IMG/VR virus record: IMGVR_UViG_3300032218_002424
Coordinates: 45,064 to 109,063 of that record
Origin: a virus
Lineage: Duplodnaviria; Caudoviricetes
DNA length: 64,000 bases
Direction: 5' to 3' (one strand)
How positions within the stretch are numbered: the first letter of the stretch is position 1; the number at the start of each line of letters is the position of its first letter. Under the pieces are notes generated by a model. The model was not told where the DNA came from, ran no database searches, and saw only the letters and a list, made by a program, of their open reading frames with translations. Shown here one piece after another: positions 1 to 64,000 of this stretch. The position numbers were made by a program, and so were the translations under genes.

Positions 1-3000
1 AGGCACTGGATTAATCAAAGATCTGGCAAAACAACAAGCGGCATTACAAAATGCAATTGTTCAACCTATGGGCAGAAATGCTCAAGGACAAATGCAGTTC
101 AATGTACATGTTCCAGCTGGAATTGACGAGCTTGCAAATAAAACAAAAATTGCTAAGCAAGAAATGTCAATCCTTAATAAAGTTATGTCTGACGGGGCCA
201 ACCAGTTAATTAACTGGGGAAAGAATACACAGTGGGCAGGCCGCCAATTAACAGTAGGTTTAACAGTTCCAATGGCAGCATTTGGACAAGCTGCAGCACA
301 ATCATTTATGCAGATTGATACAGAACTAACAAGACTTACAAAAGTTTATGGCGGACTGTCTGCTACCTCACAAACAGAGTTAACAAAAGTAAGAAATGAA
401 ACTATCAAAACAGCAAAAGAACTTTCTTCTGCATACGGAGTTAACTTTAAAGAAACTATTGCTTTAGCAGCTGACATTGCTGCAACAGGTAAACAAGGCA
501 ATGAACTTATGTCTTCACTTAGGGAAACAACAAGATTGTCTGTTCTTGGTGAAGTAAGTAGACAAGATGCAATGAAAGCAACTCTCGCTATTCAAAATGC
601 ATTTAAACAAAATACAACAGAACTTGGTCAATCAATTGACTTCCTTAACGCTGTTGAAAACCAAACATCAACCACACTTCAAGATTTGGTTAATGCTATT
701 CCAAAAGCTGGTCCAGTTGTAAAGGGCTTGGGCGGAAATGTAAAAGACCTTGCATTAATGTTGGTAGCAATGAAAGAAGGAGGCGTTGATGCCGCTTCTG
801 CTGCAAACGGATTAAAGTCAGCACTTGGATCTTTAATTAATCCAACAAAAACAGCAAAGGGATTATTCCAATCTTTTGGTATTGATCTTGGATCTATTGT
901 AAATAATAATGCTGGCCATGTAACAGATACGATTATGGCATTGCAAGAGGCATTAAATAAATTAAATCCATTACAAAAACAACAAGCTTTAGAAGCTTTG
1001 TTTGGTAAGTACCAGTTTGCAAGAATGGGTGCACTGTTTGACAATCTAGGTAAAAAGGGAAGCCAAACGCTTCAGGTATTAGATTTGATGAAAGCAAGCA
1101 CACAAGATCTTGCTGGAGTAGCACAACGAGAATTAGCACAGCAAACAGAGTCAGCATCTGGAAAGTATAAAAGAGCACTCGAATCATTAAGAGCAGATTT
1201 AGCAACAGTAGGATCTGGATTTTTGGGAGTGTCAACAAATCTTCTTAAAATTGCTGATGGAATCCTTAAGGCTTTTAATGCACTTCCATCTCCAGTCAAA
1301 AAGTTTGTAACTTTATTGGGTGGGTTAACAGCTGTAGCAGGACCAATTATTATGCTTACTGGTGTATTCTCAAACTTCTTGGGATACGTACTTAAAGGTT
1401 TTGCTGGTATTAGAGCATTCTTTAGTCATGCAGATAAGTTTAAATTATTAACTCCAGATATTAGAGCAGCAAATGAAGCTGGTCTTTTAATTGAAAAAAC
1501 ATTTTATTCAGATGCAGAAGCAGCAATTGTATTAAAAAATGCATTATCAGCACTTAAACTAGAAATGCAACAAATTGCTGCATTGGCAAACGAACATACT
1601 ATTACAGCTAAGCCACTTGTTGGTGGAATTAGTGGCACACAAATTGGCGGACTCGATTTTGCACATTATAATCCACAAGCTAGATTAACAGAAGAGCAAA
1701 GACTACAACAAACTTTTCATACAGCAATTCCATTAGATCCATCTACTAATAAAAAGATTGGTGAAAATCCACAGGTAATGATGATGCCAGGTCAGGGCAT
1801 TGCAAAAGTTCAGGGATTGACAATGATTAATGGAGCAACCACTGGAATTAATGCGGCAGAGTCTGCAAAGTGGAATGCTATGATGACAACAATGGCAATG
1901 CGTACTAAGTCTGAAATGCAAGCCGTAGAAAAAGTTTTGATAGAAACAGGACAATTGCCAGCAGAATTTATGGCAGACTTTAATGTTATTCTTCCAAAGA
2001 TGCAGGCAATTGCAACAACTGCAGCAGAATCTTCTGCTAGAGTTGCTCGTTCTGCAGAACAAGGAATTCTTTCTGTTAAGGCAGCTCAATCCGAAATTGA
2101 AGCAATTAATGCTGCAATGATTGCAGATATGAATGCCCTTAGTATTGCATCTGGAGTTCCGCAAGCTAGAATGACAATGGTTCCAGGAACCAATACAGCT
2201 ATTGCTTCAGGTACTGCAGTTGCTGGAAATCAAGATTACAATATGAGATCTGTTTTAAGAAGTGGCGAAGGAAGAATGGGTGGTATTACTTCTAGAATAT
2301 CAAACGCACTTAAAATTGGAATTAGAAGAATTAAACTGCAAAATGGTGGAACAGCAATTGGACATTATTCAAAGGGATTTACTCCAAAATCTGCTATGGC
2401 AGCCGCAAGAATGCTCAAAGCTTTTGCAAAAAGATCTTCTGGTATTGGTGGATTAAGAACTCCTAATTTAAGAGGAACTGGAAGTGGTCCTTCTACAATT
2501 AGTGCATCTGAAGCGGGAACTGGAATATCATTTGGATTATTAACAAAGAGAAACTCTAAGGTATATCAAGATCCAACAATTCAAGAATATGGAATTACTC
2601 CAACATCTGGAAATGATTTCTTAGTACATGCATTAACTCCAGGGTATAGAGCAAGAACTGCATCCCTTCCAACAATGGGAACTCAATCAACCCCATCTGT
2701 TCCAGCAGATAGATTTGCTGAATTTGGAATAACAACTTCATCAAAATCTCCATACTTACAAACACTTCCAACACAATTTGTTAAAAATACTAAACAGTTT
2801 AATGAAGCATTAAGAGCTGGTGCAGATGCATCTCAGTTTAGACAAGTAACTGGACCTGATATGGTCAGCCTTTTGCTTTTCTTAAAAGATCAAGGTGTTA
2901 GTGCTGGTAAAGCAAAAGTAATTGCTGAAAGAGCAGCAAATGTTTTAAATGAGTTAGTTGCTTCATCTAATGTTCCTATTACAGAAGAATTATTTGGCAA

Positions 3001-5980
3001 TATGGTTAATCGTGCTTCTGTAAGAGCAATTAGAAGCGGATTCCTTCCATCAATGACTAGAGTTGTAGATTCAATGGGCTACGATATGCACACTAGAAAC
3101 AGAGGACTTGCACCAGTACCTTATGCCAATGGAGTAACAAAACTTCCAGGTTATGGCGGTGGAGATATTATTCCAGCTATGTTGGAGCCAGGAGAGTCTG
3201 TTGTAACAAAGCAAGCAACTGCAAGATATGCACCAATCATTGATATGATGAATAAAGGTCAACTTCCAGGTTTTGCACAAGGAGTTACAGGTATTGGAAA
3301 ATTAGGTAACTTTGCTAAAAATATAATTACAGGTCCAGGAATTGTAGCAAGTCTTGTTGGAGGTATTGCTGGACAAAATATTGGTAATCAATTAGGTGGA
3401 ACATTTGGCGGACTTGCTGGTGGAATTATAGGTCCAGCATTGTTAAGTCCAGTAATGAAATTGGGTGGAGCATTATTTAATGTTGCTAAAGCTGGCGGCG
3501 GAGTAAGAACAGTTTTGATGGGATTGAGAACAGCATTAATGGCAAATCCGTGGGGACTTGCAATTACTGGAACATTAGCGGTTGCCGCAGGAATGTGGAA
3601 ACTTTGGGACAATGCTAGAAAAGCAAGACAAGCTTCTGTAGATGCATTTAAATTAACTGGCAAAGAAGCTGCTGAAGCAAAAATTAAAGTTGTAAGTTTT
3701 TCAGACAATATTAAATCTGCTATGGAGAATGCTAAAAAACAAGCAGAATTAAACAAGGCATTAATTGAATCAACAAAAATTGCAGGTGGCACTGGCGGAT
3801 TAAATATGACAGTTAAAGAACTTAAAGAAATGCAAAAGTCTGCTAAAGAAACAATGCCAGATATTGTTAAGATGTTTGATCAAATGGATCGTTCAGATGT
3901 TGTTGCAAATGCAGCAGCACTAAAAGCACAATTTGTAGCAGGTGGAAAATCAGCAGAAGAAGCATCAAAGATGATTTTTTCAATTATCTCTGTTTCTAAT
4001 AAAGCTGGTATGGCAGTTAAAGCAATTTCTTCACAAGCGTTTGTTGATATTAAAGATAAGGCAACCGCAGCAACATCTTCTATAATTGCATTCAATAATG
4101 CAATGAAGGTTGGAGCAGATAAAAAAGAATTAGCAGCAGCTTTTGATTCAGCAATGAGTTCCGTAGATGCATACTATCAAAGTCTTGTTGGAAGCAAAGA
4201 TGAAACTGGACATATCATTACACAGACAGAAGCCCTTGCCATGTCTATGGATAAATTAAATAAGAATGCAAAAACAAATAAGGCAATTGGTGCAGACCAA
4301 CTCGCAATCTTATTAAAAGAACGTCCAGAAATGTTGGGAATTCTTAGTGCAACAGATAGCACTGCAGATGCATATGCAAAGATTAAACTTTATACATCAG
4401 GAATTGCAGCAGACTTAACAAACATTAGCGGCAAACAAGCACAATCAATGTTGTCAGCACAAACAGCATTACAGCAAAGTGCAACAAATATTACTACAGA
4501 TGCATCTCTTGGTGCACCAACTTCTGGTTTAGCAGCACTTGGAACAAAGGCAGCAACCGATTCAAAGAATGCAGCTGCCGCTGCATCTGCTGCAGCTAAA
4601 GCAGCACAAAGAGATATTACTGCTGAAACAAATGCAATTGATAAAAAAATTCAAGCAATTAAAGCAGAAGCAGATGCAAGAAAGAAAGCATTGTCAGAAC
4701 AACAAGCATCTGCAGATATATCTCTTCAAATTCAACAGCAACAACTTAAATATCAACAAGCAATTGCTACTGGTAATATGGCAGATGCTGCTTCAGCACA
4801 ATTAGAAATTCAAAAGTTAAGTGGACAACGTCAGACACAACTTGCTCAAAATGCGATTGATAATAAAGCACAATCTCAAACTGAGGCCCTACAATCTCAA
4901 AAAGATGGTTTGGCAGCATCAATAGCAGCAGCTCAAAAGAAAGCAACAGATCTTCAAGGAAAAGCAACTGGTGCTGCAGACTATAGTTCAAAAATTCAAG
5001 CAATCCAACAAGCTATTGCGGGATTAATTTCTGAAACATCTCTTACTAGTGATCCAGCAACAATTAAAGCAAATGGAATAAAGTTAAGTCAGCAACTAGA
5101 TGCCTTAAGAAAACTTGGATCTGAAGGTGTAAAGGCGGCAAATGCAATTGCTCCAACTTCTGGAAAAGTTTATAATGGTTCTACTCTTGAAAATAAGCCA
5201 ACCGACTACGCACAAGTTCTTCAGCAGCTTGCATCTAAAAATGAACAAAATGCAAAAGATCAAAAATTATTTAGTGGATCGGTTTCAGATTTTGCAGCAG
5301 CAGTAGCACTCTTTAAGGGAGTTAACACAACTGGAAGTAATACAACCTTTACAAGTGGAAAAGCAGCTGCAGCAGCATTTAATAAAAAAACTGGCGGGTC
5401 TTGGGGTGCTAGTCAATTTGATAATTTTGAAACAAAAGCAAATACAAATTCTGATAGCGTATCTTCACAATTTGGTAAAGGAATGGGATATTCAGAAGGA
5501 ACAGAATTTTCTGTAGATCATAACTTTAAGAGATACACATATAAGATGCAAAAGAATAAAGATGGAAATCTTTATGCAGCATTTGAATCTGTTACACAGC
5601 TTCCAAAGAAAGCACAAGGTGGACTTATGTTTGGTCCAGGAACTGGAACATCTGATTCAATTCCAGCAATGCTTTCTAGAGGAGAGTATGTTGTTAAAGC
5701 ATCTGCTGTTCAAAAATATGGCGTTGGCACATTAGATAGCATTAACTCTCTTAAGATGGCAGCAGGCGGAATGGTAATGTCATATGGAGACACTTCAAGA
5801 TATATGGGCGGCGGAAGAATTGCTATGGCACAGGGTGGACAAGCTACCACTGGAAATGTTATAATTTCTAATAACATTACTGTTAATGGAACAAACCTAT
5901 CTGGTGATGAAATTGCAAGAGCAATTACTGTTGAACAAAATCGTCAAATGGCTATGAGCGGAAGAAGAAGGACTTATTAA
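1..5980 (+). CDS. Tape measure protein (5'-truncated; frame is open from the window start)
   Basis: More than 1970 aa, Ala/Lys/Gln-rich and helical. Has a TP901-type TMP core (AMKATLAIQNAF...LEALFGK), Gly-rich hydrophobic segments and two 'D.IPAML..GE.VV' motifs typical of TMPs. No stop codon in frame upstream of 68. Confidence 0.93.
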   Translation, partial: GTGLIKDLAKQQAALQNAIVQPMGRNAQGQMQFNVHVPAGIDELANKTKIAKQEMSILNKVMSDGANQLINWGKNTQWAGRQLTVGLTVPMAAFGQAAAQSFMQIDTELTRLTKVYGGLSATSQTELTKVRNETIKTAKELSSAYGVNFKETIALAADIAATGKQGNELMSSLRETTRLSVLGEVSRQDAMKATLAIQNAFKQNTTELGQSIDFLNAVENQTSTTLQDLVNAIPKAGPVVKGLGGNVKDLALMLVAMKEGGVDAASAANGLKSALGSLINPTKTAKGLFQSFGIDLGSIVNNNAGHVTDTIMALQEALNKLNPLQKQQALEALFGKYQFARMGALFDNLGKKGSQTLQVLDLMKASTQDLAGVAQRELAQQTESASGKYKRALESLRADLATVGSGFLGVSTNLLKIADGILKAFNALPSPVKKFVTLLGGLTAVAGPIIMLTGVFSNFLGYVLKGFAGIRAFFSHADKFKLLTPDIRAANEAGLLIEKTFYSDAEAAIVLKNALSALKLEMQQIAALANEHTITAKPLVGGISGTQIGGLDFAHYNPQARLTEEQRLQQTFHTAIPLDPSTNKKIGENPQVMMMPGQGIAKVQGLTMINGATTGINAAESAKWNAMMTTMAMRTKSEMQAVEKVLIETGQLPAEFMADFNVILPKMQAIATTAAESSARVARSAEQGILSVKAAQSEIEAINAAMIADMNALSIASGVPQARMTMVPGTNTAIASGTAVAGNQDYNMRSVLRSGEGRMGGITSRISNALKIGIRRIKLQNGGTAIGHYSKGFTPKSAMAAARMLKAFAKRSSGIGGLRTPNLRGTGSGPSTISASEAGTGISFGLLTKRNSKVYQDPTIQEYGITPTSGNDFLVHALTPGYRARTASLPTMGTQSTPSVPADRFAEFGITTSSKSPYLQTLPTQFVKNTKQFNEALRAGADASQFRQVTGPDMVSLLLFLKDQGVSAGKAKVIAERAANVLNELVASSNVPITEELFGNMVNRASVRAIRSGFLPSMTRVVDSMGYDMHTRNRGLAPVPYANGVTKLPGYGGGDIIPAMLEPGESVVTKQATARYAPIIDMMNKGQLPGFAQGVTGIGKLGNFAKNIITGPGIVASLVGGIAGQNIGNQLGGTFGGLAGGIIGPALLSPVMKLGGALFNVAKAGGGVRTVLMGLRTALMANPWGLAITGTLAVAAGMWKLWDNARKARQASVDAFKLTGKEAAEAKIKVVSFSDNIKSAMENAKKQAELNKALIESTKIAGGTGGLNMTVKELKEMQKSAKETMPDIVKMFDQMDRSDVVANAAALKAQFVAGGKSAEEASKMIFSIISVSNKAGMAVKAISSQAFVDIKDKATAATSSIIAFNNAMKVGADKKELAAAFDSAMSSVDAYYQSLVGSKDETGHIITQTEALAMSMDKLNKNAKTNKAIGADQLAILLKERPEMLGILSATDSTADAYAKIKLYTSGIAADLTNISGKQAQSMLSAQTALQQSATNITTDASLGAPTSGLAALGTKAATDSKNAAAAASAAAKAAQRDITAETNAIDKKIQAIKAEADARKKALSEQQASADISLQIQQQQLKYQQAIATGNMADAASAQLEIQKLSGQRQTQLAQNAIDNKAQSQTEALQSQKDGLAASIAAAQKKATDLQGKATGAADYSSKIQAIQQAIAGLISETSLTSDPATIKANGIKLSQQLDALRKLGSEGVKAANAIAPTSGKVYNGSTLENKPTDYAQVLQQLASKNEQNAKDQKLFSGSVSDFAAAVALFKGVNTTGSNTTFTSGKAAAAAFNKKTGGSWGASQFDNFETKANTNSDSVSSQFGKGMGYSEGTEFSVDHNFKRYTYKMQKNKDGNLYAAFESVTQLPKKAQGGLMFGPGTGTSDSIPAMLSRGEYVVKASAVQKYGVGTLDSINSLKMAAGGMVMSYGDTSRYMGGGRIAMAQGGQATTGNVIISNNITVNGTNLSGDEIARAITVEQNRQMAMSGRRRTY

Positions 5981-6438
5981 TGAGCACAGTATATTTACCA
6001 GTAGGCTCAGCACTCTTTGTTGATACTTCAACAAATGATACTCCAGTATGGCAAAAATTAACAGAGCACAATAGATCTCAGATAACTTTAGACAATAACA
6101 GAATTGAAAAAATTCAAAGAATGTCCAATGGGACACTTAGAAAATTATTTGTGGCGGATAAAAAGACATTTAGTACATCTTGGACAATGCTTCCATCATA
6201 TTCAACAATGACAGTTGATGGCGGATGGGGAGCAGAAGATTTAAGATCATTTTATTATGGAACAAAAGGACAACAAACTTTTAAATTAAGAATTTCATAT
6301 AATGGTACAAGAACAGAAGATTTTGTTGTTTCCTTTCAAACATGCAATTTTACAGTAGTCAAAAGAAATGTGAAGGCAAAATCATCAGATACACCCCAAG
6401 AATTTTGGGATGTTAGTCTTGCAATGGAACAGGTATAA
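5980..6438 (+). CDS. Distal/minor tail protein
   Basis: TAATG-coupled directly after the TMP; size and beta-rich pattern fit a Dit-like protein. Confidence 0.6.
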   Translation: MSTVYLPVGSALFVDTSTNDTPVWQKLTEHNRSQITLDNNRIEKIQRMSNGTLRKLFVADKKTFSTSWTMLPSYSTMTVDGGWGAEDLRSFYYGTKGQQTFKLRISYNGTRTEDFVVSFQTCNFTVVKRNVKAKSSDTPQEFWDVSLAMEQV

Positions 6439-8426
6439 TGATCTCTGTAGGAACAGATGCGGACGACCTTGCCGTAAAAAATCTATTATCTCAAAGCACA
6501 AGCATGTCTATGGATATTGGTGCAACAATTGATATTAATGTAAATTCAATGGTAGACTTTACAAGTTCTTCTATTACTGGAAATGATTATACTACGATTG
6601 CAAATCGTCAGCCATTTAAAAAGCTTTTTCCATTGGATACAATTGTAAAGCCATTAAGACCAGTTTCGGCGGGAATTAAATATGGGGTATCAGGAGATGT
6701 TGCACAATATACATATGCAGATCCCACTACAGTTACATATACTCCAGATGCACAAAAAACAAATACAATTAAATATAGAACCTATTATCCAGGTTCAGAC
6801 ACATATTACAAATATTGGCTAAGCCCAAAAGATCAGAACGCATCCCTTGCGATTACATATCCAAAAACAGTTTATGCAAATAAAATAATTATAACATTTG
6901 AAATTAGTCATTCGATGCCATCTGCCTGGTCTATTACAGTTGGTTCCTCAACAATATCTGGAACATCAGCAGATATTAAAAACTTCAATTCAACAAAGTT
7001 TGATGCTGGGCAGTTGGCACTTTATTACAATGGAACAACATGGAGCAAAAATGCTTCAGATATTAATTTAAATTCTTATGCAAGCTTTACAACAATGTCA
7101 ATGACCGCCACAAATCCAGGCGGATATATTGGAGTAATTGAATTTGCACCACACTGGGTAAGAGATTTGACACCATATGTAGTTGATTTTAATTTAAGAA
7201 AAGAATCTTCAGCAAGTACTGAAGCACTAATTCCAGTAGGAAACATTACCGCAAACTCTTTATCAATGATGTTAAATAACTATAATGGCAATCAATCTTC
7301 TGGATCAATTTACTTTGAAACATATTTGAAGTCAACAACAATTGATATTACAAAGATGTATTTATACAAGCAAGCTCAAATAAATCTTTATATAAAATTA
7401 TACAATTCAGGCGGAGGGTATTCAGATTCAAAGGGATCTTATTATAAGATTAATCAAGGAACATTTTATTTAGATTCATGGGATATCGCAGAGTATGGTG
7501 ATGTTACTTTAAACGGACTTGATGGAGCAAAAATTCTTCAAGAAACATTAGCACCAGATATTTTTTGCGATGGCTATTCGTCCGTAGCAATTATTAGAAG
7601 ATTGCTTGATGCAGTAGGATTTACAAATTATAGCTTTAACTACAATACAAATGATCAATCAATTATTTCTCCAAATTACTGGTGGACAGATGCCACAATG
7701 ACAGTTTGGGATAACTTACAAAATCTTTGCAGAGATTCTCAGATGAGTGCTGTTATGGATGAAAACAATGTATTGCAGTTTTATACAAGAGACTTTATCT
7801 ATGATGCTACTAAGTCTGTAAACTATCAGTTTAGAAATTCTTTTAGTGGATCTGATTTATCAAATATAATTTCATTGGTTAAAAAAGATTTGCCATCTGT
7901 TAATCAGGTAAAAATTATTTACTACAGTGCCGTAAGCTCTGCATACGACCAAAGTAGTGCACCTCTTTGGTCATCTGGACAATCATTTCTTGCCGCAGCA
8001 GCATTGGTTGAAAATATTTTAACTAGTGATGTTCCTTCAATAGGAGTAAAAAAATATCTTCATCTTAATCCAATTGTTATTAATGATTTAAATGCAGAGC
8101 AAATTGTTTATAGTTACAACGGATTTTTTATGGTGGGATCTGAGATTATAGAGTATGATGCTATAGAATATCAATATACAGATATTAATACGTTAGATTC
8201 TAAAACAATTGATGTTACTGGAGAATCTGATCTTCTTAAATATCGTGGGCAAGCAAAAATTAATGCAACCCCAGGAAATAATTTATATCAAACAACATTT
8301 ACGCCAACTGGAAGATATAGAATTAAAACCAGAGGAGCGTTTGGCACAAAGATCGAAAATCATTATGTTAATGCAAAAAATGATTCAGATGGTTGGTCTG
8401 GATATAAAGGCGTGGTGTGGAAGTAA
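6438..8426 (+). CDS. Minor tail / baseplate hub protein
   Basis: Position after Dit; hub-like segment (TVWDNLQNLCRDSQMSAVMDENNVLQF). Confidence 0.65.
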   Translation: MISVGTDADDLAVKNLLSQSTSMSMDIGATIDINVNSMVDFTSSSITGNDYTTIANRQPFKKLFPLDTIVKPLRPVSAGIKYGVSGDVAQYTYADPTTVTYTPDAQKTNTIKYRTYYPGSDTYYKYWLSPKDQNASLAITYPKTVYANKIIITFEISHSMPSAWSITVGSSTISGTSADIKNFNSTKFDAGQLALYYNGTTWSKNASDINLNSYASFTTMSMTATNPGGYIGVIEFAPHWVRDLTPYVVDFNLRKESSASTEALIPVGNITANSLSMMLNNYNGNQSSGSIYFETYLKSTTIDITKMYLYKQAQINLYIKLYNSGGGYSDSKGSYYKINQGTFYLDSWDIAEYGDVTLNGLDGAKILQETLAPDIFCDGYSSVAIIRRLLDAVGFTNYSFNYNTNDQSIISPNYWWTDATMTVWDNLQNLCRDSQMSAVMDENNVLQFYTRDFIYDATKSVNYQFRNSFSGSDLSNIISLVKKDLPSVNQVKIIYYSAVSSAYDQSSAPLWSSGQSFLAAAALVENILTSDVPSIGVKKYLHLNPIVINDLNAEQIVYSYNGFFMVGSEIIEYDAIEYQYTDINTLDSKTIDVTGESDLLKYRGQAKINATPGNNLYQTTFTPTGRYRIKTRGAFGTKIENHYVNAKNDSDGWSGYKGVVWK

Positions 8427-9799
8427 TGGCAACAGATCGTATTGTAGATTACAATGCAACAGTATCATCTGTTGCAGCTCAAGTAGATACAACTACTCAA
8501 GCATATGATGGAACTGAACAAGTTTCATATACAATGAATAAAGAATTTAATGTTTCTAAATCTCTTCTTACAATTAGTACCGATAACGATTCTTCAACAA
8601 ATTCTATTATTATAAGAGATAGCAAAATATCAACCGCCTCCCAATACTATGCTTTTGGCACAACTATGTTTTTTAAAGCATCCGTTAATGATGAAAGACA
8701 ATGCGGTGGCATGGGATTTTTTGTTGATGGAAATGGTGCCACAGGATATTTTGTTTCAATTACTAGTACATCAACTGCCGCAGCTCAAGGTGGAAATGAA
8801 TTTAAATTTTATAAGGTAAAAAATGGCAATAAGTATTTATTGGATGATTCTCAATCAGTAAGTGATGCGGCTAGACTTACTGGAATTTATAGTGGAACCT
8901 CTTACAAGATAGATATATTTGTAAATGTTGGGTCAACCAAAACCGATCTTATTGCCTATGTTAATGGATTTAAAATTACAGCTTCAGATTCATCTAAAAC
9001 AGTTGGGTCTAATACAATTGCAGTTTTACCTAAATCTAGCAAGATTGGACTTTATGCCAATCTGGGTACAGCAGCATTTGACTATGTTTATGCCATGCAA
9101 ATAGATTCAACACAATTTAACTCTGCAAATACATATAATATTTATAAGCAAAGCTTTTCTAAAACAGCAATTGATGTAGCATACGGAGATTTATTTGTAA
9201 GTGGAACTCAAGAAGTTGATTCATCAACATCAACAAAATTTGTTCAAGAGTTTGGGCCAGTTGCTAGAGAAATTAGAAATATCAAAACTAGATACGACTC
9301 TACTCCAGCTTTTCCAAAATATATTACAACTGGAATTAATCAGGCGGTTTCAGTTATTGGATCTAAACTTTCTTCGTTTACAGCAGACATATATCTTTTA
9401 AATAATTCTGGAACCTATGTTCCAATTGATGATGGAGCACTCACATCGTTTGCAATTATTGGAAATACAATTACAACAAGCAGCCCACTTACTTATATGG
9501 ATGATACACTAGACCCATATTCTCCACAAGAACCAGTTGCATTTAATTCACAATGGATTCAAAAATATATTGATGCTAAAAATCTTTCTGATTGGATTAA
9601 AAATCAATGGAAAAATCAACAAAGAACTATTGAATTAGTTACATTTGCAAATCCATTAATTTCAGTTTCAGATATTATTACAGTTGATTATCCGTTCAAT
9701 GGATTGTCTTCAAGTAATAAATTTGTAGTTACAAATGTTACTCAAGCATGGAAGGACGGGTTAGAGACTACCATTACAGCTAGATCCATTTATAGTTGA
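8426..9799 (+). CDS. Minor tail protein (lectin-like beta-sandwich plus hub C-terminus)
   Basis: TAATG overlap places the ATG at 8426. C-terminal 'NPLISVSDIITV...VVTNVTQ...LETTIT' resembles tail-hub beta-barrel ends. Confidence 0.6.
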   Translation: MATDRIVDYNATVSSVAAQVDTTTQAYDGTEQVSYTMNKEFNVSKSLLTISTDNDSSTNSIIIRDSKISTASQYYAFGTTMFFKASVNDERQCGGMGFFVDGNGATGYFVSITSTSTAAAQGGNEFKFYKVKNGNKYLLDDSQSVSDAARLTGIYSGTSYKIDIFVNVGSTKTDLIAYVNGFKITASDSSKTVGSNTIAVLPKSSKIGLYANLGTAAFDYVYAMQIDSTQFNSANTYNIYKQSFSKTAIDVAYGDLFVSGTQEVDSSTSTKFVQEFGPVAREIRNIKTRYDSTPAFPKYITTGINQAVSVIGSKLSSFTADIYLLNNSGTYVPIDDGALTSFAIIGNTITTSSPLTYMDDTLDPYSPQEPVAFNSQWIQKYIDAKNLSDWIKNQWKNQQRTIELVTFANPLISVSDIITVDYPFNGLSSSNKFVVTNVTQAWKDGLETTITARSIYS

Positions 9800-9820
9800 C
9801 CAAATGGTATAATTAAAATT

Positions 9821-10213
9821 ATGACTAATGCTAACATTTCCAGCAACCAAGTAGCAAAAAATGCTCCGATATTTTTAACGGCAGATTCACCAGAGCTATA
9901 TTACCTAGACCCATCCTTTGTAAGAATTATTTCTGCAAATGCTACCACTAGCTATGTTAATGCATATTTGTCTGGCGGAAATTTTGGAGGAGGAAGTGGG
10001 CCAGTTGTTCCACCATCAAATCCAGTTGATCCAGTTAATCCAAAAACTCCAGCAAAAGGAAAAAAGCTTCCACCAGATCTTTCTGATATTTCAATTTATA
10101 AACAAGAGATTGATTACACGGTTAATCCCCCAAAAGTTAATATTACATTTAGAGTAAAAAATTCAACTGGACTATCAGTTGTCGGACTGAATATGTTGGT
10201 GCCTAAGCAATGA
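9821..10213 (+). CDS. Virion structural protein, hypothetical (leaderless)
   Basis: In the tail module; TGGTATAAT ends 7 nt before the ATG. Confidence 0.5.
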   Translation: MTNANISSNQVAKNAPIFLTADSPELYYLDPSFVRIISANATTSYVNAYLSGGNFGGGSGPVVPPSNPVDPVNPKTPAKGKKLPPDLSDISIYKQEIDYTVNPPKVNITFRVKNSTGLSVVGLNMLVPKQ

Positions 10214-11085
10214 TTACTAAATTTGGAAAAAGATTTATTACTTCTTATCTAGCAGGAAATGCCCCGTTCCCAGGGCAAGAGCTTGCAATTGGTATTGATT
10301 CAACAGCAGTTAATTCAAGCGGTAACGATACACGACTTGGATTTGAATTTTATAGATATCCAGTAACCCTAGGCTCAATTGATATTCAAACAGATCAATC
10401 TGGCAACAGCACATATGCAGTTGTTTATAAAACAACTATTCCACAAGACGTGGCGGGGATTGTAAAGGAAATAGGTCTTTACCCAGGAGTAAGATCTAGC
10501 GTTAATGCATTTGATAGCAAGTTTATTTCAGATTTTGAAAACAATTTATTGTGGGTAGACTCTACTGGAATTAATCCAGATTTAGTTACAACTCCAACAC
10601 CAAGAATTGGATCAACAATGTTTAAGATTGTTTCCGCATCAGGAGCTGTAAAAGAATTTACCTCATCAATTATTCCTCTTAATATTTCTGGTTATAGTCA
10701 AAATGACACACTTGCTTTGTCTTATAACCAAGCAGATACCAATCTTTCTTCTATCAAGATAAAGTTTTATAGTTCTGATTCAGATTATGTTTATTTAAAC
10801 TATACTAACTTTTCCGCAACTGGAGAAGCAATTAAAAGCCTTCCGCTATCTGGATTAGTTACAGTAGGAAATCCAGATACAACATCAATCTTTAAAGTTG
10901 GTGTAGAGGTGACTGCCAAAAATACTGGTGCAACAACAGTTTATTTGGACGGATTAAGAATTAATGACGAAGATACTTTCGATCCTAGATTTGGAATGAT
11001 TGCTAGATCAGTTCTTTCAACACCACTTACAAAGTTGGCTGGAAGACCAGTTGATATAGAATACAGATTGGCACTGAACTTTTAA
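10210..11085 (+). CDS. Tail/baseplate protein
   Basis: 'MITKFG...LAIG...EIGLY' tail-collar-like pattern; tail module context. Confidence 0.55.
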   Translation: MITKFGKRFITSYLAGNAPFPGQELAIGIDSTAVNSSGNDTRLGFEFYRYPVTLGSIDIQTDQSGNSTYAVVYKTTIPQDVAGIVKEIGLYPGVRSSVNAFDSKFISDFENNLLWVDSTGINPDLVTTPTPRIGSTMFKIVSASGAVKEFTSSIIPLNISGYSQNDTLALSYNQADTNLSSIKIKFYSSDSDYVYLNYTNFSATGEAIKSLPLSGLVTVGNPDTTSIFKVGVEVTAKNTGATTVYLDGLRINDEDTFDPRFGMIARSVLSTPLTKLAGRPVDIEYRLALNF

Positions 11086-13208
11086 TGGCAGGACTATTAA
11101 TCCCAGCTGATCTTAACGTAAAAGGATATGCAGATCCTTCCGATAAGAATTACTTTGACGTAAAAGCAACAGGCTTACTTCCAAACACTGGATATGGATT
11201 TCAATTTCAATGGGTGTTTGAAGATGGAACAACAAGTGATTGGTCAGCAACAAGATATGTTTTGACAGATTTAATTTCAACTCCTGGACAACCAGATCTT
11301 GGCGTTAACGATGTGGTTGGCGGAGCTGGATATATTAAAGTAAATTGGTCAGGAACATCTCAAGGTTCTCCAATCACAAACATTTCAAGAGTTGATGTTT
11401 ATATAAGCGGTGCACCATTTGACGGAACAAAACCAGCGGAAACATTTGTTACATCTGGTACTAAAACAATTGCAGCCCCAGGCGGAACCTATATTGTAAA
11501 ACTACAAGCCATTCGTCCAGATGGCACAACCTCTTCATTATTTAGTCTTTCAAGAACTGTAGTTGTGACAGACATTGTTACCGAAACAATACAAGATCCA
11601 ACAAATCCAAATGGTTTTTCCATAGACAGAATTCTTTCTGGAATTCAAGTAAATTGGGCAGGAACATACGCCAATGGAACATTTACTGGATTTCAAGCAA
11701 TTAAAATTTATGTAGGCAATTCAGCAACCGCTACAGCTGGAACATATAAAGAAGCTGGTGTAATGACTGGCAACAATCTTAAAAATACAATTACAATTCC
11801 AGTAGACGGAACATATTTAAATTATGATACTCCAGTTTACATTCATGCAGCAGCAGTAAACAAAAATGGAACAGTTGGAACCATACAGCAAAATGTTGCT
11901 AACGAACCGCTTGGAGCAAGATCTGCAATACCATCTGATTTAGCAAATCAAATTATTACAAATGCAAAATTAGTTGATGCTGCAATTACTGAAGCTAAAA
12001 TTGCTACATCAGCAATTACAACAACTAAAATTGCAGATGATGCAATCACATCATCCAAAATTATTGCAAACGCTATTACTGCAGATAAAATAGTTTCATC
12101 AGCAATTACTGCAGATAAAATTGCTGCAAATGCTATTACTGCTGGCAAAATTTCTGCTGGATCAATTGATGTTACAAAATTAGCAGCAGGAACTATATCG
12201 GTTAATAATTTAGAGGCTGGCTTGATTACAAGCACATCATATATTCGTGCAGGTGCATCAACTGGTGCTAGAGTTGAAATATCAAGTTCAAATATAACTA
12301 ATGGTCCATCTGCTGGATTTTACATTTATGATTCAACTGGTGTAGCAATTCTTTCAGCTCCACTAGCTGGAGGCCTATCAATAACTGGCGGTGGAACATT
12401 TAGCGGAAACTTGCAAGGAGCTGGCGGTACATTTACTGGTGCATTAAATGTTGGAACACAAAATGCTGGTGGATTATATCCATTTAGTGTTTCTAATAAT
12501 GGGTATATGAGAACTATAAATGCATCAATTGGTGGATTTATAATTGACGACACTTCTATATCAGCAAACAATAATACTTTTCAAATGAACAGTACAAATG
12601 GCAGACTTGCTGTAGGAACAATAACAGATTCACACATTGAAATTGACGGAACAAATGGAATCATTCATAAAAACAATTCTTCAGCAACTGGTAATTTTCA
12701 ATTAACACCAACAGGATCTTTAACATTAGGTTCAAGTTCTGGATCTAATTATTTTTCTTGGACTGGATCAGCATTAACTGTTAAATCTACAAGCGTTTCT
12801 TTTATTGGAGATAGTGCTTCATCATTTACAGTTAATTCAAACGGAATTTCTTTAATAGGAAACCCAAGAACTTCAGGTTCTGGAACAGATACCTGGGCAG
12901 CATACAGTGGTGGAACTCAAATTTTAGCTAATAGCACAGGTCTTCATATGTATGGAATACCAGTTCAGCAAGATGCAGACATTGCATACCGTGCACAAGG
13001 AGCATACGATCCTCATCCAGGATATAGAAAAGGTTCAGGCGGTCAAGATTTATATCCATTAGGTGCAGTTGGAAGACAAAGAATGGTTGTTGAAAGACCT
13101 GAAACTGGCGAACTTCAAATGGGTATGGCTGTTTACTATAGAGCAACTGGCAACTCTGATCCAGGATATACTTCTGGGTATGTAGGAGATTTGTGGGTAG
13201 TGTACTAA
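11085..13208 (+). CDS. Tail fibre with FN3-like domains and 10-aa IT.aKI repeats
   Basis: FN3-like N-terminal modules, decapeptide repeats and a Gly/Ser/Thr-rich beta region. Confidence 0.75.
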   Translation: MAGLLIPADLNVKGYADPSDKNYFDVKATGLLPNTGYGFQFQWVFEDGTTSDWSATRYVLTDLISTPGQPDLGVNDVVGGAGYIKVNWSGTSQGSPITNISRVDVYISGAPFDGTKPAETFVTSGTKTIAAPGGTYIVKLQAIRPDGTTSSLFSLSRTVVVTDIVTETIQDPTNPNGFSIDRILSGIQVNWAGTYANGTFTGFQAIKIYVGNSATATAGTYKEAGVMTGNNLKNTITIPVDGTYLNYDTPVYIHAAAVNKNGTVGTIQQNVANEPLGARSAIPSDLANQIITNAKLVDAAITEAKIATSAITTTKIADDAITSSKIIANAITADKIVSSAITADKIAANAITAGKISAGSIDVTKLAAGTISVNNLEAGLITSTSYIRAGASTGARVEISSSNITNGPSAGFYIYDSTGVAILSAPLAGGLSITGGGTFSGNLQGAGGTFTGALNVGTQNAGGLYPFSVSNNGYMRTINASIGGFIIDDTSISANNNTFQMNSTNGRLAVGTITDSHIEIDGTNGIIHKNNSSATGNFQLTPTGSLTLGSSSGSNYFSWTGSALTVKSTSVSFIGDSASSFTVNSNGISLIGNPRTSGSGTDTWAAYSGGTQILANSTGLHMYGIPVQQDADIAYRAQGAYDPHPGYRKGSGGQDLYPLGAVGRQRMVVERPETGELQMGMAVYYRATGNSDPGYTSGYVGDLWVVY
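11953..12230 (+). repeat. ~9 tandem 30-bp / 10-aa coding repeats in the tail fibre
   Basis: ITNAKLVDAA ITEAKIATSA ITTTKIADDA ITSSKIIANA ITADKIVSSA ITADKIAANA ITAGKISAGS IDVTKLAAGT ISVNNLEAGL. Confidence 0.85.
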
Positions 13209-16200
13209 ATGCCATTTTGGGTAAAAGATAGTGCGTATTCTTGGTCTCCTGTAAAAGAATTATGGGTTAAAGTAGCAAGCAATGGATCTGGTGCTTGGCA
13301 ATTGGCTTCTGAGGCATGGGTAAAAGTTTCATCAACTGGATCAAGTGCTTGGAAAAAGTTTTATACTAATACTTCTTTAAAGCCATACAGCACTGTACCA
13401 ATTTCAATTAGAACTTCAAGTTATACTGGAACAAATGTAAGTGGATCATATACTTATGTGGGAACAAAATTATGGGGAAATGAGTCTGTAAGTCCAACTA
13501 ACTATTGGCAAAATGGTCCTTTTACAAGTACATCTTATAATTGGTATTATAGTAAAACATCTGATGGTTCTGGATTATTAGATGGTTATACAAACATTGA
13601 TACGTTTGATTCAACATATTATGATGGATATTACATTTACTTTCAAGTTAAAAAAACAAATTCAAGAGGTCTTTCTGGAACAGAAACAAGTTCTCCAGCA
13701 TATATATGTTTACACGTTCCAACTCATGGAACAAATACTTTTGGTCTTACTACAACTGCAGCACAAGTCGGGACACCGATAACCTTTGCCTACTCTTGGA
13801 AAAATTCTAGTTCTTATGGAATTGATACGTCTAGATCAACAATTGAATGGTATAGGGGATATCCATATGCAGATAAAAGAAATTTAATTGAATCAAAAAC
13901 ATATTCGCAGCTTGTTGCCACATCTTATGGATCAGATTATTATGGAACTTATTCTTATACTCCAATAACTGCAGATCTAAATAATAACATTTATGTTGTG
14001 TCAACTGCATACAATTCTTATACAGATTATACTTCATCTCCAATTGTAGACACATATTCTTCTGATGTTATTTATACTAAGCCTATAATTAATAATCCAG
14101 TAACTATAAATAAAGACGGCGGTTATCAAACATATGGGTATAATTTAAGTGCAAATACTCAAACGTATACTCCAACATCAGATCTAGTTTATTGGGGTTG
14201 GCAATATGCATCAACAAATACTGCAACTACAGGAAGAACATTTTATCATTATATAAGTCCACCAGGAATACAAGTAAATGATTTTGGTTCAGATTCGTAT
14301 GAGGGCGGAACACACACATTTACTTTGAGAGACGTATACGATAATGCAACAGGAAATACCGTATCTTTAGTTGGACAGTATTTAAGATTTTATTCTATTG
14401 GTCAAAAAGGCGGGGCACAATCAGATGTAAACTATTCTTCTTGGATTGGTCCAATATATAATGCCCCAGTTGCACCAACTACAGGTCCATCTATAAGTTT
14501 TGCAGGAGCATATAGTGCTTCATATGCATACATACGTGCATTTTGGGATCCAGTAACATATACCAAAGACTATACACTTCAATATAAGTCTGGAAGTTCT
14601 TGGGTAGATTTAGTAACTTTAACAACCGCACCACAATATGCTTCAACAGATTCATTTTTGGTTCCAGTAGGAAGTCAAATATTTAGAGTCAGAACAAGAA
14701 ATGATGACGGAATAAATTTATATTCTCCAGAAGTAACCTATGTTGTGACTGGAACTTATAACTTTGCTTTTGGAAATTATTTATATCCAAATACAAATGG
14801 TCAAATCGGTTTGGATGGTGGAGTTCAAACTGTATATCCTTCTTCTGGAAGAGCTATTGGAGTTTATCCATTAGACATGGCAGAAACTACAACTGGATAT
14901 TATTCAGATAGTAGATATTTTTATATTCAATTTTCTGGATATCAATATCAAAATGTTGGAACTGCAACATATGCACTTAGATATCAAGTAAAATTTGATA
15001 CCTTAAATCCTACATATGCTGATGTTTTAATATGCAATAAGGGATCATCTTTGCCTTTAACAGTAACTCAACCTGGACTCTATAATGGATCAAATGCAGT
15101 TTCTGGACTTCCAGGACCATATGTTATTTCTACTGGTACAAAATATAGAATATATATGGACGGAACTATTGGAAGCTTTGGACAAACTCAAGCACAGATT
15201 CCATCTTCAAATTTCATTACAGATTCCTTGGCTTATGGTACAGCAGATGATGGATATCACAGTATTGCAACTTCAGCAAATCAATATCAAAAAAATATGC
15301 TATCAGTTACATCAGCAACAGTTGATTCAAGTGGAGTACATGTTTCGTTTACTGGACTTAATGATTATTCTTATTACAACTATACACTAAATACTGGAAG
15401 TTATAGCGGATCTGTTTGGAATTCTTTAAATAGCCAAACTGCTAATCCTTTAAATATTGGAAGTTTAACAGGTGGTACTACATATTATTTAACAATCACA
15501 CCTTACAACTCTTTGGGACAAGCTGGAAACGTATATCAAAATTCATTTACAGCCCCAAATAATCCACAACCATTTACAACAACCAGCGGAAGCAAAGGTT
15601 TTCCTTCTGGAGCAACACAGTCTGTATCTGAACCATCTGGAAATAGAACAGTTACAGTGGGATGGAATTCATCTACAAATTCTGCTGTATATGAGGTAGC
15701 ACTACAAGGAAGTACAGATAACAGTACATGGAGTTATGTAACAATTGGTGGAGTATCTCAAACTTTAGATAATTCGGCATATGTTTTGTCTGGAACAAGT
15801 AAAACCTTTACAGCACCATACTATAGATATTACAGATATACTGTTCGTGGAAGAGGCTCAGACTATAGCTTGTCAAATGCAGTATATAGTGATTATGGAA
15901 CATCCACTAGTTTAGTTTGGAAAAATGTTGATGGAACTGCTCCAAGTTCTGTAAGTCTAGGAACTATAACAAAAACTACTACAACTGCTTCTATTCCATT
16001 TACAATTCCTTCTGGAGGATCAAATACAGTAGACTGGATTCAATATTCAACTGATTTAGTTAGTTGGACCAATACTTATACAAGCCCACTATCTTTATCA
16101 AGTTTAAGTGCAAATACATCTTATAACTATTATATTAGAGCTTTAAACTGGGATCAGATAGCTGGATCATATTCAACTGCAAGTTTTACAACAGATCAAA

Positions 16201-17114
16201 TTGCAGTTCCTACAAATAGTTCTGTGCCAACACTTAGCGGAACAACAAAAGTTGGACAGACATTAACATTTGGTGTCGGTTCTTGGACTGGTTCACCAAC
16301 TTCATATTCTTTGAGGCTTTATAGAGGAACAGCTGGAGTTGCAACGTCTGAAACTTTGGTTAAAGATGCTGGAAATACAACAAGCAGTACATATGCTATT
16401 CCTTTATCTGATTATACAGATGCACAAAGTAATAGCAGATATTACTACAGAGCATTTGCAACAGCAACAAATGCTGGTGGAACTTCTAATAGCGGTACAT
16501 ATACGGCTGGTACTGAATTAGGACCTCTTACAAATATAGTTTTGTATACAGTAACATTTGATGCAAATGGTGGAAGCAGTACTCCTTCTGCAGTTACACA
16601 AACTACAGAAGGAGGATCAGTAACATTAGCCGCTGCAATATCAAGAACTGGATATACATTTGGAGGATGGAATACAAATTCTTCTGGTACGGGAACCAAC
16701 TATTCTGCATCTTCTTCATATACTCCAAGTGCAAATATTACTTTATATGCAAAATGGACAGCAAATGTTACAATTCCTCCAACCCCAACTATATCAATTT
16801 ATGGTTATGGTAGTTCTAATAATTCAACGGCATCTGGATTTACAATTGCTTCTTCAGGTGCAACATCTGTAAACTGGTATTTGTACAGAACTGCAACTGG
16901 AACTGGAACTACTGGTTATGGAACTGGAACGTATACACAGGTTGCATCAGGATCATATGCCACGTCTGGAAGTGTTAACGTATTTATTTATCTTGCTTAT
17001 GCAAATTCAAATGGATATTACTACCTTACCGCATCCGCAACAAATAGTGCAGGAACTAGCTCAATTTCTTCTAGATTTCCTGCAGCAGCTACAAGAAACT
17101 GGTTTTATTACTAA
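13209..17114 (+). CDS. Large receptor-binding/tail adhesin with Ig/FN3 modules and an InlB B-repeat (Flg_new) domain
   Basis: Tyr/Ser/Thr-rich. Contains FN3 motifs (LTGGTTYYLTITPYN, LSANTSYNYYIRA) and a B-repeat (YTVTFDANGG...RTGYTFGGWNT...ITLYAKW). Confidence 0.75.
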   Translation: MPFWVKDSAYSWSPVKELWVKVASNGSGAWQLASEAWVKVSSTGSSAWKKFYTNTSLKPYSTVPISIRTSSYTGTNVSGSYTYVGTKLWGNESVSPTNYWQNGPFTSTSYNWYYSKTSDGSGLLDGYTNIDTFDSTYYDGYYIYFQVKKTNSRGLSGTETSSPAYICLHVPTHGTNTFGLTTTAAQVGTPITFAYSWKNSSSYGIDTSRSTIEWYRGYPYADKRNLIESKTYSQLVATSYGSDYYGTYSYTPITADLNNNIYVVSTAYNSYTDYTSSPIVDTYSSDVIYTKPIINNPVTINKDGGYQTYGYNLSANTQTYTPTSDLVYWGWQYASTNTATTGRTFYHYISPPGIQVNDFGSDSYEGGTHTFTLRDVYDNATGNTVSLVGQYLRFYSIGQKGGAQSDVNYSSWIGPIYNAPVAPTTGPSISFAGAYSASYAYIRAFWDPVTYTKDYTLQYKSGSSWVDLVTLTTAPQYASTDSFLVPVGSQIFRVRTRNDDGINLYSPEVTYVVTGTYNFAFGNYLYPNTNGQIGLDGGVQTVYPSSGRAIGVYPLDMAETTTGYYSDSRYFYIQFSGYQYQNVGTATYALRYQVKFDTLNPTYADVLICNKGSSLPLTVTQPGLYNGSNAVSGLPGPYVISTGTKYRIYMDGTIGSFGQTQAQIPSSNFITDSLAYGTADDGYHSIATSANQYQKNMLSVTSATVDSSGVHVSFTGLNDYSYYNYTLNTGSYSGSVWNSLNSQTANPLNIGSLTGGTTYYLTITPYNSLGQAGNVYQNSFTAPNNPQPFTTTSGSKGFPSGATQSVSEPSGNRTVTVGWNSSTNSAVYEVALQGSTDNSTWSYVTIGGVSQTLDNSAYVLSGTSKTFTAPYYRYYRYTVRGRGSDYSLSNAVYSDYGTSTSLVWKNVDGTAPSSVSLGTITKTTTTASIPFTIPSGGSNTVDWIQYSTDLVSWTNTYTSPLSLSSLSANTSYNYYIRALNWDQIAGSYSTASFTTDQIAVPTNSSVPTLSGTTKVGQTLTFGVGSWTGSPTSYSLRLYRGTAGVATSETLVKDAGNTTSSTYAIPLSDYTDAQSNSRYYYRAFATATNAGGTSNSGTYTAGTELGPLTNIVLYTVTFDANGGSSTPSAVTQTTEGGSVTLAAAISRTGYTFGGWNTNSSGTGTNYSASSSYTPSANITLYAKWTANVTIPPTPTISIYGYGSSNNSTASGFTIASSGATSVNWYLYRTATGTGTTGYGTGTYTQVASGSYATSGSVNVFIYLAYANSNGYYYLTASATNSAGTSSISSRFPAAATRNWFYY

Positions 17115-17311
17115 TGAACGATATAAACTTTGAAAAAATAACAAATGAGAAAATACAGATATATTTGGATAGAAAAATAAAATTTCAATCCATAATAGAT
17201 TTGTCTGAAGATGAACAAGAAAAAGCTTGGTTATCAAATGCGATAATTGAAATGGACAAGATAATTGAGTCTTTTAGGCTAAATTTAGAGTCCTTGACCC
17301 AACAGGGTTAG
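17114..17311 (+). CDS. Hypothetical (possible fibre chaperone)
   Basis: TAATG-coupled helical ORF after the fibre gene. Confidence 0.45.
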   Translation: MNDINFEKITNEKIQIYLDRKIKFQSIIDLSEDEQEKAWLSNAIIEMDKIIESFRLNLESLTQQG

Positions 17312-17322
17312 TTTGCTATAAT
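17294..17322 (+). promoter_or_regulatory. SigA-type promoter
   Basis: TTGACC-N17-TATAAT with TGn extension; GGAGG RBS follows. Confidence 0.75.
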
Positions 17323-17338
17323 ATAGGAGGAGGAAACA

Positions 17339-17572
17339 ATGGCAACTGAAACATCACTACTTACAAATGAAGATAAGGTAAACATCCTTAATCAACATAT
17401 AAAGAATCTAGAATATGCTATTTATGGCTTACAGCTAGATATTATTGAATACAATGCATCAACTTCAAAGGATGCTGCTCATACAGCAGAATTAAATGCT
17501 AGACTTACAGAACTACAGGCCAAGAAAACCGTCTTGGATTCTGAAAAGGCAGATTTAACAGCAGGAGCATAA
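17339..17572 (+). CDS. Hypothetical coiled-coil protein
   Basis: Strong RBS (GGAGGAGG) and heptad pattern. Confidence 0.7.
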   Translation: MATETSLLTNEDKVNILNQHIKNLEYAIYGLQLDIIEYNASTSKDAAHTAELNARLTELQAKKTVLDSEKADLTAGA

Positions 17573-17573
17573 C

Positions 17574-17756
17574 ATGGAAAAGGCGGAATTAATTATAACC
17601 GCTTTGCAATCTCGCATTGGCGAAATTGTATCGGATTATGAAGTTAAGGTTGCTGTACTTAGAGCAGAACTAACAAACTTAATTAATGAAAAACAAGAAA
17701 GAGAACAGCAGATGCAAGACTACAGCGATAGTGTTGCTCAAAAAATTGAGGGGTAA
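17574..17756 (+). CDS. Hypothetical coiled-coil protein
   Basis: AGGAG RBS; tightly packed with neighbours. Confidence 0.65.
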   Translation: MEKAELIITALQSRIGEIVSDYEVKVAVLRAELTNLINEKQEREQQMQDYSDSVAQKIEG

Positions 17757-17758
17757 AA

Positions 17759-18202
17759 ATGGCAACGGACTTTAAAAATATTACATTTCAAGAGGGTGCA
17801 CCAATTAGTGCCAGCCAATTACAGGATCTTGTCACATATGTAAATGAAATTAATTCCAATGCTGCACAATTTGCTGGAACATTTGGAACACTGGCTGATA
17901 AAGCTATTTCTAGAAAAATGGTTGCTGGAACATGGCCAGTTGGAACGGTTGATGTTTCAAAGGCTGGACATCCAGTAAGAATTAATTTTACCCCACCATT
18001 AACAGCAGAACCTGCAACAGTTCAAATAACATTAGAGACTGCTTCAACAGATTCAGAATTAATTCATTTTATTCAATCTGGAACAGCCTCAGCCACAGGA
18101 GTTACAGTTTGGATCACTAGAGCGGCTAATGGAGTTGGCTCAGCAATTGTAAAGCCAACATCAGTAACCCTACATTATTTTGCAGTAGCAAAATCTGGTT
18201 GA
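17759..18202 (+). CDS. Minor tail protein with H-type-lectin-like C-terminus
   Basis: 'F..G.PISASQL..L' N-terminus and 'INFTPP...P.VQIT...HYFAV' C-terminal pattern. Confidence 0.5.
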   Translation: MATDFKNITFQEGAPISASQLQDLVTYVNEINSNAAQFAGTFGTLADKAISRKMVAGTWPVGTVDVSKAGHPVRINFTPPLTAEPATVQITLETASTDSELIHFIQSGTASATGVTVWITRAANGVGSAIVKPTSVTLHYFAVAKSG

Positions 18203-18238
18203 CAAACCAATAAAATATAGTACACTTATCAAAACAAC

Positions 18239-18263
18239 AAGTCACGGCAATCGTGACTTTTTG
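18239..18263 (+). terminator. Intrinsic terminator after the tail module
   Basis: AAGTCACG-GCAAT-CGTGACTT followed by TTTG. Confidence 0.7.
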
Positions 18264-18287
18264 TGTCTAACAGAATAGATATTATTA

Positions 18288-19097
18288 ATGTCAAATGATT
18301 TAAAATGGATGCTTTCATCCGATCAGCAGTTCCCTCATCAAGATGATAGAGCAATCGCTTTATGGTTTCAGGTAATGAAATGGTTTAAGCCAGATGTAAT
18401 TGATTATCTTGGAGATACAGACGATCAGGCATGCTATAGTAAGTATACAGAGGGACGTTCAGCAGAATTTATGCAGTTGCACAAAGATGACAGCAGGGAT
18501 CTTATTGTTCCTATGATTCGTCACGAAGCAAAAGCTGCAAGAGATTTTTACGCCAAAACAAGAGACATGATGCCTAACGCACAACTATTTTCTGCACTTG
18601 GAAATCACGATATTAGAATTTTTGAATATTTGGATAAAAAGCTTCCAGAGTATGCAGCAGATGTAACCCCAGAAGCATTGTGGTCTTTAGATTCTTTGGG
18701 CTATGAATATATCTATTATAATGATGCACCAAAGCGTCGCTTTGGAGACATCCACGTACATCATGGAAATGCTATTTCACAAAATGCTGGTGAGTCAGTT
18801 CGAAAAGATGTAGAAAATTTTGGAGTATCTATTATTCGTGGACACTCTCACAGAGCAGGAACATTTTATCAGACATTCCAACTTCGCAACGGCGGAGAAG
18901 GAGAAACTCTTCGTGGATATGAGATTGGCCACATGTGTGATGAAAATAGTGACGGAATGAAATATACTAATAATCATAACTGGCAGAAGGCTTTTGCTAT
19001 TGCTCATATTGAGAATGGGGAAAAGCCACACATTCAACTAATTGAAATAGCAAAAGACTATACTTGCTATGTTGATGGAAAGAAGTTTTCAGCATGA
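18288..19097 (+). CDS. Calcineurin-like metallophosphoesterase
   Basis: Motifs SDxQ, GD, GNHD, HG and GHSH. Confidence 0.85.
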   Translation: MSNDLKWMLSSDQQFPHQDDRAIALWFQVMKWFKPDVIDYLGDTDDQACYSKYTEGRSAEFMQLHKDDSRDLIVPMIRHEAKAARDFYAKTRDMMPNAQLFSALGNHDIRIFEYLDKKLPEYAADVTPEALWSLDSLGYEYIYYNDAPKRRFGDIHVHHGNAISQNAGESVRKDVENFGVSIIRGHSHRAGTFYQTFQLRNGGEGETLRGYEIGHMCDENSDGMKYTNNHNWQKAFAIAHIENGEKPHIQLIEIAKDYTCYVDGKKFSA

Positions 19098-19282
19098 TGA
19101 AATGTAAAAAGTGCGGAGGAAGAGTATTCGTAGATAGAGTATTTTCCCAAAAGCTACATATAGAACTATATTGCTTGATGTGTGGCAAGCGTTGGATGAT
19201 TAGTAAAGAAACGAGTGCATTCGGAAGATGGCTAGATCAAAGGGAAACAGAACACAAGAAAAATTTTGGTATTTCTTCTTAA
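19094..19282 (+). CDS. Zinc-ribbon protein
   Basis: CKKC...CLMC. Confidence 0.7.
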   Translation: MMKCKKCGGRVFVDRVFSQKLHIELYCLMCGKRWMISKETSAFGRWLDQRETEHKKNFGISS

Positions 19283-19719
19283 ATGGTAAAATACATAAGG
19301 TTTTAAAAACATCTAGAGTTAGAGACACACTAATTGCTTGGTCCTATCCAGATAAAAAAAGAGTTTTATATGTATTTTCAGATGTTAGAAAACATAAGCA
19401 AAATGCTTATACTTTAACAGAAGTTGCTAAAATGTTAAATAAGCACAGAGTTACAATCGAGGATTATATTCTTGAAGGTAAAGTACGTGCACCACAAAAA
19501 ATTTACCCAATCGGAAATTCCGAAAGTTTAAAATGGTCTCAGTATATGTTTAGCGAAGATGATGTATTAGAAGTCTATGACTATATTCTTTCTGCTGGAA
19601 GAATGATAGAAGACTTGCCAACAAAATCTGAGCTAAAGGCCTTGATGAAACATAACATCATATTGTATACTAAGACCTCTGAGGGAAACTTTGTTCCAGT
19701 TTGGAAGGCTAATGATTGA
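19228..19719 (+). CDS. HTH (excisionase/MerR-like) DNA-binding protein
   Basis: YTLTEVAKMLNKHRVTIEDYILEGKV. Confidence 0.65.
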   Translation: MARSKGNRTQEKFWYFFLNGKIHKVLKTSRVRDTLIAWSYPDKKRVLYVFSDVRKHKQNAYTLTEVAKMLNKHRVTIEDYILEGKVRAPQKIYPIGNSESLKWSQYMFSEDDVLEVYDYILSAGRMIEDLPTKSELKALMKHNIILYTKTSEGNFVPVWKAND

Positions 19720-20050
19720 AGAAGATTTCGAAGAGTTAAACGAAGGCTTAGCTCTAGAAAGAATTGCATCGAATTTAGATCTAGCATCTGCTCATGCAAA
19801 TAAAAAGAAAAATGTTGCTGGTTTAATTACAATTGCAGGGGCATGGATGGAAGTAGCCAGCATACTTTCAGATACGCCAAGAGTTAAAAAGAGTGTCCCT
19901 ATGGGATTCTCACCAATGGAAGAGGAAAATAATGAGTCAAGAATCATCAAAGACAGTGGTAAAAGTAGATCTCCATTACACACGGAACCTGGGGAATTAC
20001 GAGAGCGTTCGAATTGGAATTGGCGTAGAGGATATAGTAAGAAATGGTGA
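19712..20050 (+). CDS. Hypothetical protein
   Basis: ATG at 19712 behind GGAAGG; 3' end overlaps the next gene. Confidence 0.5.
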   Translation: MIEEDFEELNEGLALERIASNLDLASAHANKKKNVAGLITIAGAWMEVASILSDTPRVKKSVPMGFSPMEEENNESRIIKDSGKSRSPLHTEPGELRERSNWNWRRGYSKKW

Positions 20051-20150
20051 GAACGTAGACACTGCAACTGATCGTGTGTATAAGTTTGTAGAAGAAAAGC
20101 TTATTCAAAAAACAGAGGAAATGGAAAAGGAATTAAAGGGTGGCAAGTAA
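19932..20150 (+). CDS. Conserved phage hypothetical protein
   Basis: GAGG RBS; 'TRNLGNYESVRI' motif. Confidence 0.65.
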   Translation: MSQESSKTVVKVDLHYTRNLGNYESVRIGIGVEDIVRNGENVDTATDRVYKFVEEKLIQKTEEMEKELKGGK

Positions 20151-20517
20151 AACTACTAATCAAGAGCCTCATGCTTTAATTACACTATACGTTTCTTTAT
20201 TTGAAGATAAGTATGGTAAAAAGCCTTCTCTAAATAGATTTAGGGAAAAGTGGGCTATGCAAGACTTGATTGATAGTGTAGGATATGAAAGAGCAAAAGG
20301 TTTAATAGAATATTATTTTACCTTGGCAAAATATGGTCATCCATTAAATTGGTTTTTCTATAACTTTGATAAAATAGATAAGATGTGGAAAGATATTGAA
20401 GATGACAAGATGCATAGAGATATGCTAAGATCTAATACCAAGGTCATGGTGGAAGAACGAGAGAGGCGGCTAAGTGAATACGGAAGCAACATTAATATCA
20501 GCAGTCTGCAAGAATAA
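20140..20517 (+). CDS. Hypothetical, possible helicase loader/initiator
   Basis: Immediately upstream of dnaB; function is inferred from position only. Confidence 0.45.
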   Translation: MASKTTNQEPHALITLYVSLFEDKYGKKPSLNRFREKWAMQDLIDSVGYERAKGLIEYYFTLAKYGHPLNWFFYNFDKIDKMWKDIEDDKMHRDMLRSNTKVMVEERERRLSEYGSNINISSLQE

Positions 20518-21700
20518 AGATATAAGTACTATCCTTGCGGATAATGTTGATGAGCTATTTACATCTCACAAAGATGTATGGGATGGATTAAAGTCTTACT
20601 ATTATAAGTTTAAATCCGTACCCGAAATTGGTATTCTACAAGAAAAGTTTAGAGACTTCGAGGCATCAGACCCTAAAGCAGAAACTGGTTATTATTTAGA
20701 TCAACTTAAGTCAGAATATTTGGCTAACAAGTTAAAGACTATTATTCTTCGTGGTGGAGCTGGACTAAAAGAGGATGCTCCTTCCAGAGTTATTGCACAA
20801 ATGCAATCAGATCTTGCCTCATTAAGTAAGTTTACGAGTAACGTTCGTGATATTGATGTAACTGACTTTGAGTCAGCAGAAAAATATTTTGAAAATCTTC
20901 GTGTTCGTTCTGCAGCAATGGGTGGAAGCCCAGGTATTCCTACTGGCTTTAAGGCTATTGATACTGCCTATGCAACTGGTATGGCTCCAGGACACCTTAT
21001 CGTTGCTATTGGTTGGCCAGGACGTGGTAAGACATGGTTTACGTCCTACCTTGCATGCAAGGCATGGGAACAAGGATTCAAGCCAATGATTATCTCGCTT
21101 GAAATGTCTCCAGAAGATATGCGTAATCGTATCTATACAATGATGGGCTCTGGATTATTTAAGGCATCTGATTTTTCTAGAGGAGATGTCAATATTGATG
21201 ATTTCCATAATTGGGGTAAGAAAAACTTTGCGGATAAAAATGGTTTTGTTCTTGTGTCTAATGAAGGCATGGGAGAGGTAAGTGCTAATACTGTTCAAGC
21301 CAAGATTGACCAGCATAAGCCAGACTTAGTTATTCTTGATTACCACCAGCTTTTTGTAGATACTAAACGTAGTACTGGTGCAACAGAACGTAATATGAAT
21401 ATCTCTCGTGAGTTTAAAATGCTTGCTATGAATAATAATATTCCAGTAATTGATATTACTGCAGCAACTATGGATGATATTTCAGATCAAGACAACCCTC
21501 CTATGCTTTCTCAGGTGGCATGGTCAAAGGCTATCGAATATGATGCTGACATGGCTATTGCTATTCATAGATACACAGATACTAATATGATTGAAATTGT
21601 TTCTAGAAAAAATCGTCACGGAGATGCATTTGATTTTTACCTAGATTGGGATATCAATCGAGGAATTATTAAAGAGATTTATGAAAACATTGCAAAGTAA
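20474..21700 (+). CDS. dnaB: DnaB-like replicative helicase
   Basis: Walker A GWPGRGKT, SLEM, LVILDYHQL, IEYDAD, KNRHG. Confidence 0.93.
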   Translation: MNTEATLISAVCKNKDISTILADNVDELFTSHKDVWDGLKSYYYKFKSVPEIGILQEKFRDFEASDPKAETGYYLDQLKSEYLANKLKTIILRGGAGLKEDAPSRVIAQMQSDLASLSKFTSNVRDIDVTDFESAEKYFENLRVRSAAMGGSPGIPTGFKAIDTAYATGMAPGHLIVAIGWPGRGKTWFTSYLACKAWEQGFKPMIISLEMSPEDMRNRIYTMMGSGLFKASDFSRGDVNIDDFHNWGKKNFADKNGFVLVSNEGMGEVSANTVQAKIDQHKPDLVILDYHQLFVDTKRSTGATERNMNISREFKMLAMNNNIPVIDITAATMDDISDQDNPPMLSQVAWSKAIEYDADMAIAIHRYTDTNMIEIVSRKNRHGDAFDFYLDWDINRGIIKEIYENIAK

Positions 21701-22661
21701 TATAACAAGGTATACACCTTCACACATTAAATCTGTTCTTAAATCGCTTAATGTAAAAGTTGCCAGCGAAACAGGAAACGATTTTTTGGTTTACTGTCCT
21801 TTTCATTCTAACAATCACAGTCCAAGTTGCAGTGTTAGTAAAGAAAAAGGTGCATGGCTTTGCTTTAATCCTTCATGTGGAGAAAGCGGAACATTAATTG
21901 ATTTAGTAAAACGTATAACAAATAGAAATGATTACGAGGCTTTGCGTTTTGTTACGGCAAAAGAATCAGAAGTTTTGGCAAATTTCGATGACTTGCTTCA
22001 AGATACTTTAGAAGAAAAACCAGACTTTGTAGAGTTTGATAAAGATATATTAAATAAGCTTTCTTTAGAAATGAAAGAATTTTCTGAAGGCAAAGAGTAT
22101 ATGTATACTCGTGGATTCACAGATGAAACATTGGAGTATTTTAATGTTGGTTATTCTAATAATAGATCTATGGTTACAGTTCCTGTTCATAGTCCAGATG
22201 GTATTTGTGTTGGGATTGTTGGCAGAAGTATCAAAGCCAAAGAGTTTAAAAACTCCCCAGGGCTTCCAAGGAATGCTACCCTCTTTAACATTAATCGTGC
22301 TAAGCGTATCGGTGCAACTTGCATCATTGTGGAGTCTAGTTTTGATGCGATGAGAGTTCATCAGGCTGGTTTTCCAAATGTTGTAGCAACTTTGGGGGGA
22401 CATATATCTGCAAATAATTTAGGATTACTCAATAAATATTTTAACAGACTTATTATAATGACTGACAATGATCAGGCAGGAAGAGCATTGGGCAATAATA
22501 TTGTTCATAAGTTAAAAAATAAAGATGTCTTGTGGGCTTCAGAATCTTATGGTAAGATATACCCACATGATGCAAAAGATGCAGGCGATATGACTGATGA
22601 AGAAATTAAAACCTGTATAAAAAACTCAGTTTCGCATATTGAATATGTCAGCTGGGAATGA
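21681..22661 (+). CDS. dnaG: DNA primase (CHC2 zinc finger plus TOPRIM)
   Basis: CPFH...C...C zinc finger; VESSFD and DNDQAG TOPRIM motifs. Confidence 0.92.
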   Translation: MKTLQSNITRYTPSHIKSVLKSLNVKVASETGNDFLVYCPFHSNNHSPSCSVSKEKGAWLCFNPSCGESGTLIDLVKRITNRNDYEALRFVTAKESEVLANFDDLLQDTLEEKPDFVEFDKDILNKLSLEMKEFSEGKEYMYTRGFTDETLEYFNVGYSNNRSMVTVPVHSPDGICVGIVGRSIKAKEFKNSPGLPRNATLFNINRAKRIGATCIIVESSFDAMRVHQAGFPNVVATLGGHISANNLGLLNKYFNRLIIMTDNDQAGRALGNNIVHKLKNKDVLWASESYGKIYPHDAKDAGDMTDEEIKTCIKNSVSHIEYVSWE

Positions 22662-22718
22662 TATAATAGTAATACAGATGGATTTACACCATCAACTACA
22701 TAACAAAAGGAGATACAA

Positions 22719-23390
22719 ATGGGTATCGTTAAGGGACTTAAAGACCTAAACAAAACACTAGATAAGCCACAGTCTTCAGGTGGCGACACCGCAAAGGGCC
22801 GTTGGGTTAAGTTGGAAGACGGCGAAAGCGTAAAAGTAAGATTCTTGCAGGAACTAGATCCTGACTCACCAAATTATTCAGAAAAAGCTGGACTAGGCTT
22901 TATTGCTGTTGAGCACACAAATCCAAAAGACTATCGCCGTAAGGCTTTATGCTCTATGGACGATCAAGGCAAGTGCTGGGGTTGTGAACAACATCGCAAA
23001 GATTTTAAAGCTGGCTGGAAGGGTCGTTCTCGTTTGTATATCAACGTTCTTGTTGATGACGGCAAGGAAGAGCCATATGTTGCAATTCTTTCACAGGGTT
23101 CTAGCGGAAAGACAGTAACACCTACACTTATTGAATACGCTGGAGAAATGGGAAGCATTAGTAACCTTCTATGGCGTATTAAGCGTTCTGGTACAAAGAC
23201 AGATACAAGTTATACAATTATTCCACTTGCAAAGGATGAAGTTGAATTTGATTCATCTAAGCTGGAAATCTTTGAACTTGAAAAGACTGCAATCCGTGAT
23301 TTGCCATATGCAGATCAGGAAACCTTCTACCTATTTGGAGAAGATGAAAAGAACGAGGATTCTGCAACTAGCAGCAATCTAGATTGGTAA
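22719..23390 (+). CDS. Single-stranded DNA-binding protein (gp32-like)
   Basis: Zn-binding C..C.C, 'RSGTKTDTSY' OB segment, acidic C-terminus ending in W; lies between primase and polymerase. Confidence 0.75.
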   Translation: MGIVKGLKDLNKTLDKPQSSGGDTAKGRWVKLEDGESVKVRFLQELDPDSPNYSEKAGLGFIAVEHTNPKDYRRKALCSMDDQGKCWGCEQHRKDFKAGWKGRSRLYINVLVDDGKEEPYVAILSQGSSGKTVTPTLIEYAGEMGSISNLLWRIKRSGTKTDTSYTIIPLAKDEVEFDSSKLEIFELEKTAIRDLPYADQETFYLFGEDEKNEDSATSSNLDW

Positions 23391-23395
23391 TTGGT

Positions 23396-23417
23396 TGGGG
23401 CTGGGAAACCAGCCCCA
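23396..23417 (+). terminator. GNRA-capped hairpin after ssb (terminator or stabiliser)
   Basis: TGGGGCTGG-GAAA-CCAGCCCCA; no long U tract. Confidence 0.55.
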
Positions 23418-23433
23418 TTCCAGGTAGGCGGAA

Positions 23434-26400
23434 ATGAATTTTACACACCTTCACGTACATAGCTATTACAGCCTTATGGACGGATACAATTCACCTAAAG
23501 AGTTAATGCAGGCTGCAAAAGACAATGGTCAAACAGCAATTGCAATTACAGACCATGGTACATTGTCATCTCACCGTGATATGCAATTAGCTGCAAAGGA
23601 ACTTGGTATAAAGCCAATCCTTGGCGTTGAAGCATACATTTCTCCAACAGATAGATTTGATCGTTCATCTAAAACTGATAAAACAATTCAAGCATACAAC
23701 CACATCATCCTGCTTGCAAAAAATCAAAATGGTTTAAATAATATTCATCGTTTGCAAGAACTTGCATGGACAGAAGGTTTTTATCATAAGCCACGTATTG
23801 ACCGTGAAATTCTTTTAGAATACAAAGAAGACATTATTATTCTTTCTGGCTGTTTAAATGGCTTGGTATCCAAAGCAATTGAAAAGCAGGATGACCAAGA
23901 AGCACGTATGATTTTAAAATGGTTTAAGCAAAATTTTGGTGACAACTTTTATGTAGAGGTTCAGCCAGACAATCCAGTAGATATAAACAATAAGTTGCTT
24001 CAACTTGCAGACGAGGCTGGAATTAAATCTGTGGCAACAGCAGATGCACACTTTTCAAAAGAAAGTGAAAGGTCTGCAGAAGAAGCTATGTTAATTTTAT
24101 CAACATCACCTAAAGTAAACAAAGATCTTGATTTTGATAAGTCACGTACAATGACTGATATGTTTGAAAGATTTAATTATCTTTGGCCAGACCGTCGTAT
24201 TTCATTTGAGCATTTAGATTTATTTATTATGAGTCGTGAAGAAATGGCTACCAAATTTGCAGAGACTGGAATTACCAGAACAGATATTTTAGATAATTCA
24301 GATTTAATTGCTGACCAAATTGAGGAATACGACTTTAATCAAGGCCTAGACCTTTTGCCAGTTCCAAAGACCAATGCTGATACAACCCTTCGCAAACTGT
24401 CTGTAGAGGGCTTACAACGCCTAGAAAAGGCATCTGACAAAGTCTACCTAGATAGACTAGAGGAAGAGCTTGCTGTAATTGCCTCAAAAAATTTTGCTTC
24501 TTATTTCTTAATTGTTTCAGATATGATTAATTGGGCTAAAGATAATGGTATTCGGGTTGGCCCTGGTCGTGGATCTGCGGCAGGTTCCCTAGTCTGTTAT
24601 ACACTAGGTATTACTGAAGTTGATCCAATTAAATATGATTTACTTTTCTTCCGCTTTATTAATCCAGAGCGTAATGACTTCCCTGATATTGACACTGACT
24701 TTGAAGACCGTCGTCGTAAGGAAGTTAAAGAGTATCTTAAGAAGCGGTTTAAGCACGTAGCATCTATTTCAACTTTTACTTACTTTAAAGATAAGGGTGC
24801 AATTCGTGATGCTGCTCGTGTATTTATGATTCCATTGCAGGAAGTTAATCGTGCACTAAAATCAGTAGATACATTTGAAGACTATGTTGATTCACCTAAT
24901 ACTAGAGAGTTTCGCAATAAGTATCCAGAAGTAGAATGGCTTGCTAATAATTGGCGAGGAAGAATTCGAAGCACTGGAGTTCACGCAGCAGGTGTTGTTG
25001 TGGCAAAGGATGACCTTCGTAACTATGCACCAATTGAAACTCGTGAAGACCCACAAGATAAAGTTTCTGGTCGTATTCCAGTAGTTGGATACGATATGGA
25101 TCAAGTTGCAGACGTTGGTTTGATTAAGTTGGATGCACTTGGACTTAAAGCACTATCAATCATTTCGGATACATTGGCTTCAATTAAAGACCGTTACGAT
25201 AAAGATATTGTACTTTCAGAAATTGCACTAGATGATAAAGCAGTGTATAGAGATCTTAGCGATGGATATACCAAGGGTGTTTTTCAGGCGGAAGCAACTC
25301 CATACACTAACCTCTTAATTAAAATGGGAGTAGATAATTTTGAAGACCTTGCAGCATCAAATGCTTTGGTTCGTCCAGGAGCAATGAATACTGTAGGTGC
25401 TTCTTACATTAACCGTAAAAATGGCAGGGAGATGATTGAGTTTGTTCATCCAATCATGCAGCCATTTACAAAAAATACTTACGGAGTAATCATTTATCAG
25501 GAACAGGTTATGCAGGCTTGCGTATATTTGGGCGGCATGTCATGGTCTGAAGCTGATAAGGTTCGTAAGATTATTGGTAAAAAGAAAGATGCAAAGGAGT
25601 TTGATCAGTTTAAAGATCAGTTTGTTACTGGTGCATCTCAACACATTACAAAAGAGCAAGCAGAACATCTTTGGCATGATTTTGAAGCACATGCTGGATA
25701 TTCTTTTAACCGCTCACACGCTGTTGCTTATTCTATGGTATCCTATTGGACAGCATGGCTTAAGCATTATTATCCACTAGAGTTTATGTTCGCAATCTTA
25801 AAGAATGAACAATCAATTGATTCAAGAACTGAATATCTAATTGAGAGTAAGAGACTTGGGTTAAAAGTTCTTCTCCCACACATTAATGAATCCGAAATTG
25901 ATTTTTCTTTGCAAGCTCAAGCCATGAGGTTTGGTTTAGCAGATATTAAATTTATTTCTGACAATATCTCTGCAAAAATTATTAAAGAAAGGCCATACTT
26001 AAGTTATGAAGATTTTACCAAAAAAGCCTCTGCTAAAGGCAGTGGTATCAACAGTCGTGCTATTGGTGCTCTTAACGCTATTGGGGCGGCAGCGTTTAAA
26101 GACAATCCAAGATCAGGATTAGAGCAAGACAATTTTTATGAATACCTTGGTATTCCACAATTTAATTTACTAGACCTTCCACCATGGATTAAGGCACAAG
26201 CTAAACCAATTGAAGAGTTTGAAGACCTTGGATCGTTTGTGATGTTTGGAATGGTTAAAGGAATTAAAAGAGGAACTGGCTGGGCTAGAGTTGAGCTTGT
26301 AGATGAAACTGGTTCCGTAGGACTGTTTCATAATGAACAAACCCAAATTGAAATTGGTCAGATGTATTTTATCCTTGTAGGAGATAATCGTATTGCAAGA

Positions 26401-26706
26401 TACGTAAAAGTTTCTGATATTAAGCCAGATTCAGATGATGTTTTTGTGGACTATCTATATCGTGCAAGTTATGATAATATACCTGATGATCAATACATGG
26501 TGTTAAATTTTACGCCTTACAAAACTAAGGCTGGAAAAATGATGGCTCACATTGTTTTAACCAACAAGGATAGAGAATTGGAACGTGCAATTGCATTTCC
26601 AACAATGTATAAGCTTGCTTTGGCTAAAATGAGAGAAGGAATGATTTGCGATATTACTCTTTCTAAATTAGAAGATGGAACTTTATTAGTAAAGGAAATA
26701 AAATGA
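23434..26706 (+). CDS. dnaE: DNA polymerase III alpha subunit
   Basis: PHP domain (HLHVHS, TDHG), GRGSAAGS, PDIDTD, HAAGVV, KLDALGL, YSFNRSH, C-terminal OB folds. Confidence 0.97.
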   Translation: MNFTHLHVHSYYSLMDGYNSPKELMQAAKDNGQTAIAITDHGTLSSHRDMQLAAKELGIKPILGVEAYISPTDRFDRSSKTDKTIQAYNHIILLAKNQNGLNNIHRLQELAWTEGFYHKPRIDREILLEYKEDIIILSGCLNGLVSKAIEKQDDQEARMILKWFKQNFGDNFYVEVQPDNPVDINNKLLQLADEAGIKSVATADAHFSKESERSAEEAMLILSTSPKVNKDLDFDKSRTMTDMFERFNYLWPDRRISFEHLDLFIMSREEMATKFAETGITRTDILDNSDLIADQIEEYDFNQGLDLLPVPKTNADTTLRKLSVEGLQRLEKASDKVYLDRLEEELAVIASKNFASYFLIVSDMINWAKDNGIRVGPGRGSAAGSLVCYTLGITEVDPIKYDLLFFRFINPERNDFPDIDTDFEDRRRKEVKEYLKKRFKHVASISTFTYFKDKGAIRDAARVFMIPLQEVNRALKSVDTFEDYVDSPNTREFRNKYPEVEWLANNWRGRIRSTGVHAAGVVVAKDDLRNYAPIETREDPQDKVSGRIPVVGYDMDQVADVGLIKLDALGLKALSIISDTLASIKDRYDKDIVLSEIALDDKAVYRDLSDGYTKGVFQAEATPYTNLLIKMGVDNFEDLAASNALVRPGAMNTVGASYINRKNGREMIEFVHPIMQPFTKNTYGVIIYQEQVMQACVYLGGMSWSEADKVRKIIGKKKDAKEFDQFKDQFVTGASQHITKEQAEHLWHDFEAHAGYSFNRSHAVAYSMVSYWTAWLKHYYPLEFMFAILKNEQSIDSRTEYLIESKRLGLKVLLPHINESEIDFSLQAQAMRFGLADIKFISDNISAKIIKERPYLSYEDFTKKASAKGSGINSRAIGALNAIGAAAFKDNPRSGLEQDNFYEYLGIPQFNLLDLPPWIKAQAKPIEEFEDLGSFVMFGMVKGIKRGTGWARVELVDETGSVGLFHNEQTQIEIGQMYFILVGDNRIARYVKVSDIKPDSDDVFVDYLYRASYDNIPDDQYMVLNFTPYKTKAGKMMAHIVLTNKDRELERAIAFPTMYKLALAKMREGMICDITLSKLEDGTLLVKEIK

Positions 26707-26933
26707 TAGAAGTAAAATTAACTGAAGAAGAAGCAAAAAGCTTAGAAGATACTGTAATTTATCATATGGAACAATGTTTTAATACATTATATGATATGGA
26801 AGAGGTAGCAGAAGGCTTTGAGCCTTATCAACCGTTTGACGGATGTTCTAATTGTGAAACAAGAGAATATCTAATGAAAACCTTTGATTGGCTAAAGGAA
26901 AATAATAAAGTAGATATATATGTGGAGGGGTAA
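26703..26933 (+). CDS. Hypothetical protein
   Basis: ATGA overlap with dnaE; AAGGA RBS. Confidence 0.6.
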   Translation: MIEVKLTEEEAKSLEDTVIYHMEQCFNTLYDMEEVAEGFEPYQPFDGCSNCETREYLMKTFDWLKENNKVDIYVEG

Positions 26934-27190
26934 TGTCAGAAGAGACAGTAGATATTAATCAACAAATTAGTGTCACATCTTTAATGGTTGCTATGCTTAA
27001 AACATTAAAGTCAGTTGAAGTTCCTTCTGAATTGATCTTAAATCCAGAAGGAGAAACAGGTTTGGTTGTATCTTACAATCCAGATAAAAATACATTTATA
27101 ATTGAATTAGGAGAAAATAATGGGAGCAATAACAACGAACAACTTCAGAGTGCAAGCGAACTCGGAGAAAACAACGGAGACAGCGAGTAG
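26933..27190 (+). CDS. Hypothetical protein
   Basis: TAATG coupling; GGAGG RBS. Confidence 0.55.
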   Translation: MSEETVDINQQISVTSLMVAMLKTLKSVEVPSELILNPEGETGLVVSYNPDKNTFIIELGENNGSNNNEQLQSASELGENNGDSE

Positions 27191-27524
27191 CACAATCATG
27201 GAGTTCGGGCTTGATGCATTTGCAGCAAGCTTGCATGAGTCTGCTATTGAAAAGGGTTTTTGGGAAGGCGAAACAACATTTGATAAGCTAGGAAATAAAC
27301 TTGCTTTAGTACATTCAGAAGTTACAGAAGTTTTAGAGGCTTTAAGAAAAGATAAAGGAAGCCACGAAATTACAGAAGAAATTGCTGACGTTATTATTAG
27401 ATTGTTAGATGTTTATGCAGCAATGAGAAATGCTGGATTGGTTGAAGATTCATTAGATGATGTTCTAGATTTTAAAATTAATAAAAATAAAAACCGTCCA
27501 AGGCTTCACGGCAATTTGTTTTAA
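27120..27524 (+). CDS. mazG: MazG-like nucleotide pyrophosphohydrolase (start may be 27198)
   Basis: LALVHSEVTEVLE...EEIADVIIR...KINKN..R. Confidence 0.85.
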   Translation: MGAITTNNFRVQANSEKTTETASSTIMEFGLDAFAASLHESAIEKGFWEGETTFDKLGNKLALVHSEVTEVLEALRKDKGSHEITEEIADVIIRLLDVYAAMRNAGLVEDSLDDVLDFKINKNKNRPRLHGNLF

Positions 27525-27554
27525 TGCTATACTAAAGAAAAGAAAAGAGTTCAT

Positions 27555-28553
27555 ATGAACATAGAAGATATTTTATCTAATTTAGATCCTAAAACTAGAA
27601 AAAGAGTTCAGTCTGCAGTTGATGTAAAAGTTGATAAGCAACTTACACCAAGTGTTGGATTGAATATGGCATTAAAAGGCGGACTTGGATATGGTCGTCA
27701 AGTCCTTGTATGGGGCAACAAGTCAGCAGGAAAATCTTCGTTTTGTTTGCAGATGATTGCATTAGCACAACAAGAAGGCAAGACCTGTGCTTGGATTGAT
27801 GCTGAAGCATCTTACGATCAATCATGGGCAGAATCATTGGGAGTAGATTCAACTTCTCTTATTTATTCTCCAGCAAAAACTGTAAATGATATGGTTGATG
27901 TTGCTACAAAGCTTATGGAGGCGGGAGTAGATTTAATTGTTGTTGATTCCATCTCAGCACTTCTTCCAGCTATCTACTTTGAAAAAGATGGAAATGAAAT
28001 GAAAGATTTGCAAGACACCAAGCAAATCGGAGCAGAAGCAAAGGATATGACCCATGCGGTCAAGATGTTAAATTATGCAAACAAAAACACATTACTTGTT
28101 CTCATCTCACAACAACGAAATCAGTTTGGATCTATGCATGCTTCGCACATCCCCACGGGTGGAATGGCAGTCAAGTTCTTTTCCTCAACAGTCATTAAAC
28201 TTTGGTCGTCAGAAGCTGAAGCTAATGCTATTAAAGCTGGCATTAAAGTTGGCGACAAGATTATCGAACAAAGAGTCGGAAGACCAGTTAACTGGATTAT
28301 TGATTACAACAAACTCGGCCCCCCTAATCTATCAGGACAATATGACTTTTACTACCAAGGGGACTCTTTGGGTGTAGATAGTGTTGGAGAAACATTAGAT
28401 GTCTCTGAAATGATGGGCATTGTTCAAAAGGGCGGTGCATGGTACACAATTGGAGAAGAAAGATTCCAAGGTCGTGCTAAAGCAGTAGAATATCTTCGTG
28501 AAAATCCAGAGGTAGTTGGAAAGCTTAAGGAGGAAATTCATGTCAGATCTTAA
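27555..28553 (+). CDS. recA: RecA/UvsX-like recombinase
   Basis: GNKSAGKS, WIDAE, IVVDS, TGG.AVKF, GAWY. Confidence 0.93.
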   Translation: MNIEDILSNLDPKTRKRVQSAVDVKVDKQLTPSVGLNMALKGGLGYGRQVLVWGNKSAGKSSFCLQMIALAQQEGKTCAWIDAEASYDQSWAESLGVDSTSLIYSPAKTVNDMVDVATKLMEAGVDLIVVDSISALLPAIYFEKDGNEMKDLQDTKQIGAEAKDMTHAVKMLNYANKNTLLVLISQQRNQFGSMHASHIPTGGMAVKFFSSTVIKLWSSEAEANAIKAGIKVGDKIIEQRVGRPVNWIIDYNKLGPPNLSGQYDFYYQGDSLGVDSVGETLDVSEMMGIVQKGGAWYTIGEERFQGRAKAVEYLRENPEVVGKLKEEIHVRS

Positions 28554-28740
28554 TAATTTGTTGAGTCAAGTTAAGGGCAAAAACATAAAGAACGAGCAAG
28601 AAGTTGTTCCTGTATATGGTGGTTCATTTTTATGTCAGGAATGTGAAGAAGAAGTAAATAATGCTTCACACTATGTAAAAGAAGAAAAATTAAAATGGAC
28701 CTGTACAAAAGGTCATCTTTCTTCAGTAAAGTTTAAATAA
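28540..28740 (+). CDS. Small zinc-binding hypothetical protein
   Basis: AGGAGG RBS; CQEC...C..GH. Confidence 0.65.
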   Translation: MSDLNNLLSQVKGKNIKNEQEVVPVYGGSFLCQECEEEVNNASHYVKEEKLKWTCTKGHLSSVKFK

Positions 28741-29045
28741 TGTCTGAGCGTTCTGAAATTAAAAGAGATGGTGCAAAGGCACAGAAAAATTCTGGGCGTG
28801 GGGACTATCAAAAGGGTGACGCACAATGGAAGAAGTTCCTTGTTGATTATAAAGAAGCATCTAAATCTTTTAACTTAAATAAGCCAGTATGGTCTAAAAT
28901 TTGTACTGATACCTTTAAGGTTAGCAGAGATAAACACCCAGCCTTAAAGATAATTATTGGAGAAGAATCCAAGGTCAGACTTGGTATTATTGAATGGTCT
29001 ATTCTAGAAGAATTGATTGAATGCTGGGAGGAAAATCATGAGTGA
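28740..29045 (+). CDS. PD-(D/E)XK Holliday-junction resolvase-like protein
   Basis: E...NSG...KGD...VDYK pattern. Confidence 0.7.
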   Translation: MSERSEIKRDGAKAQKNSGRGDYQKGDAQWKKFLVDYKEASKSFNLNKPVWSKICTDTFKVSRDKHPALKIIIGEESKVRLGIIEWSILEELIECWEENHE

Positions 29046-29373
29046 TAAAAGCACACTAGAACTAATTAGTGAAATTACTGAGTTTAACGATATGCATGAG
29101 TTTATGTCTGATGAGCAATTAGACAGAGCTCTTGCAATTCTGGTAAAATTGATTATGAACCCAGATGTTCCATCAGCAAAAGCACCTATGCTTATTATTG
29201 AGTTACAGGCTATCAGTGCAAAGCTTGCTATTTTAGCATCTTACTACGCTACTTTTGCAAAAGACAAAGCTGGAACCATGAATAATAATAAAAAGAATGT
29301 TTATTATTCTGTAAAAGAAGCATTGGATAGACTTGTGGATGCCTTAAAGTACGCTGCAAGACATAGTTATTAA
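29038..29373 (+). CDS. Hypothetical (UvsY-like position and helical pattern)
   Basis: GGAGG RBS; lies in the recombination cluster. Confidence 0.55.
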   Translation: MSDKSTLELISEITEFNDMHEFMSDEQLDRALAILVKLIMNPDVPSAKAPMLIIELQAISAKLAILASYYATFAKDKAGTMNNNKKNVYYSVKEALDRLVDALKYAARHSY

Positions 29374-29380
29374 GGAAAAA

Positions 29381-30169
29381 ATGGCAAAAGGAATTGTAAA
29401 TAATTTAAAGTTTAGAAAGTATTCTGGCAAGTTTGATGCAGAACTTTTTTCACAAAGACTTGAGGATGCCTATCTTGCAACTAAACGTGCTGATGGAGAG
29501 ATGACAAAGTATTCGTTTAGTCCAAGTACAATTGGTTATGGACATGGAAACTGCCCAAGATATTGGTACATGGCATTTAGTGGTGCAGATTTTGTTGACG
29601 ACAACAAAGCACAAGCAGTTGCTAATATGGCACAAGGAACTCAAGCTCACGAACGTTTACAAAAACTTATTGCAACAATGCCAGAGTTTGTTGAAGAAGA
29701 ACGTGAAATTAAAAATGAATATCCACCTATTCGTGGTTTCATTGATCTTGTAATGAACTATGATGGCGAAACAGTTATCGGTGAAATTAAAACTGCCAAG
29801 CAAGAAGTTTGGGATACAAGACAATCTGAAATGAAATCTTCAGCAAACCACATGCTTCAATTACTTACTTATATGAAGTTAACTGGTGCTAAAGAAGGAT
29901 TCTTTTTGTATGAAAATAAAAATACTCAAGAACTTCTGGTCATACCAATTAGCATGAATGAAAGAAACCAAAAGATAATTGATGACACTTTTGAATGGTT
30001 ATGTAAAGTTTGGGATAATTTTAAAGAGGGAGATCTTCCAGTAAGACCAGAAGGTGCAGTTAAAACTAAATCTCCATGCACATATTGTCCAATCAAAAAA
30101 GCTTGTTGGTCTAAAACAGCTGATGAAGGATCCGTGGAAATAGAAATGTTTAAGGTACCACTTATATGA
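29381..30169 (+). CDS. Cas4-like/RecB-family exonuclease
   Basis: CPR, GT..H, GFID, EIKT, QL..Y, C..CP...C Fe-S ligands. Confidence 0.88.
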   Translation: MAKGIVNNLKFRKYSGKFDAELFSQRLEDAYLATKRADGEMTKYSFSPSTIGYGHGNCPRYWYMAFSGADFVDDNKAQAVANMAQGTQAHERLQKLIATMPEFVEEEREIKNEYPPIRGFIDLVMNYDGETVIGEIKTAKQEVWDTRQSEMKSSANHMLQLLTYMKLTGAKEGFFLYENKNTQELLVIPISMNERNQKIIDDTFEWLCKVWDNFKEGDLPVRPEGAVKTKSPCTYCPIKKACWSKTADEGSVEIEMFKVPLI

Positions 30170-30441
30170 TTTGTGCAAACTCAGACTGCAAGCAAAAGTT
30201 TAATGCAAAAACTCATAATCAAAAATACTGCTCTGACGAATGTTGTCGTATTGCAACTAATCGTAGGATTATGGAAAAATATTATGAAAAGAAAGCCATC
30301 AGAAATGGTGCCATAAGACATTGTAAATGCGGAGGCGAATTGAGTAGGTATAGCGAATCAAAGATATGCACAAGTTGCATATCTAAAAATAAGATAGAGA
30401 CTAGAAAAAGTCTTCTGGAGATGCTTGATGGGATTAGCTAG
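30166..30441 (+). CDS. Cys-rich zinc-finger protein
   Basis: C....C...YCS.EC plus CxC...C..C. Confidence 0.65.
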   Translation: MICANSDCKQKFNAKTHNQKYCSDECCRIATNRRIMEKYYEKKAIRNGAIRHCKCGGELSRYSESKICTSCISKNKIETRKSLLEMLDGIS

Positions 30442-30994
30442 TTTAGTTAAAAGCAAAGCAATAAAAGTTCTGGGTATAGATGCCTCAACAAATTCAATAG
30501 CATTTTGTCTTATGGACAATGATGTTCCAGTAAAATGGGGAAAAATAGAATTAAAAGGCATGGATATTTATGAAAAGATGTACGATGCTAAAATAAAGAC
30601 TAATGCAATGCTAAAGGAATTGGCTGCAGACTATATTGTTGTAGAAGGGGCTGTGCTTGTCAGATCTCCAGATGCTGTGATAAAATTGTCTTATGTTTAT
30701 GGAGTTGTTATTGCTGAGCTTATGTCCACTGGTGCCAGTGTTATTACTATATCTCCTACTTCTTGGCAGGCATATATCGGAAATAAAAACCCGACGAAAG
30801 CTGAAAAAGAAGAAATAAGAAAAAAGCATCCAGGTTATGCAGATTCATGGTATAAAAATCAAATAAGAAATATGAGAAAGCAAAGAACTGCTGACTATTT
30901 TAATAATAAGTACGGCATCAAAGTTGTTGATTTTGATGTTGCAGATAGCTTTGGTATTGCACATTATGGAAATCAGGTATTAACAGAACGATGA
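30425..30994 (+). CDS. ruvC: RuvC-like resolvase
   Basis: VLGID, VVEG, D.ADS.GIA catalytic pattern. Confidence 0.85.
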   Translation: MMGLASLVKSKAIKVLGIDASTNSIAFCLMDNDVPVKWGKIELKGMDIYEKMYDAKIKTNAMLKELAADYIVVEGAVLVRSPDAVIKLSYVYGVVIAELMSTGASVITISPTSWQAYIGNKNPTKAEKEEIRKKHPGYADSWYKNQIRNMRKQRTADYFNNKYGIKVVDFDVADSFGIAHYGNQVLTER

Positions 30995-31137
30995 AACTAT
31001 ATCAAAGTAAAGAGTGGTTATTTAGAAGGTATGCGGTACAAAAGAAAACGGTAACAGAAATAGCTAAAGAGTGTGGAGTCTCTGCAATGACCATACAGAG
31101 ATATTTAGAACAGTTTGGATTGATTAAAAAACGATGA
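30991..31137 (+). CDS. 48-aa HTH protein (not in the ORF track)
   Basis: MKLYQSKEWLFRRYAVQKKTVTEIAKECGVSAMTIQRYLEQFGLIKKR; ATGA overlaps at both ends. Confidence 0.8.
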   Translation: MKLYQSKEWLFRRYAVQKKTVTEIAKECGVSAMTIQRYLEQFGLIKKR

Positions 31138-31685
31138 GTAAAGACGTGTGGCTAAATGCCAACAAAGAAACAGCAGGAGATTTAATACTTACTGGATATA
31201 ATGGTCCACTGCACGAAATGCCAGTATACGATAATGTTAGATCTTTGTTTGGCAAAGGTTCAATAGCATTAGATTTTGGTTGCGGAGTTGGGAGAAACTC
31301 TGTAGCTTTATCAGACACATATGATAAAGTTATTTCTTTTGATTTACCAAGTATGATTGGTTTGGTTCCAGAAGATAATAAGTTAAGTAATATAGAATAT
31401 ACAACCGATTGGGATTATGTAAAGTCTTTTAAAGTTGATACCGTATTAGCAAGTCTTGTTTTTCAACATATATCAGATTCAGAACTAGATTCTTATTTAA
31501 AAGATTTGTCTCAAATGGCGGATAGATTAATCCTTCATAGCAGAACATGGATTGATCATTCAGCATCACAGGTATTGCCAATTGTAGAACAATATTTTAC
31601 AATTGATACAATTGAATATACAAAAGACCCAAATAATCCAGTTGAGGATCATTTTATTGCAACATTAAACAAGAAGGTAGACTAA
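31134..31685 (+). CDS. Class I SAM-dependent methyltransferase
   Basis: ALDFGCGVGR motif I; VFQHI motif. Confidence 0.85.
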   Translation: MSKDVWLNANKETAGDLILTGYNGPLHEMPVYDNVRSLFGKGSIALDFGCGVGRNSVALSDTYDKVISFDLPSMIGLVPEDNKLSNIEYTTDWDYVKSFKVDTVLASLVFQHISDSELDSYLKDLSQMADRLILHSRTWIDHSASQVLPIVEQYFTIDTIEYTKDPNNPVEDHFIATLNKKVD

Positions 31686-32008
31686 TGTTAAAGCCAGTAT
31701 TTGAAGATGCAAAAGAATTTTCATGTAGGGATTTATACTTGCATTCAGTTAGTGCCCCTTCAGGAAGTAAAATATGGTCAGCATGCCATGAAGTAGCTCA
31801 CCTTCTTATTGAAAAAAATATATCTTATGGAGATTCAGCATTAAACCCTGCAAGGATATTTTCACAGGCGGATTCAACAGAACAATTAAAGGTTCGCATT
31901 GATGACAAGCTTAATAGAGTTATAAATAATCAAGGATATGCTGGAGATAACGATATTGATGATTTGATTGGCTATTTAATCTTGTTTAAAATTGCCTTAC
32001 AGAATTGA
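31685..32008 (+). CDS. Nmad1/DUF1599-like all-alpha NTP-PPase-fold protein
   Basis: KN.SYGDS...RIDDKLNR...DLIGY. Confidence 0.7.
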   Translation: MLKPVFEDAKEFSCRDLYLHSVSAPSGSKIWSACHEVAHLLIEKNISYGDSALNPARIFSQADSTEQLKVRIDDKLNRVINNQGYAGDNDIDDLIGYLILFKIALQN

Positions 32009-32033
32009 CATTTTAGTCGACTAAAAGTATAAT
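32005..32033 (+). promoter_or_regulatory. Consensus SigA promoter for the terminase operon, with a palindromic spacer
   Basis: TTGACA-N17-TATAAT; the spacer holds the perfect 16-bp palindrome TTTTAGTCGACTAAAA. Confidence 0.85.
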
Positions 32034-32040
32034 ATACTAT

Positions 32041-32577
32041 ATGAGTGAAATAGAATTAGCTGACCATTTTGATCGCATGAATAAGGTCATTACAGAGTCG
32101 CTAAAAGGTAGCAACCCAACTCAAATTGCATCTATAACTGGCATCAAAAGAGCAGAAGTCCTAGATCTTATTGAAGAGTGGAAGGGCGTTGTCAAAAACG
32201 ATTCCAGCATAAGAGATAGAGCCAAGGAAGCCTTAGTAGGTGCAGACGAACATTATAATATGCTTATTAAAGAGGCCTGGAGAACTGTAGAGCAGGCGGA
32301 TGTTCAAGATGCTCTTAATGTTAAATCTTCAACCTTAAAGCTTATTGCTGATATTGAAGCCAAAAGAATTGGCATGCTTCAAGCAGTAGGTGTTCTCGAA
32401 AATACAGAAATAGCAACTCAAATTGCTGAAACAGAACGCAAGCAAGAGATCCTCGTAAAAATATTAAAAGAGGTAACATCTTCATGCCCCAAGTGTAAGA
32501 TGGATGTAGCAAAAAGATTGTCACAAATTACTGGAGTAGTCGAGCCAGTTGTGATTGAGGAAGCTAGTGGAATTTGA
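32041..32577 (+). CDS. Terminase small subunit (probable)
   Basis: N-terminal HTH (PTQIASITGI), helical, directly upstream of terL. Confidence 0.6.
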   Translation: MSEIELADHFDRMNKVITESLKGSNPTQIASITGIKRAEVLDLIEEWKGVVKNDSSIRDRAKEALVGADEHYNMLIKEAWRTVEQADVQDALNVKSSTLKLIADIEAKRIGMLQAVGVLENTEIATQIAETERKQEILVKILKEVTSSCPKCKMDVAKRLSQITGVVEPVVIEEASGI

Positions 32578-34363
32578 TTTTAATGATCTTATTGATATGC
32601 TGGATGGCGAAGAGTTTGAAGAACGTCCAGTTGACCTACGTACATTTGTAACTAGCCCAGAGTATTTAGGTCTGCCACCACTTTCTGATCTTCAATATAC
32701 TCTTATTGAAAAATCTTCTCAAATTTATAAAGAATCAACATTGATTAAGTTATTTGGTGAAGAAGAGGGAAGACGTAGATTTAAACAAACTTGTAATGAA
32801 GTTATTGCTCAATTGGGTAAAGGTTCTGGCAAGGACTATTCTTCTACTATTTCTACAGCTTATATAGTTTATCTTTTGCTATGCTTAAAAGATCCAGCCA
32901 CATACTATGGCAAGCCTCCTGGGGATTCAATTGATATCCTTAACATTGCTATTAATGCTCAACAGGCAAACAATGTTTTCTTTAAGGGATTTAAAACTCG
33001 CATTGATAGGTCTCCTTGGTTTGCAGGGAAGTATGAATCAAAGGCTTCTGAAATGAAATTTGATAAAGCAATTACAGTTCACTCAGGTCACTCAGAAAGA
33101 GAAGCTTGGGAAGGTTATAACGTAATTATTGTTATCCTTGATGAAATTTCAGGTTTTGCTATTGAAAATACAACTGGTCACGATCAGGCTAAAACTGCTG
33201 ATGCTTTATACGATATGTATCGTGCATCGGTCATGTCTCGTTTCCCAGACTTTGGTAAAGTTATACTACTTTCTTTTCCAAGATTTAAAAATGATCCAAT
33301 TCAAAAGTTTTATGAGTCTGTAATTGGTGAAAAAGAAACTGTTGTAAGAAGTAAAGTTTTAAAGATGGATGACGATTTGCCAGATGGAACAGAAGGTAAT
33401 GAGATAACAGTAGAGTGGGAAGAAGATAATATTATTTCCTACCTGTATCCAAAAACATATGCTTTAAAGCGTCCAACATGGGAAGTTAATCCAACTAAAA
33501 AGATTGAAGATTTTAAGGTAGATTTTTATAAAAATATGCCAGATGCATTAGGTAGATTTGCTTGTATGCCATCAGATGCAGTTGATGCATTCTTTAAGTC
33601 TAGAGAAAAAGTTGAAGCAGCTTTTAGTAATTCTGGAATAGCGGTTGATCAATTTGGAAGACTTGAAACTTGGTTTAAGCCACAGGAAGATGTTGACTAT
33701 TATATCCACGTAGACCTTGCTCAAAAGCATGACCATTGTGCAGTATCTATGGCACATGTTAAAGACTGGGTTAATGTTAAAGTTACAAATGAATATTCTC
33801 AACCTGCTCCAGTTGTTGAAGTAGATTCTGTAATGTATTGGACCCCAACAGCAGATAAATCTGTTGACTTTACTGAAGTTAAAGATTATATTCTTTCTTT
33901 AAAGAGTGCTGGATTTAATATAAGGTTGTGTACATTTGACCGTTGGAATTCACACGATATGATGCAACAACTAAAACAATATAATATTAATACCGAGATC
34001 CTTTCTGTTGCAAAGAAACATTACGATGACTTTGCAATGGTGGTATTAGAAGAAAGAGTAAAGGGTCCACATATAAAGCTTTTAATTGATGAGTTGCTTC
34101 AATTAAGAATCATGAGGGATAAGGTAGATCACCCTAGAAAAGGATCTAAAGACCTTGCAGATGCTGTTTGTGGTTCAATCTACAATGCAATTGCAAAGTC
34201 TTTAATTCCTACGGATAGGGAGATTAAAGTTCATACTTATGAATCAATGAGTTACGAAGCAGACTTTGGGCCAAATAAAGAGGAATCATATAACCTAATT
34301 AAACCTCCAAAAAATATGCCAAATGATCTGCAAGATGCAATAGATAGGATGCTTATGCTATGA
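32567..34363 (+). CDS. terL: Terminase large subunit
   Basis: Walker A GKGSGKD, Walker B VILDE, RNase H-like HVDLA...D and KDLADAV; GTG start after GAGG. Confidence 0.9.
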   Translation: MEFDFNDLIDMLDGEEFEERPVDLRTFVTSPEYLGLPPLSDLQYTLIEKSSQIYKESTLIKLFGEEEGRRRFKQTCNEVIAQLGKGSGKDYSSTISTAYIVYLLLCLKDPATYYGKPPGDSIDILNIAINAQQANNVFFKGFKTRIDRSPWFAGKYESKASEMKFDKAITVHSGHSEREAWEGYNVIIVILDEISGFAIENTTGHDQAKTADALYDMYRASVMSRFPDFGKVILLSFPRFKNDPIQKFYESVIGEKETVVRSKVLKMDDDLPDGTEGNEITVEWEEDNIISYLYPKTYALKRPTWEVNPTKKIEDFKVDFYKNMPDALGRFACMPSDAVDAFFKSREKVEAAFSNSGIAVDQFGRLETWFKPQEDVDYYIHVDLAQKHDHCAVSMAHVKDWVNVKVTNEYSQPAPVVEVDSVMYWTPTADKSVDFTEVKDYILSLKSAGFNIRLCTFDRWNSHDMMQQLKQYNINTEILSVAKKHYDDFAMVVLEERVKGPHIKLLIDELLQLRIMRDKVDHPRKGSKDLADAVCGSIYNAIAKSLIPTDREIKVHTYESMSYEADFGPNKEESYNLIKPPKNMPNDLQDAIDRMLML

Positions 34364-34608
34364 ACCAATATCAGGAGAGAGCAAAAGAATGCAAGTGTTG
34401 TGGAAAGCATGTGCCAATGCCAACTGTTTTACGTGACTACAATGGCATAATGGTCTGCCCAACAACATATGCAAATGCAATAGAGTATACTAGGATATGG
34501 AAGCAAATTGGTTCCCGTCCTACAGGTAGTATCAGAAAACATTTTTCTGAATATGTTCAGCAACTTGTAGAAGATACTATTGACAAAAACAGTGACGGGC
34601 AACTATAA
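34360..34608 (+). CDS. Hypothetical protein
   Basis: ATGA overlap; CKCC motif. Confidence 0.6.
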   Translation: MNQYQERAKECKCCGKHVPMPTVLRDYNGIMVCPTTYANAIEYTRIWKQIGSRPTGSIRKHFSEYVQQLVEDTIDKNSDGQL

Positions 34609-34609
34609 T
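34580..34609 (+). promoter_or_regulatory. SigA promoter for tRNA(CAT)
   Basis: TTGACA-N18-TATAAT. Confidence 0.8.
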
Positions 34610-34618
34610 TAACCAACT

Positions 34619-34692
34619 GTGGTAGTAGCTTAGTTGGTTAAAGCCCCGAACTCATAATTCGGTAATCGTAGGTTCAAGTCCTACCTGCCGCA
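34619..34692 (+). tRNA. tRNA with CAT anticodon (elongator Met or lysidine-Ile2; not initiator)
   Basis: Cloverleaf with acceptor GTGGTAG/CTGCCGC, anticodon arm CCGAA-CTCATAA-TTCGG and T loop TTCAAGT. Lacks the three G-C pairs of an initiator. Confidence 0.9.
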
Positions 34693-34705
34693 CAAGGAGA
34701 AAGAG

Positions 34706-35020
34706 ATGGATGAAGAAATGTCAGAACTAGATCATTATATTGAGATAGGTGCTATAGAGGTAGTCGGTGTTGACGAAACTGGCGAGTTTATTCTTGGCAT
34801 TACAGAAAGAGCCAAAGATCTTGCTCCAGATTTGTGGGCAGCACATGTTGAGCATGTTGATGAGACTTTGTTAGGATTATATGAGGCTGGAATGCTTAAT
34901 GTAGACTATAACGAAGACCTAGAAGCAATCTTTACTTTGTCCGAAGAAGGTTTGCAAGTAGCCAAAGAGCACGGGCTTATGCCGCTTGAAATTAACGAAG
35001 AAGAAATACCAAATAATTAG
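34706..35020 (+). CDS. Acidic hypothetical protein
   Basis: AAGGAG RBS. Confidence 0.7.
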   Translation: MDEEMSELDHYIEIGAIEVVGVDETGEFILGITERAKDLAPDLWAAHVEHVDETLLGLYEAGMLNVDYNEDLEAIFTLSEEGLQVAKEHGLMPLEINEEEIPNN

Positions 35021-35025
35021 GAGAT

Positions 35026-35475
35026 ATGATGCAAGAATTAATTGATGCATTGCGATTAGTGCAAGCAAATGTAGTAGTAATGTATAGCAAGGCACACGGA
35101 TATCATTGGAATGTAGAAGGAATCTTGTTTAAGCAGTTCCATGCATTCTTTTTAGAAATCTACGAAGATGTATATGAATCTTTAGATACATTTTCAGAGC
35201 TTTTAAGAAAGTTTGGTCAGGTAGCACCATATAAGCTTGCAGACTGGATGAACAATTCAAATATGGCATACGAAGATGTGCCATACACAGCAATTCCTTT
35301 GCTTCAAAGTTTAGAAGCAACAAACCTAGTAATGCTTGCATCTTTAAAAGATGCATTTGATAAAGCTAATGCAATTGATGAGCAGGGTGCTGCAAACTTT
35401 ATTGCAGAAAGAATTGATCAACATCAATTCTGGGATTGGCAAATTAAGGCAAGTTTAAAGACTACCTTATCATAA
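35026..35475 (+). CDS. dps: Dps-family ferritin-like protein
   Basis: HWNVEG..F...H...EIYE...D.FSE ferroxidase signature. Confidence 0.9.
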   Translation: MMQELIDALRLVQANVVVMYSKAHGYHWNVEGILFKQFHAFFLEIYEDVYESLDTFSELLRKFGQVAPYKLADWMNNSNMAYEDVPYTAIPLLQSLEATNLVMLASLKDAFDKANAIDEQGAANFIAERIDQHQFWDWQIKASLKTTLS

Positions 35476-35587
35476 TTAAATAAGTAATATAATTATCCTG
35501 TAGGTGCTAACCCCCCTACGCATTCGGGTCGCTACCTTGGGATGATTGTGGTTACGTAAAGGCTAAGGAAACTTAGCCTTTACTTAT

Positions 35588-35660
35588 GCCTTCGTAGCTC
35601 AGGGGATAGAGCGAGACTCTTCTAAGGTCTGCGTCGCAGGTTCGATTCCTGCCGAGGGCA
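35588..35660 (+). tRNA. tRNA-Arg(TCT)
   Basis: GCCTTCG/CGAGGGC acceptor; AGACT-CTTCTAA-GGTCT. Confidence 0.93.
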
Positions 35661-35704
35661 CAAAATGCTATAATAATAATGTAAGCCAGAAAAGGAGAAT
35701 ATAA

Positions 35705-36214
35705 ATGGCAGAAGATACAAGAAATCCAAATGCAGTAAAAGTTTTAGCTGCAGCAAAAAAGTTTGTAGATCAAGGTTACAGAGAAGGCGAAAACAATGAC
35801 ACAATTATGGGTAAGTGGTTTGGATTAAATCATCAACCATGGTGTGCAATGTTTGTCTCATACTGTTTCAATGAAGCGGGATTAGTCAACCTTGTTGCAG
35901 CACAGGGACCAAAGGGATTTGCATCATGCAACGCTGGTGTAAAATGGTTTGGAAAGAACGGACAACTTGTTCCAGTCGGACAAGCACAACCAGGAGATAT
36001 CGTATTTTTTAATTTTGATGCAGATGCAACAACAGCAGAGCACGTAGGAATTGTTTACGCTAATGATCCAGCAAAGCATGTACTAACAACTTTTGAGGGA
36101 AATACTAGCGGAGATGTTAAGGGATCACAAGCAAATGGCGACGGTGCCTTCAAGAAGTCTCGTAACTACGGTTTAGTTATGGCAATTGCTCGTCCAAAGT
36201 GGCCAACTAAGTAA
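35705..36214 (+). CDS. CHAP-domain endolysin/amidase
   Basis: PWCAMFVS, PGDIVFF, HVGIV, EGNT. Confidence 0.88.
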   Translation: MAEDTRNPNAVKVLAAAKKFVDQGYREGENNDTIMGKWFGLNHQPWCAMFVSYCFNEAGLVNLVAAQGPKGFASCNAGVKWFGKNGQLVPVGQAQPGDIVFFNFDADATTAEHVGIVYANDPAKHVLTTFEGNTSGDVKGSQANGDGAFKKSRNYGLVMAIARPKWPTK

Positions 36215-36759
36215 TGAAAAAAGGAATTGTATTTACTTTCTTTATTTTATTAATTGCAGCAGGTGCTTCAGCATCAGCAGCTACTAAGCCAGCAGCAACA
36301 CTTGATTGGGTTGTTCAAAATAATGCTGTTACTCCAGGAGTTTTAAATGCTTCTGTAACTCAAGCAAATATCTCAACAACTGTTTGTAAGTCTGGATGGA
36401 CAGCAACAATTCGTCCAACAGTTACATACACAAACAAGTTAAAAGATACTCAGCTAAAGACAACTTATGCGGCATACACAAAAATGTGGGGACCATCAGC
36501 ATCGGGATACGAAGAAGATCACCTAATTTCTTTGCAACTTGGAGGCAATCCTTCAGACCCAAAGAATTTGTGGCCTCAGCCATATGCTGGAAACGGTGCA
36601 CGTAAAAAGGATGTTGTAGAAACAGCACTTAAGCGTTTAGTATGTGCGGGAACAATTAAATTGGCTGATGCTCAAAAAGCTATTTTAGATTGGCCTTCAG
36701 CATATAAGAAGTATGTAACTGCAGCAGATTCAAAGGCTCCAGACACTTCCGATAACTAA
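36214..36759 (+). CDS. Secreted HNH-like nuclease-domain protein
   Basis: Signal peptide; EEDHLISLQLGG...NLWPQ motif. Confidence 0.65.
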   Translation: MKKGIVFTFFILLIAAGASASAATKPAATLDWVVQNNAVTPGVLNASVTQANISTTVCKSGWTATIRPTVTYTNKLKDTQLKTTYAAYTKMWGPSASGYEEDHLISLQLGGNPSDPKNLWPQPYAGNGARKKDVVETALKRLVCAGTIKLADAQKAILDWPSAYKKYVTAADSKAPDTSDN

Positions 36760-36780
36760 AAGTAAATGCTATAATATATA

Positions 36781-36840
36781 GGTACCTGCCTTCGGGGGGT
36801 ACCTATATTACTTATTCGCTTAAAAAGGAGGAATAAAATG
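36781..36840 (+). promoter_or_regulatory. ROSE-like RNA thermometer in the hsp20 5' UTR
   Basis: cUUCGg hairpin, then UUAUUC(G)CUU pairing with GAGGAAUAA over the SD; TGCTATAAT at 36767-36775. Confidence 0.6.
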
Positions 36841-37266
36841 GTAACACAATTTACTATGGATCTTTTTAATGATCCTTTTTTCATCGGGTTTAATCGTGAC
36901 TTTGACAAGTTGTCAAGAATTCACACCCATGCTACAGGAAATAACTATCCACCATACAATGTAATCAAAACTGACGACGAAGATCTATTCTACGTTGAAG
37001 TTGCAGTTGCTGGATTCTCAAAAGAAGACCTTGAAGTAACTGCTCATGAGCAGGTTCTTACTGTTAAGGGAGAAATCAAGTCTTCTGATGACGAGGAACC
37101 AAAGTATGCTTATCGTGGTATTGCTGCAAGAAAGTTTACTCGTGAATTTGCCCTTGGTGAATTTGTTGAGGTAACTGCTGCAACAGTTGAAAACGGAATG
37201 TTGAAGATCACCTTGGAACGTATTGTCCCAGAAGACAAGAAGCCAAAAACAATTAAGATCAAGTAA
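36838..37266 (+). CDS. Small heat-shock protein (Hsp20/IbpA family)
   Basis: YPPYNV, AVAGF, RGIAARKF.R.F.L, NGML.I. Confidence 0.93.
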   Translation: MVTQFTMDLFNDPFFIGFNRDFDKLSRIHTHATGNNYPPYNVIKTDDEDLFYVEVAVAGFSKEDLEVTAHEQVLTVKGEIKSSDDEEPKYAYRGIAARKFTREFALGEFVEVTAATVENGMLKITLERIVPEDKKPKTIKIK

Positions 37267-37271
37267 CATTA

Positions 37272-37304
37272 AGGACCTGAGCATGTCCTATCATAAACTG
37301 CTCA
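37272..37304 (+). ncRNA. Repeated H-type pseudoknot, copy 1
   Basis: AGGAC-CTGAGCAT-GTCCT-ATCATAAAC-TGCTCA. Confidence 0.7.
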
Positions 37305-37323
37305 TTTTAACAGAAAGCTTATA

Positions 37324-37506
37324 ATGCCAGTATACGAATATAAGTGCATGAATTGCAACAGCAATGTAGAAGTTACAAGAGGATTTAATGATCCAGATGT
37401 TGCACCAATTTGCACAAATTGTCAAGGAACGATGCAAAGGCATTATGGTTCTGTTGGTGTTCAGTTTAAAGGTTCAGGGTTCTACAAAACAGACAATCCA
37501 AAATAA
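37324..37506 (+). CDS. FmdB-family zinc-ribbon protein
   Basis: MPVYEYKC..C...C..C...FKGSGFYKTD. Confidence 0.88.
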   Translation: MPVYEYKCMNCNSNVEVTRGFNDPDVAPICTNCQGTMQRHYGSVGVQFKGSGFYKTDNPK

Positions 37507-37563
37507 TGTAATGGTATAATTATAATACGAACACAATAACGTGTTTCGTGTAGGAGAGTCTAG

Positions 37564-40419
37564 TTGACCAGAAAGTTAAAACTTTTGCTTGCCAGCCTGT
37601 TTGTTATGGGTTGGCTTTTTCTATTTCAGGTTAAATCTGCTCATGCTGATGAAGTCACAATTCAAGTAACTCCAGCTGATCCAAATATATCAGATACATC
37701 AACAGTAACCTCTCAAATAACAGTTCAGTCTATTGAAACAAAAATAACTGATTCTCAAAATACTTTAAACTCTGCAGCACAGACTCAAAGTACTGCTATC
37801 ATTCAAACAATTCAAGCAAATTTTTCTAATACAGATACATCAACCGCTATATCAATTGCAACTACTCAAGAACCAATTAAAACAGCAGTGGCAGAAGCAT
37901 CGGTAAAAGTTGAAGCTGCAAACAATGCAATTCAAGCAGCACAATCTGCAGTTCAGATTGCAGTATCTGCACAAACAAATGTTGAAACTCAAACTGCAGT
38001 AGTAACGCAAGCCGTTACTAACTTAGAAACAGCAACAGCAACTGTTGTTTCAACTCAAAATACATTAAAAACAACACAGGAAGCACAACCTGCTTTAGAT
38101 GCAACAGCTTCTTGCACACAAGGATCACATTGCGTTGATTTTTATAATAAAAACGCTGAGCTAGGGCCTTTACATGACCAGATTGCTCCTACACAGGCAG
38201 CAGCTGATGCCGCAGTTGCTGCAGTTCCAGTTGCTCAAACAGCTGTAGAAGTTGCTACTACAAATGTTACAAACCAACAAACAGCAGTTGCTGAAGCAAC
38301 AACCGCATCAATCGCAGCAAAAGCAGCAGCAGAGGATTCTGCTGTAACTGTTACAACTAATGGAGTTAAAGCATCTGCCTATACGTATAACGGTGGGGCA
38401 GCCCCCGCAATTCCTACTGCAAATGTAACCCCTGTTTTAACAACAACCGTTCCATACATTTCTGCAAACTGGGGTAGCGGTGTTGTTTTAGGTGTTCGTA
38501 GCGATAGAGTTATAATTAAATACGAAGGTACTATTACTGTTCCAGAAGAAGCAGTTGCAGTTAAGTATGCTGTTTACTCAGATGACGGTTCAAAGCTATA
38601 CATAGATGGTCAACTTGCTATTAATAACTGGAGAGACCAAGGCTCTACATGGAGCCAGTTCTCCCCTATTTATGACACTACTGTAGATAAACAACAAGAC
38701 TTTATTCTTTGGTATTACGAAAATGGTGGTGGGGCTAACGTCACACTTGGTTGGGGTATAACCAGAGCAGACGGAACTGGTTATTGGACTAACCCAATGA
38801 ACACAGCTTTTGCAACCACAGTGGTTACTAAAGACCCTGTATTGGTTGCTGCTGCTAATACCGCATCTGCTACTTTTGTAGCAGCTAACCAACAGTTAAC
38901 AAACGCTCAAACTACTCTTGCTGCAGCTAATCAAACTCTTACATCCGCACAGGCAGCGGTACCAGTAAAAACTCAAGCTGCTGCAGATGCACAAGCTGCA
39001 TATGATACAAAACTTGCTGAAAGAAATGCTGCTTATGAAGCATGGCAAAATGCTATTAATGCTGCAAATTCTGGAGTAGCAGCAATTGCTCAAGCACAAT
39101 CTGCTTATGATCAAGCACAAATAGATTTAATAACTGCTCAGACAAATCTAACAACACAACAACAAAATTTAATAAATGCTCAAACAAATTTAACAGTTGC
39201 AATTCAAACTGCAGATTCTCTTGCAAATACAACAACAACAAAAGTAAATGAAGCAGTAACTGCCATGACAAATGCTGCTCAAGTTACAACAAATTATTAT
39301 GCAGAGCAACAAAGAATTGCTGCAGAAAATGCTCGTATTGCAGCAGAACAAACAGCATTGCAAGCTGCACAAGAAAGAGCTGCTGCAGTAGAACGTGCAA
39401 GAATAGCAGAAGCAATCGCTGCTAAAGCAGAAGCAAACAGAATTGCTGCAGAACAGGCTATAGTAGATGCAAAGGCTGCACAAGAAAAAGCAGCAGCAGA
39501 AGCAAAGGCTGCTGAAGATGCAAGAATTAAAGCAGAACAAGATGCTAAAGAAGCACAAGCAGCAGCAGATAAAGCTAAAGCAGAAGCCGAAATTCAAGCA
39601 GCAAAAGATGCTCAAACAAAAGCAGATGCAGAAAAAGCAGCAGCGGATGCTGCAAAAGCGGAGGCGGATGCAAAAGCAAAAGCAGAACAAGATGCTGCAT
39701 TAGCAGAACAAAAAGCTAAAGACGAAGCTGCAAAGGCTGCACAAGAGGCTGCAAATGCAAAAGCAGAAGCAGATAAACAAAAAGCAGAAGCAGATAAAAT
39801 AGCTGCTGATCAAGCAGCAAAAGAGCAAGCAGCAAAGGATGCAAAAGCACAAGCAGATGCTGTAATTCAAGCACAAAAAGATGCACAAGCAAAAGCTGAT
39901 GCACAAAAAGCAGCGGAAGATAAAGCTAAACAAGATGCTATTGGTGTAAAACCAAATAATCCAAGTCAGCTTTCAGACACAGTTATTAAAGAAGCTCCTA
40001 AAGAAGTTTTAGTTCCGCACATTCAGCAAGATGTTAAGGGTGTAGAAAATGGTGGCATTGAATTTTTTGGAACAAAATCAGCACCTCAAGTAGTTGGAGA
40101 AGATGGAAAATTAACACCACAAGCACCACCACCAGGATCTGGTTTGCCAATTCCACCAGAAGCAATAACAACTCAAGATACATTTATAGGACAACCAGGA
40201 GGAACAACATTTAATGCACCAGATATTGCTGTTCCAGTAATTCTTACACCACTTACTGGTGCCATCGCTTCTGTTCCAGGAGCTGAGGCGGTAAATAAAG
40301 CATTCGTAGCTATGGCTAATATTGGAAATGATATGTCACCAGTTACGAGAAAGAAAGCTAAAAAAATATTGGTACTGACCGTAGCAGTTGCTGCCATAAG
40401 AAGGAGGTTCGGACAATGA
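37564..40419 (+). CDS. Exported coiled-coil protein with PA14 domain, A/K/E-rich stalk and Pro-rich C-terminus
   Basis: Signal peptide; PA14 motifs SDDGSKLYIDG, INNW, WYYENGGGA; hydrophobic plus RRR tail. Confidence 0.75.
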   Translation: MTRKLKLLLASLFVMGWLFLFQVKSAHADEVTIQVTPADPNISDTSTVTSQITVQSIETKITDSQNTLNSAAQTQSTAIIQTIQANFSNTDTSTAISIATTQEPIKTAVAEASVKVEAANNAIQAAQSAVQIAVSAQTNVETQTAVVTQAVTNLETATATVVSTQNTLKTTQEAQPALDATASCTQGSHCVDFYNKNAELGPLHDQIAPTQAAADAAVAAVPVAQTAVEVATTNVTNQQTAVAEATTASIAAKAAAEDSAVTVTTNGVKASAYTYNGGAAPAIPTANVTPVLTTTVPYISANWGSGVVLGVRSDRVIIKYEGTITVPEEAVAVKYAVYSDDGSKLYIDGQLAINNWRDQGSTWSQFSPIYDTTVDKQQDFILWYYENGGGANVTLGWGITRADGTGYWTNPMNTAFATTVVTKDPVLVAAANTASATFVAANQQLTNAQTTLAAANQTLTSAQAAVPVKTQAAADAQAAYDTKLAERNAAYEAWQNAINAANSGVAAIAQAQSAYDQAQIDLITAQTNLTTQQQNLINAQTNLTVAIQTADSLANTTTTKVNEAVTAMTNAAQVTTNYYAEQQRIAAENARIAAEQTALQAAQERAAAVERARIAEAIAAKAEANRIAAEQAIVDAKAAQEKAAAEAKAAEDARIKAEQDAKEAQAAADKAKAEAEIQAAKDAQTKADAEKAAADAAKAEADAKAKAEQDAALAEQKAKDEAAKAAQEAANAKAEADKQKAEADKIAADQAAKEQAAKDAKAQADAVIQAQKDAQAKADAQKAAEDKAKQDAIGVKPNNPSQLSDTVIKEAPKEVLVPHIQQDVKGVENGGIEFFGTKSAPQVVGEDGKLTPQAPPPGSGLPIPPEAITTQDTFIGQPGGTTFNAPDIAVPVILTPLTGAIASVPGAEAVNKAFVAMANIGNDMSPVTRKKAKKILVLTVAVAAIRRRFGQ

Positions 40420-40601
40420 AGCAATTCTTTAAAGATATATCAGCAGATTTCTTTAGCGAAATCTGGACATTTGTTGGATTATTTTCAGCATGGTTGGTTC
40501 TAACTGGATCTGCCAAAACAGTAATCGGACAAGTAACATTAATCTCATTTGTATTATGGATAATCACTTTGAGATTGAGAAACCCAAAAGAAAAGGAATA
40601 G
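40416..40601 (+). CDS. Small 2-TM membrane protein
   Basis: Two hydrophobic segments; GGAGG RBS. Confidence 0.65.
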   Translation: MKQFFKDISADFFSEIWTFVGLFSAWLVLTGSAKTVIGQVTLISFVLWIITLRLRNPKEKE

Positions 40602-40605
40602 TAAA

Positions 40606-40896
40606 ATGGCAAAAAAGACAGTAGAAGACCCAACACAAGTTGGAAGCGGAGCAATTGCAAGCATTAACAATATTCTTGCTAGAATTGTAGCCGTATTTGC
40701 AGCATCAGGACTCTCAGTAATTGGAGCAGGAGCTGTAGTAGGAATTAGCACAATTAAAGCAGTCGTTTTGGCTGGAACTTTAGGAGTAGCAACAGTAGTT
40801 GAGAAGCTTGCTCGTGGTTTCCTAGATGACGGAAAGCTTACAATTGATGAGATTAATTCAGCATTCTCAGCAGTTGATAAGAAAGCAGAAAAGTAG
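40606..40896 (+). CDS. Membrane protein (holin-like candidate)
   Basis: Two TM segments; DDGKLT.DE C-terminus. Confidence 0.55.
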   Translation: MAKKTVEDPTQVGSGAIASINNILARIVAVFAASGLSVIGAGAVVGISTIKAVVLAGTLGVATVVEKLARGFLDDGKLTIDEINSAFSAVDKKAEK

Positions 40897-40928
40897 TATA
40901 ATATATTCATACTCCAAGGGGGTGCTAA

Positions 40929-41183
40929 ATGGATAACATTTGGAAGGGTCAACTAGACCCAAATATGGTCAAAAGAAATTTTGACACGGCACAACGCCGT
41001 CATATGGCCAGTACTGGTGCAGCAATGCCAGATGGCTCTTACCCTATTGCAAATTGCAAAGATGTACAAAATGCAGTAGCATCATGGGGAAGAGGCGGAT
41101 CAGATCCAAAAGTAAAAGAACATATCAAATCTCGTGCCAAAACCCTTGGTTGCGAATCAAACATTCCAGATTCCTGGAAATAA
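40929..41183 (+). CDS. Small conserved phage domain protein (PDGSYPI...RAK.LG)
   Basis: Recognisable motif that recurs in phage proteins; own -10 element upstream. Confidence 0.55.
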   Translation: MDNIWKGQLDPNMVKRNFDTAQRRHMASTGAAMPDGSYPIANCKDVQNAVASWGRGGSDPKVKEHIKSRAKTLGCESNIPDSWK

Positions 41184-41197
41184 TTACCCTACAAGCA

Positions 41198-41241
41198 TTG
41201 ACAGGGCCTTATACTAAACGATATAATTAGTATAGGGCCTT
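41198..41241 (+). promoter_or_regulatory. SigA promoter overlapping a hairpin, upstream of tRNA-Asn/Leu
   Basis: TTGACA-N18-TATAAT inside the inverted repeat AGGGCCTTATACTAA/TTAGTATAGGGCCTT. Confidence 0.75.
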
Positions 41242-41252
41242 GGGTGTTTTAT

Positions 41253-41324
41253 TGATCCATAGCTCAATGGCAGAGCTCTCGACTGTTAATCGAGTGGTTC
41301 CTGGTTCGAGTCCAGGTGGATCAG
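41253..41324 (+). tRNA. tRNA-Asn(GTT)
   Basis: TGATCCA/TGGATCA; CTCGA-CTGTTAA-TCGAG. Confidence 0.93.
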
Positions 41325-41329
41325 CGTAT

Positions 41330-41411
41330 GCCCGAATGGTGGAATCGGTATACACGGCAGACTTAAAATTTGCTGCTTCACAGCTTGTCGGTTCGAGTCC
41401 GACTTCGGGTA
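41330..41411 (+). tRNA. tRNA-Leu(TAA)
   Basis: GCCCGAA/TTCGGGT; GCAGA-CTTAAAA-TTTGC; long variable arm. Confidence 0.93.
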
Positions 41412-41426
41412 CAAAGGAAAACACAA

Positions 41427-41657
41427 ATGAATATAGACGAACAAAAGGTAAACAAGTTTATTAAAAGATTTAAAACGGGAAACCAAGAAGCTTATTGGGA
41501 TAATTACACATTGATTATTTGGCGGCGAGATTCTTCTGGATTCAGTAATGTGCGAGGATTGTATCGCAATAACTGTTGGGGATTATCAGAAAAAATCTCA
41601 ATAGGAGATAACGGAATGTGGGAGCTACCTCACAGATATGTCAAATATATTAAATGA
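41427..41657 (+). CDS. Hypothetical protein
   Basis: AAGGA RBS before the ATG at 41427. Confidence 0.6.
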   Translation: MNIDEQKVNKFIKRFKTGNQEAYWDNYTLIIWRRDSSGFSNVRGLYRNNCWGLSEKISIGDNGMWELPHRYVKYIK

Positions 41658-41949
41658 TCTAGGAATAGACCCAGAAGATTTAGAATGGTGGGACCTTGCA
41701 GCATGCAAGGGTATGGATACAAACTTGTTTTATGACAAGTATGAGTCTGACGTGAACATTGCTAAAAGTATTGATCAGGCATGCTTATCTTGCCCAGTAG
41801 CAAAGAATTGTTTAAAAGCTGGCATTGAAGGAAATGAATATGGAATATGGGGCGGAATATATTTAAACTCTGGTTCAACAGATAAAGCACGGAATATTCA
41901 TAAGACAGAATTAGTATGGAAACAGTTGAAGGTTAAGCATGGACATTAA
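41638..41949 (+). CDS. whiB: WhiB-family Fe-S transcription factor
   Basis: W...AAC...F...C.SCPV...CL...GIWGG. Confidence 0.92.
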   Translation: MSNILNDLGIDPEDLEWWDLAACKGMDTNLFYDKYESDVNIAKSIDQACLSCPVAKNCLKAGIEGNEYGIWGGIYLNSGSTDKARNIHKTELVWKQLKVKHGH

Positions 41950-42933
41950 TCAATGGACGGGCGAAATCAATAAGCCAGTATTTTATACTAAAGAAATGGC
42001 ACAAAAAGTACGGGATATAAAACAACCTGTTCCAGGATTACAAATGGATATAGTTAAATTCCCAGACTTTTTGGCTATTAGGTTATATGAAGGTAACTTT
42101 ATGCAATACAATGATTCTCAACGAATGAGAATTATTGATTATATTGAAATGGTTAAGAAGATCATAGAATCCTATGGTGTTCGTGTTGAACTAGAGGGAG
42201 CAAAAGGTGAAAGAGTATTACGATAAAACTATCATTGTTTTCTTGCATGAGGAAAGAGTGTATGGTCAAATTGAGAACCTTGGACTATATGCATCAATAG
42301 TAAAATTTACTAAAGATGAACACGAATATGAAGAACTAATTGAGAATGAAGAGTTTACCATAATGGATGAAATTCTTATTTCTCATGTAGAGGAAGAATA
42401 ATGGAAAAAATACTTTGCTATAGCTGCAATAAGAGTAAGAATCAATTAAGTGCAAAAAAGTCATCCTTAATTCCAATTAATTTATTAATGTGTGAATCAT
42501 GTATTGCATCTAAATTTGAGCCTAGATGGGTAATTATTTTGGCTGGAAGACAATTTGGATCAGACCATGTAAAAGAATTTGTAATTAAGCGTAAATATAT
42601 TGGCGATTCAATTTTAGCTGATGAGTTATTAGTATAATTAATTTAATATAGATGCCCTAATTGGTAGTGGACATCAAATTTTTAATATTGTAGAATGGTA
42701 TCATGTCAGAAAAAAGAATTAGAATCATAGCCTCATGGCTTGCAGTCGCATTGAATTTATTTGTTGTATGGTTTATGTATCAAAGATGGAAGAACCATCA
42801 AGATCTTTTAGTTCCGCTCACACTTTTGATTGTAACTAAAATTTGGATTAACCAATATCTTACAGAAGGAAAACTTAAGCATCTAATAGATATAGTTGAA
42901 AAAGCTAAAATTACTAGATCAAGGAATCAATAA
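41939..42933 (+). CDS. Four hypothetical ORFs (41939-42226, 42207-42401, 42401-42637 zinc finger, 42703-42933 membrane)
   Basis: Tightly packed or overlapping ORFs on the coding strand. Confidence 0.55.
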
Positions 42934-42936
42934 TAA

Positions 42937-43494
42937 ATGACATGTGTTGTCGGGCTTGTTAAGGGTGGAAAGGTCTACATGGGTGCTGATGCATCTGCTG
43001 TAGACGAAAAAGGCGGACACATTTTTGCACAAAAAGATGCAAAGGTATTTAGAGTTGGTCAATTTGGTATTGCTTACACAGATTCATTTAGAATGGGTCA
43101 AATTTTGCAATATGATTGGATTCCGCCTAAGTTTACTGGAAATTCAAAAAGTCTAGACAAATTTATGAGAACCAAGTTTGTGGAATCTGTTAAAGAAGCT
43201 TTTAAGTCTGGCGGATTTGGATCAATTGGAAATAACACTGAAGAAGATGATGGTGGAGTTTTTTTAATTGCAGTGGCAGGCACAGGAAGACTTTTTTATA
43301 TGGACTCTGACTATCATGTTGGAGAAAATATTATTCCGTATTATGCTGAAGGCATAGGAATGGATTTTGCACTGGGATCATTATTTTCAACTCAAACAAT
43401 GAGAGATCCTTATAAAAGACTTGAGATATCTTTATCAGCAGCATCACAATTTTCTATCGGAGTATGTCCACCATATAGTTATATTGAACTGTAG
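42937..43494 (+). CDS. Ntn-hydrolase, HslV/proteasome-beta-like protein
   Basis: N-terminal M-T-C; GAD, K-VF, G.G..FALG pattern. Confidence 0.7.
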   Translation: MTCVVGLVKGGKVYMGADASAVDEKGGHIFAQKDAKVFRVGQFGIAYTDSFRMGQILQYDWIPPKFTGNSKSLDKFMRTKFVESVKEAFKSGGFGSIGNNTEEDDGGVFLIAVAGTGRLFYMDSDYHVGENIIPYYAEGIGMDFALGSLFSTQTMRDPYKRLEISLSAASQFSIGVCPPYSYIEL

Positions 43495-43533
43495 GTCTTG
43501 ACAATCTTGCCTACATTTACTATTATAAGGTCT

Positions 43534-44448
43534 ATGAATAAAAAACTAATCGTAGTAGCAACAAGCATCGCATTAATTTTTGCTGGTACTGTAGGTTCAT
43601 CTGCAGATACAGTAAAGCCATCAGTTGTAGTAATTGATACGGCACTAGATACATCATTACCTATTTTTAAAGGACGAATTGCACAGGAAGTTTGTGCAAT
43701 GGAATGGAACCTTTGCCCAAATGGAACGGGGTTTCAAGAAGGTCCAGGATCAGCATATATTCCTATGGCATACATGCAAACAGATGCATTTAATCATGGA
43801 ACTCAAATGGCATCAATCGTTGCATCAGCAAATCCAAATGTAAATATTATTTTTATTAGAATTGTTGGATTAACTAGAGATGGATATCGTGCATCAACCA
43901 CAGAAGCTTCAGTTGTTAAGGCATTAGATTGGGTTGTTGCAAATAAATCAAAGTATAATATTGCATCGGTTGCCATGAGTCAGGGAACCCACGACCTTGC
44001 GACATTTAACAGTCTTTGTAAAACAAGTGTGCTCATTTCAGATATTGATAAATTAAAATTAGTTAATGTCCCAGTAATGTTTCCAGCAGGAAATGATTAT
44101 GATACAACTCGTGTAGACTATCCTTCATGCATTCCGCAGACAATCGCAGTAGGAGCAACAGATAAATTTGGTTCAATTGCACTTTACAGCAACGGAACAC
44201 CTCCAGCAGTTGATTTCTATTCATTAGGAGTAATGAATGTAACTAATCCAGGAGGAAAAATTTCTGCAGTAGCAGGAACATCTGCTTCAGTTCAAATTGC
44301 TGCAGCACAGTGGGCAGCGGTTGAAACAGCAAAACCAAATTTGAACTATGATCAAATTTATAGTTTATTGCAACAAACAGCAACAACCACAACTAACTCT
44401 AAGGTTAAGGGTGGTTATTTAATTAACCTAGAAAAGGCAATCAAATAA
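43534..44448 (+). CDS. Secreted subtilisin-like (S8) serine protease
   Basis: Signal peptide from ATG 43534; VVIDT, HGTQM, AGN, GTSAS. TTGACA-N17-TATTAT promoter at 43498-43526. Confidence 0.85.
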   Translation: MNKKLIVVATSIALIFAGTVGSSADTVKPSVVVIDTALDTSLPIFKGRIAQEVCAMEWNLCPNGTGFQEGPGSAYIPMAYMQTDAFNHGTQMASIVASANPNVNIIFIRIVGLTRDGYRASTTEASVVKALDWVVANKSKYNIASVAMSQGTHDLATFNSLCKTSVLISDIDKLKLVNVPVMFPAGNDYDTTRVDYPSCIPQTIAVGATDKFGSIALYSNGTPPAVDFYSLGVMNVTNPGGKISAVAGTSASVQIAAAQWAAVETAKPNLNYDQIYSLLQQTATTTTNSKVKGGYLINLEKAIK

Positions 44449-44853
44449 TGGAAAAAGATCCAATGATCGAAAAGCAACAGAGCATGTTAGAGGGAATTGT
44501 TGCTGATATTGTAGTAGAAGTTTACCAAAAATGGTTAAACCAAATGCCAGAAGAACAGCGAAAAGATGAACAGGCCACTCAGACATTAGGAGCTAATGCT
44601 TCTGAAGTTGTTTATTTTGTTGTACAGCGTTTTATGGATAAATTTAATGAGGCAGCTGAGCAAGTAAAAAATGCCTAAGATCGCCTTGATATCTTCAGCT
44701 ATATATGATATTATAGAGCCTGACAGCTCGTTTGAAACAGAACTTGTTGACATCCCTCAAGTCATACTTGATAGATATGATAGGGTTATGAAAGAATTTT
44801 GGGATCTCCAAAATGAATTTGAACAGTACCAGAGAGCACAGGAAACAGATTAA
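44448..44853 (+). CDS. Two hypothetical ORFs (44448-44678, 44671-44853)
   Basis: Coupled ORFs. Confidence 0.55.
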
Positions 44854-45155
44854 TGATTTTAACTGATAAAGATTTTGATGAAGTAATTAATTCTGAAAGA
44901 GTGGTTTTAGTTGATTTTTGGGCTGAATGGTGTGGACCCTGCAAAAAGGTTTCACCAATTTTAGATGAAATTTCAAATGAATTTCAACTTCCAGTTGGAA
45001 AGTTGAATGTAGATGAAAATATAAAAAAAACAAAAGAATATGGTGTCGGATCAATTCCAACACTAATTCTTTTTGTAAATGGCGAACCAGTAAACACTAT
45101 TATAGGTGCAAAGCCAAAGCATGTTCTCATTAAAGAACTGCAAGACTGGATTTAA
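44853..45155 (+). CDS. trxA: Thioredoxin
   Basis: DFWAEWCGPCK, SIPTL. Confidence 0.95.
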   Translation: MILTDKDFDEVINSERVVLVDFWAEWCGPCKKVSPILDEISNEFQLPVGKLNVDENIKKTKEYGVGSIPTLILFVNGEPVNTIIGAKPKHVLIKELQDWI

Positions 45156-45201
45156 TATTCTGTGCTCAACTGAGGCAGATAAACAAAATAAGGAGAAATG
45201 A

Positions 45202-46215
45202 ATGCGTTCATTCAAGAAGGTATCGTTAGTCATCGCTGCAGCCCTGACTAGCACAATGCTTGTATCAACTGCAGCAAATGCAGCGGTCTCAACTACTCTT
45301 ACAGTAGGTGGCTCTGCAGCAGCAACAACAGGTGCAACATCAGCAACAGCAATTGCTCTTCCAGTTCCAGCAGATAACTCTGTTGATTCTGCAGATGCTC
45401 TTAAGATTGCTATCACAGGTTTAGACACAGGAACAGCAGTTTCTGCAGTTGCAACAAATGCAACAATTGTCCCAGCACTTGCAACAGTTGCAGCACCAGT
45501 AACATCAACATCAGGATCAGCAAGCCTAACAGTTAACACTGGAACAGGTACAACAGCTGAGTTCTATGTATACACAAAGACAACAACAGTTGGTTCAGTA
45601 GCAGTTACAATCGCTGGCAATACAACAGTATATTATGTACAGGGTACAGCTGGTGCATTGAACTCAATTACTCTTACAGCTCCTGCAACAGCAGCAGCAG
45701 GCACAACACAAAAAATCACAGTTGCAGGATACGATGTATTCGGTAACGCAAAGTCTGGTGCAACCATCAATACTTTGGTAACAAAGGATGGTGCAGCAAC
45801 ATCAACAGCACTTACAACTGACACAGCAGTTGCAACTATTGGTACAAAGACACAAGACATTGTTCTTCCAGCATCAGGTTCTGTAAGCATTACTGCTTAT
45901 GCAACAGTTGCTTCAGTAGTAACAGGTCTTGCAACACCAGTAGGATCAGTTGTTGCAACAATTTCAGTTCGTGATCTTGCTGGAGAATTGGCAACAATCA
46001 CAGCACAACTTGCAACAGAAAAGGCTGGACGTGCAGCAGATAAGGTAGCAGCGGATAAGGCACTTGCAGATGCAATTGCAAAGTCTGCAACTGACAAGGC
46101 AACAGCACAGGCAGCATCAGATGCAGCAGCAGCAGCTTATAAGGCGGAATATAACGCTCTCGCTACAAAGTGGAACAAGGCTCATCCAAAGGCTAAGGTT
46201 GCACTAAAGAAGTAA
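45202..46215 (+). CDS. Secreted Ala/Thr-rich Ig-like surface protein
   Basis: Signal peptide, beta-rich core, basic helical C-terminus; strongly biased codons (GCA/ACA/AAG). Confidence 0.65.
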   Translation: MRSFKKVSLVIAAALTSTMLVSTAANAAVSTTLTVGGSAAATTGATSATAIALPVPADNSVDSADALKIAITGLDTGTAVSAVATNATIVPALATVAAPVTSTSGSASLTVNTGTGTTAEFYVYTKTTTVGSVAVTIAGNTTVYYVQGTAGALNSITLTAPATAAAGTTQKITVAGYDVFGNAKSGATINTLVTKDGAATSTALTTDTAVATIGTKTQDIVLPASGSVSITAYATVASVVTGLATPVGSVVATISVRDLAGELATITAQLATEKAGRAADKVAADKALADAIAKSATDKATAQAASDAAAAAYKAEYNALATKWNKAHPKAKVALKK

Positions 46216-46225
46216 GTCAAACTCA

Positions 46226-46280
46226 TTGACACCTTGGTTGGGGGTACTGTATAATGATTATAGTATCCCCAATCTTTACT
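46226..46280 (+). promoter_or_regulatory. SigA promoter overlapping a terminator hairpin
   Basis: TTGACA-N18-TATAAT inside GGTTGGGGGTACTGTA.../TATAGTATCCCCAATC. Confidence 0.7.
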
Positions 46281-46297
46281 TATTAGAAAGAATTTAA

Positions 46298-47866
46298 ATG
46301 AAAAAAGTAGATAAAATTGTTATTGTGGGTGGAGGCTCTGCAGGTTGGATGACCGCAGCTACACTTATTAATGCATTTCCAAATAAAGATATAACCTTGG
46401 TAGAAAGTCCCTATGTACCAACACTTGGAGTAGGAGAAAGCACACTTAATGCAATGCCAGCATGGTTGTATTCGCTTGGAGTAAAACTTGAAGATTTTAT
46501 GGAATATACTGATGCAAGTTACAAACTAAGCATTAAGTTTAATGATTTTTATGAAATTGGCGATGGTGGATATCATTACCCATTTAGTGAACCATTTTTA
46601 GATAACTGCGTAATGCCTGGAGCAAATGACTGGCATGTATTGAAGCATATGGTTCCAGAAACACCTAAGCAAGATTATGTAAATTCTGTATGGCCAAATT
46701 CAGTTCTTTTGGATAGTGGAAAAATTTATACTGGAACAGAACTAGAAAATTTTAGATTTGAAAAAGATAACGCATTGCACTTTGATGCAATTAAGTTTGC
46801 AGAATGGTTAGCTGAAAAATATGCTAAGCCTCGTGGAATTAAACATATTGAAGCAAATGTAAATGATGTTGTGGCTGATTCAGAAGGTGTCAAAAAGTTA
46901 ATTTTAGAAGGCGGAGAAGAATTAACGGCAGATCTATTTTTTGACTGTACTGGATTTAAGAGCATGTTGCTTGGCAAAGCAATGAATGAACCTTTTGTGT
47001 CATATGCAGATAAACTTCCAGTTAATAGCACTTGGGCAGTTCAACTTCAATATGAAGATGCAGAAAAAGAAATTAAGAACTATACAGATTGTACAGCATT
47101 AGGCAATGGTTGGGTCTGGATGGCTCCTCTATGGTCTAGAATTGGAACTGGATACGTTTATAGTGATAGATTTACTACTAAAGAAGCTGCATTAGAAGAA
47201 TTTAAAGAGCACTTAAGGTCATATCATGGAGCACATAGAATTACCGATGATCTAAAGTTTAGAGAAGTTCCATTTAGAGCTGGTCACTATGAACGTACTT
47301 GGGTTAAGAATGTGATCGGTATTGGAATGTCAGCAGCATTCCTAGAGCCACTTGAAAGTAATGGAATTTACTTTATTCATGAACATTTACGTGAAGTTGT
47401 AAGAGGAATTAATAAAGGCTTTTATAATGGTATAAATAGAGATCTTTATAATGCTTATGTTCAAAAGCGTTTTGACCTTTTTGCAATATTTATTCAATAT
47501 CACTATTCTTTGAGTAAACGTAATGATACTGAATTTTGGAATTATATGACAAACAATGATGTAACTGGAGACATTTGGGGCGGTTACAATAACCATATAA
47601 CATTATTTGGAGACAAGATTGAAGGTCAATCATATCGTGCAGCAAAAGATTCTGGATTCCATGCTATTGCTGTTGGAATGGAATACTATACTGTTGACAT
47701 GTTGACAACCAAATATTGGAACTGGCACTTTGATACAGACTATAAGAAAGTAGCTGGAGAATTTTATTTGAGAACACAAGAATCTCGTAAAAAGTGGTTA
47801 AAAGCAATTGAAAATGCACCATCGCATTATCAATACCTAAAAGACAATTTTCATTCAGGAGAATAA
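46298..47866 (+). CDS. Flavin-dependent tryptophan-halogenase-family protein (PrnA/RebH-like)
   Basis: VIVGGGSAGW, GVGES, catalytic K (SYKLSIKF), F.DCTGF, GWVWMAP, FLEPLES. Confidence 0.9.
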   Translation: MKKVDKIVIVGGGSAGWMTAATLINAFPNKDITLVESPYVPTLGVGESTLNAMPAWLYSLGVKLEDFMEYTDASYKLSIKFNDFYEIGDGGYHYPFSEPFLDNCVMPGANDWHVLKHMVPETPKQDYVNSVWPNSVLLDSGKIYTGTELENFRFEKDNALHFDAIKFAEWLAEKYAKPRGIKHIEANVNDVVADSEGVKKLILEGGEELTADLFFDCTGFKSMLLGKAMNEPFVSYADKLPVNSTWAVQLQYEDAEKEIKNYTDCTALGNGWVWMAPLWSRIGTGYVYSDRFTTKEAALEEFKEHLRSYHGAHRITDDLKFREVPFRAGHYERTWVKNVIGIGMSAAFLEPLESNGIYFIHEHLREVVRGINKGFYNGINRDLYNAYVQKRFDLFAIFIQYHYSLSKRNDTEFWNYMTNNDVTGDIWGGYNNHITLFGDKIEGQSYRAAKDSGFHAIAVGMEYYTVDMLTTKYWNWHFDTDYKKVAGEFYLRTQESRKKWLKAIENAPSHYQYLKDNFHSGE

Positions 47867-48615
47867 TGTTAAAACCTAAAGATATTAAAGAAGTAACAAT
47901 GCACCTTTTTACTAAGAAGTATTGGACAATGACAAATATTATTGAGTTTTGGGCGTTTAGCACAAAGCTTATGATTATTGTTCCAGGATTACTTTTTGGA
48001 GTACAATTTTGGTGGTTCTATATCTTTGCATTGGCTTCAAGCCTTTCATTAATTTTAACATCAACAATTAAAACCCTTCCAACTATTATTTATTTTAATA
48101 TTGGTTGGTGTATTTTAGCAAGTACAGCAATTCTAAAACATTTTGGAGTAGTTTAATGTCAGCATTATGCAAAGAATGTGGATCAAATTTATTTGAAATT
48201 ACAGCAGCGTTTGACCCACAAACATCAGAAATTTCAATGTATATGATGGATGCAAAGTGTGCCGAGTGTGGATTGGAGCAACCAGCCCCTACTGCACAAA
48301 GCACAAAGGGCGGATTGTCTTGATAGAATTAAAATCTAGAGGTGAAGCAGACTATTGGGACATGGACATGTGTCGAATTAAAGATTGTTACGGTCCAGCA
48401 GAAAAACTTTATTCAGATTCAGAACATTCAATGATTGATGTTTGTTTAGAACATCATTCAAGACTAATGGGGGAGAGAGAATGACACAAAAACAAAAAAA
48501 GGTAGCAAAAGCTTTAGAAATTAGAATTGCTAACATGCCAAAAGGTGCGGGATTCAAGAAGCCAGGTTCTATGAACAAGAAAAAGACTGGGTACGCAAAG
48601 ATCAGTGGCAAATAA
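47866..48615 (+). CDS. Small ORFs: membrane protein 47866-48156, zinc-ribbon ORF ending 48323, Cys/His ORF ending 48484, basic 44-aa peptide 48481-48615
   Basis: Coupled starts and stops; the last ORF was read manually (MTQKQKKVAKALEIRIANMPKGAGFKKPGS...). Confidence 0.5.
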
Positions 48616-49297
48616 AAAGATAGAACTTGCAGTTGATTTTCCTTATATTGAAATTATAAAGCCTGCTAAAAATTATGTGCCAGAATGGTATGGAAAAACA
48701 AAACAATTTTTAGGTGATAAAACAAAGCCAGCATTAAGAAATTGTGTTCCATTTTTAGATTCATTTTTAACTGGATATATGGTTGTTACATTTTGTGATT
48801 TAATTGTAGATCAAACTGTTCATGGTCCTATTATCAGATGGCCTGGACAAACAGTAGATGTTCCAGATTTTTGGGAACCTTTACAAGCAAGGGGTCCAGA
48901 AATATCTTACCCTATGCCATCTCCAAATGGATATCATGAAAAACATTTTGTTTGGAATAATCCTCATTTAATTAAAACACCAAAAGATTACAGCATATTA
49001 ATTACTCAACCTTTAAATCAATACGATCTTCCATTTTTTACATTAAGTGGTGTTATTGATACAGATAAAGATTTACTTTCTTCTGGAAGAATACCATTTT
49101 TTGTTAAAAAAGGATTTGAGGGGGTTGTTCCAAAAGGAACACCAATATATCAGGTAATTCCAATTAAAAGGGATTCTTGGGAGACAGTAGAAAATATGTC
49201 TTTAAGAGAAGATAATAGACGCAGAATGTGGCAAGTAGGAAGTGTGATCAATGGTTGGTATAAGAAAAACCTATGGTCCAAAAAAGAATATAACTAA
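48605..49297 (+). CDS. Conserved hypothetical protein (DUF6065-like, dUTPase-like beta-clip)
   Basis: PEWY, C.PF.D....GY, GVIDTD, KGTP..QVIP.KR. Confidence 0.55.
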   Translation: MANKKIELAVDFPYIEIIKPAKNYVPEWYGKTKQFLGDKTKPALRNCVPFLDSFLTGYMVVTFCDLIVDQTVHGPIIRWPGQTVDVPDFWEPLQARGPEISYPMPSPNGYHEKHFVWNNPHLIKTPKDYSILITQPLNQYDLPFFTLSGVIDTDKDLLSSGRIPFFVKKGFEGVVPKGTPIYQVIPIKRDSWETVENMSLREDNRRRMWQVGSVINGWYKKNLWSKKEYN

Positions 49298-49357
49298 TGA
49301 TATAATTGTAGTAGACCAAAAGCATGCTGGTCTATTTTTAACCTATAGGAGAACAAA

Positions 49358-49847
49358 ATGGCAGACGGAATTAACTTAGACGGCTTTACAGCACCAAAGA
49401 TCAACCCAAGCTCACCATGGCCAACAGAGTCATACACAGAGGCACCTGCAGCAGCATTTGCAGCTTCAGACATGTCATCACAGGGCAATGCAGGATTTAA
49501 TCAAGAGGGATCATCTGCAGCGGGAGAATCATCTTCAGACGCTTCAGAAATGCTTTCATAATGTGTGCAATGTGCGGATGCGGAATGGGTGGAAATAACG
49601 GAGATATTCAATCTCCTAATTCACCAATGATTACAATGGATCCAACAATGGTTCCAGACTCAGAGAATCCACTTGGTGCATAATGTCAGATGACGGAACA
49701 GGTATGACACCAGCGGCAAATAGTACTCCATCAGGTGCTACAACATCTACAGATACTATCAATACAAATGCCAGCCAAGGTGGAAAGAAGAAAAAGAATT
49801 CAATTCATATTGGATCTGTTTCTGAAGCTATTAAGAATCATAGTTAA
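49358..49847 (+). CDS. Three TAATG-coupled disordered peptides (49358-49561, 49561-49683, 49683-49847)
   Basis: AGGAG RBS; TGATATAAT upstream; terminator downstream; the second peptide starts MCAMCGC. Confidence 0.65.
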
Positions 49848-49865
49848 TCAACATTAACTTAGTTT

Positions 49866-49893
49866 AGCCCCAGATTTTTCTGGGGCTTTTCTA
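49866..49893 (+). terminator. Intrinsic terminator
   Basis: AGCCCCAGA-TTTT-TCTGGGGCT-TTTCT. Confidence 0.8.
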
Positions 49894-49923
49894 TTGACAA
49901 GTATCGTTTATAAATTGTATAAT
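49894..49923 (+). promoter_or_regulatory. SigA promoter for tRNA-Gly/Gln
   Basis: TTGACA-N18-TATAAT. Confidence 0.8.
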
Positions 49924-49961
49924 AATATTATCGAAATCACCTACGGGTTGAACGATAAAAT

Positions 49962-49989
49962 GACCTGAGTACGTCTATGTAAACTGCTC
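49962..49989 (+). ncRNA. Repeated H-type pseudoknot, copy 2
   Basis: GAC-CTGAGTAC-GTC-TATGTAAAC-TGCTC. Confidence 0.65.
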
Positions 49990-49999
49990 CATTTTTATT

Positions 50000-50070
50000 G
50001 CGAGTGTTACATAATGGTAGTGTCTCTGCCTTCCAAGCAGATAGTGCCAGTTCGATTCTGGTCACTCGCT
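50000..50070 (+). tRNA. tRNA-Gly(TCC)
   Basis: GCGAGTG/CACTCGC; TCTGC-CTTCCAA-GCAGA. Confidence 0.93.
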
Positions 50071-50076
50071 CTGTAT

Positions 50077-50147
50077 TCCCAGGTCGTCTAACGGTAGGAC
50101 ATCGCCCTTTGGAGGCGAGTATCTTGGTTCGAATCCAGGCCAGGGAG
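50077..50147 (+). tRNA. tRNA-Gln(TTG)
   Basis: TCGCC-CTTTGGA-GGCGA; one A.A mismatch in the acceptor stem. Confidence 0.88.
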
Positions 50148-50151
50148 CTAA

Positions 50152-50442
50152 TTACTTATTGTTTTTAGAAACGGCTTCTTCAATGCGATCAATAGCATCT
50201 CTTAATGAAGATCCATGGTTATTAAACAGTTCTGCTTTAATTAAAGCCATCTCTTGTTCAATTAAATCAAAGCGATCATGACCCATAGCAAGTCTTTCCA
50301 TTACTCCTGGATATTCATCTGTTCCAACCCAATCGTTAATAAATTTAAACCAAGTTGAAAACAATTTAATAAACTTAGAAAACAAATATCCAATGGCAGA
50401 TGCAGTAGCACCTATTGTAATTATCCATTGCATTGTATTCAT
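50152..50442 (-). CDS. Membrane protein with 'NHGSSLRDAIDRIE' motif (holin-associated type)
   Basis: N-terminal TM plus coiled coil; own -10 (TATAAT) on the - strand. Confidence 0.6.
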   Translation of the reverse strand: MNTMQWIITIGATASAIGYLFSKFIKLFSTWFKFINDWVGTDEYPGVMERLAMGHDRFDLIEQEMALIKAELFNNHGSSLRDAIDRIEEAVSKNNK

Positions 50443-50523
50443 AATAGTTTAATTATACATATTGATGTATAAATATGCAAAATACTATTGACAATAGTAG
50501 TAGTTTTTTGGTAAACTAAGAAA

Positions 50524-50673
50524 GTGAATCAGACAGATGACCCTATGGATTGGGATGATATACATGTTCTTGAATCATCTCGCCGTATTGAATTACTAAC
50601 GAAAGCGATTGTTAACAGATGCAAACAAGACGTAGAGAACAAATACGGAAACAAAAAAAGACACAGACAGTAA
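50524..50673 (+). CDS. 49-aa leaderless ORF (not in the ORF track)
   Basis: TTGACA(50488)-N18-TAAACT, then GTG 6 nt downstream. Confidence 0.5.
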   Translation: MNQTDDPMDWDDIHVLESSRRIELLTKAIVNRCKQDVENKYGNKKRHRQ

Positions 50674-50933
50674 CAACTAATCCAAGAATTAAATTAATGA
50701 CATATGATTTTTTTGAAGGTGATTGGTCTGGTAATTGTGGTGCATGCGGTAAAGATTTTTGGGCACCAACTAAATCAGAATATTTGATGCAATATGCAAA
50801 GCATACTAGATCTATTAATTGTTTGGGTGGTTATTAATGGGTGAGTCAAAAATTATGCGGATGGACTGGCGTTCGCTAGGATATTGGCCAGTATATAAAG
50901 ATGGCAAACTAACTTGGGAGAAACAAAAAGATA

Positions 50934-51227
50934 ATGATTAAACCATTAGGAAATCTACTACTTGTAAAGCAGATTGAAGAAGGCGAGAAAAAAACTTCAT
51001 CTGGTCTTGTACTTGCAGCCTCATACTCCTCACAAGGACCAAAGACTGGTACAGTTGTTGCTATTGGTAATGGCGAGCAAAACTATCTGGGTGATGTTAT
51101 CCCAGTCACAGGCATTGCTGTAGGCGATACAGTGGTGTATCCAGATCACAGTGGCACAGAGATTGATGACGGAGAAGATAAGTACCTCCTTATTAGCTCT
51201 AAGAATATCTTGGCTGTAAAGGGCTAA
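50934..51227 (+). CDS. groES: Co-chaperonin GroES (Cpn10)
   Basis: IKPLG...KTSSGLVL...GTVVAIG.G...VGD.V...ILAV. Confidence 0.92.
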   Translation: MIKPLGNLLLVKQIEEGEKKTSSGLVLAASYSSQGPKTGTVVAIGNGEQNYLGDVIPVTGIAVGDTVVYPDHSGTEIDDGEDKYLLISSKNILAVKG

Positions 51228-51230
51228 CAA

Positions 51231-53104
51231 ATGGCAATGTGTGCACATTGTAAGAAGGTCACAGAGTCAAAAGACTTACAATTAATTAGACGTGGTAACA
51301 GTTTGTTTTATGGATGCGAACGCTGCTCTCGATTTTTCGAGAGCTTGCAGAAAGCTATAGAAGATAATTCTGAGTTACTATCTAGATTAAATGATTATGA
51401 TATAAATGGTGCACCATATTGGGACACTGAAAGTGAAAAAAGTGCGGCGGCGGGAGAGAGCAATGCTTAATCATTCTAAGAGAATTGATAGAACGAATAT
51501 ATTACCACTACGTTGGTTTGCTAATGCATGTGGATCAATTGGAGCCAGCATGTTGATAAAGGCAGTTAATTTAGATGAGGATTCTAATTATGGAATTCGC
51601 TATAAAGTCTACGGCAATTTGTGGACATGGTTTCATAAGCCATATGATAGATGGGGAACTTATTATTCCTTAGATATAAAGGGATGGATTACCGAACTTG
51701 ATTCCTTGATGGAAGATATGGATGCAGATGATGCAGACCTATATGAAAAGCTTGGCGATGAATATGATAAGCAGGGAATTGATGAGGCTTGGTCACAGTG
51801 GGAAGCAGAATTAAAAGAACTTCATTCTGAAGAGTTAATCTCAGAATATGAGACAGAGGAAGAAGAATGATAGCATTTCTATATGGTCTATTGGTAGGCT
51901 ATGCCCTGGGATATATTGTTAGCGGTATAGTTTCAGAACTTGATGATAGAGAGAAAAAGCGTAATGATTTGGATTAAAACTATTAAATGCAGATATAAAG
52001 GACATACATTGATCCATGCTGGAACCTGTCCTTATACAGGTTCGACATATGACCTTTGTACATATTGTGAGTCTATGATTCCACGGCAGGTGGCAGAATG
52101 ACAACTTTAAATACTTTTTGGAATTGGGCTAAGGGTTATTTTAATATACCCCATTGTCCTGTATGTGGAGGTGTAATGAATGAGGGCATTTGTCAGTCTC
52201 CTAAATTAGATGTACTTTGCTTCAATTGTGGCGGAATGTTTAAGATTCATTATGAAGAGGATAGGGTGCATAAGGATTGCATCTATGATAAAGAAATAGT
52301 ATAATGGCTTTATGAGCGAAAAAACAGATATGACGGATCAAGGATGCGATTGTGCTACATGTAAGGAACAAGGCATTTCATGCGATCAATGCGATAAGTG
52401 CATGACAATGAAATATGTATCAGAAGATGAGCACTTGGACAAGTGGAATAATATTGAGAAGGCTTGCTGGCAAGGATATAAGCAGGTTGGAATGAAAGAT
52501 AAAAATGGCAAGCAAGTACCTAATTGCGTTCCAGTAAATAAATCAACAGGTGAGCCAGAAGCTATTCCTACTTGGTCTGGAGCATTTGGCGGGAAGCAAT
52601 AATGGGATTTAATAATGGGATTTCTAGATAACCTAGAGAACTTTATGGAGTTAGATGACTTCATAGAGATTGCCGAAGATATAGACAAAGAAACAGAAGA
52701 GTAAATGATTACAATAATTAGCATATTTTTAACATGGTATGCAACTAAGCTATTTTATACCCATGATCCAATTGTTCATATCAATGAACTAGATGATCAT
52801 GATTTAATGACTGCCAAGTGTGTAGGATGCTCTCAGCATATCATCATATCCAAAGAACATATGCGTAATCCATTTTATTGCAATGTCTGTAAATAAGGCG
52901 GGAAGAGCAATAATGAGCCATACTTACCTTGATGTAATAAGAGATATTAATAAGATAAAGATGAGTAAATGTGAAAAATGTGGATCCAAATCTGAGACAG
53001 TTGATGCAGATAAGGAAAGAATCTTTCCTATTTGCAAAAGATGCTATGAAGAAGCTCATTCCATTCCCGCCCAATTATTTGAAAATCAAGTAGATTTCGA
53101 ATGA
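51231..53104 (+). CDS. Cluster of small hypothetical ORFs, many Cys-rich (51231-51470, ORF ending 51870, 52098-52304, 52312-52602, 52705-52896, ORF ending 53104)
   Basis: Packed ORFs; 52312 contains the phage motif CWQGYKQVGMK.KNGKQVPNCVP. Confidence 0.5.
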
Positions 53105-53282
53105 ATAAGAAATATAAGAAAAAGATTAAATGGGACAAGCAGATAGAAATTGCAGAGAGAGCATTGTCCAGAAATAAAGCTCTAATTGAAGATACAGTTA
53201 GAGGAACTGTTGCCCATAAAGCCAATACTTGGACTAGAAAGCAAAGTAAAAATAGAAGTCCTATTCAATAATCCCGCCTAAT

Positions 53283-53430
53283 TTAGATCAAAGTTATCCA
53301 CAGAGTTATCCACACCCTGTGGATATTTTTGTGTCATTTGATCTAAGTTATCCACAGAGTTATCCACAGCTTATACTATAGAAAATATTCTATTAGACTA
53401 TTGTATTATATATAATTAGATATACATGAT
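53283..53430. other. Candidate replication origin: DnaA-box cluster plus AT-rich tract
   Basis: TTATCCACA at 53294, 53306, 53348 and 53360; reverse TGTGGATAT at 53318; AT-rich from 53371 to 53430; lies at the strand switch. Confidence 0.75.
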
Positions 53431-53728
53431 ATAGAGCATCCATTTTACTCCACCGTAATCCATTTTGCTCCACATTACGCCATATCATATAATATTGGAC
53501 ATGTCAATAGTCCAGGGATATATAAAATTTGCCCGTAATGGAGCATATTTGCCCAGATCTGTCAAGCATTTTCTGCAGATTTTATACAATTGTTATATAA
53601 TTATAATAGATTTAGTATATATTCTGCAGGATATGTTGACAAATTCCAGTGATTTTGGTAGTATTCCCGTAAATAGGGCATTTTGCCCGCAGTCCGTAGA
53701 GAAAAAGACAATTTGGACATTTGGGCAC

Positions 53729-53766
53729 AAAAAAATAGCCCCAAGATAATTATATCCTGGAGCTAT
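53729..53766 (-). terminator. Terminator for the leftward arm
   Basis: Minus strand ATAGCTCCAGGATA-TAAT-TATCTTGGGGCTAT followed by a T run. Confidence 0.75.
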
Positions 53767-53783
53767 CCTTTATATATCTATAT

Positions 53784-54068
53784 CTAATCTATATCAAGTT
53801 CTAATTGGTCATTATCTGCAAGGATTCTAAACCAATCCCTCGCTTTTATTAAACCATAACTTGTTTGTTCCGCAATTTGCCAATCCTCATTGTATTTCAT
53901 ATACTGATAAGTTAATAATGACTCTATGAGTTCCATTATCTTATCTTGTGTATAATGTGGATTAGTATTTACTAGATAATTAGCCATTAGTGGGGCATTG
54001 AAATTAACATTATCTAGAGTTTGTTTGATTTGTTCCGCCAACTTTTCTTCAGGTGTTTTTTTTGCCAT
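53784..54068 (-). CDS. Hypothetical protein
   Basis: GAGGAG RBS. Confidence 0.7.
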   Translation of the reverse strand: MAKKTPEEKLAEQIKQTLDNVNFNAPLMANYLVNTNPHYTQDKIMELIESLLTYQYMKYNEDWQIAEQTSYGLIKARDWFRILADNDQLELDID

Positions 54069-54150
54069 ATCTCTCCTCAGTTAGAATCCTATCATAAGTG
54101 GGGAAGGCTGGCAAGATTTCTCTCAACCAGCCTTCCGATCTATGGGCAGG

Positions 54151-54300
54151 TTACTTCTTTACAGAGGTAGGCTTTTCTGCGGTGAAGGTGATACCCTTTT
54201 GGGTAGCCTCCGCTAGAGCCTGCTTTGCAGCAGAAGAAAAACGGCCACGGGCACCAACTGTGATTCCCTGGGTCTTTAGATATTCACGCTTTGTTGTCAT
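54151..54300 (-). CDS. lsr2: Stand-alone Lsr2-like DNA-binding domain (49 aa; not in the ORF track)
   Basis: MTTKREYLKTQGITVGARGRFSSAAKQALAEA...; RGR AT-hook; AAAGGA RBS; TTTACA-N17-TAGAAT promoter. Confidence 0.75.
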   Translation of the reverse strand: MTTKREYLKTQGITVGARGRFSSAAKQALAEATQKGITFTAEKPTSVKK

Positions 54301-54374
54301 TGCATTTGTCCTTTCTATAGACAATTAAATTCTACCACTATTTACAGATTTTGTAAATAGGGTGTCCGCCTTAT

Positions 54375-55453
54375 TTAGTTATCTTCAATTAAAGACATTC
54401 TATCTTTAATTAGTTTTGCTATGAGGTTGTGTGCCTCAATATTTTCGGTTTCGCTGCCACCCCATAAAAGCTTTTGGGCCTGGGCCAGGACTGAGTCTAC
54501 ATATTCATCACTCATCTTCATCTTCTTCCTCCTCATTATATTCAATGGCATCAATATCCATTAGCCAATCGCTAATGTGATCGTCAAGTGTTTCTGTGCC
54601 ATATTCTAATGTAAATCCATTTGAATCTGCTTGCTCCCAAAATAGTTTCCAGACTTCTTCGTCAGTCATGTTAACCTTGTACTCTTCATCATCTCTGAAG
54701 TTGTTTAACATGCTCTTGGTAACATCCCAGGTCCATACCCAAACCAGGGACGGGAACACAGGAAGTTTACCAATCTTATCAATAATTACATTAATGTCTT
54801 TGTATACATCTTGCATACGTGTTTGTTCTTGTAGGTCCATTAGTTGTCTTTCTCCAATTCTGCTTTAGCAAATGCGATTGCATATGTTAGTTGGTATAGT
54901 TCTCCATATGTCTCAAGGACACCTTCCCAGTACTTCCGCTCCATTGAATCCATTGCTTCGCCTGAATCTTCTTCTGCTTCTTGTGCCATTTCTAGTTGTG
55001 CCTCTGCCTCAACCATAAGCGTCTTCAGGTGCCCGTGCATGATGTCCGCCCCGTCCATGCCCAAGATAACTTGGCGGGACAGATATGGGTCTAGTGTGAT
55101 ATCCATATTATTCCTTTCCATTTAGCAGTAGTATACCATTGGCCACTGACATTAAATGCCTGGTATTTAAAATCTCTGCTTCCTTACATCTATAAAAATG
55201 ATGTTCATTTACATAATCAATCTCTTCTAGGTCTTGCATTAAACTAATCTCATGTAGTTTCATATACTCTAATAATGAATCTATTTTAACCTTCATATCC
55301 ATCAAAGTATCCCTCCGCCCAAAGTCCTTGTAAAAATTCTGATGCTTTATTTAATCCTTCTGCCAGTTCTGTTTGGGCAGGTGGGATATAAATAGAAGAA
55401 TCTCCTACTGATTTAATCATATGGTTTAAATCTTGCAAATCATAGCCTAACAT
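54375..55453 (-). CDS. Five small early-type ORFs (54375-54515, 54508-54840, 54840-55121, 55108-55305, 55286-55453)
   Basis: Coupled acidic ORFs; the first and last were read manually. Confidence 0.6.
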
Positions 55454-55579
55454 TATTCCGCCTTTCGTATATGAGTATTATATATCAGATGACTGACATT
55501 TGTCTACGTAAATTCCTGTGATTTACACCACATCCCCGTAAGAGAGAAGATCCGTCCCCAGCCCTTAGCAGAGCTGAGA

Positions 55580-55700
55580 AAGGGAAGAACCCTGGCGGTC
55601 TCTCCAACACCAGGGTTCTTCAGGGAACGTTAGGCTGCATCCACACTATGCATATTTAAAGACTTGGTCTGACGGGACCTGAAAGCCTCACCTAACTTCA
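55580..55700 (-). ncRNA. Candidate small RNA
   Basis: TGGTATAAT at 55706-55714; closing stem GTTAGG/CCTAAC; terminal hairpin AAGAACCCTGG/CCAGGGTTCTT; no convincing ORF. Confidence 0.4.
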
Positions 55701-55718
55701 AATTAATTATACCATATT

Positions 55719-57291
55719 TCAGTTGACTGTAAAGTCATGGTATTCTTGAACCTCTTCCTGATAGTTACAGAATGATTCAAATGAATGCCAATTGCCTTCA
55801 TCACAAACCATTTGTGTAGTCATATCAATTTCTACTGTTGTGTCCCAGTATTCTTGATTAGCATTTGCAAGATAGATTCCGAAACCAGTTTCCTCGTCCC
55901 GTCCTTCTTTAGTTAATTGGTCCATGATAATACGTGTTGAATATGGAATGTCACCCATATCAATACGACGCTTTGCAGCCCGCAGTGCTGCAGATAAATC
56001 CTCACGCCAGGATGTTTCACCCCAGTGTGAATATAAAACTAAGTTTGGCATATCCAAATCAGTTTTAAATACAAAGTTAATCCGTGCTCCCATTTGAAAC
56101 CTCCGCCATTTCTTTTTCTTGTTGGGCCGCTAATTCTACTATCTCATAAGACCATTTGTCAAGGGCCTCTTTAAATTCATCTAAATGATGTCCACAAAAG
56201 AACAGGCTGCCAGCCATACCTTTTGCTTCATAGAGTGCCTGAGCAACTCTACATTTGTCGCATCCAGTCCATGTCAAATTATCCCCGATTCAATTAAATC
56301 TGCGATATCTTGGTAAGTGTGTACAGGTTCGTCATTACGATCCATAAGCTCAGACAATGTTTCGACAAGCAATTCTCGTGCATGTCTCACACCATCATCA
56401 AAGCCTTCTCTATAGTCTGACATATTTATTCTCCATATGGGTGATACGGCTCAAACTCTGAAACATAAACTTCTGTTAGATTATACTTCTCACGTAAGTT
56501 TGATACTTTCTCAATGCTACCAGTTCCGATGTTGAATGTCAACGGTTCTGTAGATGCTTCTGGGTCCAGACCCATGATGTTGGCATCCCACACCGCCCTT
56601 TGAAAGGCGATGCGGGACGGAGCGGAAAGTTCAAAGTACATTAGTAAGCACCTTCCTCAACACGTTCAACATCATGGTTGGTAACCTGAATCAATGCATC
56701 ATATGAATCAACGGTTAGATTAGTTGCAATAAAATCTTCAATTGCATCCATGTCTCCACCAAGTTCAACTTCAACAGTTAAATCAACACGTACCCATGCA
56801 GTGTATTCAACTTCCTTGGTTAGAGGAATATCAAAGATTTCTGCAATTGCAGTCAATGTCTCTTGGTCTTCTGAATCAGCAAATGTCTCTTCAAGCAATG
56901 TACGCAACTGGCTTTCCTTACGGTACCACTCGTTTTGCTTTTCAGTTAGACTCTTGTACCAGCGACGGCCTTGGTCAAGGGAATATTCAATCTCTGTAAC
57001 CTTTTGAACGGGATAAGATACTTCATCCCCGTCAATCTTCTTATATGTTACAAGTAGATTAGGATTATATGTCTCGTTAATTGTTATTGTTGTTTCCATG
57101 GTTTCCTCTTTCTGTGTGGGTATAACGGGTATTGTAGCATCTTCCACTGACAATAAGGTAGTATTTGAACCACATAAACATGTGATATCTGTCACATTTG
57201 GGGTATATCCTGATTTAAGTATATATTCAATTAAAGCATTGCATTCTCCATTACAGACCCAAGTATATTTAAACCATTTTAGATCCATCAT
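55719..57291 (-). CDS. Early-type ORFs (55719-56093, 56077-56277, 56274-56423, 56426-56641, 56641-57291)
   Basis: Coupled ORFs with RBSs; 55719-56093 has the common phage 'YSHW' motif. Confidence 0.6.
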
Positions 57292-57397
57292 TGCTCCTCT
57301 ATTTGTTCTGTTTTAGGATTCCAATATCCAAATCCACAATTAAATGTACAAGTATAAACCCCTGGAACATCTGAACATAACCAATTATGTTTATGCA

Positions 57398-58150
57398 TTA
57401 TGCACCTGCTTTCCTATATTCAGGCACCTTTGTATCAAGGTACTGCTTATGGTCTTCACATTGTTCAACTGCTTCTAGGTCAGCCTCGCCAAGCCAATGG
57501 CATGCGGAGCAAATCTCACCGCAGTCATTTTCGCAATACTCCATGCAATCATGTTCATCACAATCACGGCATCTAGATTCATACTCACCATGGCTAATTA
57601 CTACACCACGAAGAATCTCTAGTTCACCACCCCAACCAGTCTCTTCCTCATATGATAAAGTAAAAAGTAGATTAGGATATTGAGCAGACAACTTTTCAAG
57701 GGCGGGAAGTGGAATACCCCATGCTGTATTAAAGTTATAATATACAACTAAGTTATCACCATTTTCAGTAGGACCTTCCATATATGTCTCTGGATATTCA
57801 TTATCCTCAGATACAGCAACATCCCATTTTGTTCCCCATTCACGATTATTCCATGAATACCAAGAATTATCTACAGATGCTACCTTCATTGTATCTGCCC
57901 ACCAATTTGGGTCATTTACATCTAATTCAGAACGCTTAGGCTGTGCCTTATATGCTTCCAAATCTGTTGGAGCAATGATATTGCGAAATGAAAATATAGG
58001 ATTAATATACTTAGTTTGTTTTACACCAAATGCCAAATCACCTGTTGCTTCAATATAATCCACAAATGGTGTGTTCATTTGTTCTACTAGTTTTGTTACT
58101 TGTTCTGGCTTACCTTCAATTGTTAAACCATTATATACCCAGTTTGGCAT
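57398..58150 (-). CDS. DUF1281/YubB ferredoxin-like family protein
   Basis: MPNW start (ATG 58150, AAAGGA RBS); WY.WN...WGTKW, FNTAW..P, YEEE; Cys-rich tail. Confidence 0.75.
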   Translation of the reverse strand: MPNWVYNGLTIEGKPEQVTKLVEQMNTPFVDYIEATGDLAFGVKQTKYINPIFSFRNIIAPTDLEAYKAQPKRSELDVNDPNWWADTMKVASVDNSWYSWNNREWGTKWDVAVSEDNEYPETYMEGPTENGDNLVVYYNFNTAWGIPLPALEKLSAQYPNLLFTLSYEEETGWGGELEILRGVVISHGEYESRCRDCDEHDCMEYCENDCGEICSACHWLGEADLEAVEQCEDHKQYLDTKVPEYRKAGA

Positions 58151-58291
58151 AATCTTCCTTTCTTGAGAGATGATGGAATTATACACCACCCCACTGACAT
58201 TCACAAGCATTTCCAGTGGTTTTTTTCAGGTTCCCGTATGATAAAGATCACACCCGTAAGAGAGGGCATCAGCTCGTATCTTTTGCGGGCA

Positions 58292-58325
58292 TGCATATTT
58301 ATGCAGCTTTATGCATATTTATACT
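58292..58325. promoter_or_regulatory. Tandem ARG-box-like operator (second pair at 61520-61553)
   Basis: TGCATATTTATGCA-N6-TGCATATTTATACT; 20-bp period at both loci. Confidence 0.6.
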
Positions 58326-58328
58326 TTG

Positions 58329-58402
58329 CGATTCCGACGGGACTTGAACCCGCAACCTCTACCGTGACAGGGTAGCGATCTAACCAATTGATCTACGGAA
58401 TC
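58329..58402 (-). tRNA. tRNA-Asp(GTC)
   Basis: GATTCCG/CGGAATC; CTACC-CTGTCAC-GGTAG. Confidence 0.93.
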
Positions 58403-58405
58403 AGA

Positions 58406-58434
58406 TGAGCAGTTTTAATTCGTGCTCAGGAATT
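58406..58434 (-). ncRNA. Repeated H-type pseudoknot, copy 3
   Basis: AATTC-CTGAGCAC-GAATT-AAAAC-TGCTCA. Confidence 0.7.
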
Positions 58435-58439
58435 TATTT

Positions 58440-59489
58440 TTATTTCGTTAGAGCAAGAACTTGCTTAACGATTTTATTTTTTTCTGCGGTAACAACTGGG
58501 TCGAATCCAGATGCACCTGCCATTAGCGAATCGCCTGCTTTACGAGCAGTGCGGAAATAATCCAAACGCTCAGTTAGAGCATTTACAACGCCCCAAGCAG
58601 TGCCCTTGATATTAGCATTGGTTGGCGAATTGTGATACAACTCATCAAGCAATACAACTTTATTTTCCCATTTAGTAAGAGCAACCTTAGCCGCATCTTT
58701 TTCAGGCTTTGGATAAAGTGCTTTCACAATTTGTGAGAACTTTGCATCGGTTACGGAAATCTCATAGAGTTCCTTAGCCTGCTTTTCGAATTCGTCCATA
58801 TAACCAAGAGTTAAGCCAAGAGCCTCACGAGCAGCGAGAATCTTACCATCAACAGTTTGGGTGTGGCGAATCTTGAAAGACTGCTTAGCCTTCTTCATTG
58901 CAAGGTTAAGAGTATTTTGGCACATTACACGAACAGGAGTAATTGCAGACTGAACTGCAACTGAACCATCGTGAGATGTCCAGACGATTAGATACAACTT
59001 AGTTTCATCTGCTGCACCATTAGGGTCAAGCACCATTGTGCGGGGAATTGAAAGAGAGCCATAGACTACACGACCATTCTTTAGAGAACCCGCAGACTCC
59101 CAATAAACATCTGGGTTGCCATCGTGAAGGTTATCCGCAAACGAAAATAAATCCTCATTTTGGACAGTCTTATAACGAGAGCCAACAGTTGCAAGGACAT
59201 TCTTTGTACCTGCATTGTAAGGGTCATCACGAACAACAAGAAAATTCTCGCTGACTGAATTGTAATTTGCAGGTAGCAAATCTGCAACAGGCTCTAACTG
59301 AACATTCCAATTAGAGAGTTTAGCACCATCAAGCATTTGTGCAGTTGTAACTGCCTCATCTTGATTGAACACCTTATTGGCAAAAGAGTGCCAAGCAGGA
59401 TTGGTACGAAGATTTACAGCAAGAGATGCTGAGCCATCTTCGATTTCTGACTTGTGAGCAGTATTGCCCACTGGAGATTGAACTGACAT
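58440..59489 (-). CDS. DUF932 / TIGR03299-family phage-plasmid protein
   Basis: PAWH, Y..VQN, ESAGSL..G, SHDGS, TPVRVMCQNTL, IRHT, GTAWG..NA.TE. Confidence 0.9.
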   Translation of the reverse strand: MSVQSPVGNTAHKSEIEDGSASLAVNLRTNPAWHSFANKVFNQDEAVTTAQMLDGAKLSNWNVQLEPVADLLPANYNSVSENFLVVRDDPYNAGTKNVLATVGSRYKTVQNEDLFSFADNLHDGNPDVYWESAGSLKNGRVVYGSLSIPRTMVLDPNGAADETKLYLIVWTSHDGSVAVQSAITPVRVMCQNTLNLAMKKAKQSFKIRHTQTVDGKILAAREALGLTLGYMDEFEKQAKELYEISVTDAKFSQIVKALYPKPEKDAAKVALTKWENKVVLLDELYHNSPTNANIKGTAWGVVNALTERLDYFRTARKAGDSLMAGASGFDPVVTAEKNKIVKQVLALTK

Positions 59490-59766
59490 ATGAGTTATCC
59501 TTTCGATTAGATTGGCTTAATTATAACAGGTGCCACTGACATTGTATAGTTAATTTAGGGAATGTCTCAAGCTTTGAGATGTGATCAATCTCACAGATCT
59601 GGGGGTTGTGGACGACACGCCGTAAGCCTGTGGATAACCCCGCAGATATACGGGCGGCTAACCGATTTGTCAAATCTATTTTGAATTTCTAAACAAATAA
59701 ATAATTAATGCAAGGGGGCTAATCAAAAATCCAATTAGCACCCAAGCAATTAATTCACCGATAACG

Positions 59767-62700
59767 TTATACATTCACCTTGCGGTTTCTATGATTAGCA
59801 AGAACATCCATTGGATAATAAACAGCCATTGTCTTCTTCTTCTTTAAACTATCATATACATATGCTTTTACATTACCTTGAAACTTATCAACATTAGACC
59901 AAACTAATTGTGATAGTCCTTCTTTATCAAGACCTTCATCAGAAAAAATTCTGATGTCATTTGCCTTGACTTCATCATAGATGTCAATACGAAAACGCAT
60001 TTTGATCCATTTCGCTAGTAGGGATAGAAAGAGCAGTTTTAACTCATGCTCAGGAGTATTGTAACATTACTTACCGATTTTGACCATTGCCCAACGAAGC
60101 CCGCCCTCAGTCATTAGACCGAGCTTTGTTAGATTAGGACGAACAGCAATAATTTCTGTAATTGTTCCTGTTACGCCTGACTTGCCAGTTGTGAAGATGT
60201 CGCCCTTTGAGTAGAAACGACCTTTTGTTACATCTAGGATTGGAGACATTTTATTTTCTTTCTGTTAGAAGTTGGTTGAGGGTTCTTACTTACGACATTG
60301 GGCGAGGACTCCCTCTAAACTGCCCCTGTTTCGATTATTTAGTTAGAGATACTTAGCGATTGACTTCATAGTAGAAGCATTAACTGTTTCCTCATCTGTC
60401 ATCTTTAAGATGTTGAGGGCGTTGTTAATTTCCTCCACGATTTCACGATAAGTGTGGTCGTGCATAGTTGTGAAATCACGCTGTGGTTCAGCAGGGAAAT
60501 CGCCTTCTGCTACTGTTAGGTCAAAATCTACATTGAGAGTTTTGTTCCAAGAACGATAGTTTGTGCGAAGGTTCTCAGCCTTAGCAAAATTAGCAATAGC
60601 ATACTTACCAATTTCCTTACGCCATTTTTCCATAGCCTTTTGGAACTTTGCTTCGTTGCTTGCTTCATTTTCTTTATCAGACTTGAGAGTTGCCAACTTT
60701 GTTTCCAAAGCCTTGATTACCTTTGGTGTTGCCACCTTTACTGTGATTGCTCTTGTCATTTTATTTCCTATTCTTTGTGTGGGTTGTTGTTGAGAGTATT
60801 ATAGCAGAGGCTACTGACATAGCCCCTGCTATTATTATTTACTTAGAACTTTACTGTTGTAAAGCGTTCCTGTCCATTTACATCAAGCAAAACACGAGTT
60901 GTGTTTGCGTTGATTGGTTCGATAGCAACGATTGTCCCTGTTACATTTGACTTCTGTGTTGTAAAGAGGTCGCCTACCTGATAGGTTTGTGTTCCGATTG
61001 TCATTTGTTTCCTGCTTTCTGTTTGTTGTTGATAGAGAGTATTATAGCGGATAGGGCTGACATTTATCAAGCCCTATCCCACTATTTGAGATAGATTTGG
61101 TGTGATAAAAATCACGCCAATTCTAGAAACATTTCTGTTCCGCCTGCGTTAATAAATGCTACCATTGAAACTAATTCATCATGAGTTGTTGTTTCGGTAA
61201 TTGACAAGCATTCATCTACTGCCTGCTTATTCATTTCAATAAACGCCTCGCCCATCTTTGCAATTTGTGGAGCATAACGGGAGGAATTAGAAATACGAGA
61301 TACGAACTTAATGTCCTTATGTGTAAATGGATAAAGAGTAAAGCCTGTTGTTGTCATTTATTGTCCTTTGTTTGTGTGAATAAGAGTATTGTACCGTAAC
61401 CCACTGACATTTTCTAATCCATTTACGGCGTGTCGCAAGATTTGTGAGATTTCTCACAGGATCCAGGGTTTTCCACAACTCCACTTAAACCTGTGGATAA
61501 GTCCTCAAAAGAGCGGGCCTGCATATTTATGCATTACTCTGCATAATTATTTTTATATTTATTTTTGCGAGTATATTTTTTCTTATTGCGAACAGGAGTT
61601 GCGGCGTTACTACGCCGCAGCTCTTGTACACGTTTTACTTTTTCCATAATTTTATTCCTCATAGTATTCGTCATCTTGACACCATGCTTCCAAGTGGTGG
61701 CTTTCAATAATTGCCCATGCAGGTGCATAAGTTTCACCACGCCAAGTTATACCTTCAGGCAAATCAATTTTGCGTTCGGTGCTATCTTCCCAGTATGCAT
61801 CAATAGCATCAATACATGGTTGCACCATTGAAAGTGGAACGGGTGGATAGTGATTAGAACGCAATTGTATTGCAATTGAACTTTCTAAATCTAAATTCAT
61901 TGTAGCAAGATCAGAGGAGAGATTATTACCCATTATTATTTACCTACCTTTGTGTTGTAATTAATTGCGTCATAGAATCGGGTGACATCGAAATTAGAAT
62001 TATCTTTGCCAAACATTACTGCAAACTCTCTCGCTAAGTATCCATATACTGCGGGGTGAGTTTTATCCTGCACACTAGCAAGAATTTCAGCGGTTGAAAT
62101 ATAGTCTTTACGGCTCATCATTATTTTTCTACCACCCTTCTACCTTCACGATAGAATATTTTAGTGTAACACTTGCCTGAAGGCGTGTAGAGATTAACAG
62201 TAGAATATTTATCTGCGAATCCCCAGTCAATAAACTTTGCAAACTCTTTATGAGCCTGCAATTCATCTGAGTATTGGAATACACCGAACGGCGTTGTATT
62301 CTCATCATAGGTTACAGTAATTTTATACATTATTATTCACCGACCTTTACTGCAACAGTTGCATAGAAATCATTACGGAAGATACCCTTGCCGTCATAGG
62401 TAGGGCGGACTTTAACGAGATAGGCTTCGGTATTTTCTCCATACCAAACACCATCACGCTTTTCAGCATATTGGATAATTCCGTCTAATCCTTTGCGGGA
62501 ATTAGAGCGATAGTATTTACCTTCTAAGAGGCTTTCGATATTGTAACAGTTAGCCATTGTGACTACCTTCTTTCTTTTGATTGTTAGAGGACATTGTAGC
62601 AGATAGCACTGACATCGCTTCTGCCTTTGAGTTTTGGCGTGTCGCTAGGACATACGCCTTATATTCATCTAGGTTCATTTCTGACCTTCTTTCTACTAGA

Positions 62701-63717
62701 GGCAATTTATGCAATTGCAAGACTTAGAACGGATTAAGTAGCGGAATAATTCCATACGAGTATATTTATCTAATCCATACGATGACTTAACGCCACCATT
62801 GTGATATTCATGAACGATAGTAGAGAATAGAGTTTCATTTAGTGTAGTCATTTTGACCACCTTTCTTTTTTAGGTTATGCTGAAATTATAGCAGAGGGGT
62901 CTGACATTTCTCTACTTACTAGCCAGTAATTCCAAATATTGAGACGCTCAAGGGTGTGAGTTGCACCACATTCCAGGTGTGATAAATATCACGCCATAAG
63001 AGACACGCCCGAGCCCGTGTCTTTTGCGGGCCAGCTTGATTTTGTCAAGCCAACACGCCGTTACATTCCTAAAATATATTCGGCGGGATCTTCATCGGCG
63101 GGAACACAATCACACACCATTACATCAAAGTCATTGTTATCACCAAAGAAAACAAATCCTGCACCATTACATTCCTCGCAAGGAATTCCAATTACATCTT
63201 GTAGATTACCCATTATTATTTCTCCTCTATATCTGATACATATGTATCTAAGCCTTTTGTTTTATAATCAAACCAAGAAATTGCGGAATCATAGTCTTCC
63301 GCTTCTATTGTTATGAAAGTTGTAAATTCAAATAGTGGCATTAGTCTGCCTCCTTAGTATTAAATAAAGCACCTTCTTGAAATAAACCAATTTCAATGCT
63401 TAGCATTTCATCTGGAGTGGCTTCAGATAAATCTACCCAACCAGCACCATTTTCATTCATACGAAAAATTTCAATGTAACCCATTATGATTACTCCCAAC
63501 TTCTAGTAGTAGCAATTACTACACGATTAGAAGGGACATAATTTGGAAGGTATTCCAAATTAGTTTCGAGGATAGTTCCTCGCTTTGCTAGAAGGTCTAG
63601 CATTTCATTAGCAGAGTATTCATCTTTTACGAGAACACCTAAGCAAGTACCGAAATTTTTGCTTAGTGGATAAGCAGGGTCGGTATTGTATTCGATTTTA
63701 TAACTTAGTGAAAACAT
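59767..63717 (-). CDS. Small early-type hypothetical ORFs (59767-60000, ORF ending 60067, 60343-60759, ORF ending 60843, 61112-61357, 61652-61933, 61936-62121, 62121-62330, 62333-62557, 63490-63717 and shorter ones)
   Basis: Most have AAGG/GAAAGG RBSs downstream of the repeated promoters. Confidence 0.6.
60031..60057 (-). ncRNA. Repeated H-type pseudoknot, copy 4
   Basis: ACTC-CTGAGCAT-GAGT-TAAAAC-TGCTC. Confidence 0.7.
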
Positions 63718-64000
63718 TTTGTTTTCCTTTCTTTGAGATAACCTTTATCTCTAATTCTTTATAGTGTAACTATAACACACACCACTGACATTTTGACCCC
63801 TTTTTCGGGCGTGTCGGAAATCTTTTTTTGTGATTTACGCCACATCCAGGCAATAATACAAATCGGACATAAGGTACAAATCGGCCCCCAAAAGATACGG
63901 GCCATGCTGACAATTGTCAACACGACACGCCGTTATTCCTGGATTTCTTTTAAAAGCTTTTCGATATCTTTTAAAATCTCTTCTAATTCTTTATCATTCT

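Follow-up and report, generated by a model that had tools for sequence, protein, structure and literature searches.

A short covarying pseudoknot recurs behind genes of phages and bacteria and may cap the 3′ ends of upstream RNAs

What is the role of a short repeat that returns four times in one phage genome, behind genes and in front of tRNAs? A sequence-only reading of the window (the whole 64,000-nucleotide stretch of viral DNA analysed here) had noted such a repeat starting at 37272 (+), 49962 (+), 58434 (-) and 60057 (-) and had folded it as a compact pseudoknot. All four copies are present at these places. A scan with the pattern CTGAGYAY-N(3-18)-AAACTGCTC returned exactly four matches in the window, whereas 100 dinucleotide shuffles gave a mean of 0.00, and a covariance model detected no additional copy in the whole 109-kb genome. 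All four are on the same strand as the genes or tRNAs that flank them, as had been claimed, and the P1 arms proposed for each copy are the ones that we found (Table 1). The distances also agree with those claimed, which were 5-10 nt from the stop codon for three copies and no more than about 10 nt from a tRNA for two. The statement that the repeat follows stop codons holds for copies 1, 3 and 4, but not for copy 2, which is part of a tRNA leader and has no ORF upstream. The region had no match among cultured phages by megablast, and the sequencing runs listed as containing the window were DNA metagenomes, with no RNA run among them.

Table 1. Positions of the four pseudoknots, their parts and their neighbours in the window
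Feature	Position	Strand	Basis or remark
Extended -10-like box, TGCTATAAT	36767-36775	+	Read from sequence, unscored by promoter scan
Strong hairpin, UUCG loop	36776-36808	+	Fold -25.8 kcal/mol, z -4.5
hsp20 ORF	36838..37266	+	phrog_432, E 6e-41; stop codon 5 nt before copy 1
Pseudoknot copy 1	37272..37303	+	Pattern match 37277-37303; CM R1 28.5 bits
Copy 1 P1	37272-37276/37285-37289	+	AGGAC/GUCCU
Copy 1 L1	37277-37278	+	CU
Copy 1 P2	37279-37283/37299-37303	+	GAGCA/UGCUC, as in copies 3 and 4
Copy 1 L2	37284	+	U
Copy 1 L3	37290-37298	+	9 nt, AAAC at its end
60-aa Cys-rich ORF	37324..37506	+	Start 20 nt past copy 1
Terminator-like hairpin	49866-49887	+	Ahead of the copy 2/tRNA promoter
TTGACA-18-TATAAT promoter	49894-49923	+	12/12 consensus matches; predicted driver of the copy 2/tRNA cassette
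Hairpin at predicted 5′ end of tRNA-cassette leader	49929..49957	+	Fold
Pseudoknot copy 2	49962..49989	+	Pattern match 49965-49989; CM 18.9 bits; P1 just 3 bp, GAC/GUC; P2 GAGUA/UGCUC, one U.G pair; L3 9 nt
tRNA-Gly	50000-50071	+	RNase P site 10 nt past copy 2
tRNA-Gln	50077-50148	+	Same transcript as tRNA-Gly
tRNA-Asp	58328..58402	-	RNase P site 4 nt past copy 3
Pseudoknot copy 3, canonical	58407..58434	-	Pattern match 58407-58429; CM 45.7 bits; P1 AAUUC/GAAUU; L3 6 nt
349-aa phrog_1221 (DUF932-like) ORF	58440..59489	-	Upstream of copy 3; stop 5 nt before knot
77-aa ORF	59767..60000	-	Start 30 nt past copy 4
Pseudoknot copy 4, canonical	60031..60057	-	Pattern match 60031-60053; CM 46.3 bits; P1 ACUC/GAGU
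60-aa ORF	60067..60249	-	Upstream of copy 4; stop 9 nt before knot

The family consensus, NNWC-CU-RRRYA-H-GWNN-NNAAAC-URYYY, describes an H-type pseudoknot of about 27-32 nt, with a P1 of 4-5 bp, a 2-nt L1 (CU), a P2 of 5 bp, a 1-nt junction and an A-rich L3 (NNAAAC). The CU of L1 and the AAAC at the end of L3 are invariant, U7 ahead of the G8-C28 pair is near-invariant, and about 17 of 27 nucleotides in all are near-invariant. In the predicted fold, L1 would cross the groove of P2 and L3 would lie along P1. When the search took no account of P2, all five of its pairs were present in 132 of 142 matches (0 of 20 in reversed-sequence controls), and eight P2 variants were fully compensated. In alignment A2, 99.9% of the cells are paired, double changes occur at seven of the nine pairs, and the covariation score is 0.544 compared with 0.150 in shuffles. 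All P1 pairs were present in 77 of 121 bacterial matches that had been selected regardless of P1. U.G wobbles are confined to the gene-sense strand; one P2 pair has 22 of them, against one non-pair in the whole helix. Because both stems covary and the wobbles occur on the sense strand only, we conclude that the H-type fold is one of RNA. Hundreds of homologues bear out what had been read from four copies: a P1 that covaries, a P2 formed between loop and tail, and an A-rich L3 that is conserved. The first base past P2 is an A in 71% of viral copies, with C or U next, and about 9 nt of this tail are depleted in G. This A is followed by ‘CC’ in at most half of the copies.

The four copies belong to a very large family. 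The knot is present in viral and in bacterial contigs of many phyla, with more than 120 of each, and the carriers among cultured phages include Staphylococcus aureus siphoviruses (80, phiETA and phiNM4), roseophage SIO1, crAss-like phages, cyanophages and actinophages. In the S. aureus phages the knot separates the minor-head gene from the scaffold gene, and in SIO1 it follows the RNR gene. Tandem knots were found at two loci (L093 and L195) and in the crAss-like phage cr7_1. A match in the E. coli phage ST32 was set aside as a resemblance due to chance or to coding because its P1 has 2 bp only and it lies inside a CDS. Searches of Rfam 15, by gathering score and by E-value, gave no match to the knot, not even a weak one to preQ1-I; they returned solely tRNAs, one manA RNA and hammerheads adjoining the knot. 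As no Rfam family matches, the earlier remark that the repeat could not be assigned to a family stands. Literature searches on the motif string, on exonuclease-resistant RNAs in phages and on pseudoknots as 3′ stabilisers returned no description of this element. By these comparisons, the four repeats are true members of a sequence-conserved pseudoknot family that is absent from RNA catalogues.

The placement of the knot points to the RNA upstream of it. The spacer between stop codon and knot has a sharp lower limit at about 5 nt and a mode of 5-9 nt, in bacterial chromosomes and compact phages alike; in viruses, 1 spacer is 3 nt long, 2 are 4 nt, 15 are 5 nt and 8 are 6 nt. Both flanking genes share the orientation of the knot in 91 viral cases, whereas both oppose it in none. 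Convergent contexts are commoner than divergent ones (11 versus 3 in viruses, 23 versus 9 in bacteria), and the gap between stop codon and knot is 5-9 nt there. Given the orientation of the flanking genes, the convergent excess and the sharp onset of the spacer, we conclude from sequence arrangement that the knot belongs to the upstream unit. The upstream genes are mutually unrelated (phrog_1221, RNR, SSB, terminase, hsp20 and minor head protein), and at 14 of 60 related viral loci the gene ahead of the knot is a member of the phrog_1221 family. One bacterial group breaks the 5-nt rule: at about 25 loci, the UGA stop of a conserved small ORF falls within the knot, which is a poor fit to a simple 3′ cap. 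This 20-aa ORF matched no Pfam or NCBIfam family, and no conserved read-through extension of it was found.

Downstream of the knot, predicted cut sites recur at short distances. The 5′ end of a tRNA lies 4-14 nt past the knot in 13 cases, whereas no tRNA ends within 90 nt upstream of a knot. Type III hammerheads follow with their scissile bond 5-21 nt past P2; a strict descriptor identified 7 among 18 loci and inspection by eye about 12, one (L199) scoring 44.3 bits and another (L266) exceeding the Rfam gathering score. None of 22 matches in the reverse order, with the hammerhead before the knot, was a hammerhead. We rejected a catalogued ribozyme over the knot itself, which no Rfam model matches; the Hammerhead_3 matches adjoin it. 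An intrinsic terminator was also rejected, as the knot has no U-tract and a terminator-like site follows none of 132 viral copies. Among bacterial copies, a terminator follows 12 of 115.

Based on these rules, we tentatively favour a model, which we consider quite possible, in which the knot caps the 3′ end of the upstream RNA or marks its boundary. Each copy would be transcribed within a longer RNA and then fold into a compact knot that sits as near the upstream stop as a terminating ribosome permits (at least 5 nt). RNase P at a tRNA, a hammerhead ribozyme or, elsewhere, host endonucleases acting in the G-poor spacer would cleave a few nucleotides past the knot and leave it as the 3′-terminal structure of the upstream product. 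We infer that the knot would then halt 3′-to-5′ exonucleases, keeping the stop codon and ORF intact and stabilising the mRNA, and that it would separate neighbouring cistrons. Of the four functions offered by the sequence-only reading, an exonuclease block and a processing signal fit the tie to stop codons and the cut sites 4-21 nt downstream. Antitermination and ligand binding are unsupported because the neighbouring genes are diverse and the knot shows no association with queuosine or SAM genes. REP/BIME elements, terminator hairpins and the intercistronic hairpins of the puf and mal operons do the job proposed here for the knot, halting 3′ exonucleases behind a cistron for segmental mRNA stability. 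These bacterial stabilisers are species-specific plain hairpins, whereas the knot is one conserved pseudoknot across phyla and lacks a U-tract.

There are points that count against a cap. Copy 2 could protect only a 70-nt leader because no ORF lies upstream of it, and most copies in the family are without a known downstream cut site. Nine base pairs give modest thermodynamic stability, and structured RNA can be unwound by RNase R. As plain GC hairpins are usually enough as 3′ stabilisers, such extreme conservation of the sequence may instead reflect a specific partner.

The knot can be compared with coremin (xrRNA-C), a motif of beny-, cucumo- and other RNA viruses that also exists in a Watson-Crick variant (xrRNA-WCC). 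These RNAs of about 20-30 nt lie at gene ends or between genes; they stall Xrn1 and ribosomes that scan, as a mechanical, protein-free block, and they also stimulate frameshifting (PMC6546385, PMC10520033, PMC10321173). Coremin and the phage knot have size and location in common, along with a short hairpin closed by C-G, a loop-tail pairing (in the WCC variant) and a conserved A-rich linker, (G)UUAAAC-U in coremin and NNAAAC-U in the knot. However, the hp1 loop of coremin has 4 or 6 nt (YGAD or YGNNAD) and that of the knot has 8 nt (CUGAGCAY), so that only the inner UG...AU is similar (PMC10520033), and S2 of coremin has at most 3 bp where P2 has 5 bp. The knot shares (U)UAAAC-U with the conserved coremin spacer, GUUAAACUAC, and the remaining tail is its P2 strand. 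For its resistance, coremin needs a second hairpin directly downstream, whereas such a hairpin follows 10/132 and 9/115 knots, with no excess over control positions. Finally, coremin blocks a eukaryotic 5′-to-3′ enzyme, whereas the context of the knot points to protection of upstream RNA in bacteria. The likeness poses the question of whether the two folds reflect convergence or an ancient shared solution.

The topology and linker shared with coremin would suit a 5′-to-3′ or two-way roadblock against RNase J and sliding or scanning ribosomes, which would shield the cistron or tRNA that follows or uncouple it in translation. In 45 of 132 cases the next start codon comes 20-39 nt past the knot, and copy 2 is located in a tRNA leader, both of which agree with such a role. 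We nevertheless consider it unlikely: a roadblock cannot protect downstream products that RNase P or hammerhead cuts separate from it, the knot is tied more closely to the upstream stop than to the downstream start, convergent contexts exceed divergent ones, and the 10 coremin-type hp2 hairpins among 132 copies compare with 19 and 18 in controls. Vibrio, which is among the hosts, is not known to have RNase J. If the knot directed the cut itself, it could be a tRNA-acceptor mimic for RNase P, a guide for another endonuclease or a very small self-cleaving ribozyme. Its near-invariant U7 and G8-C28 resemble the U at -1 and the G-C first pair of an acceptor, the A and pyrimidines of the G-poor tail fit, and sporadic spread over many phyla with tandem copies is what small ribozymes show. 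Yet the stacked helix has just 9-10 bp compared with 12 bp in tRNA, the ‘CC’ is too often missing, a cut within L1 would ruin the knot, and a separate ribozyme or tRNA directly past the knot suggests that the knot is not the cutter. No natural self-cleaving ribozyme is known to be so small, and a processing signal of any of these kinds seems unlikely.

The resemblance to luteoviral and preQ1-I knots, pointed out earlier, extends to topology but not to membership, since the tests for both failed. Luteovirus and enamovirus -1 frameshift knots (BWYV type) are also compact H-type folds, in which L1 has 2 nt and starts with C, a single base forms the junction and an A-rich L3 runs along stem 1, and they too lie 5-9 nt past the codon in the ribosomal A site. 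The stem lengths, though, are inverted (4+5 in the knot, 5+3 in the luteoviral type), and the knot occurs in DNA phages and bacteria, after stops, in tRNA leaders and before ribozyme sites. Slippery heptamers in overlapping ORFs were not enriched 5-9 nt upstream of it (9/132 compared with 4/132 in a control window). A spacer geometry equal to that of -1 frameshift stimulators, with the same 5-nt limit and 5-9 nt mode in chromosomes and phages, would also allow an element of translation termination or recycling, placed at the mRNA entry channel with the stop codon in the A site. Such an element would adjust termination, keep ribosomes from sliding afterwards or determine re-initiation on the next gene. 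The bacterial small-ORF family that ends at the knot's own UGA favours this. Copy 2 and others without an upstream ORF argue against it, as do the lack of an enrichment of slippery heptamers and of a conserved read-through extension and the tRNA and hammerhead rules, which have no relation to translation, and its probability is low. Strong conservation, together with a size and an order of elements (P1, loop, P1′, A-rich tail, P2) like those of the preQ1-I aptamer (RF00522), would fit a riboswitch- or operator-like site for a small ligand or conserved protein. This is very unlikely: the RF00522 model gave no match at gathering score, nor at E up to 10 on copies 1, 3 and 4, with Rfam as a whole silent at that limit, and the knot differs in its 1-nt L2, in having several copies per genome, and in following unrelated genes rather than occupying a 5′ UTR near queuosine genes. 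A DNA-level promoter, nick site or recombination site has a negligible probability. The knot is intergenic, multi-copy and close to the next gene or tRNA, but it has two interleaved covarying helices, tolerates G.T pairs only on the sense strand and is always oriented as the genes are. A promoter for a phage RNA polymerase was rejected mainly by the RNA-type covariation; the absence of a PF00940 match (phage-type RNA polymerase) in the genome weighs little, as control genomes were equally without signal.

In its boldest form, which is possible but rather doubtful, the cap model would make the knot the first prokaryotic equivalent of the exonuclease-resistant RNAs of viruses. A protein-independent fold of about 27 nt would block bacterial 3′-to-5′ exonucleases, and phages across bacterial phyla would have paired it with RNase P sites or hammerheads to obtain defined, stabilised mRNA 3′ ends inside polycistronic transcripts. 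If true, the knot would be among the most widespread cis-acting RNA folds of phages, overlooked so far, and it would explain how single genes inside long phage transcripts can have separate lifetimes. Scattered phage tRNA genes and hammerhead ribozymes would gain a role as the cutters that make capped ends, and synthetic biology would gain a tiny, portable and host-independent mRNA stabiliser. The hypothesis is directly testable because carriers are in culture (S. aureus phages 80, phiETA and phiNM4, and roseophage SIO1).

Two units in the window, that of hsp20 and that of the tRNA leader, have a strong 5′ hairpin at the start and a knot at the end. Upstream of hsp20, the UUCG-loop hairpin would be a 5′-terminal stabiliser, as the likely transcript start lies inside it, upstream of the hsp20 ribosome-binding site. 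In the tRNA leader, the hairpin and copy 2 together form an ORF-less unit of about 70 nt, with the hairpin at its 5′ end and the pseudoknot at its 3′ end.

The four copies of the compact knot that the sequence-only reading had placed in the window were all recovered, whereas none was expected in 100 dinucleotide shuffles of the pattern CTGAGYAY-N(3-18)-AAACTGCTC. The P1 arms vary from copy to copy, yet they remain complementary. The P2 strands are GAGCA and UGCUC, apart from copy 2, where GAGUA/UGCUC contains one U.G pair. A covariance model built from homologues returned these four copies and no others from the whole 109-kb virus record, of which the window forms the right-hand 64 kb.

Positions of the knot copies in the window and of the bacterial ORF ending inside the knot (L numbers denote other viral or bacterial loci compared with the window copies)
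Feature	Position	Strand	Pattern match	Basis
Copy 1, with P1 5' arm	37272-37303	+	37277-37303	sequence pattern
Copy 2, with P1 5' arm	49962-49989	+	49965-49989	sequence pattern
Copy 3, with P1 5' arm	58407-58434	-	58407-58429	sequence pattern
Copy 4, with P1 5' arm	60031-60057	-	60031-60053	sequence pattern
~20-codon ORF, examples	L135, L138, L170 (L170:2742-2804), L184, L212, L243, ~20 other bacterial loci	- (L170)		

An exact-pattern scan of IMG/VR (at least 120 loci) gave the family consensus NNWC-CU-GAGYA-H-GWNN-NN-AAAC-UGCUC, with a single spacing in 96 of the 145 listed matches. Because P2 was fixed in that pattern, we searched about 1.1 Mb of viral DNA again, this time specifying only P1, L1 and AAAC. 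All five P2 pairs formed in 132 of 142 matches, compared with 0/20 in a reversed-sequence control. The viral rescan contained eight kinds of fully compensated P2 helix (AAGCA/UGCUU, GAACA/UGUUC, GAGUA/UACUC, AAAUA/UAUUU, GGACA/UGUCC, AGACA/UGUCU, AGGCA/UGCCU and GGGCA/UGCCU). In a 95-sequence alignment, 99.9% of the cells were paired and double changes occurred at 7/9 pairs, figures that are not selection-free, as the sequences were chosen by P1 pairing and at least 4/5 P2 pairs; the covariation score reached 0.544, where shuffles gave 0.150 and slid partners no more than 0.118. P1 was checked independently in a bacterial scan with no constraint on three of its pairs, and all three formed in 77 of 121 matches (about 5% expected). 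The covariation proposed for P1 holds in homologues, as do the P2 pairing and the conserved L3. Four elements are invariant or nearly so: the C-G that closes P1, L1 (CU), the A-U pair where the helices meet, and the AAAC of L3. The 5' strand of P2 is RRRYA across the family. The gene-sense strand often has U.G wobbles (22/95 at one P2 pair), and the mismatches predicted by opposite-strand folding were absent from the 95-sequence alignment. Additionally, orientation follows the flanking genes (91 same/same, 0 opposite/opposite), in keeping with the early observation that the copies always lie on the transcribed strand. Thus, the element is an RNA H-type pseudoknot.

No family could be assigned from the sequence, and database searches agree. 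At gathering score Rfam 15 found only tRNAs, it gave no relevant match to copies 1, 3 and 4 at E up to 10, and none to 18 bacterial knot loci. A description of the element was not found by full-text literature search. The nearest described RNAs are the coremin motif of plant viruses with its Watson-Crick variant, the BWYV-type frameshifting knots and the preQ1-I aptamer. Coremin has the closing C-G and (U)UAAAC-U of the linker in common with the knot, past which the knot's tail is its P2 strand, and the coremin variant has the same loop-tail pairing, but the knot lacks the coremin loop consensus, and second hairpins are not enriched after it. Slippery sites, as in BWYV-type knots, are not enriched either, and the knot fits neither the covariance model nor the gene context of preQ1-I. 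Its mode of action may resemble that of viral roadblock RNAs or of bacterial 3' stabiliser hairpins, but it departs from each of these families in at least one defining feature and is a member of none. We conclude that this is a real, widespread and uncatalogued RNA family, for which any function is proposed from context.

The family occurs on at least 120 viral contigs and, among the matches listed, at least 120 bacterial contigs (Saccharibacteria, Aminicenantes, Clostridia, Anaerolineae, Thermodesulfobacteriota, Actinomycetes, Lactiplantibacillus, Paenibacillus, Segatella and others). Many S. aureus siphoviruses carry a variant, CUUAGCA/UGCUU, between the minor-head and scaffold genes, roseophage SIO1 has a knot 3' of its ribonucleotide reductase gene, and the L1 of Vibrio phage D456 is CC. 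Other cultured carriers are mycobacteriophage Labelle, Arthrobacter phage Molivia, cyanophages S-RIM4, S-H35 and S-EIVl, and Nostoc phage NMeng1. In crAss-like cr7_1 (L257, ~36880-36945 of the record), a tandem pair of knots lies ahead of a primase gene, and the first is a variant with P2 UAGCA/UGCUA; tandem copies, two or three within 50-150 nt, were also seen at L093:7403-7580 and L195. A large phage tRNA array bearing a knot also contains a manA RNA motif (RF01745, 57.1 bits; L090:301-464). The match in gp34 of Escherichia phage ST32 (L255) has only two P1 pairs, lies inside the CDS and reads P-E-H-G-N-K-L-L. It is probably a chance or coding look-alike, and pattern matches therefore need a P1 check.

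Its placement ties the knot to the gene upstream. A convergent context, in which a gene and the knot are followed by an opposing gene, is more frequent than a divergent one in viruses (11 vs 3) and bacteria (23 vs 9), and the stop-to-knot gap in the convergent cases is often 5-9 nt. Spacers from stop to first P1 pair of 3 to 9 nt numbered 1, 2, 15, 8, 6, 6 and 10 in viruses, and those of 4 to 9 nt numbered 3, 6, 5, 8, 1 and 4 in bacteria, a distribution with a sharp lower edge. Five nucleotides of mRNA lie inside the ribosome entry channel past the A-site codon, and frameshift stimulators have the same spacing. Together, the edge and the channel suggest that the knot sits at the minimal distance that keeps its fold during ribosome termination.

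Terminators lie 3' of the knot in 12/115 bacterial copies and in 0/132 in phages. Downstream, a same-strand tRNA starts 4-14 nt past the knot in 13 cases (tRNA-Asp in 8), and the 90 nt ahead of it contain a tRNA 3' end in no case. On a Saccharimonadales contig, a type III hammerhead (44.3 bits, E 4e-9) lies directly 3' of the knot, its scissile bond 6 nt past P2. Scanning for knot-then-hammerhead gave 18 viral loci, of which one exceeded the Rfam gathering score and about 12 were canonical by eye; a strict descriptor was passed by seven hammerheads, six among the 18 and that on the Saccharimonadales contig. The cuts fall 5-21 nt past P2. In the reverse order, 0/22 matches were hammerheads; the 22 were acidic C-terminal codons ahead of a stop and knot. 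The base after P2 in viral copies is A in 71%, with pyrimidines next, and G is strongly depleted (2-12%) from +1 to +9, which may reflect a landing site, a cut site or mispairing avoidance.

In the window, three copies had been placed shortly after stop codons, and the gaps are indeed 5, 5 and 9 nt; copy 2 has no ORF. The proximity of two copies to tRNAs was also borne out. Copy 1 ends an hsp20 unit consisting of a TGCTATAAT box, a UUCG hairpin, a ribosome-binding site, the ORF, 5 nt and the knot, and the next ORF starts 20 nt beyond. The extended -10-like box and very stable hairpin (z -4.5) lie within 36767-36830; the hairpin, at the probable transcript 5' end, resembles a typical 5' stabiliser of mRNA, and hsp20 seems to form a unit complete in itself. 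Copy 3 lies 5 nt past the stop of phrog_1221 (DUF932-like) and 4 nt ahead of tRNA-Asp. This ORF family precedes the knot in 14/60 related loci; the gene-knot module (58328-59489 in the window, 14 related viral loci) often has a tRNA next. Copy 4 follows a 60-aa ORF, and the next start codon is 30 nt on. The copy 2 cassette (49866-50148), in which no ORF was found, comprises a terminator-like hairpin, a perfect TTGACA-18-TATAAT promoter, a 5' hairpin, the knot, 10 nt, tRNA-Gly and tRNA-Gln. Cleavage by RNase P would free a leader of ~70 nt with the hairpin at one end and the knot at the other. The whole might be a stable small RNA, or else an expression cassette that has been emptied.

At ~25 chromosomal loci (Aminicenantes, Thermodesulfobacteriota, Clostridia, Anaerolineae, Actinomycetes, Spirochaetota), a conserved ~20-codon ORF stops at the UGA within the knot's CCUGAG. 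Its consensus is M-K-R-F-x-V-P-R-V-[SA]-H-C-x-x-G-C-x4, without a match in Pfam or NCBIfam. A good ribosome-binding site precedes the ORF, an intrinsic terminator usually comes after it, and it is often convergent to a cytidylyltransferase-like gene (PF01467). Serine is encoded by either AGC or UCG, a synonymous difference that argues for translation of the ORF. At these loci, translation of the ORF and folding of the knot would have to be mutually exclusive.

The sequence-only reading is partly supported: its fold and placement stand, and of its functional suggestions the exonuclease block and the processing signal fit the context, while nothing supports antitermination or ligand binding. We propose that the knot may serve as a cap or boundary at the 3' end, stopping 3'-to-5' exonucleases before they reach the ORF and its stop codon. 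We favour this reading, tentatively and at a little under an even chance, because cuts would leave the knot at the 3' end of the product and because it is tied to the upstream stop. Cleavage by RNase P or a hammerhead would make the knot the last structure of the upstream product, with just 4-8 nt beyond it in most cases. Where neither tRNA nor ribozyme follows, host endonucleases may cut the G-poor single-stranded spacer to give the 3' end. The strong sequence conservation would reflect a special fold, like that of viral exonuclease-resistant RNAs. Against the cap, copy 2 has only a leader to protect, and the bacterial sub-family departs from the spacing rule.

A coremin-like block to machines arriving from the 5' side is an unlikely explanation. 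Slightly less likely is that the knot itself is a processing signal, as an RNase P mimic or ribozyme; tRNAs and hammerheads stand beside it. To an element of translation termination or re-initiation we give a lower probability still. A ligand or protein site seems improbable, and a DNA-level site, set beside the sense-strand wobbles, very improbable indeed.

Elsewhere in the window are genes for a tryptophan halogenase-like protein (phrog_2928, E 4e-136; 46298-47866) and a Cas4/RecB-type exonuclease (phrog_1706; 29381-30169).

Follow-up and report, generated by a model that had tools for sequence, protein, structure and literature searches.

In the consensus of PafBC-dependent promoters, tGTCgg(N10)tA(N3)T, the upstream part lies at -23 to -28, its GTC is read by PafB, and there is no -35 (PMC8635444). 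They are read by 'sigma adaptation' (PMC8635444, PMC11804915). WYL-domain regulators such as BrxR and CapW are also encoded beside CRISPR-Cas and defence islands (PMC9122601, PMC9122588, PMC11662680). Among phages, T4 has middle promoters that depend on sigma appropriation by AsiA/MotA and in which a MotA box, TGCTTtA, takes the place of the -35. In Bacillus phage SPO1 the host-takeover module, and in T5 the pre-early region, is a compact terminal block of many small genes whose units have strong promoters of their own, and these promoters are canonical sigma-A or sigma-70 ones with a -35.

We analysed a window of 64 kb in the 109-kb contig of an uncultured phage from a lake, in which one discrete 11-kb leftward block gathers about 30 small genes encoding a DUF932 protein, an Api92-like protein, and orphans. 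This module resembles those of SPO1 and T5 in being a block of small genes, but its promoters are mostly not of the canonical -35 type. They have the same 22-nt layout and conserved GTC as the PafBC-dependent promoters (RecA-NDp, recA P1-type) of Mycobacterium and other actinobacteria (PMC8635444, PMC11804915). Common to both are the upstream element at -23 to -28 and a canonical -10, and most of the phage sites likewise lack a -35-like hexamer. The match to the mycobacterial RecA-NDp/PafBC consensus, proposed in the original prediction, was confirmed against tGTCgg(N10)tA(N3)T (PMC8635444). The phage boxes differ from those of host promoters in lying on a viral genome, where 13 of them are arrayed ahead of small orphan genes, in having mostly A at position 5 and many near-perfect TATAAT, and in mostly carrying an extended -10 TG that host PafBC promoters do not need. 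As in T4, a box some 11-13 nt ahead of TAnnnT takes the place of the -35 and can stand downstream of canonical early promoters. In contrast with T4, its sequence is that of a host activator's site and no phage activator was found among the 20 arm and arm-head proteins scanned. We found no paper on the use of PafBC-type promoters by a phage, for which the original prediction likewise gave no precedent.

Judged by its proteins, the phage is an actinophage, because its core WhiB and DnaE are akin to those of Streptomyces phages. These two proteins are 57-60% identical to their counterparts in Stanwilliamsviridae (in phage Wakanda, 57% for the Pol III alpha-like DnaE and 59.6% for WhiB). The phage has the other features of Stanwilliamsviridae-like actinophages as well, namely a genome above 100 kb and tRNAs, seven of them in the window.

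The box array in the window

The pattern TGTCAG-N10-TAnnnT has 13 matches on the two strands of the window, 11 of them on the minus strand, whereas the dinucleotide shuffles that set the chance level contain 0.71 on average and never more than 4. All 11 minus-strand copies of the original prediction were found again at their places (Table 1), and so were the sequence TGTCAGTG in seven of them and the -10 variants TATAAT (six boxes), TACAAT (three), TATACT, and TATAGT (one each). The whole 109-kb contig holds no further minus-strand copy and no match to the reversed control pattern. A near-identical sibling scaffold of 110.9 kb joins the ends of the contig and adds two boxes, which makes 13 per genome. 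The two plus-strand matches, at 22646 and 42704, look like chance occurrences. We rejected the one before DnaE as a functional site: it is kept in 0 of 72 relatives and is therefore probably fortuitous.

Table 1. Positions in the window of the boxes and of the genes discussed in the text.
Feature	Sequence	Position	Strand	Remarks
Promoter box	TGTCAGTGGTGTGTGTTATAGT	63769..63790	-	predicted to drive gene 63490-63717 (75 aa)
Promoter box	TGTCAGACCCCTCTGCTATAAT	62885..62906	-	predicted to drive gene 62696-62851 (51 aa)
Promoter box	TGTCAGTGCTATCTGCTACAAT	62593..62614	-	predicted to drive 62333-62557 (74 aa) and tightly packed genes to ~61652
Promoter box	TGTCAGTGGGTTACGGTACAAT	61388..61409	-	predicted to drive gene 61112-61357 (81 aa)
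Promoter box	TGTCAGCCCTATCCGCTATAAT	61041..61062	-	inverted repeat around box; predicted to drive 60843-61004 (53 aa)
Promoter box	TGTCAGTAGCCTCTGCTATAAT	60798..60819	-	TGTCAG in inverted-repeat loop; predicted to drive 60343-60759 (138 aa)
Promoter box	TGTCAGTGGCACCTGTTATAAT	59520..59541	-	precedes DUF932 gene
Promoter box	TGTCAGTGGGGTGGTGTATAAT	58178..58199	-	predicted to drive 57398-58150 (250 aa, DUF1281_C / Api92-like domain)
Promoter box	TGTCAGTGGAAGATGCTACAAT	57131..57152	-	followed by SD and ATG at 57099 (152-aa gene version)
Promoter box	TGTCAGTCATCTGATATATAAT	55477..55498	-	predicted to drive 55286-55453 (55 aa)
Promoter box	TGTCAGTGGCCAATGGTATACT	55130..55151	-	final box of the array; predicted to drive 54840-55106 (88 aa)
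TGTCAG match	TGTCAGCTGGGAATGATATAAT	22646..22667	+	precedes DnaE block
DUF932 protein gene (349 aa)		58440..59489	-	most conserved gene of the arm
tRNA-Asp gene		58328..58402	-	within the arm, directly upstream of box at 58199
WhiB-family gene (103 aa)		41638..41949	+	core gene common with Streptomyces phages; behind perfect TTGACA-N18-TATAAT at 41198

Each of the 11 boxes lies just upstream of a gene start, as had been claimed, with a GAAAGG-like SD and an ATG 23-51 nt downstream; the genes opened by these ATGs encode 51-349 aa. The reported scarcity of good -35 elements also holds, since nine of the 11 sites lack a -35-like hexamer (≤1 mismatch, 17/18-nt spacer) and the two others have TTGATA at 61062 (18-nt spacer) and TAGACA at 55498. 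That two boxes are kept inside coding sequence is plausible insofar as both overlap frames: the box at 57131-57152 falls within a 216-aa frame (56641-57291) and that at 55130-55151 within the 3' end of another one (55108-55305). This part of the prediction hinges, however, on which of the frames are real genes. The plus arm has the canonical promoters ascribed to it, with perfect TTGACA-N17/18-TATAAT on the plus strand at 32005, 34580, 41198, 46226, and 49894.

Conservation and promoter parts across the phage family

A motif scan of the full genome and its relatives showed that the box marks a promoter class kept in a large family of freshwater phage contigs. In 45 related low-GC loci, we counted 485 boxes on the gene strand and 4 on the opposite one, with 8 matches for the reversed control. 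A tGTCgg-like element at a fixed N10 from TAnnnT, as in the PafBC class, is found at these 485 sites and at the 11 of the window. The geometry is strict: the spacer test in the family gave 243 sites at N10 and none at N7, N8, N9, N11, N13, or N14, and in IMG/VR the N10 arrangement occurs in at least 120 stretches against 18 for an N11 version. Within the family sites, TGTC is invariant and position 6 is G, while position 5 varies between A and G as in TGTCRG (374 TGTCAG, 42 TGTCGG), with A in 87% and G in 13%. The bases after the hexamer follow T-S-S, which resembles the 'gtg' of RecA-NDp. The box before the DUF932 gene is kept in 40 of 44 relatives, with TGTCAC in 3 more, even if flanks and spacer vary. 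The same boxes occur in two fragments (L297, 46% GC, and L265, 52% GC) that have no tblastx similarity to the lake phage. The array is absent from the cultured Streptomyces phages of the same family, though Streptomyces has PafBC, and the box is also absent from relatives of 50% GC, which use cTTGAC-N17/18-TAGnnT instead.

The promoter parts around the box are more varied. Among 930 unique boxes, 72% have an extended -10 (TG at -15/-14 and a near-consensus -10). A -35-like hexamer, spaced by 17/18 nt, is present at 20% and missing from about 80%. These figures mean that sigma-A alone could use many of the boxes, and that some activity may need no activator, so that PafBC need not be the activator of all of them. 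The promoters might thus be ordinary, factor-independent extended -10 promoters in which TGTCAG is a spacer operator for a repressor or shut-off protein of host or phage, and the GACA-N2-TGTC inverted repeat that the box forms with a -35-like TGGACA at the DUF932 promoter would suit such a role. We consider this quite unlikely. Neither extended -10 nor -35 is present at 26% of the 930 boxes, and two whole arrays (L254 and L259) lack the extended -10; these boxes should need an activator. Furthermore, an operator requires no invariant 10-nt distance to the -10, yet 0 of the 243 sites deviate from it.

Candidate readers of the box

We found no WYL domain and no sigma-70 region 2 encoded by the phage, and a search for PafB/PafC-like frames gave nothing better than an E-value of 0.06. 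Of the 20 proteins scanned from the arm and its head, none matched a DNA-binding, MotA, or AsiA family in Pfam, and most arm proteins are orphans. As no WYL, sigma, or PafB/PafC-like protein of phage origin was found, the simplest assumption is that a host factor reads the box. The best explanation, to which we give an even chance of being right, is that these are genuine promoters, forming a class of their own that is read by a host PafBC-type wHTH-WYL-WCX activator, and that together they make up an ssDNA-responsive module. Each site has a -10 of sigma-A type (TAnnnT, mostly TATAAT or TACAAT and usually with the extended TG) and, where a -35 would stand, TGTCAG at an exact distance of 10 nt, placed around -28 to -23. 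Thirteen of them per genome would head short transcription units in the leftward module. Their most likely reader, the host activator, would when bound to ssDNA slot between region 4 of sigma-A and the -26 element, which is sigma adaptation, and the module, putatively an early one, would be turned on or boosted by ssDNA that arises from phage DNA as it enters or replicates, or from damage to the host. The phage would then probably be borrowing an alarm switch of its host.

A different reader would be a phage-encoded activator working in the manner of T4 MotA/AsiA, with the box replacing the -35 of middle-type promoters and the protein bridging to sigma region 4; it could be expressed under the canonical TTGACA promoters or carried in the virion. 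The confinement of the box to one phage clade fits this reading, as the hosts of the Streptomyces phages and 50% GC relatives that lack it should have PafBC, and so does the absence of WYL genes from many small low-GC actinobacterial genomes. Some cassettes have a canonical TTGACA-N17 promoter in tandem, about 110-130 nt upstream of the box, like the early/middle layout of T4. The core WhiB, a binder of sigma region 4 placed behind a perfect canonical promoter, is a possible candidate, but the same WhiB is found in Streptomyces phages without the box. At the head of the array, a divergent 227-aa gene and a 35-aa C2H2 frame were also considered as box readers and rejected because they are not kept in relatives. 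The lack of DNA-binding families in the scanned proteins and the presence of the box on the two fragments dissimilar to the lake phage are further difficulties. The box also agrees with that of PafBC in sequence, position-5 degeneracy, and exact spacing, and an unrelated protein would hardly match all three by chance. We regard a phage activator as unlikely; were it the reader, the phage would have a new MotA-like system built on a copied host site.

The claim that the phage uses the PafBC of its host is only partly sustained. It is favoured by the identity of the motif, the assignment to actinophages, the failure to find a reader gene in the phage, and the canonical promoters of the plus arm, whereas the patchy distribution of WYL genes, the relatives without boxes, and the 72% of extended -10 elements count against it.

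WYL regulators and boxes in actinobacterial genomes

WYL proteins are present in 344 of the 401 Actinomycetota sampled. They are patchy in small low-GC genomes, being found in 5/5 of a small order, 8/41 of a large AT-rich order, and 1/8 and 3/6 of two others. In the large AT-rich order, none of the genomes examined carries the box ahead of recA, and boxes are no more numerous than matches to the control. The search for a host returned little. Comparing 20 kb of phage DNA with the 401 Actinomycetota gave only matches to tRNA and to the active site of thioredoxin, and the phage thioredoxin is at most 59% identical to anything found. The phage WhiB gave only 13-residue matches, to Amycolatopsis, among genome contigs, and in 35 small genomes it had no match at E ≤ 1e-8. 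The traits of acI (Nanopelagicales), i.e., small size, low GC, and rhodopsin, were combined in none of the genomes sampled, and the taxa given for a PafB-like protein in the protein atlas are resolved to phylum only. We found no paper on pupylation in Nanopelagicales; the papers found on freshwater actinophages with whiB and on acI deal with other phages and name no host for the lake phage. Cultured acI phages are known as well (PMC10202952).

Boxes of the same geometry do occur in some low-GC actinobacteria. Three genomes with two WYL genes each (G021, G338, and G360) have TGTCGS-N10-TAT(A/T)AT before recA. In two others (G349 and G415), TGTCAG-N10-TAAAAT/TATAAT stands between a single wHTH-WYL-WCX gene and cas1 or cas8b. 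The phage array might accordingly be a decoy that soaks up a host WYL activator of CRISPR-Cas or repair genes and blunts the alarm, transcription of the small genes being secondary; 13 boxes per genome, multiplied by replication, would help in this. We find it very improbable as the main function, because all the boxes are arranged like working promoters, each with its -10 and, 23-51 nt downstream, an SD and ATG. Since a decoy needs the host WYL activator too, it is a variant of the explanation by a host activator and no true alternative.

Reading by a host activator also allows a broader, more tentative suggestion, which is possible but on balance doubtful: that a whole, very abundant family of lake phages uses sigma adaptation to run this gene block through the ssDNA alarm activator of the host, be it PafBC or a single-chain WYL relative. 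With the same box before CRISPR-Cas genes beside WYL regulators, the phages would ride on, or compete for, the defence switch of their hosts. If a host WYL activator does read the boxes, this would be the first lytic phage to have placed a block of its genes under the LexA-independent regulator by which actinobacteria respond to DNA damage. Sigma adaptation would then reach beyond a repair regulon into virus-host conflict, and the box would serve as a simple sequence signature for finding ssDNA-responsive modules of phages, and islands of their hosts, among uncultured lake bacteria. The WYL genes of G349 and G415 adjoin cas genes, which recalls BrxR and CapW, likewise wHTH-WYL-WCX ssDNA sensors. 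The latter are palindrome-binding repressors, whereas the boxes by cas1 and cas8b have the geometry of PafBC activator sites.

The box array and its conservation

The minus strand of the window carries eleven copies of TGTCAG-N10-TAnnnT (the box) between positions 55130 and 63790, each where the original prediction had placed it, and its description of the array is confirmed in every part. The pattern matches 13 times in the window, 11 of them on the minus strand, against a mean of 0.71 and a maximum of 4 in dinucleotide shuffles. A pattern scan of the rest of the 109,063-base contig revealed no other minus-strand box, and the reversed control pattern has no match on the contig. The sequence said to be shared, TGTCAGTG, occurs in seven of the eleven sites, whose -10 hexamers are TATAAT (6), TACAAT (3), TATACT, and TATAGT. 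All eleven lie just upstream of gene starts, with a GAAAGG-type Shine-Dalgarno sequence and an ATG 23–51 nt downstream, and the genes thus opened encode 51–349 amino acids. Most sites indeed lack a good -35, a -35-like hexamer being present at only two. The plus arm has the canonical promoters expected of it, with perfect TTGACA-N17/18-TATAAT at 32005, 34580, 41198, 46226, and 49894.

The array forms a discrete 11-kb leftward module, whose proteins, apart from DUF932 and a DUF1281_C/Api92-like protein, could not be recognised. At two of the promoters (window 60798-60830 and 61041-61085, minus strand), an inverted repeat of 9–10 bp (GCAGGGGCTA-TGTCAG-TAGCCTCTGC and GGGATAGGG...CCCTATCC) holds TGTCAG in its loop or next to it, so the box could be displayed there in a hairpin of single-stranded DNA or RNA.

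The contig has 36% G+C, and the window is its right-hand 64 kb. Among the products of the contig are tail proteins, a terminase, DnaB, DnaG, a RecA-like protein, a Cas4-like nuclease, Hsp20, and thioredoxin, together with seven tRNAs. The DnaE-like polymerase shares 57% identity with its counterpart in Streptomyces phages of the family Stanwilliamsviridae, and the WhiB shares 59.6% with that of these same phages; the phage is thus an actinophage. The WhiB identity rules out a recent gift from the host and makes the gene part of the core of the lineage. The phage occurs in freshwater and aquatic metagenomes from four studies. A near-identical ENA scaffold of 110,871 bases (L212) links the right end of the contig to its left end, and the assembly is thus circular or terminally repeated. 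The ~2.5 kb between these ends, missing from the contig, contain two more boxes (L212 4441 and 4769), which brings the number to 13 per genome. The same stretch (within L212 1-5490, past window position 64000) also has a divergent pair, made of an orphan gene of 227 aa and a 35-aa frame resembling a C2H2 zinc finger.

These promoters form a genuine class that has been conserved. We analysed 50 IMG/VR loci encoding a relative of the DUF932 protein, 45 of which have 35–40% G+C; these 45 contain 485 boxes on the gene strand and 4 on the opposite one, and the reversed control matches 8 times. The spacing is strict: TGTCAG-N10-TAYAAT occurs 243 times and never at N7–N9, N11, N13, or N14, and a scan of IMG/VR found the correctly spaced pattern in at least 120 stretches, compared with 18 for the pattern mis-spaced by one base. 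The fifth position is A or G (374 TGTCAG, 42 TGTCGG), and TGTCRG is followed by T-S-S. The box precedes the DUF932 gene in 40 of 44 relatives, with TGTCAC in the same place in three more, and the spacer and flanks of this particular box differ among relatives. Two IMG/VR fragments of one sub-lineage (L254 and L259) carry arrays of 14–16 boxes reading TGTCAGTGG, mostly without an extended -10. They have almost no sequence similarity to the arm of this phage, which shows how rapidly the genes behind an unchanging promoter are replaced.

Candidate readers of the box

The box had been likened to the PafBC-dependent (RecA-NDp) promoters, and the resemblance holds. The published in vivo consensus, tGTCgg(N10)tA(N3)T, has its upstream part at -23 to -28 and no -35; its GTC triplet, contacted by two PafB arginines, is nearly invariant across actinobacteria, and PafBC is placed between sigma-A region 4 and DNA (PMC8635444). 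The phage box has the same sequence, the same freedom between A and G at position 5, and exactly the same spacing. Single-stranded DNA activates PafBC (PMC11804915). Searches of the phage found neither a WYL domain nor a sigma-70 region 2, and a local profile made from eight proteins of the PafB, PafC, and single-chain WYL kinds gave no PafB/PafC-like frame among 980 (best E-value of 0.06). The best single explanation is that the box class is read by a host regulator of the PafBC (WYL) type, to which we give about an even chance. This part of the original prediction, that the phage uses the host PafBC sensor of single-stranded DNA for its early genes, is partly supported; we infer that the box-driven genes are early and that single-stranded DNA triggers their promoters. 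The phage RecA-like protein and PD-(D/E)XK/Cas4-like nuclease could make the single-stranded DNA that a WYL activator would sense. The original prediction knew of no description of this for a phage, in agreement with the titles and abstracts of the best-ranked literature on PafBC and phages, which report no such promoters; the RecA-NDp literature searched describes none of this type either. Work on pafBC and mycobacteriophage resistance reportedly exists, as cited in one recent paper.

Alternatively, the box could be read by a phage-encoded, MotA-like protein. The array is absent from three Stanwilliamsviridae phages of Streptomyces, although PafBC-type promoters are described for Streptomyces in the literature. 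The five relatives of ~50% G+C also lack the box and have cTTGAC-N17/18-TAGnnT promoters. A consensus extended -10, which can be enough for sigma-A, accompanies many boxes: of 930 unique ones, 72% have the extended -10 TG, a -35-like hexamer spaced by 17/18 nt is present in 20%, and 26% have neither of these. In some cassettes a canonical TTGACA-N17 promoter lies ~110–130 nt upstream of the box, a layout that recalls the tandem early and middle promoters of T4. The missing boxes, the extended -10, and the tandem promoters therefore keep a MotA-like reader alive. However, the box is identical to the site of a host activator, no conserved phage-encoded candidate reader was found among 20 scanned proteins of the arm and its head, and two fragments (L297, 46% G+C; L265, 52% G+C) have the same boxes with no detectable similarity to this phage.

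The ~50% G+C relatives (L137-L139, L141, L142) have a DUF932 protein 54–55% identical and no TGTCRG boxes. In their place, cTTGAC-N17/18-TGnTAGnnT promoters recur, suggesting a switch of promoter class that went along with the host lineage.

WYL regulators and boxes in Actinomycetota

It is on the host side that the PafBC-type reading is least secure. A WYL protein is encoded in 344 of the 401 sampled Actinomycetota genomes, and the 57 genomes without one are mostly small. These tallies include 14 genomes marked as unpublished (G002, G019, G049, G083, G089, G121, G149, G175, G227, G240, G269, G319, G337, and G344), on which no specific claim depends. One small order with low-GC genomes of 1.3–1.5 Mb has two WYL genes per genome, TGTCGC/TGTCGG-N10-TATTAT/TATAAT upstream of recA in three of four members, and 43 matches to TGTCAG-N10-TAnnnT, compared with 21 control matches. 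In other small genomes of low GC, recA is preceded by a LexA box and a canonical promoter, and WYL genes are few. In a large AT-rich order, a single WYL gene is found in only 8 of 41 genomes, the members examined have no box upstream of recA, and boxes are not enriched in ten genomes (237, compared with 284 control matches). There, the usual LexA and PafBC boxes upstream of recA are replaced by a conserved 20-bp palindrome, TTATGnGCAATTGCnCATAA (G014, G044, G144, G170, G196, and G387; loci L162, L167, L157, L172, L183, and L166), to which a diverged LexA or another regulator may bind.

Two low-GC genomes, G349 and G415, have a single wHTH-WYL-WCX gene followed directly by TGTCAG-N10-TAAAAT/TATAAT and then by a cas gene, so that a PafBC-type box precedes CRISPR-Cas genes there. 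Taken together, the recA boxes of the small order, the boxes between WYL and cas genes, and the patchy occurrence of WYL genes indicate that the box serves WYL-type regulators in low-GC actinobacteria, where such regulators are not universal.

Other sites around the boxes

A CRP/GlxR-like palindrome, TGTGA-N6-TCACA, is found at most 130 nt upstream of 42% of the boxes (window 55500-63950, minus strand; loci L093-L136 and L231-L310). Measured from the T of TGTCAG, the palindrome centres are 26, 36, 46, 56–57, and 68 nt away; these helical steps of 10 bp put them all on the same side of the helix.

Positions of features associated with the boxes, the phage genome, and WYL genes
Feature	Location	Strand
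CRP/GlxR-like palindromes (examples)	window, upstream of boxes 58199, 59541, 61062, 61409, 62906, 63790	minus
DnaA boxes	window ~59600-59640, 61470-61500	minus
DnaA boxes	L212 4360-4375	
GGCGTGTCG/CGACACGCC	window 59560-59660, 61420-61440, 62620-62640, 62990-63010, 63800-63930	minus
Box between WYL gene and cas1	L189 (G349) 1115-1136	minus
Box between WYL gene and cas8b (TM1802 family)	L190 (G415) 1424-1445	
TGTCAC in box place directly after WYL gene	L191 (G418) 1074-1095	minus
RecA-like protein	27555-28553	
PD-(D/E)XK/Cas4-like nuclease	29381-30169	
Hsp20	36838-37266	
Thioredoxin	44853-45155	
Tryptophan-halogenase-like protein	46298-47866	

Upstream of some promoter boxes, the intergenic cassettes contain perfect DnaA boxes (TTATCCACA / TGTGGATAA). 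Palindromes, DnaA boxes, and repeated 9-mers fit a module listening to several host regulators, a context that makes a host reader of the -26 element more plausible. The 9-mers GGCGTGTCG and CGACACGCC form a long-range inverted repeat around several cassettes, and four of the eleven promoters have CGACACGCC ~20 nt ahead of the box.

Follow-up and report, generated by a model that had tools for sequence, protein, structure and literature searches.

Ordered regulator-like boxes upstream of PafBC-type promoter motifs in the small-gene arm of an uncultured phage

Composite intergenic units in described systems

The temperate cluster A mycobacteriophages carry stoperators, copies of one 13-bp repressor site whose orientation follows transcription. 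The phage analysed here resembles them in that a short asymmetric word recurs many times in the intergenic DNA of an actinophage, but it has several different boxes in ordered slots.

The mycobacterial PafBC sigma-adaptation promoters show the same 22-nt TGTC(A/G)G-N10-TAnnnT layout: the GTC never varies, the -10 is canonical and a -35 is missing (PMC8635444). The phage promoters, putatively of this class, number 11 per genome in one arm, usually have an extended -10 (TGn) and are preceded by CRP-type and other boxes. CAP/CRP class I promoters (E. coli lac-type; PMC10187061) share with the phage an upstream TGTGAT-N4-ATCACA at distances differing by whole helical turns, although the phage core promoter is not of the -35/-10 kind and the inferred centres of its sites fall ~3 bp off the classical -61.5/-71.5/-82.5 series. 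The PeSL cassettes of T4-type phages (PMC2839356, PMC4122927) likewise recur as composite units in the gaps between small, variable genes of early type, and both they and the phage units coincide with gene-shuffling breakpoints. However, a PeSL consists of a sigma-70 early promoter and a terminator stem-loop, whereas the phage unit has another type of promoter, a weak stem-loop and as many as five additional protein-site-like boxes in an ordered stack. As in the WhiA/WhiB promoters of Streptomyces (PMC10243135, PMC3781837), the phage G-box contains GACAC on either strand at variable spacing and often lies next to TTGACA, and the phage has a WhiB-family protein; the GACA core is found in -35 elements as well as in WhiA sites, which vary in strand and spacing (PMC10243135). 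The phage word differs in being 9-11 nt long, not 5, the adjacent TTGACA mostly lacks a -10, and the composite was not found as a host element among the 401 genomes sampled.

The small-gene arm and its promoters

The window, the whole 64,000-nucleotide stretch that was analysed, belongs to an uncultured low-GC phage. Its minus strand carries the genes at 53.8-64 kb, an arm of small genes that is probably the host-takeover region. An actinobacterial host is plausible because the phage encodes a WhiB protein and its DnaE has 57% identity to Streptomyces cluster-BE phages. The phage encodes neither a Crp-family or cNMP-binding domain protein nor a WYL-type protein, and Rfam matched nothing except tRNA, a tRNA-Asp lying directly before cassette F. 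Of the Actinomycetota genomes sampled, the five smallest gave no WYL-domain match, so it cannot be taken for granted that the host has a PafBC-type protein.

The motif TGTCAG-N10-TAnnnT has 13 matches in the window against 0.99 expected, 11 of them on the minus strand at 55130-63790. Relatives (836 kb) contained 427 forward and 3 reverse matches, and the TGTCGG variant was found 58 times forward and once in reverse, in agreement with the published PafBC consensus tGTCgg(N10)tA(N3)T, the GTC of which is read by PafB (PMC8635444). Distant relatives of 50% GC are without the motif, and the boxes are nearly absent from them. Each transcription unit appears to begin at a PafBC-type hybrid promoter made up of an extended -10 and TGTC(A/G)G at ~-26, with no -35.

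Order, enrichment and phasing of the boxes

Six long spacers (58.2, 59.6, 61.1, 61.5, 63.0 and 63.9 kb) share a single order in the minus-strand reading (Table 1). From the distal end, a GGCGTGTCG-NN-TTGACA unit or a TGCAT-N4-ATGCA pair is followed by a small GC hairpin, DnaA or GGCGTGTCG boxes, the TGTGAT-N4-ATCACA palindrome, a proximal box and the TGTCAG-N10-TAnnnT promoter. The preliminary description had noticed a rough common order in these blocks, which the motif maps of the six spacers bear out; as the genes at 53.8-64 kb are on the minus strand, the order it gave is the reverse of the order of transcription. It also took the DNA between motifs to be dissimilar. This holds for most cassette pairs, which had nothing in common in local alignments, but uninterrupted 30-50-nt stretches recur between A-B, B-F, C-E and A-C (local-alignment z 9-19), and the cassettes are thus a mosaic.

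Table 1. Features of the small-gene arm in window coordinates. Numbers in the maps say how far a box centre lies upstream of TGTCAG, counted from its first T.
Feature	Position	Strand	Remarks
Cassette A	63791..63932	-	G-box + TTGACA composite, hairpin, S-box, CRP-like site, reverse G-box; map (63.8-63.93 kb) G137, T127, H103 (hairpin), S74, C46 (CRP-like), g22 (reverse G-box)
Cassette B	62907..63060	-	G-box + TTGACA composite, hairpin, G-box, two CRP-like sites, TTGAG-N3-CTCAA; map (62.9-63.06 kb) G149, T139, H116, G99, C79, C56, F39 (TTGAG-N3-CTCAA)
Cassette C	61410..61533	-	TGCAT-N4-ATGCA pair, GGCCCGC word, two DnaA-type boxes, perfect CRP-like site, reverse G-box; map (61.41-61.53 kb) A127, A117 (TGCAT-N4-ATGCA), D87, d64 (DnaA-type), C41, g22
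Short cassette D	61063..61111	-	CRP-like site + TCTCA-N5-TGGGA; map (61.06-61.11 kb) C46 (CRP-like), E22 (TCTCA-N5-TGGGA)
Cassette E	59542..59690	-	TTGACA, hairpin, TTATCCACA, G-box, perfect CRP-like site, TCTCA-N5-TGAGA; map (59.54-59.69 kb) T129, D92 (DnaA-type), G76, C46, E31 (TCTCA-N5-TGAGA)
Cassette F, after tRNA-Asp	58200..58327	-	TGCAT-N4-ATGCA pair, hairpin, CRP-like site; map (58.2-58.33 kb) A109, A99 (TGCAT-N4-ATGCA), H82 (hairpin), C45 (CRP-like)
Cassette G	55499..55718	-	structured 220-nt spacer, 12-bp hairpin, CRP-like site 26.5 bp from promoter
PafBC-type promoter, cassette A	63769..63790	-	TGTCAG-N10-TAnnnT
PafBC-type promoter, cassette B	62885..62906	-	same motif
PafBC-type promoter, short spacer	62593..62614	-	single reverse G-box at 62636-62644
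PafBC-type promoter, cassette C	61388..61409	-	same motif
PafBC-type promoter, short cassette D	61041..61062	-	same motif
PafBC-type promoter without boxes upstream	60798..60819	-	same motif
PafBC-type promoter, cassette E	59520..59541	-	same motif; before DUF932 gene (predicted to drive it)
PafBC-type promoter, cassette F	58178..58199	-	same motif
PafBC-type promoter within end of upstream ORF	57131..57152	-	same motif
PafBC-type promoter, cassette G	55477..55498	-	same motif
PafBC-type promoter, last of arm	55130..55151	-	same motif
CRP-like palindrome, 1 mismatch	63829..63844	.	centre 46.5 bp upstream of TGTCAG
CRP-like palindrome, 1 mismatch	62978..62993	.	79.5 bp
CRP-like palindrome, 1 mismatch	62955..62970	.	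56.5 bp
Perfect TGTGA-N6-TCACA	61443..61458	.	41.5 bp
CRP-like palindrome, 1 mismatch	61101..61116	.	46.5 bp
Perfect TGTGA-N6-TCACA	59580..59595	.	46.5 bp
CRP-like palindrome, 1 mismatch	58237..58252	.	45.5 bp
Perfect TGTGA-N6-TCACA	57181..57196	.	36.5 bp; before promoter 57131..57152
CRP-like palindrome, 1 mismatch (cassette G)	55517..55532	.	26.5 bp
Composite GGCGTGTCG-NN-TTGACA, cassette A	63915..63931	-
Composite GGCGTGTTG-NN-TTGACA, cassette B	63043..63059	-
G-box GGCGTGTCG	63808..63816	+	CGACACGCC when read along transcription
G-box variant GGCGTGTCT	63001..63009	-
G-box GGCGTGTCG	61427..61435	+
G-box GGCGTGTCG	59613..59621	-
Perfect DnaA-type box TTATCCACA	59629..59637	-
Perfect DnaA-type box TTATCCACA	61492..61500	-	TTTTCCACA opposite at 61469-61477
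GCCCG-N9-CGGGC-type hairpin word	63884..63902	.	inverted copies at 63013-63031 and 58272-58290
Overlapping TGCAT-N4-ATGCA palindrome pair	58292..58315	.	10 nt apart
Overlapping TGCAT-N4-ATGCA palindrome pair	61520..61543	.	10 nt apart
TCTCA-N5-TGAGA palindrome	59565..59579	.	promoter-proximal slot
TTGAG-N3-CTCAA palindrome	62939..62951	.	promoter-proximal slot
S-box ATGTCCGATTTG	63859..63870	-	family-wide box absent from the preliminary description

The preliminary description had proposed shuffled DNA and related phages as checks, and the array stands up to both. Against 500 Markov shuffles of the 9-kb arm, CRP-like sites (<=1 mismatch) numbered 9 versus 0.44 and G-boxes GGCGTGTCG (<=1 mismatch) 8 versus 0.41, counts reached by 0/500 shuffles in either case; the other 100 kb of the genome held only 3 CRP-like sites, about the chance level. 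About 45 related viral contigs supplied 384 promoter contexts, in which 206 CRP-like sites were found versus 8 in the reversed-sequence control (consensus aTGTGAt..tt.ATCACA), and G-boxes were also far above their controls. Enrichment in the arm extended to GCCCG-N9-CGGGC (3 versus 0.03), ARG-like words (4 versus 0.64; 3/500 shuffles), TCTCA-N5-TGAGA (3 versus 0.35; 3/500) and the perfect DnaA-type TTATCCACA (2 versus 0.14; 5/500), while TTGACA by itself was not enriched there. Two earlier labels did not survive: the "ARG-box pair" fails on geometry, having a 10-nt spacing instead of contiguous 20-nt boxes (PMC5839063), and TTGTCAA is not a separate site but half of a composite with GGCGTGTCG.

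Positions are also kept across the family, with the E/F palindromes (TCTCA-N5-TGAGA, TTGAG-N3-CTCAA) at 20-40 nt, the strongly enriched S-box at 20-60 nt, ARG-like words at 80-140 nt and TTGACA at 80-160 nt; G-boxes occur on either strand at variable distances. Footprinting of 31 distinct orthologous spacers gave conserved islands amid divergent DNA. The CRP-like sites precede the promoter by 26.5/36.5/46.5/56.5/68.5 bp, in a helical ladder of 10.5-bp steps (Rayleigh R=0.74, n=153) that was still seen with one site per gene cluster (R=0.52, p=0.002) and in the window alone (R=0.65, p=0.03). Such placement argues for cis-regulation rather than decoys. Core elements were only marginally weaker at promoters with CRP-like sites (p about 0.03-0.05).

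Possible roles of the cassettes

The ordered-box architecture is real, conserved and undescribed; its boxes recur, enriched, ordered and phased, over about 45 related phages. With somewhat better than even confidence, we read the spacers as modular cis-regulatory regions of the promoters driving the minus-strand arm, which would be under combinatorial control. Each unit's hybrid promoter has PafBC "sigma-adaptation" geometry, and a putative Crp-family dimer site, aTGTGAt-N4-ATCACA, sits on one helix face at whole-turn steps from it, as expected for a class-I-type activator or modulator contacting RNA polymerase. Since the phage lacks a Crp-like protein, this site is likely read by the host Crp/GlxR; the canonical CRP consensus is kept across phyla (PMC10187061). 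The other slots could tune individual promoters, the proximal one with TCTCA-N5-TGAGA, TTGAG-N3-CTCAA, an S-box or a G-box, the middle one with DnaA boxes or G-boxes, and the distal one with the G-box + TTGACA composite or the TGCAT-N4-ATGCA pair, then a weak hairpin. All asymmetric boxes have a GACA/TGTC core in common, which sigma-region-4-type helix-turn-helix domains recognise (sigma-A region 4 on TTGACA and the C-terminal domain of WhiA on GACAC), as does PafB (GTC). The distal part may have a second function at the 3' end of the preceding mRNA, and the repeated promoter/cassette units are at the same time gene-shuffling points between relatives. We infer all protein-DNA assignments, and the direction of regulation, from the sequence only. 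Several findings count against this reading: 146/384 promoter contexts are free of boxes, the core elements are only marginally weaker where CRP-like sites are present, the five small Actinomycetota genomes gave no WYL match, the G-box/TTGACA composite is almost absent from the actinobacterial genomes, and the CRP-like centres, which the usual -10-to-start distance would put near -54.5/-64.5/-74.5/-84.5, lie ~3 bp from those of classical class I sites in E. coli. The preliminary description had offered host-signal-integrating promoters as one of two possibilities, and this is the branch that fits best (phased CRP sites, fixed slots, no phage Crp), even if several box labels are weaker than the description had it.

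Most or all boxes could instead be operators for phage regulators, small arm proteins or virion-delivered ones, that time the arm on and off, their likeness to host-factor sites being partly coincidence or mimicry. This would suit the confinement of all 8 G-boxes of the genome to the arm, the WhiB-type factor encoded by the phage and the family-wide enrichment of the S-box, which has no nameable host counterpart. The composite GTGTC-N3-5-TTGACA, found 36+38 times in ~100 kb of family spacers versus 0+1 in controls, is essentially absent from the 401 sampled actinobacterial genomes (2 matches versus 1 control); it is not a general actinobacterial element, which points to a phage-specific and possibly phage-encoded reader for that box. 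As a general account we consider phage regulators unlikely, though deserving some weight, as about 30 arm proteins scanned against Pfam gave no recognisable DNA-binding domain, the palindrome is the canonical CRP consensus (PMC10187061) yet the phage is without a Crp-type protein, and the promoters of the arm, if it is early, cannot need proteins not yet made. It is improbable that the units are chiefly recombination junctions and mRNA 3'-end/promoter boundaries of the T4 PeSL kind (PMC2839356, PMC4122927), with their fine content secondary. The mosaic cassettes agree with such junctions, as do 37/312 homology-block 5' ends within -8..+3 nt of TGTCAG versus 4.6 expected (maximum 14 in 1000 trials) and the reversed order of 13% of block pairs in relatives; the distal part is also somewhat more stably folded than shuffled sequence (MFE -8.65 vs -7.04, p=1e-4; mean fold z = -2.8 for six full inverted units). 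However, shuffling accounts for the repetition of the promoter, not for the helical phasing of the palindrome or the fixed slots of six other boxes, classical terminators were not above chance (12 vs 7.2) and the full inverted unit occurs in 6 contexts only.

Decoys that titrate host regulators as the genome replicates, the other possibility in the preliminary description, would here bind Crp, DnaA, WhiA and ArgR-like factors and so reprogramme the host without a phage protein; this reading gained no support and seems very doubtful. The 9 kb contain three perfect TGTGA-N6-TCACA sites and two DnaA boxes that are likewise perfect, which would be in keeping with it, as would G-boxes on both strands at variable distances and the 63/70 TTGACA composites without a -10, which could hold sigma-region-4-type readers unproductively. 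A sponge, however, has no need of the constant position or phase that the CRP-like, E/F and S boxes keep relative to promoters, there are only ~9 CRP-like sites per genome, and every site is confined to a single arm with special promoters. It is extremely unlikely that the conserved words act in RNA, as 5' leaders, small RNAs or processing sites, and not as DNA sites. The spacer at 55499-55720 does fold with z = -3.2, and weak hairpins follow the distal TTGACA, but Rfam matches the tRNA only and the boxes, lying upstream of promoters, are conserved in sequence and occur in either orientation, with covariation not evident; their N6-spaced palindromes are typical of protein dimers.

The minus-strand arm and its promoters

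The virus record is 109,063 bp long and is classed as linear and 93% complete; the window forms its right-hand 64 kb. Despite a GC content of ~37%, the phage likely has an actinobacterial host, because it encodes a WhiB-family protein and a DnaE-type polymerase with 57% identity to those of Streptomyces cluster-BE phages. Searching bacterial genomes with the phage WhiB returned only spurious 13-residue matches in Amycolatopsis. The genes of the arm, the right end of the window, are small, lie on the minus strand and mostly have no Pfam match; the intergenic blocks of the preliminary description therefore have to be read as reverse complements. No match of the arm region to cultured phages was found by megablast.

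PafBC-type promoters had been proposed in these blocks, and the motif was borne out. The window contains 13 copies of TGTCAG-N10-TAnnnT (0.99 expected), and each of the 11 minus-strand copies of the arm lies 25-45 nt ahead of a Shine-Dalgarno sequence and start codon. Among 50 related viral contigs, found via their DUF932 protein (54-86% identity), the motif was counted 427 times forward and 3 times in reverse, and the TGTCGG variant 58 times and once, respectively, other fifth bases staying near background. The family consensus, AATGTCAGTgc..tcTGcTAtAAT, is an extended -10 with no conserved -35 hexamer; TTGACA sits 80-160 nt upstream. The in vivo consensus of PafBC is tGTCgg(N10)tA(N3)T, in which the GTC triplet at -23 to -28 is read by PafB, which thereby takes the place of the contact at -35 (PMC8635444). 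The arm promoters fit a 22-nt motif, tGTC(g/a)g-N10-tA-N3-T, in which GTC never varies and a -35 is lacking. They match the PafBC consensus, and PafBC itself is a candidate reader. In four relatives (L019, L032, L039 and L042), the TGTCGG of the -26 element gives the exact mycobacterial PafBC consensus and often follows GGACA(A/T)A, forming a GACA-N2-TGTC inverted repeat. The relatives that use TGTCGG retain the same upstream boxes.

A PafBC reader in the host cannot be taken for granted, because no WYL-domain match was found in any of the five smallest sampled Actinomycetota genomes (G010, G018, G054, G369 and G391; 1.2-1.3 Mb), which are possibly incomplete and perhaps do not include the host. 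The same search detected this domain in a Corynebacterium control genome. PafBC-type regulators may be missing from streamlined actinobacteria. HTH_Crp_2 matches were present in all five small genomes (above the cut-off in three) and WhiA in two. The phage itself was found to encode neither a WYL domain nor HTH_Crp_2 or cNMP_binding domains.

In the nearest cultured relative by DnaE, Streptomyces phage Wakanda, TGTCAG-N10-TAnnnT does not occur at all, so this architecture is not shared generally by the wider phage group; distant relatives of 50% GC have no promoter motif and almost none of the boxes described below. Elsewhere in the genome, six perfect TTGACA-N17/18-TATAAT promoters are found, all on the plus strand, so that two distinct promoter classes are used on the two arms of the phage.

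Order and conservation of the upstream boxes

Boxes were mapped in the direction of transcription, by how far their centre lies from the first T of TGTCAG. These maps confirmed one common order across all six spacers named at first (slots 1 to 6, distal to proximal, in the table below). Enrichment was measured in the 9-kb arm against 500 Markov shuffles, and family-wide in 384 non-redundant promoter contexts against the same sequences read backwards. The strongest boxes exceed shuffled DNA in the arm and the reversed control in the relatives; what was observed is genuine and extends through the phage family.

Boxes upstream of the arm promoters: slots in the six spacers, counts against controls and family positions (distances in nt upstream of TGTCAG; paired counts are forward+reverse orientation)
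Box	Slot in the six spacers	Arm, observed vs expected	Family, observed vs control	Family position
GGCGTGTCG-NN-TTGACA unit (G-box/TTGACA composite)	1, ~100-150	2 vs 0.01		TTGACA 80-160
TGCAT-N4-ATGCA (ARG-like)	1, ~100-150, overlapping pair	4 vs 0.64	42 vs 5	80-140
Hairpin word (GCCCG-N9-CGGGC type)	2, ~80-115	3 vs 0.03	15 vs 1	
DnaA box TTATCCACA	3, ~60-100	2 vs 0.14 (perfect)	30+55 vs 10+11 (DnaA-type)	40-120
G-box GGCGTGTCG (GACAC-containing word)	3, ~60-100	8 vs 0.41	146+92 vs 6+6	
CRP-like TGTGA-N6-TCACA	4, 41-57	9 vs 0.44 (<=1 mismatch)	206 vs 8	20-80
S-box ATGTCCGATTTG			89+32 vs 1+5	20-60
CGACACGCC	5, 22-39			
TCTCA-N5-TGAGA (E)	5, 22-39		25 vs 1	20-40
TTGAG-N3-CTCAA (F)	5, 22-39		19 vs 3	20-40
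Promoter	6			

The ARG-like, E-type and perfect DnaA boxes are individually modest in the arm, their observed counts being reached in 3-5 of the 500 shuffles, and plain TTGACA is not enriched there. The G-box occurs nowhere else in the 109-kb genome. Outside the arm, the three CRP-like sites in 100 kb correspond to about the chance rate, and one of them, ahead of the phage whiB start (41619), was dropped as a candidate for this reason. The S-box was first found here, by unbiased 8-mer enrichment. The DnaA box stood as described: the perfect 9-mer occurs 35 times in the 384 contexts, frequently in convergent pairs and mostly in the family position. When 31 distinct spacers preceding the DUF932 gene were aligned, the boxes appeared as conserved islands within otherwise unalignable DNA. 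The DNA between motifs had been called dissimilar, and no whole-length duplicates exist, but the spacers are mosaic: the cassette pairs A-B, B-F, C-E and A-C have 30-50-nt blocks in common (z 9-19), and most other pairs have none.

Three labels of the preliminary description needed revision. TTGTCAA is present, not as a standalone site but as half of a composite with a GACAC box; in family spacers, GTGTC-N3-5-TTGACA was found 36 times (0 in the control) and the inverse TGTCAA-N2-5-GACAC 38 times (1 in the control). The (G/A)CGGGC word belongs to a small hairpin, of which it forms one arm and which can lie in either orientation. Sequence past the distal TTGACA is only a little better folded than shuffles, and terminator-like sites (12 vs 7.2 in shuffles) are not above chance. 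The half-sites of the "ARG-box pair" were right, TGCAT-N4-ATGCA resembling the best ARG boxes of S. coelicolor (PMC5839063). The label itself fails because the palindromes of cassettes C (127/117) and F (109/99) overlap, with centres 10 nt apart, whereas an ArgR operator consists of two contiguous 18-20-nt boxes separated by 0-3 nt (PMC5839063).

A GACA/TGTC core is common to all the asymmetric boxes, namely GCGTGTCG, ATGTCCGA, TTGTCAA, the GGACAAA abutting TGTCAG, and TGTCAG itself. Region 4 of sigma-A and the C-terminal domain of WhiA read this same core, in TTGACA and GACAC, and WhiA sites occur on either strand with variable spacing (PMC10243135); GTC is the PafB triplet (PMC8635444). By analogy, readers of the sigma-region-4, WhiA and PafB types could be envisaged on the arm boxes. 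The G-box resembles WhiA sites in containing GACAC and in being enriched in both orientations; it differs in its conserved word of 9-11 nt and in the adjacent TTGACA, which in 63 of 70 cases has no -10. A second upstream promoter with TTGACA for its -35 was rejected, TAnnnT following at 16-18 nt in just 7 of the 70, although these include true consensus promoters in some relatives. G-boxes as arms of RNA hairpins were also rejected, since short inverted pairs occur only in a minority (24+20 vs 6+4); the full inverted unit is found in only 6 contexts. The exact GGCGTGTCG-NN-TTGACA had 2 matches in 401 sampled Actinomycetota genomes against 1 for the reversed control, and the conclusion of rarity is independent of the match in G231, a genome that is unpublished. 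It follows that the composite is no general host element, and a reader specific to the phage is a serious alternative.

Helical phasing and the reading of the cassettes

The consensus of the CRP-like sites, aTGTGAt..tt.ATCACA, is the canonical aTGTGAt-N4-ATCACA, a motif conserved across phyla (PMC10187061). The name given to these sites holds, with Crp as their predicted reader. Their centres cluster 26.5, 35.5-37.5, 46.5, 55.5-57.5 and 68.5 nt from TGTCAG, with a Rayleigh R of 0.74 for a 10.5-bp period (n=153) and close to zero for one of 8 bp. As related sequences are not independent, sites were collapsed to one per downstream-gene cluster, which gave R=0.52 (p=0.002); within the window alone, R was 0.65 (p=0.03). 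Sites that lie on one face of the helix, whole turns apart, are the signature of a factor touching RNA polymerase. This phasing is our main argument that the sites act in cis rather than as a sponge. The same palindrome and whole-turn placement are found at CRP/CAP class I sites of E. coli. Assuming the usual -10-to-start distance, the arm centres lie near -54.5, -64.5, -74.5 and -84.5, ~3 bp off the E. coli series, an offset that may reflect another register on a -26-type promoter or another transcription start. When promoter cores were compared, those at CRP-bearing promoters were only marginally weaker.

Comparison of the arm with its relatives shows rearranged homology blocks, 13% of the block pairs being order-reversed. 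Because 37 of 312 block ends fall within -8 to +3 nt of TGTCAG (4.6 expected), the moving unit is the promoter with its gene; the cassette upstream does not travel with them. The promoter-early/stem-loop (PeSL) cassettes of T4-type phages likewise sit at shuffling junctions of small variable genes (PMC2839356, PMC4122927), but the terminator stem-loop and sigma-70 early promoter are missing here, the hairpin being weak and the promoter of the -26 rather than the -35/-10 type. The idea of regulatory cassettes as gene-shuffling units is extended to actinophages.

Combinatorial promoter control is the best reading of the cassettes, and we hold it with moderate confidence, a host Crp-type factor being its best-supported input. 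That the boxes are instead operators of phage regulators would suit the rarity of the composite in Actinomycetota and is possible, if unlikely; a Pfam scan recognised no DNA-binding domain in ~30 arm proteins. A mainly recombinational or boundary role, to which the block ends at TGTCAG might point, appears improbable. The preliminary description had also offered a decoy array that titrates host regulators. Such an array would be expected to be position-independent, whereas the CRP-like, E/F and S boxes keep a fixed position or phase relative to promoters, and we consider titration quite improbable. A function as RNA elements seems the least probable of these readings.

Within promoter control, a more elaborate and distinctly doubtful proposal is that the arm is a hub of "sigma-adaptor" factors, and that its takeover genes would fire only when DNA-damage/ssDNA, cAMP and cell-cycle signals coincide. 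The promoters and most upstream boxes (TGTCAG, GGCGTGTCG, TTGACAA, ATGTCCGA and GGACAAA) are variants of one GACA/TGTC core, and on ~150-bp platforms the phage would gather Crp and DnaA along with readers of the PafBC, WhiA/WhiB and sigma-4 types. This would amount to a multi-input decision module made from host-factor sites in a lytic actinophage, the phage WhiB possibly helping. No published description of this architecture was found in the literature searched, and little is known of gene control in phages of uncultured, streamlined freshwater-type actinobacteria. The whole arm appears to be run from copies of a host DNA-damage (PafBC-type) promoter design, each apparently equipped with more ordered boxes besides a phased cAMP-receptor-type site. 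Should these boxes be read by host factors, phage development would be tied to the damage, nutrient and cell-cycle state of the host, and ~400 sequence-diverse natural promoter variants would be at hand to study sigma adaptation with Crp.

Other features of the arm and its border

Positions of features (window coordinates unless stated)
Feature	Position	Strand
Arm	~53.8-64 kb	minus
Cassettes A, B, C, D, E, F, G	63.8, 62.9, 61.4, 61.06, 59.5, 58.2, 55.5 kb	
TGTCAG-N10-TAnnnT promoters of the arm (11)	55130-63790	minus
Perfect TTGACA-N17/18-TATAAT promoters	32005, 34580, 41198, 46226, 49894; genome position 35520	plus
WhiB-family gene	41638-41949	
DnaA-box region	53283-53440	
Folded 220-nt spacer	55499-55720	minus
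tRNA-Asp gene	58328-58402	minus
GAGCAG-TTTTAA-yTCrTGCTCAGG word	58405-58435; 60028-60057	plus
Small adjacent genes	60067-60249; 60843-61007	minus
44-nt block common to these genes	60161-60204; 60931-60974	

Adjoining the end of the arm, a ~500-bp non-coding region has the appearance of a replication origin that depends on DnaA: two tandem 32-nt repeats contain four perfect TTATCCACA boxes, a further box is inverted, and a very AT-rich stretch comes next. Against Rfam, the arm region matched tRNA only: the tRNA-Asp gene, alone in the arm, lies between the DUF932 gene and cassette F, and the remaining six tRNAs are on the plus strand. The two small adjacent genes, whose common block is 77% identical, each have a promoter of their own and are probably paralogues. 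Both copies of the ~25-nt GAGCAG word lie immediately past the stop codons of minus-strand genes. The 220-nt spacer folds with z = -3.2 and contains a 12-bp hairpin (GAAGAACCCTGG...CCAGGGTTCTTC); it could represent a small RNA or else a strong 3' end.
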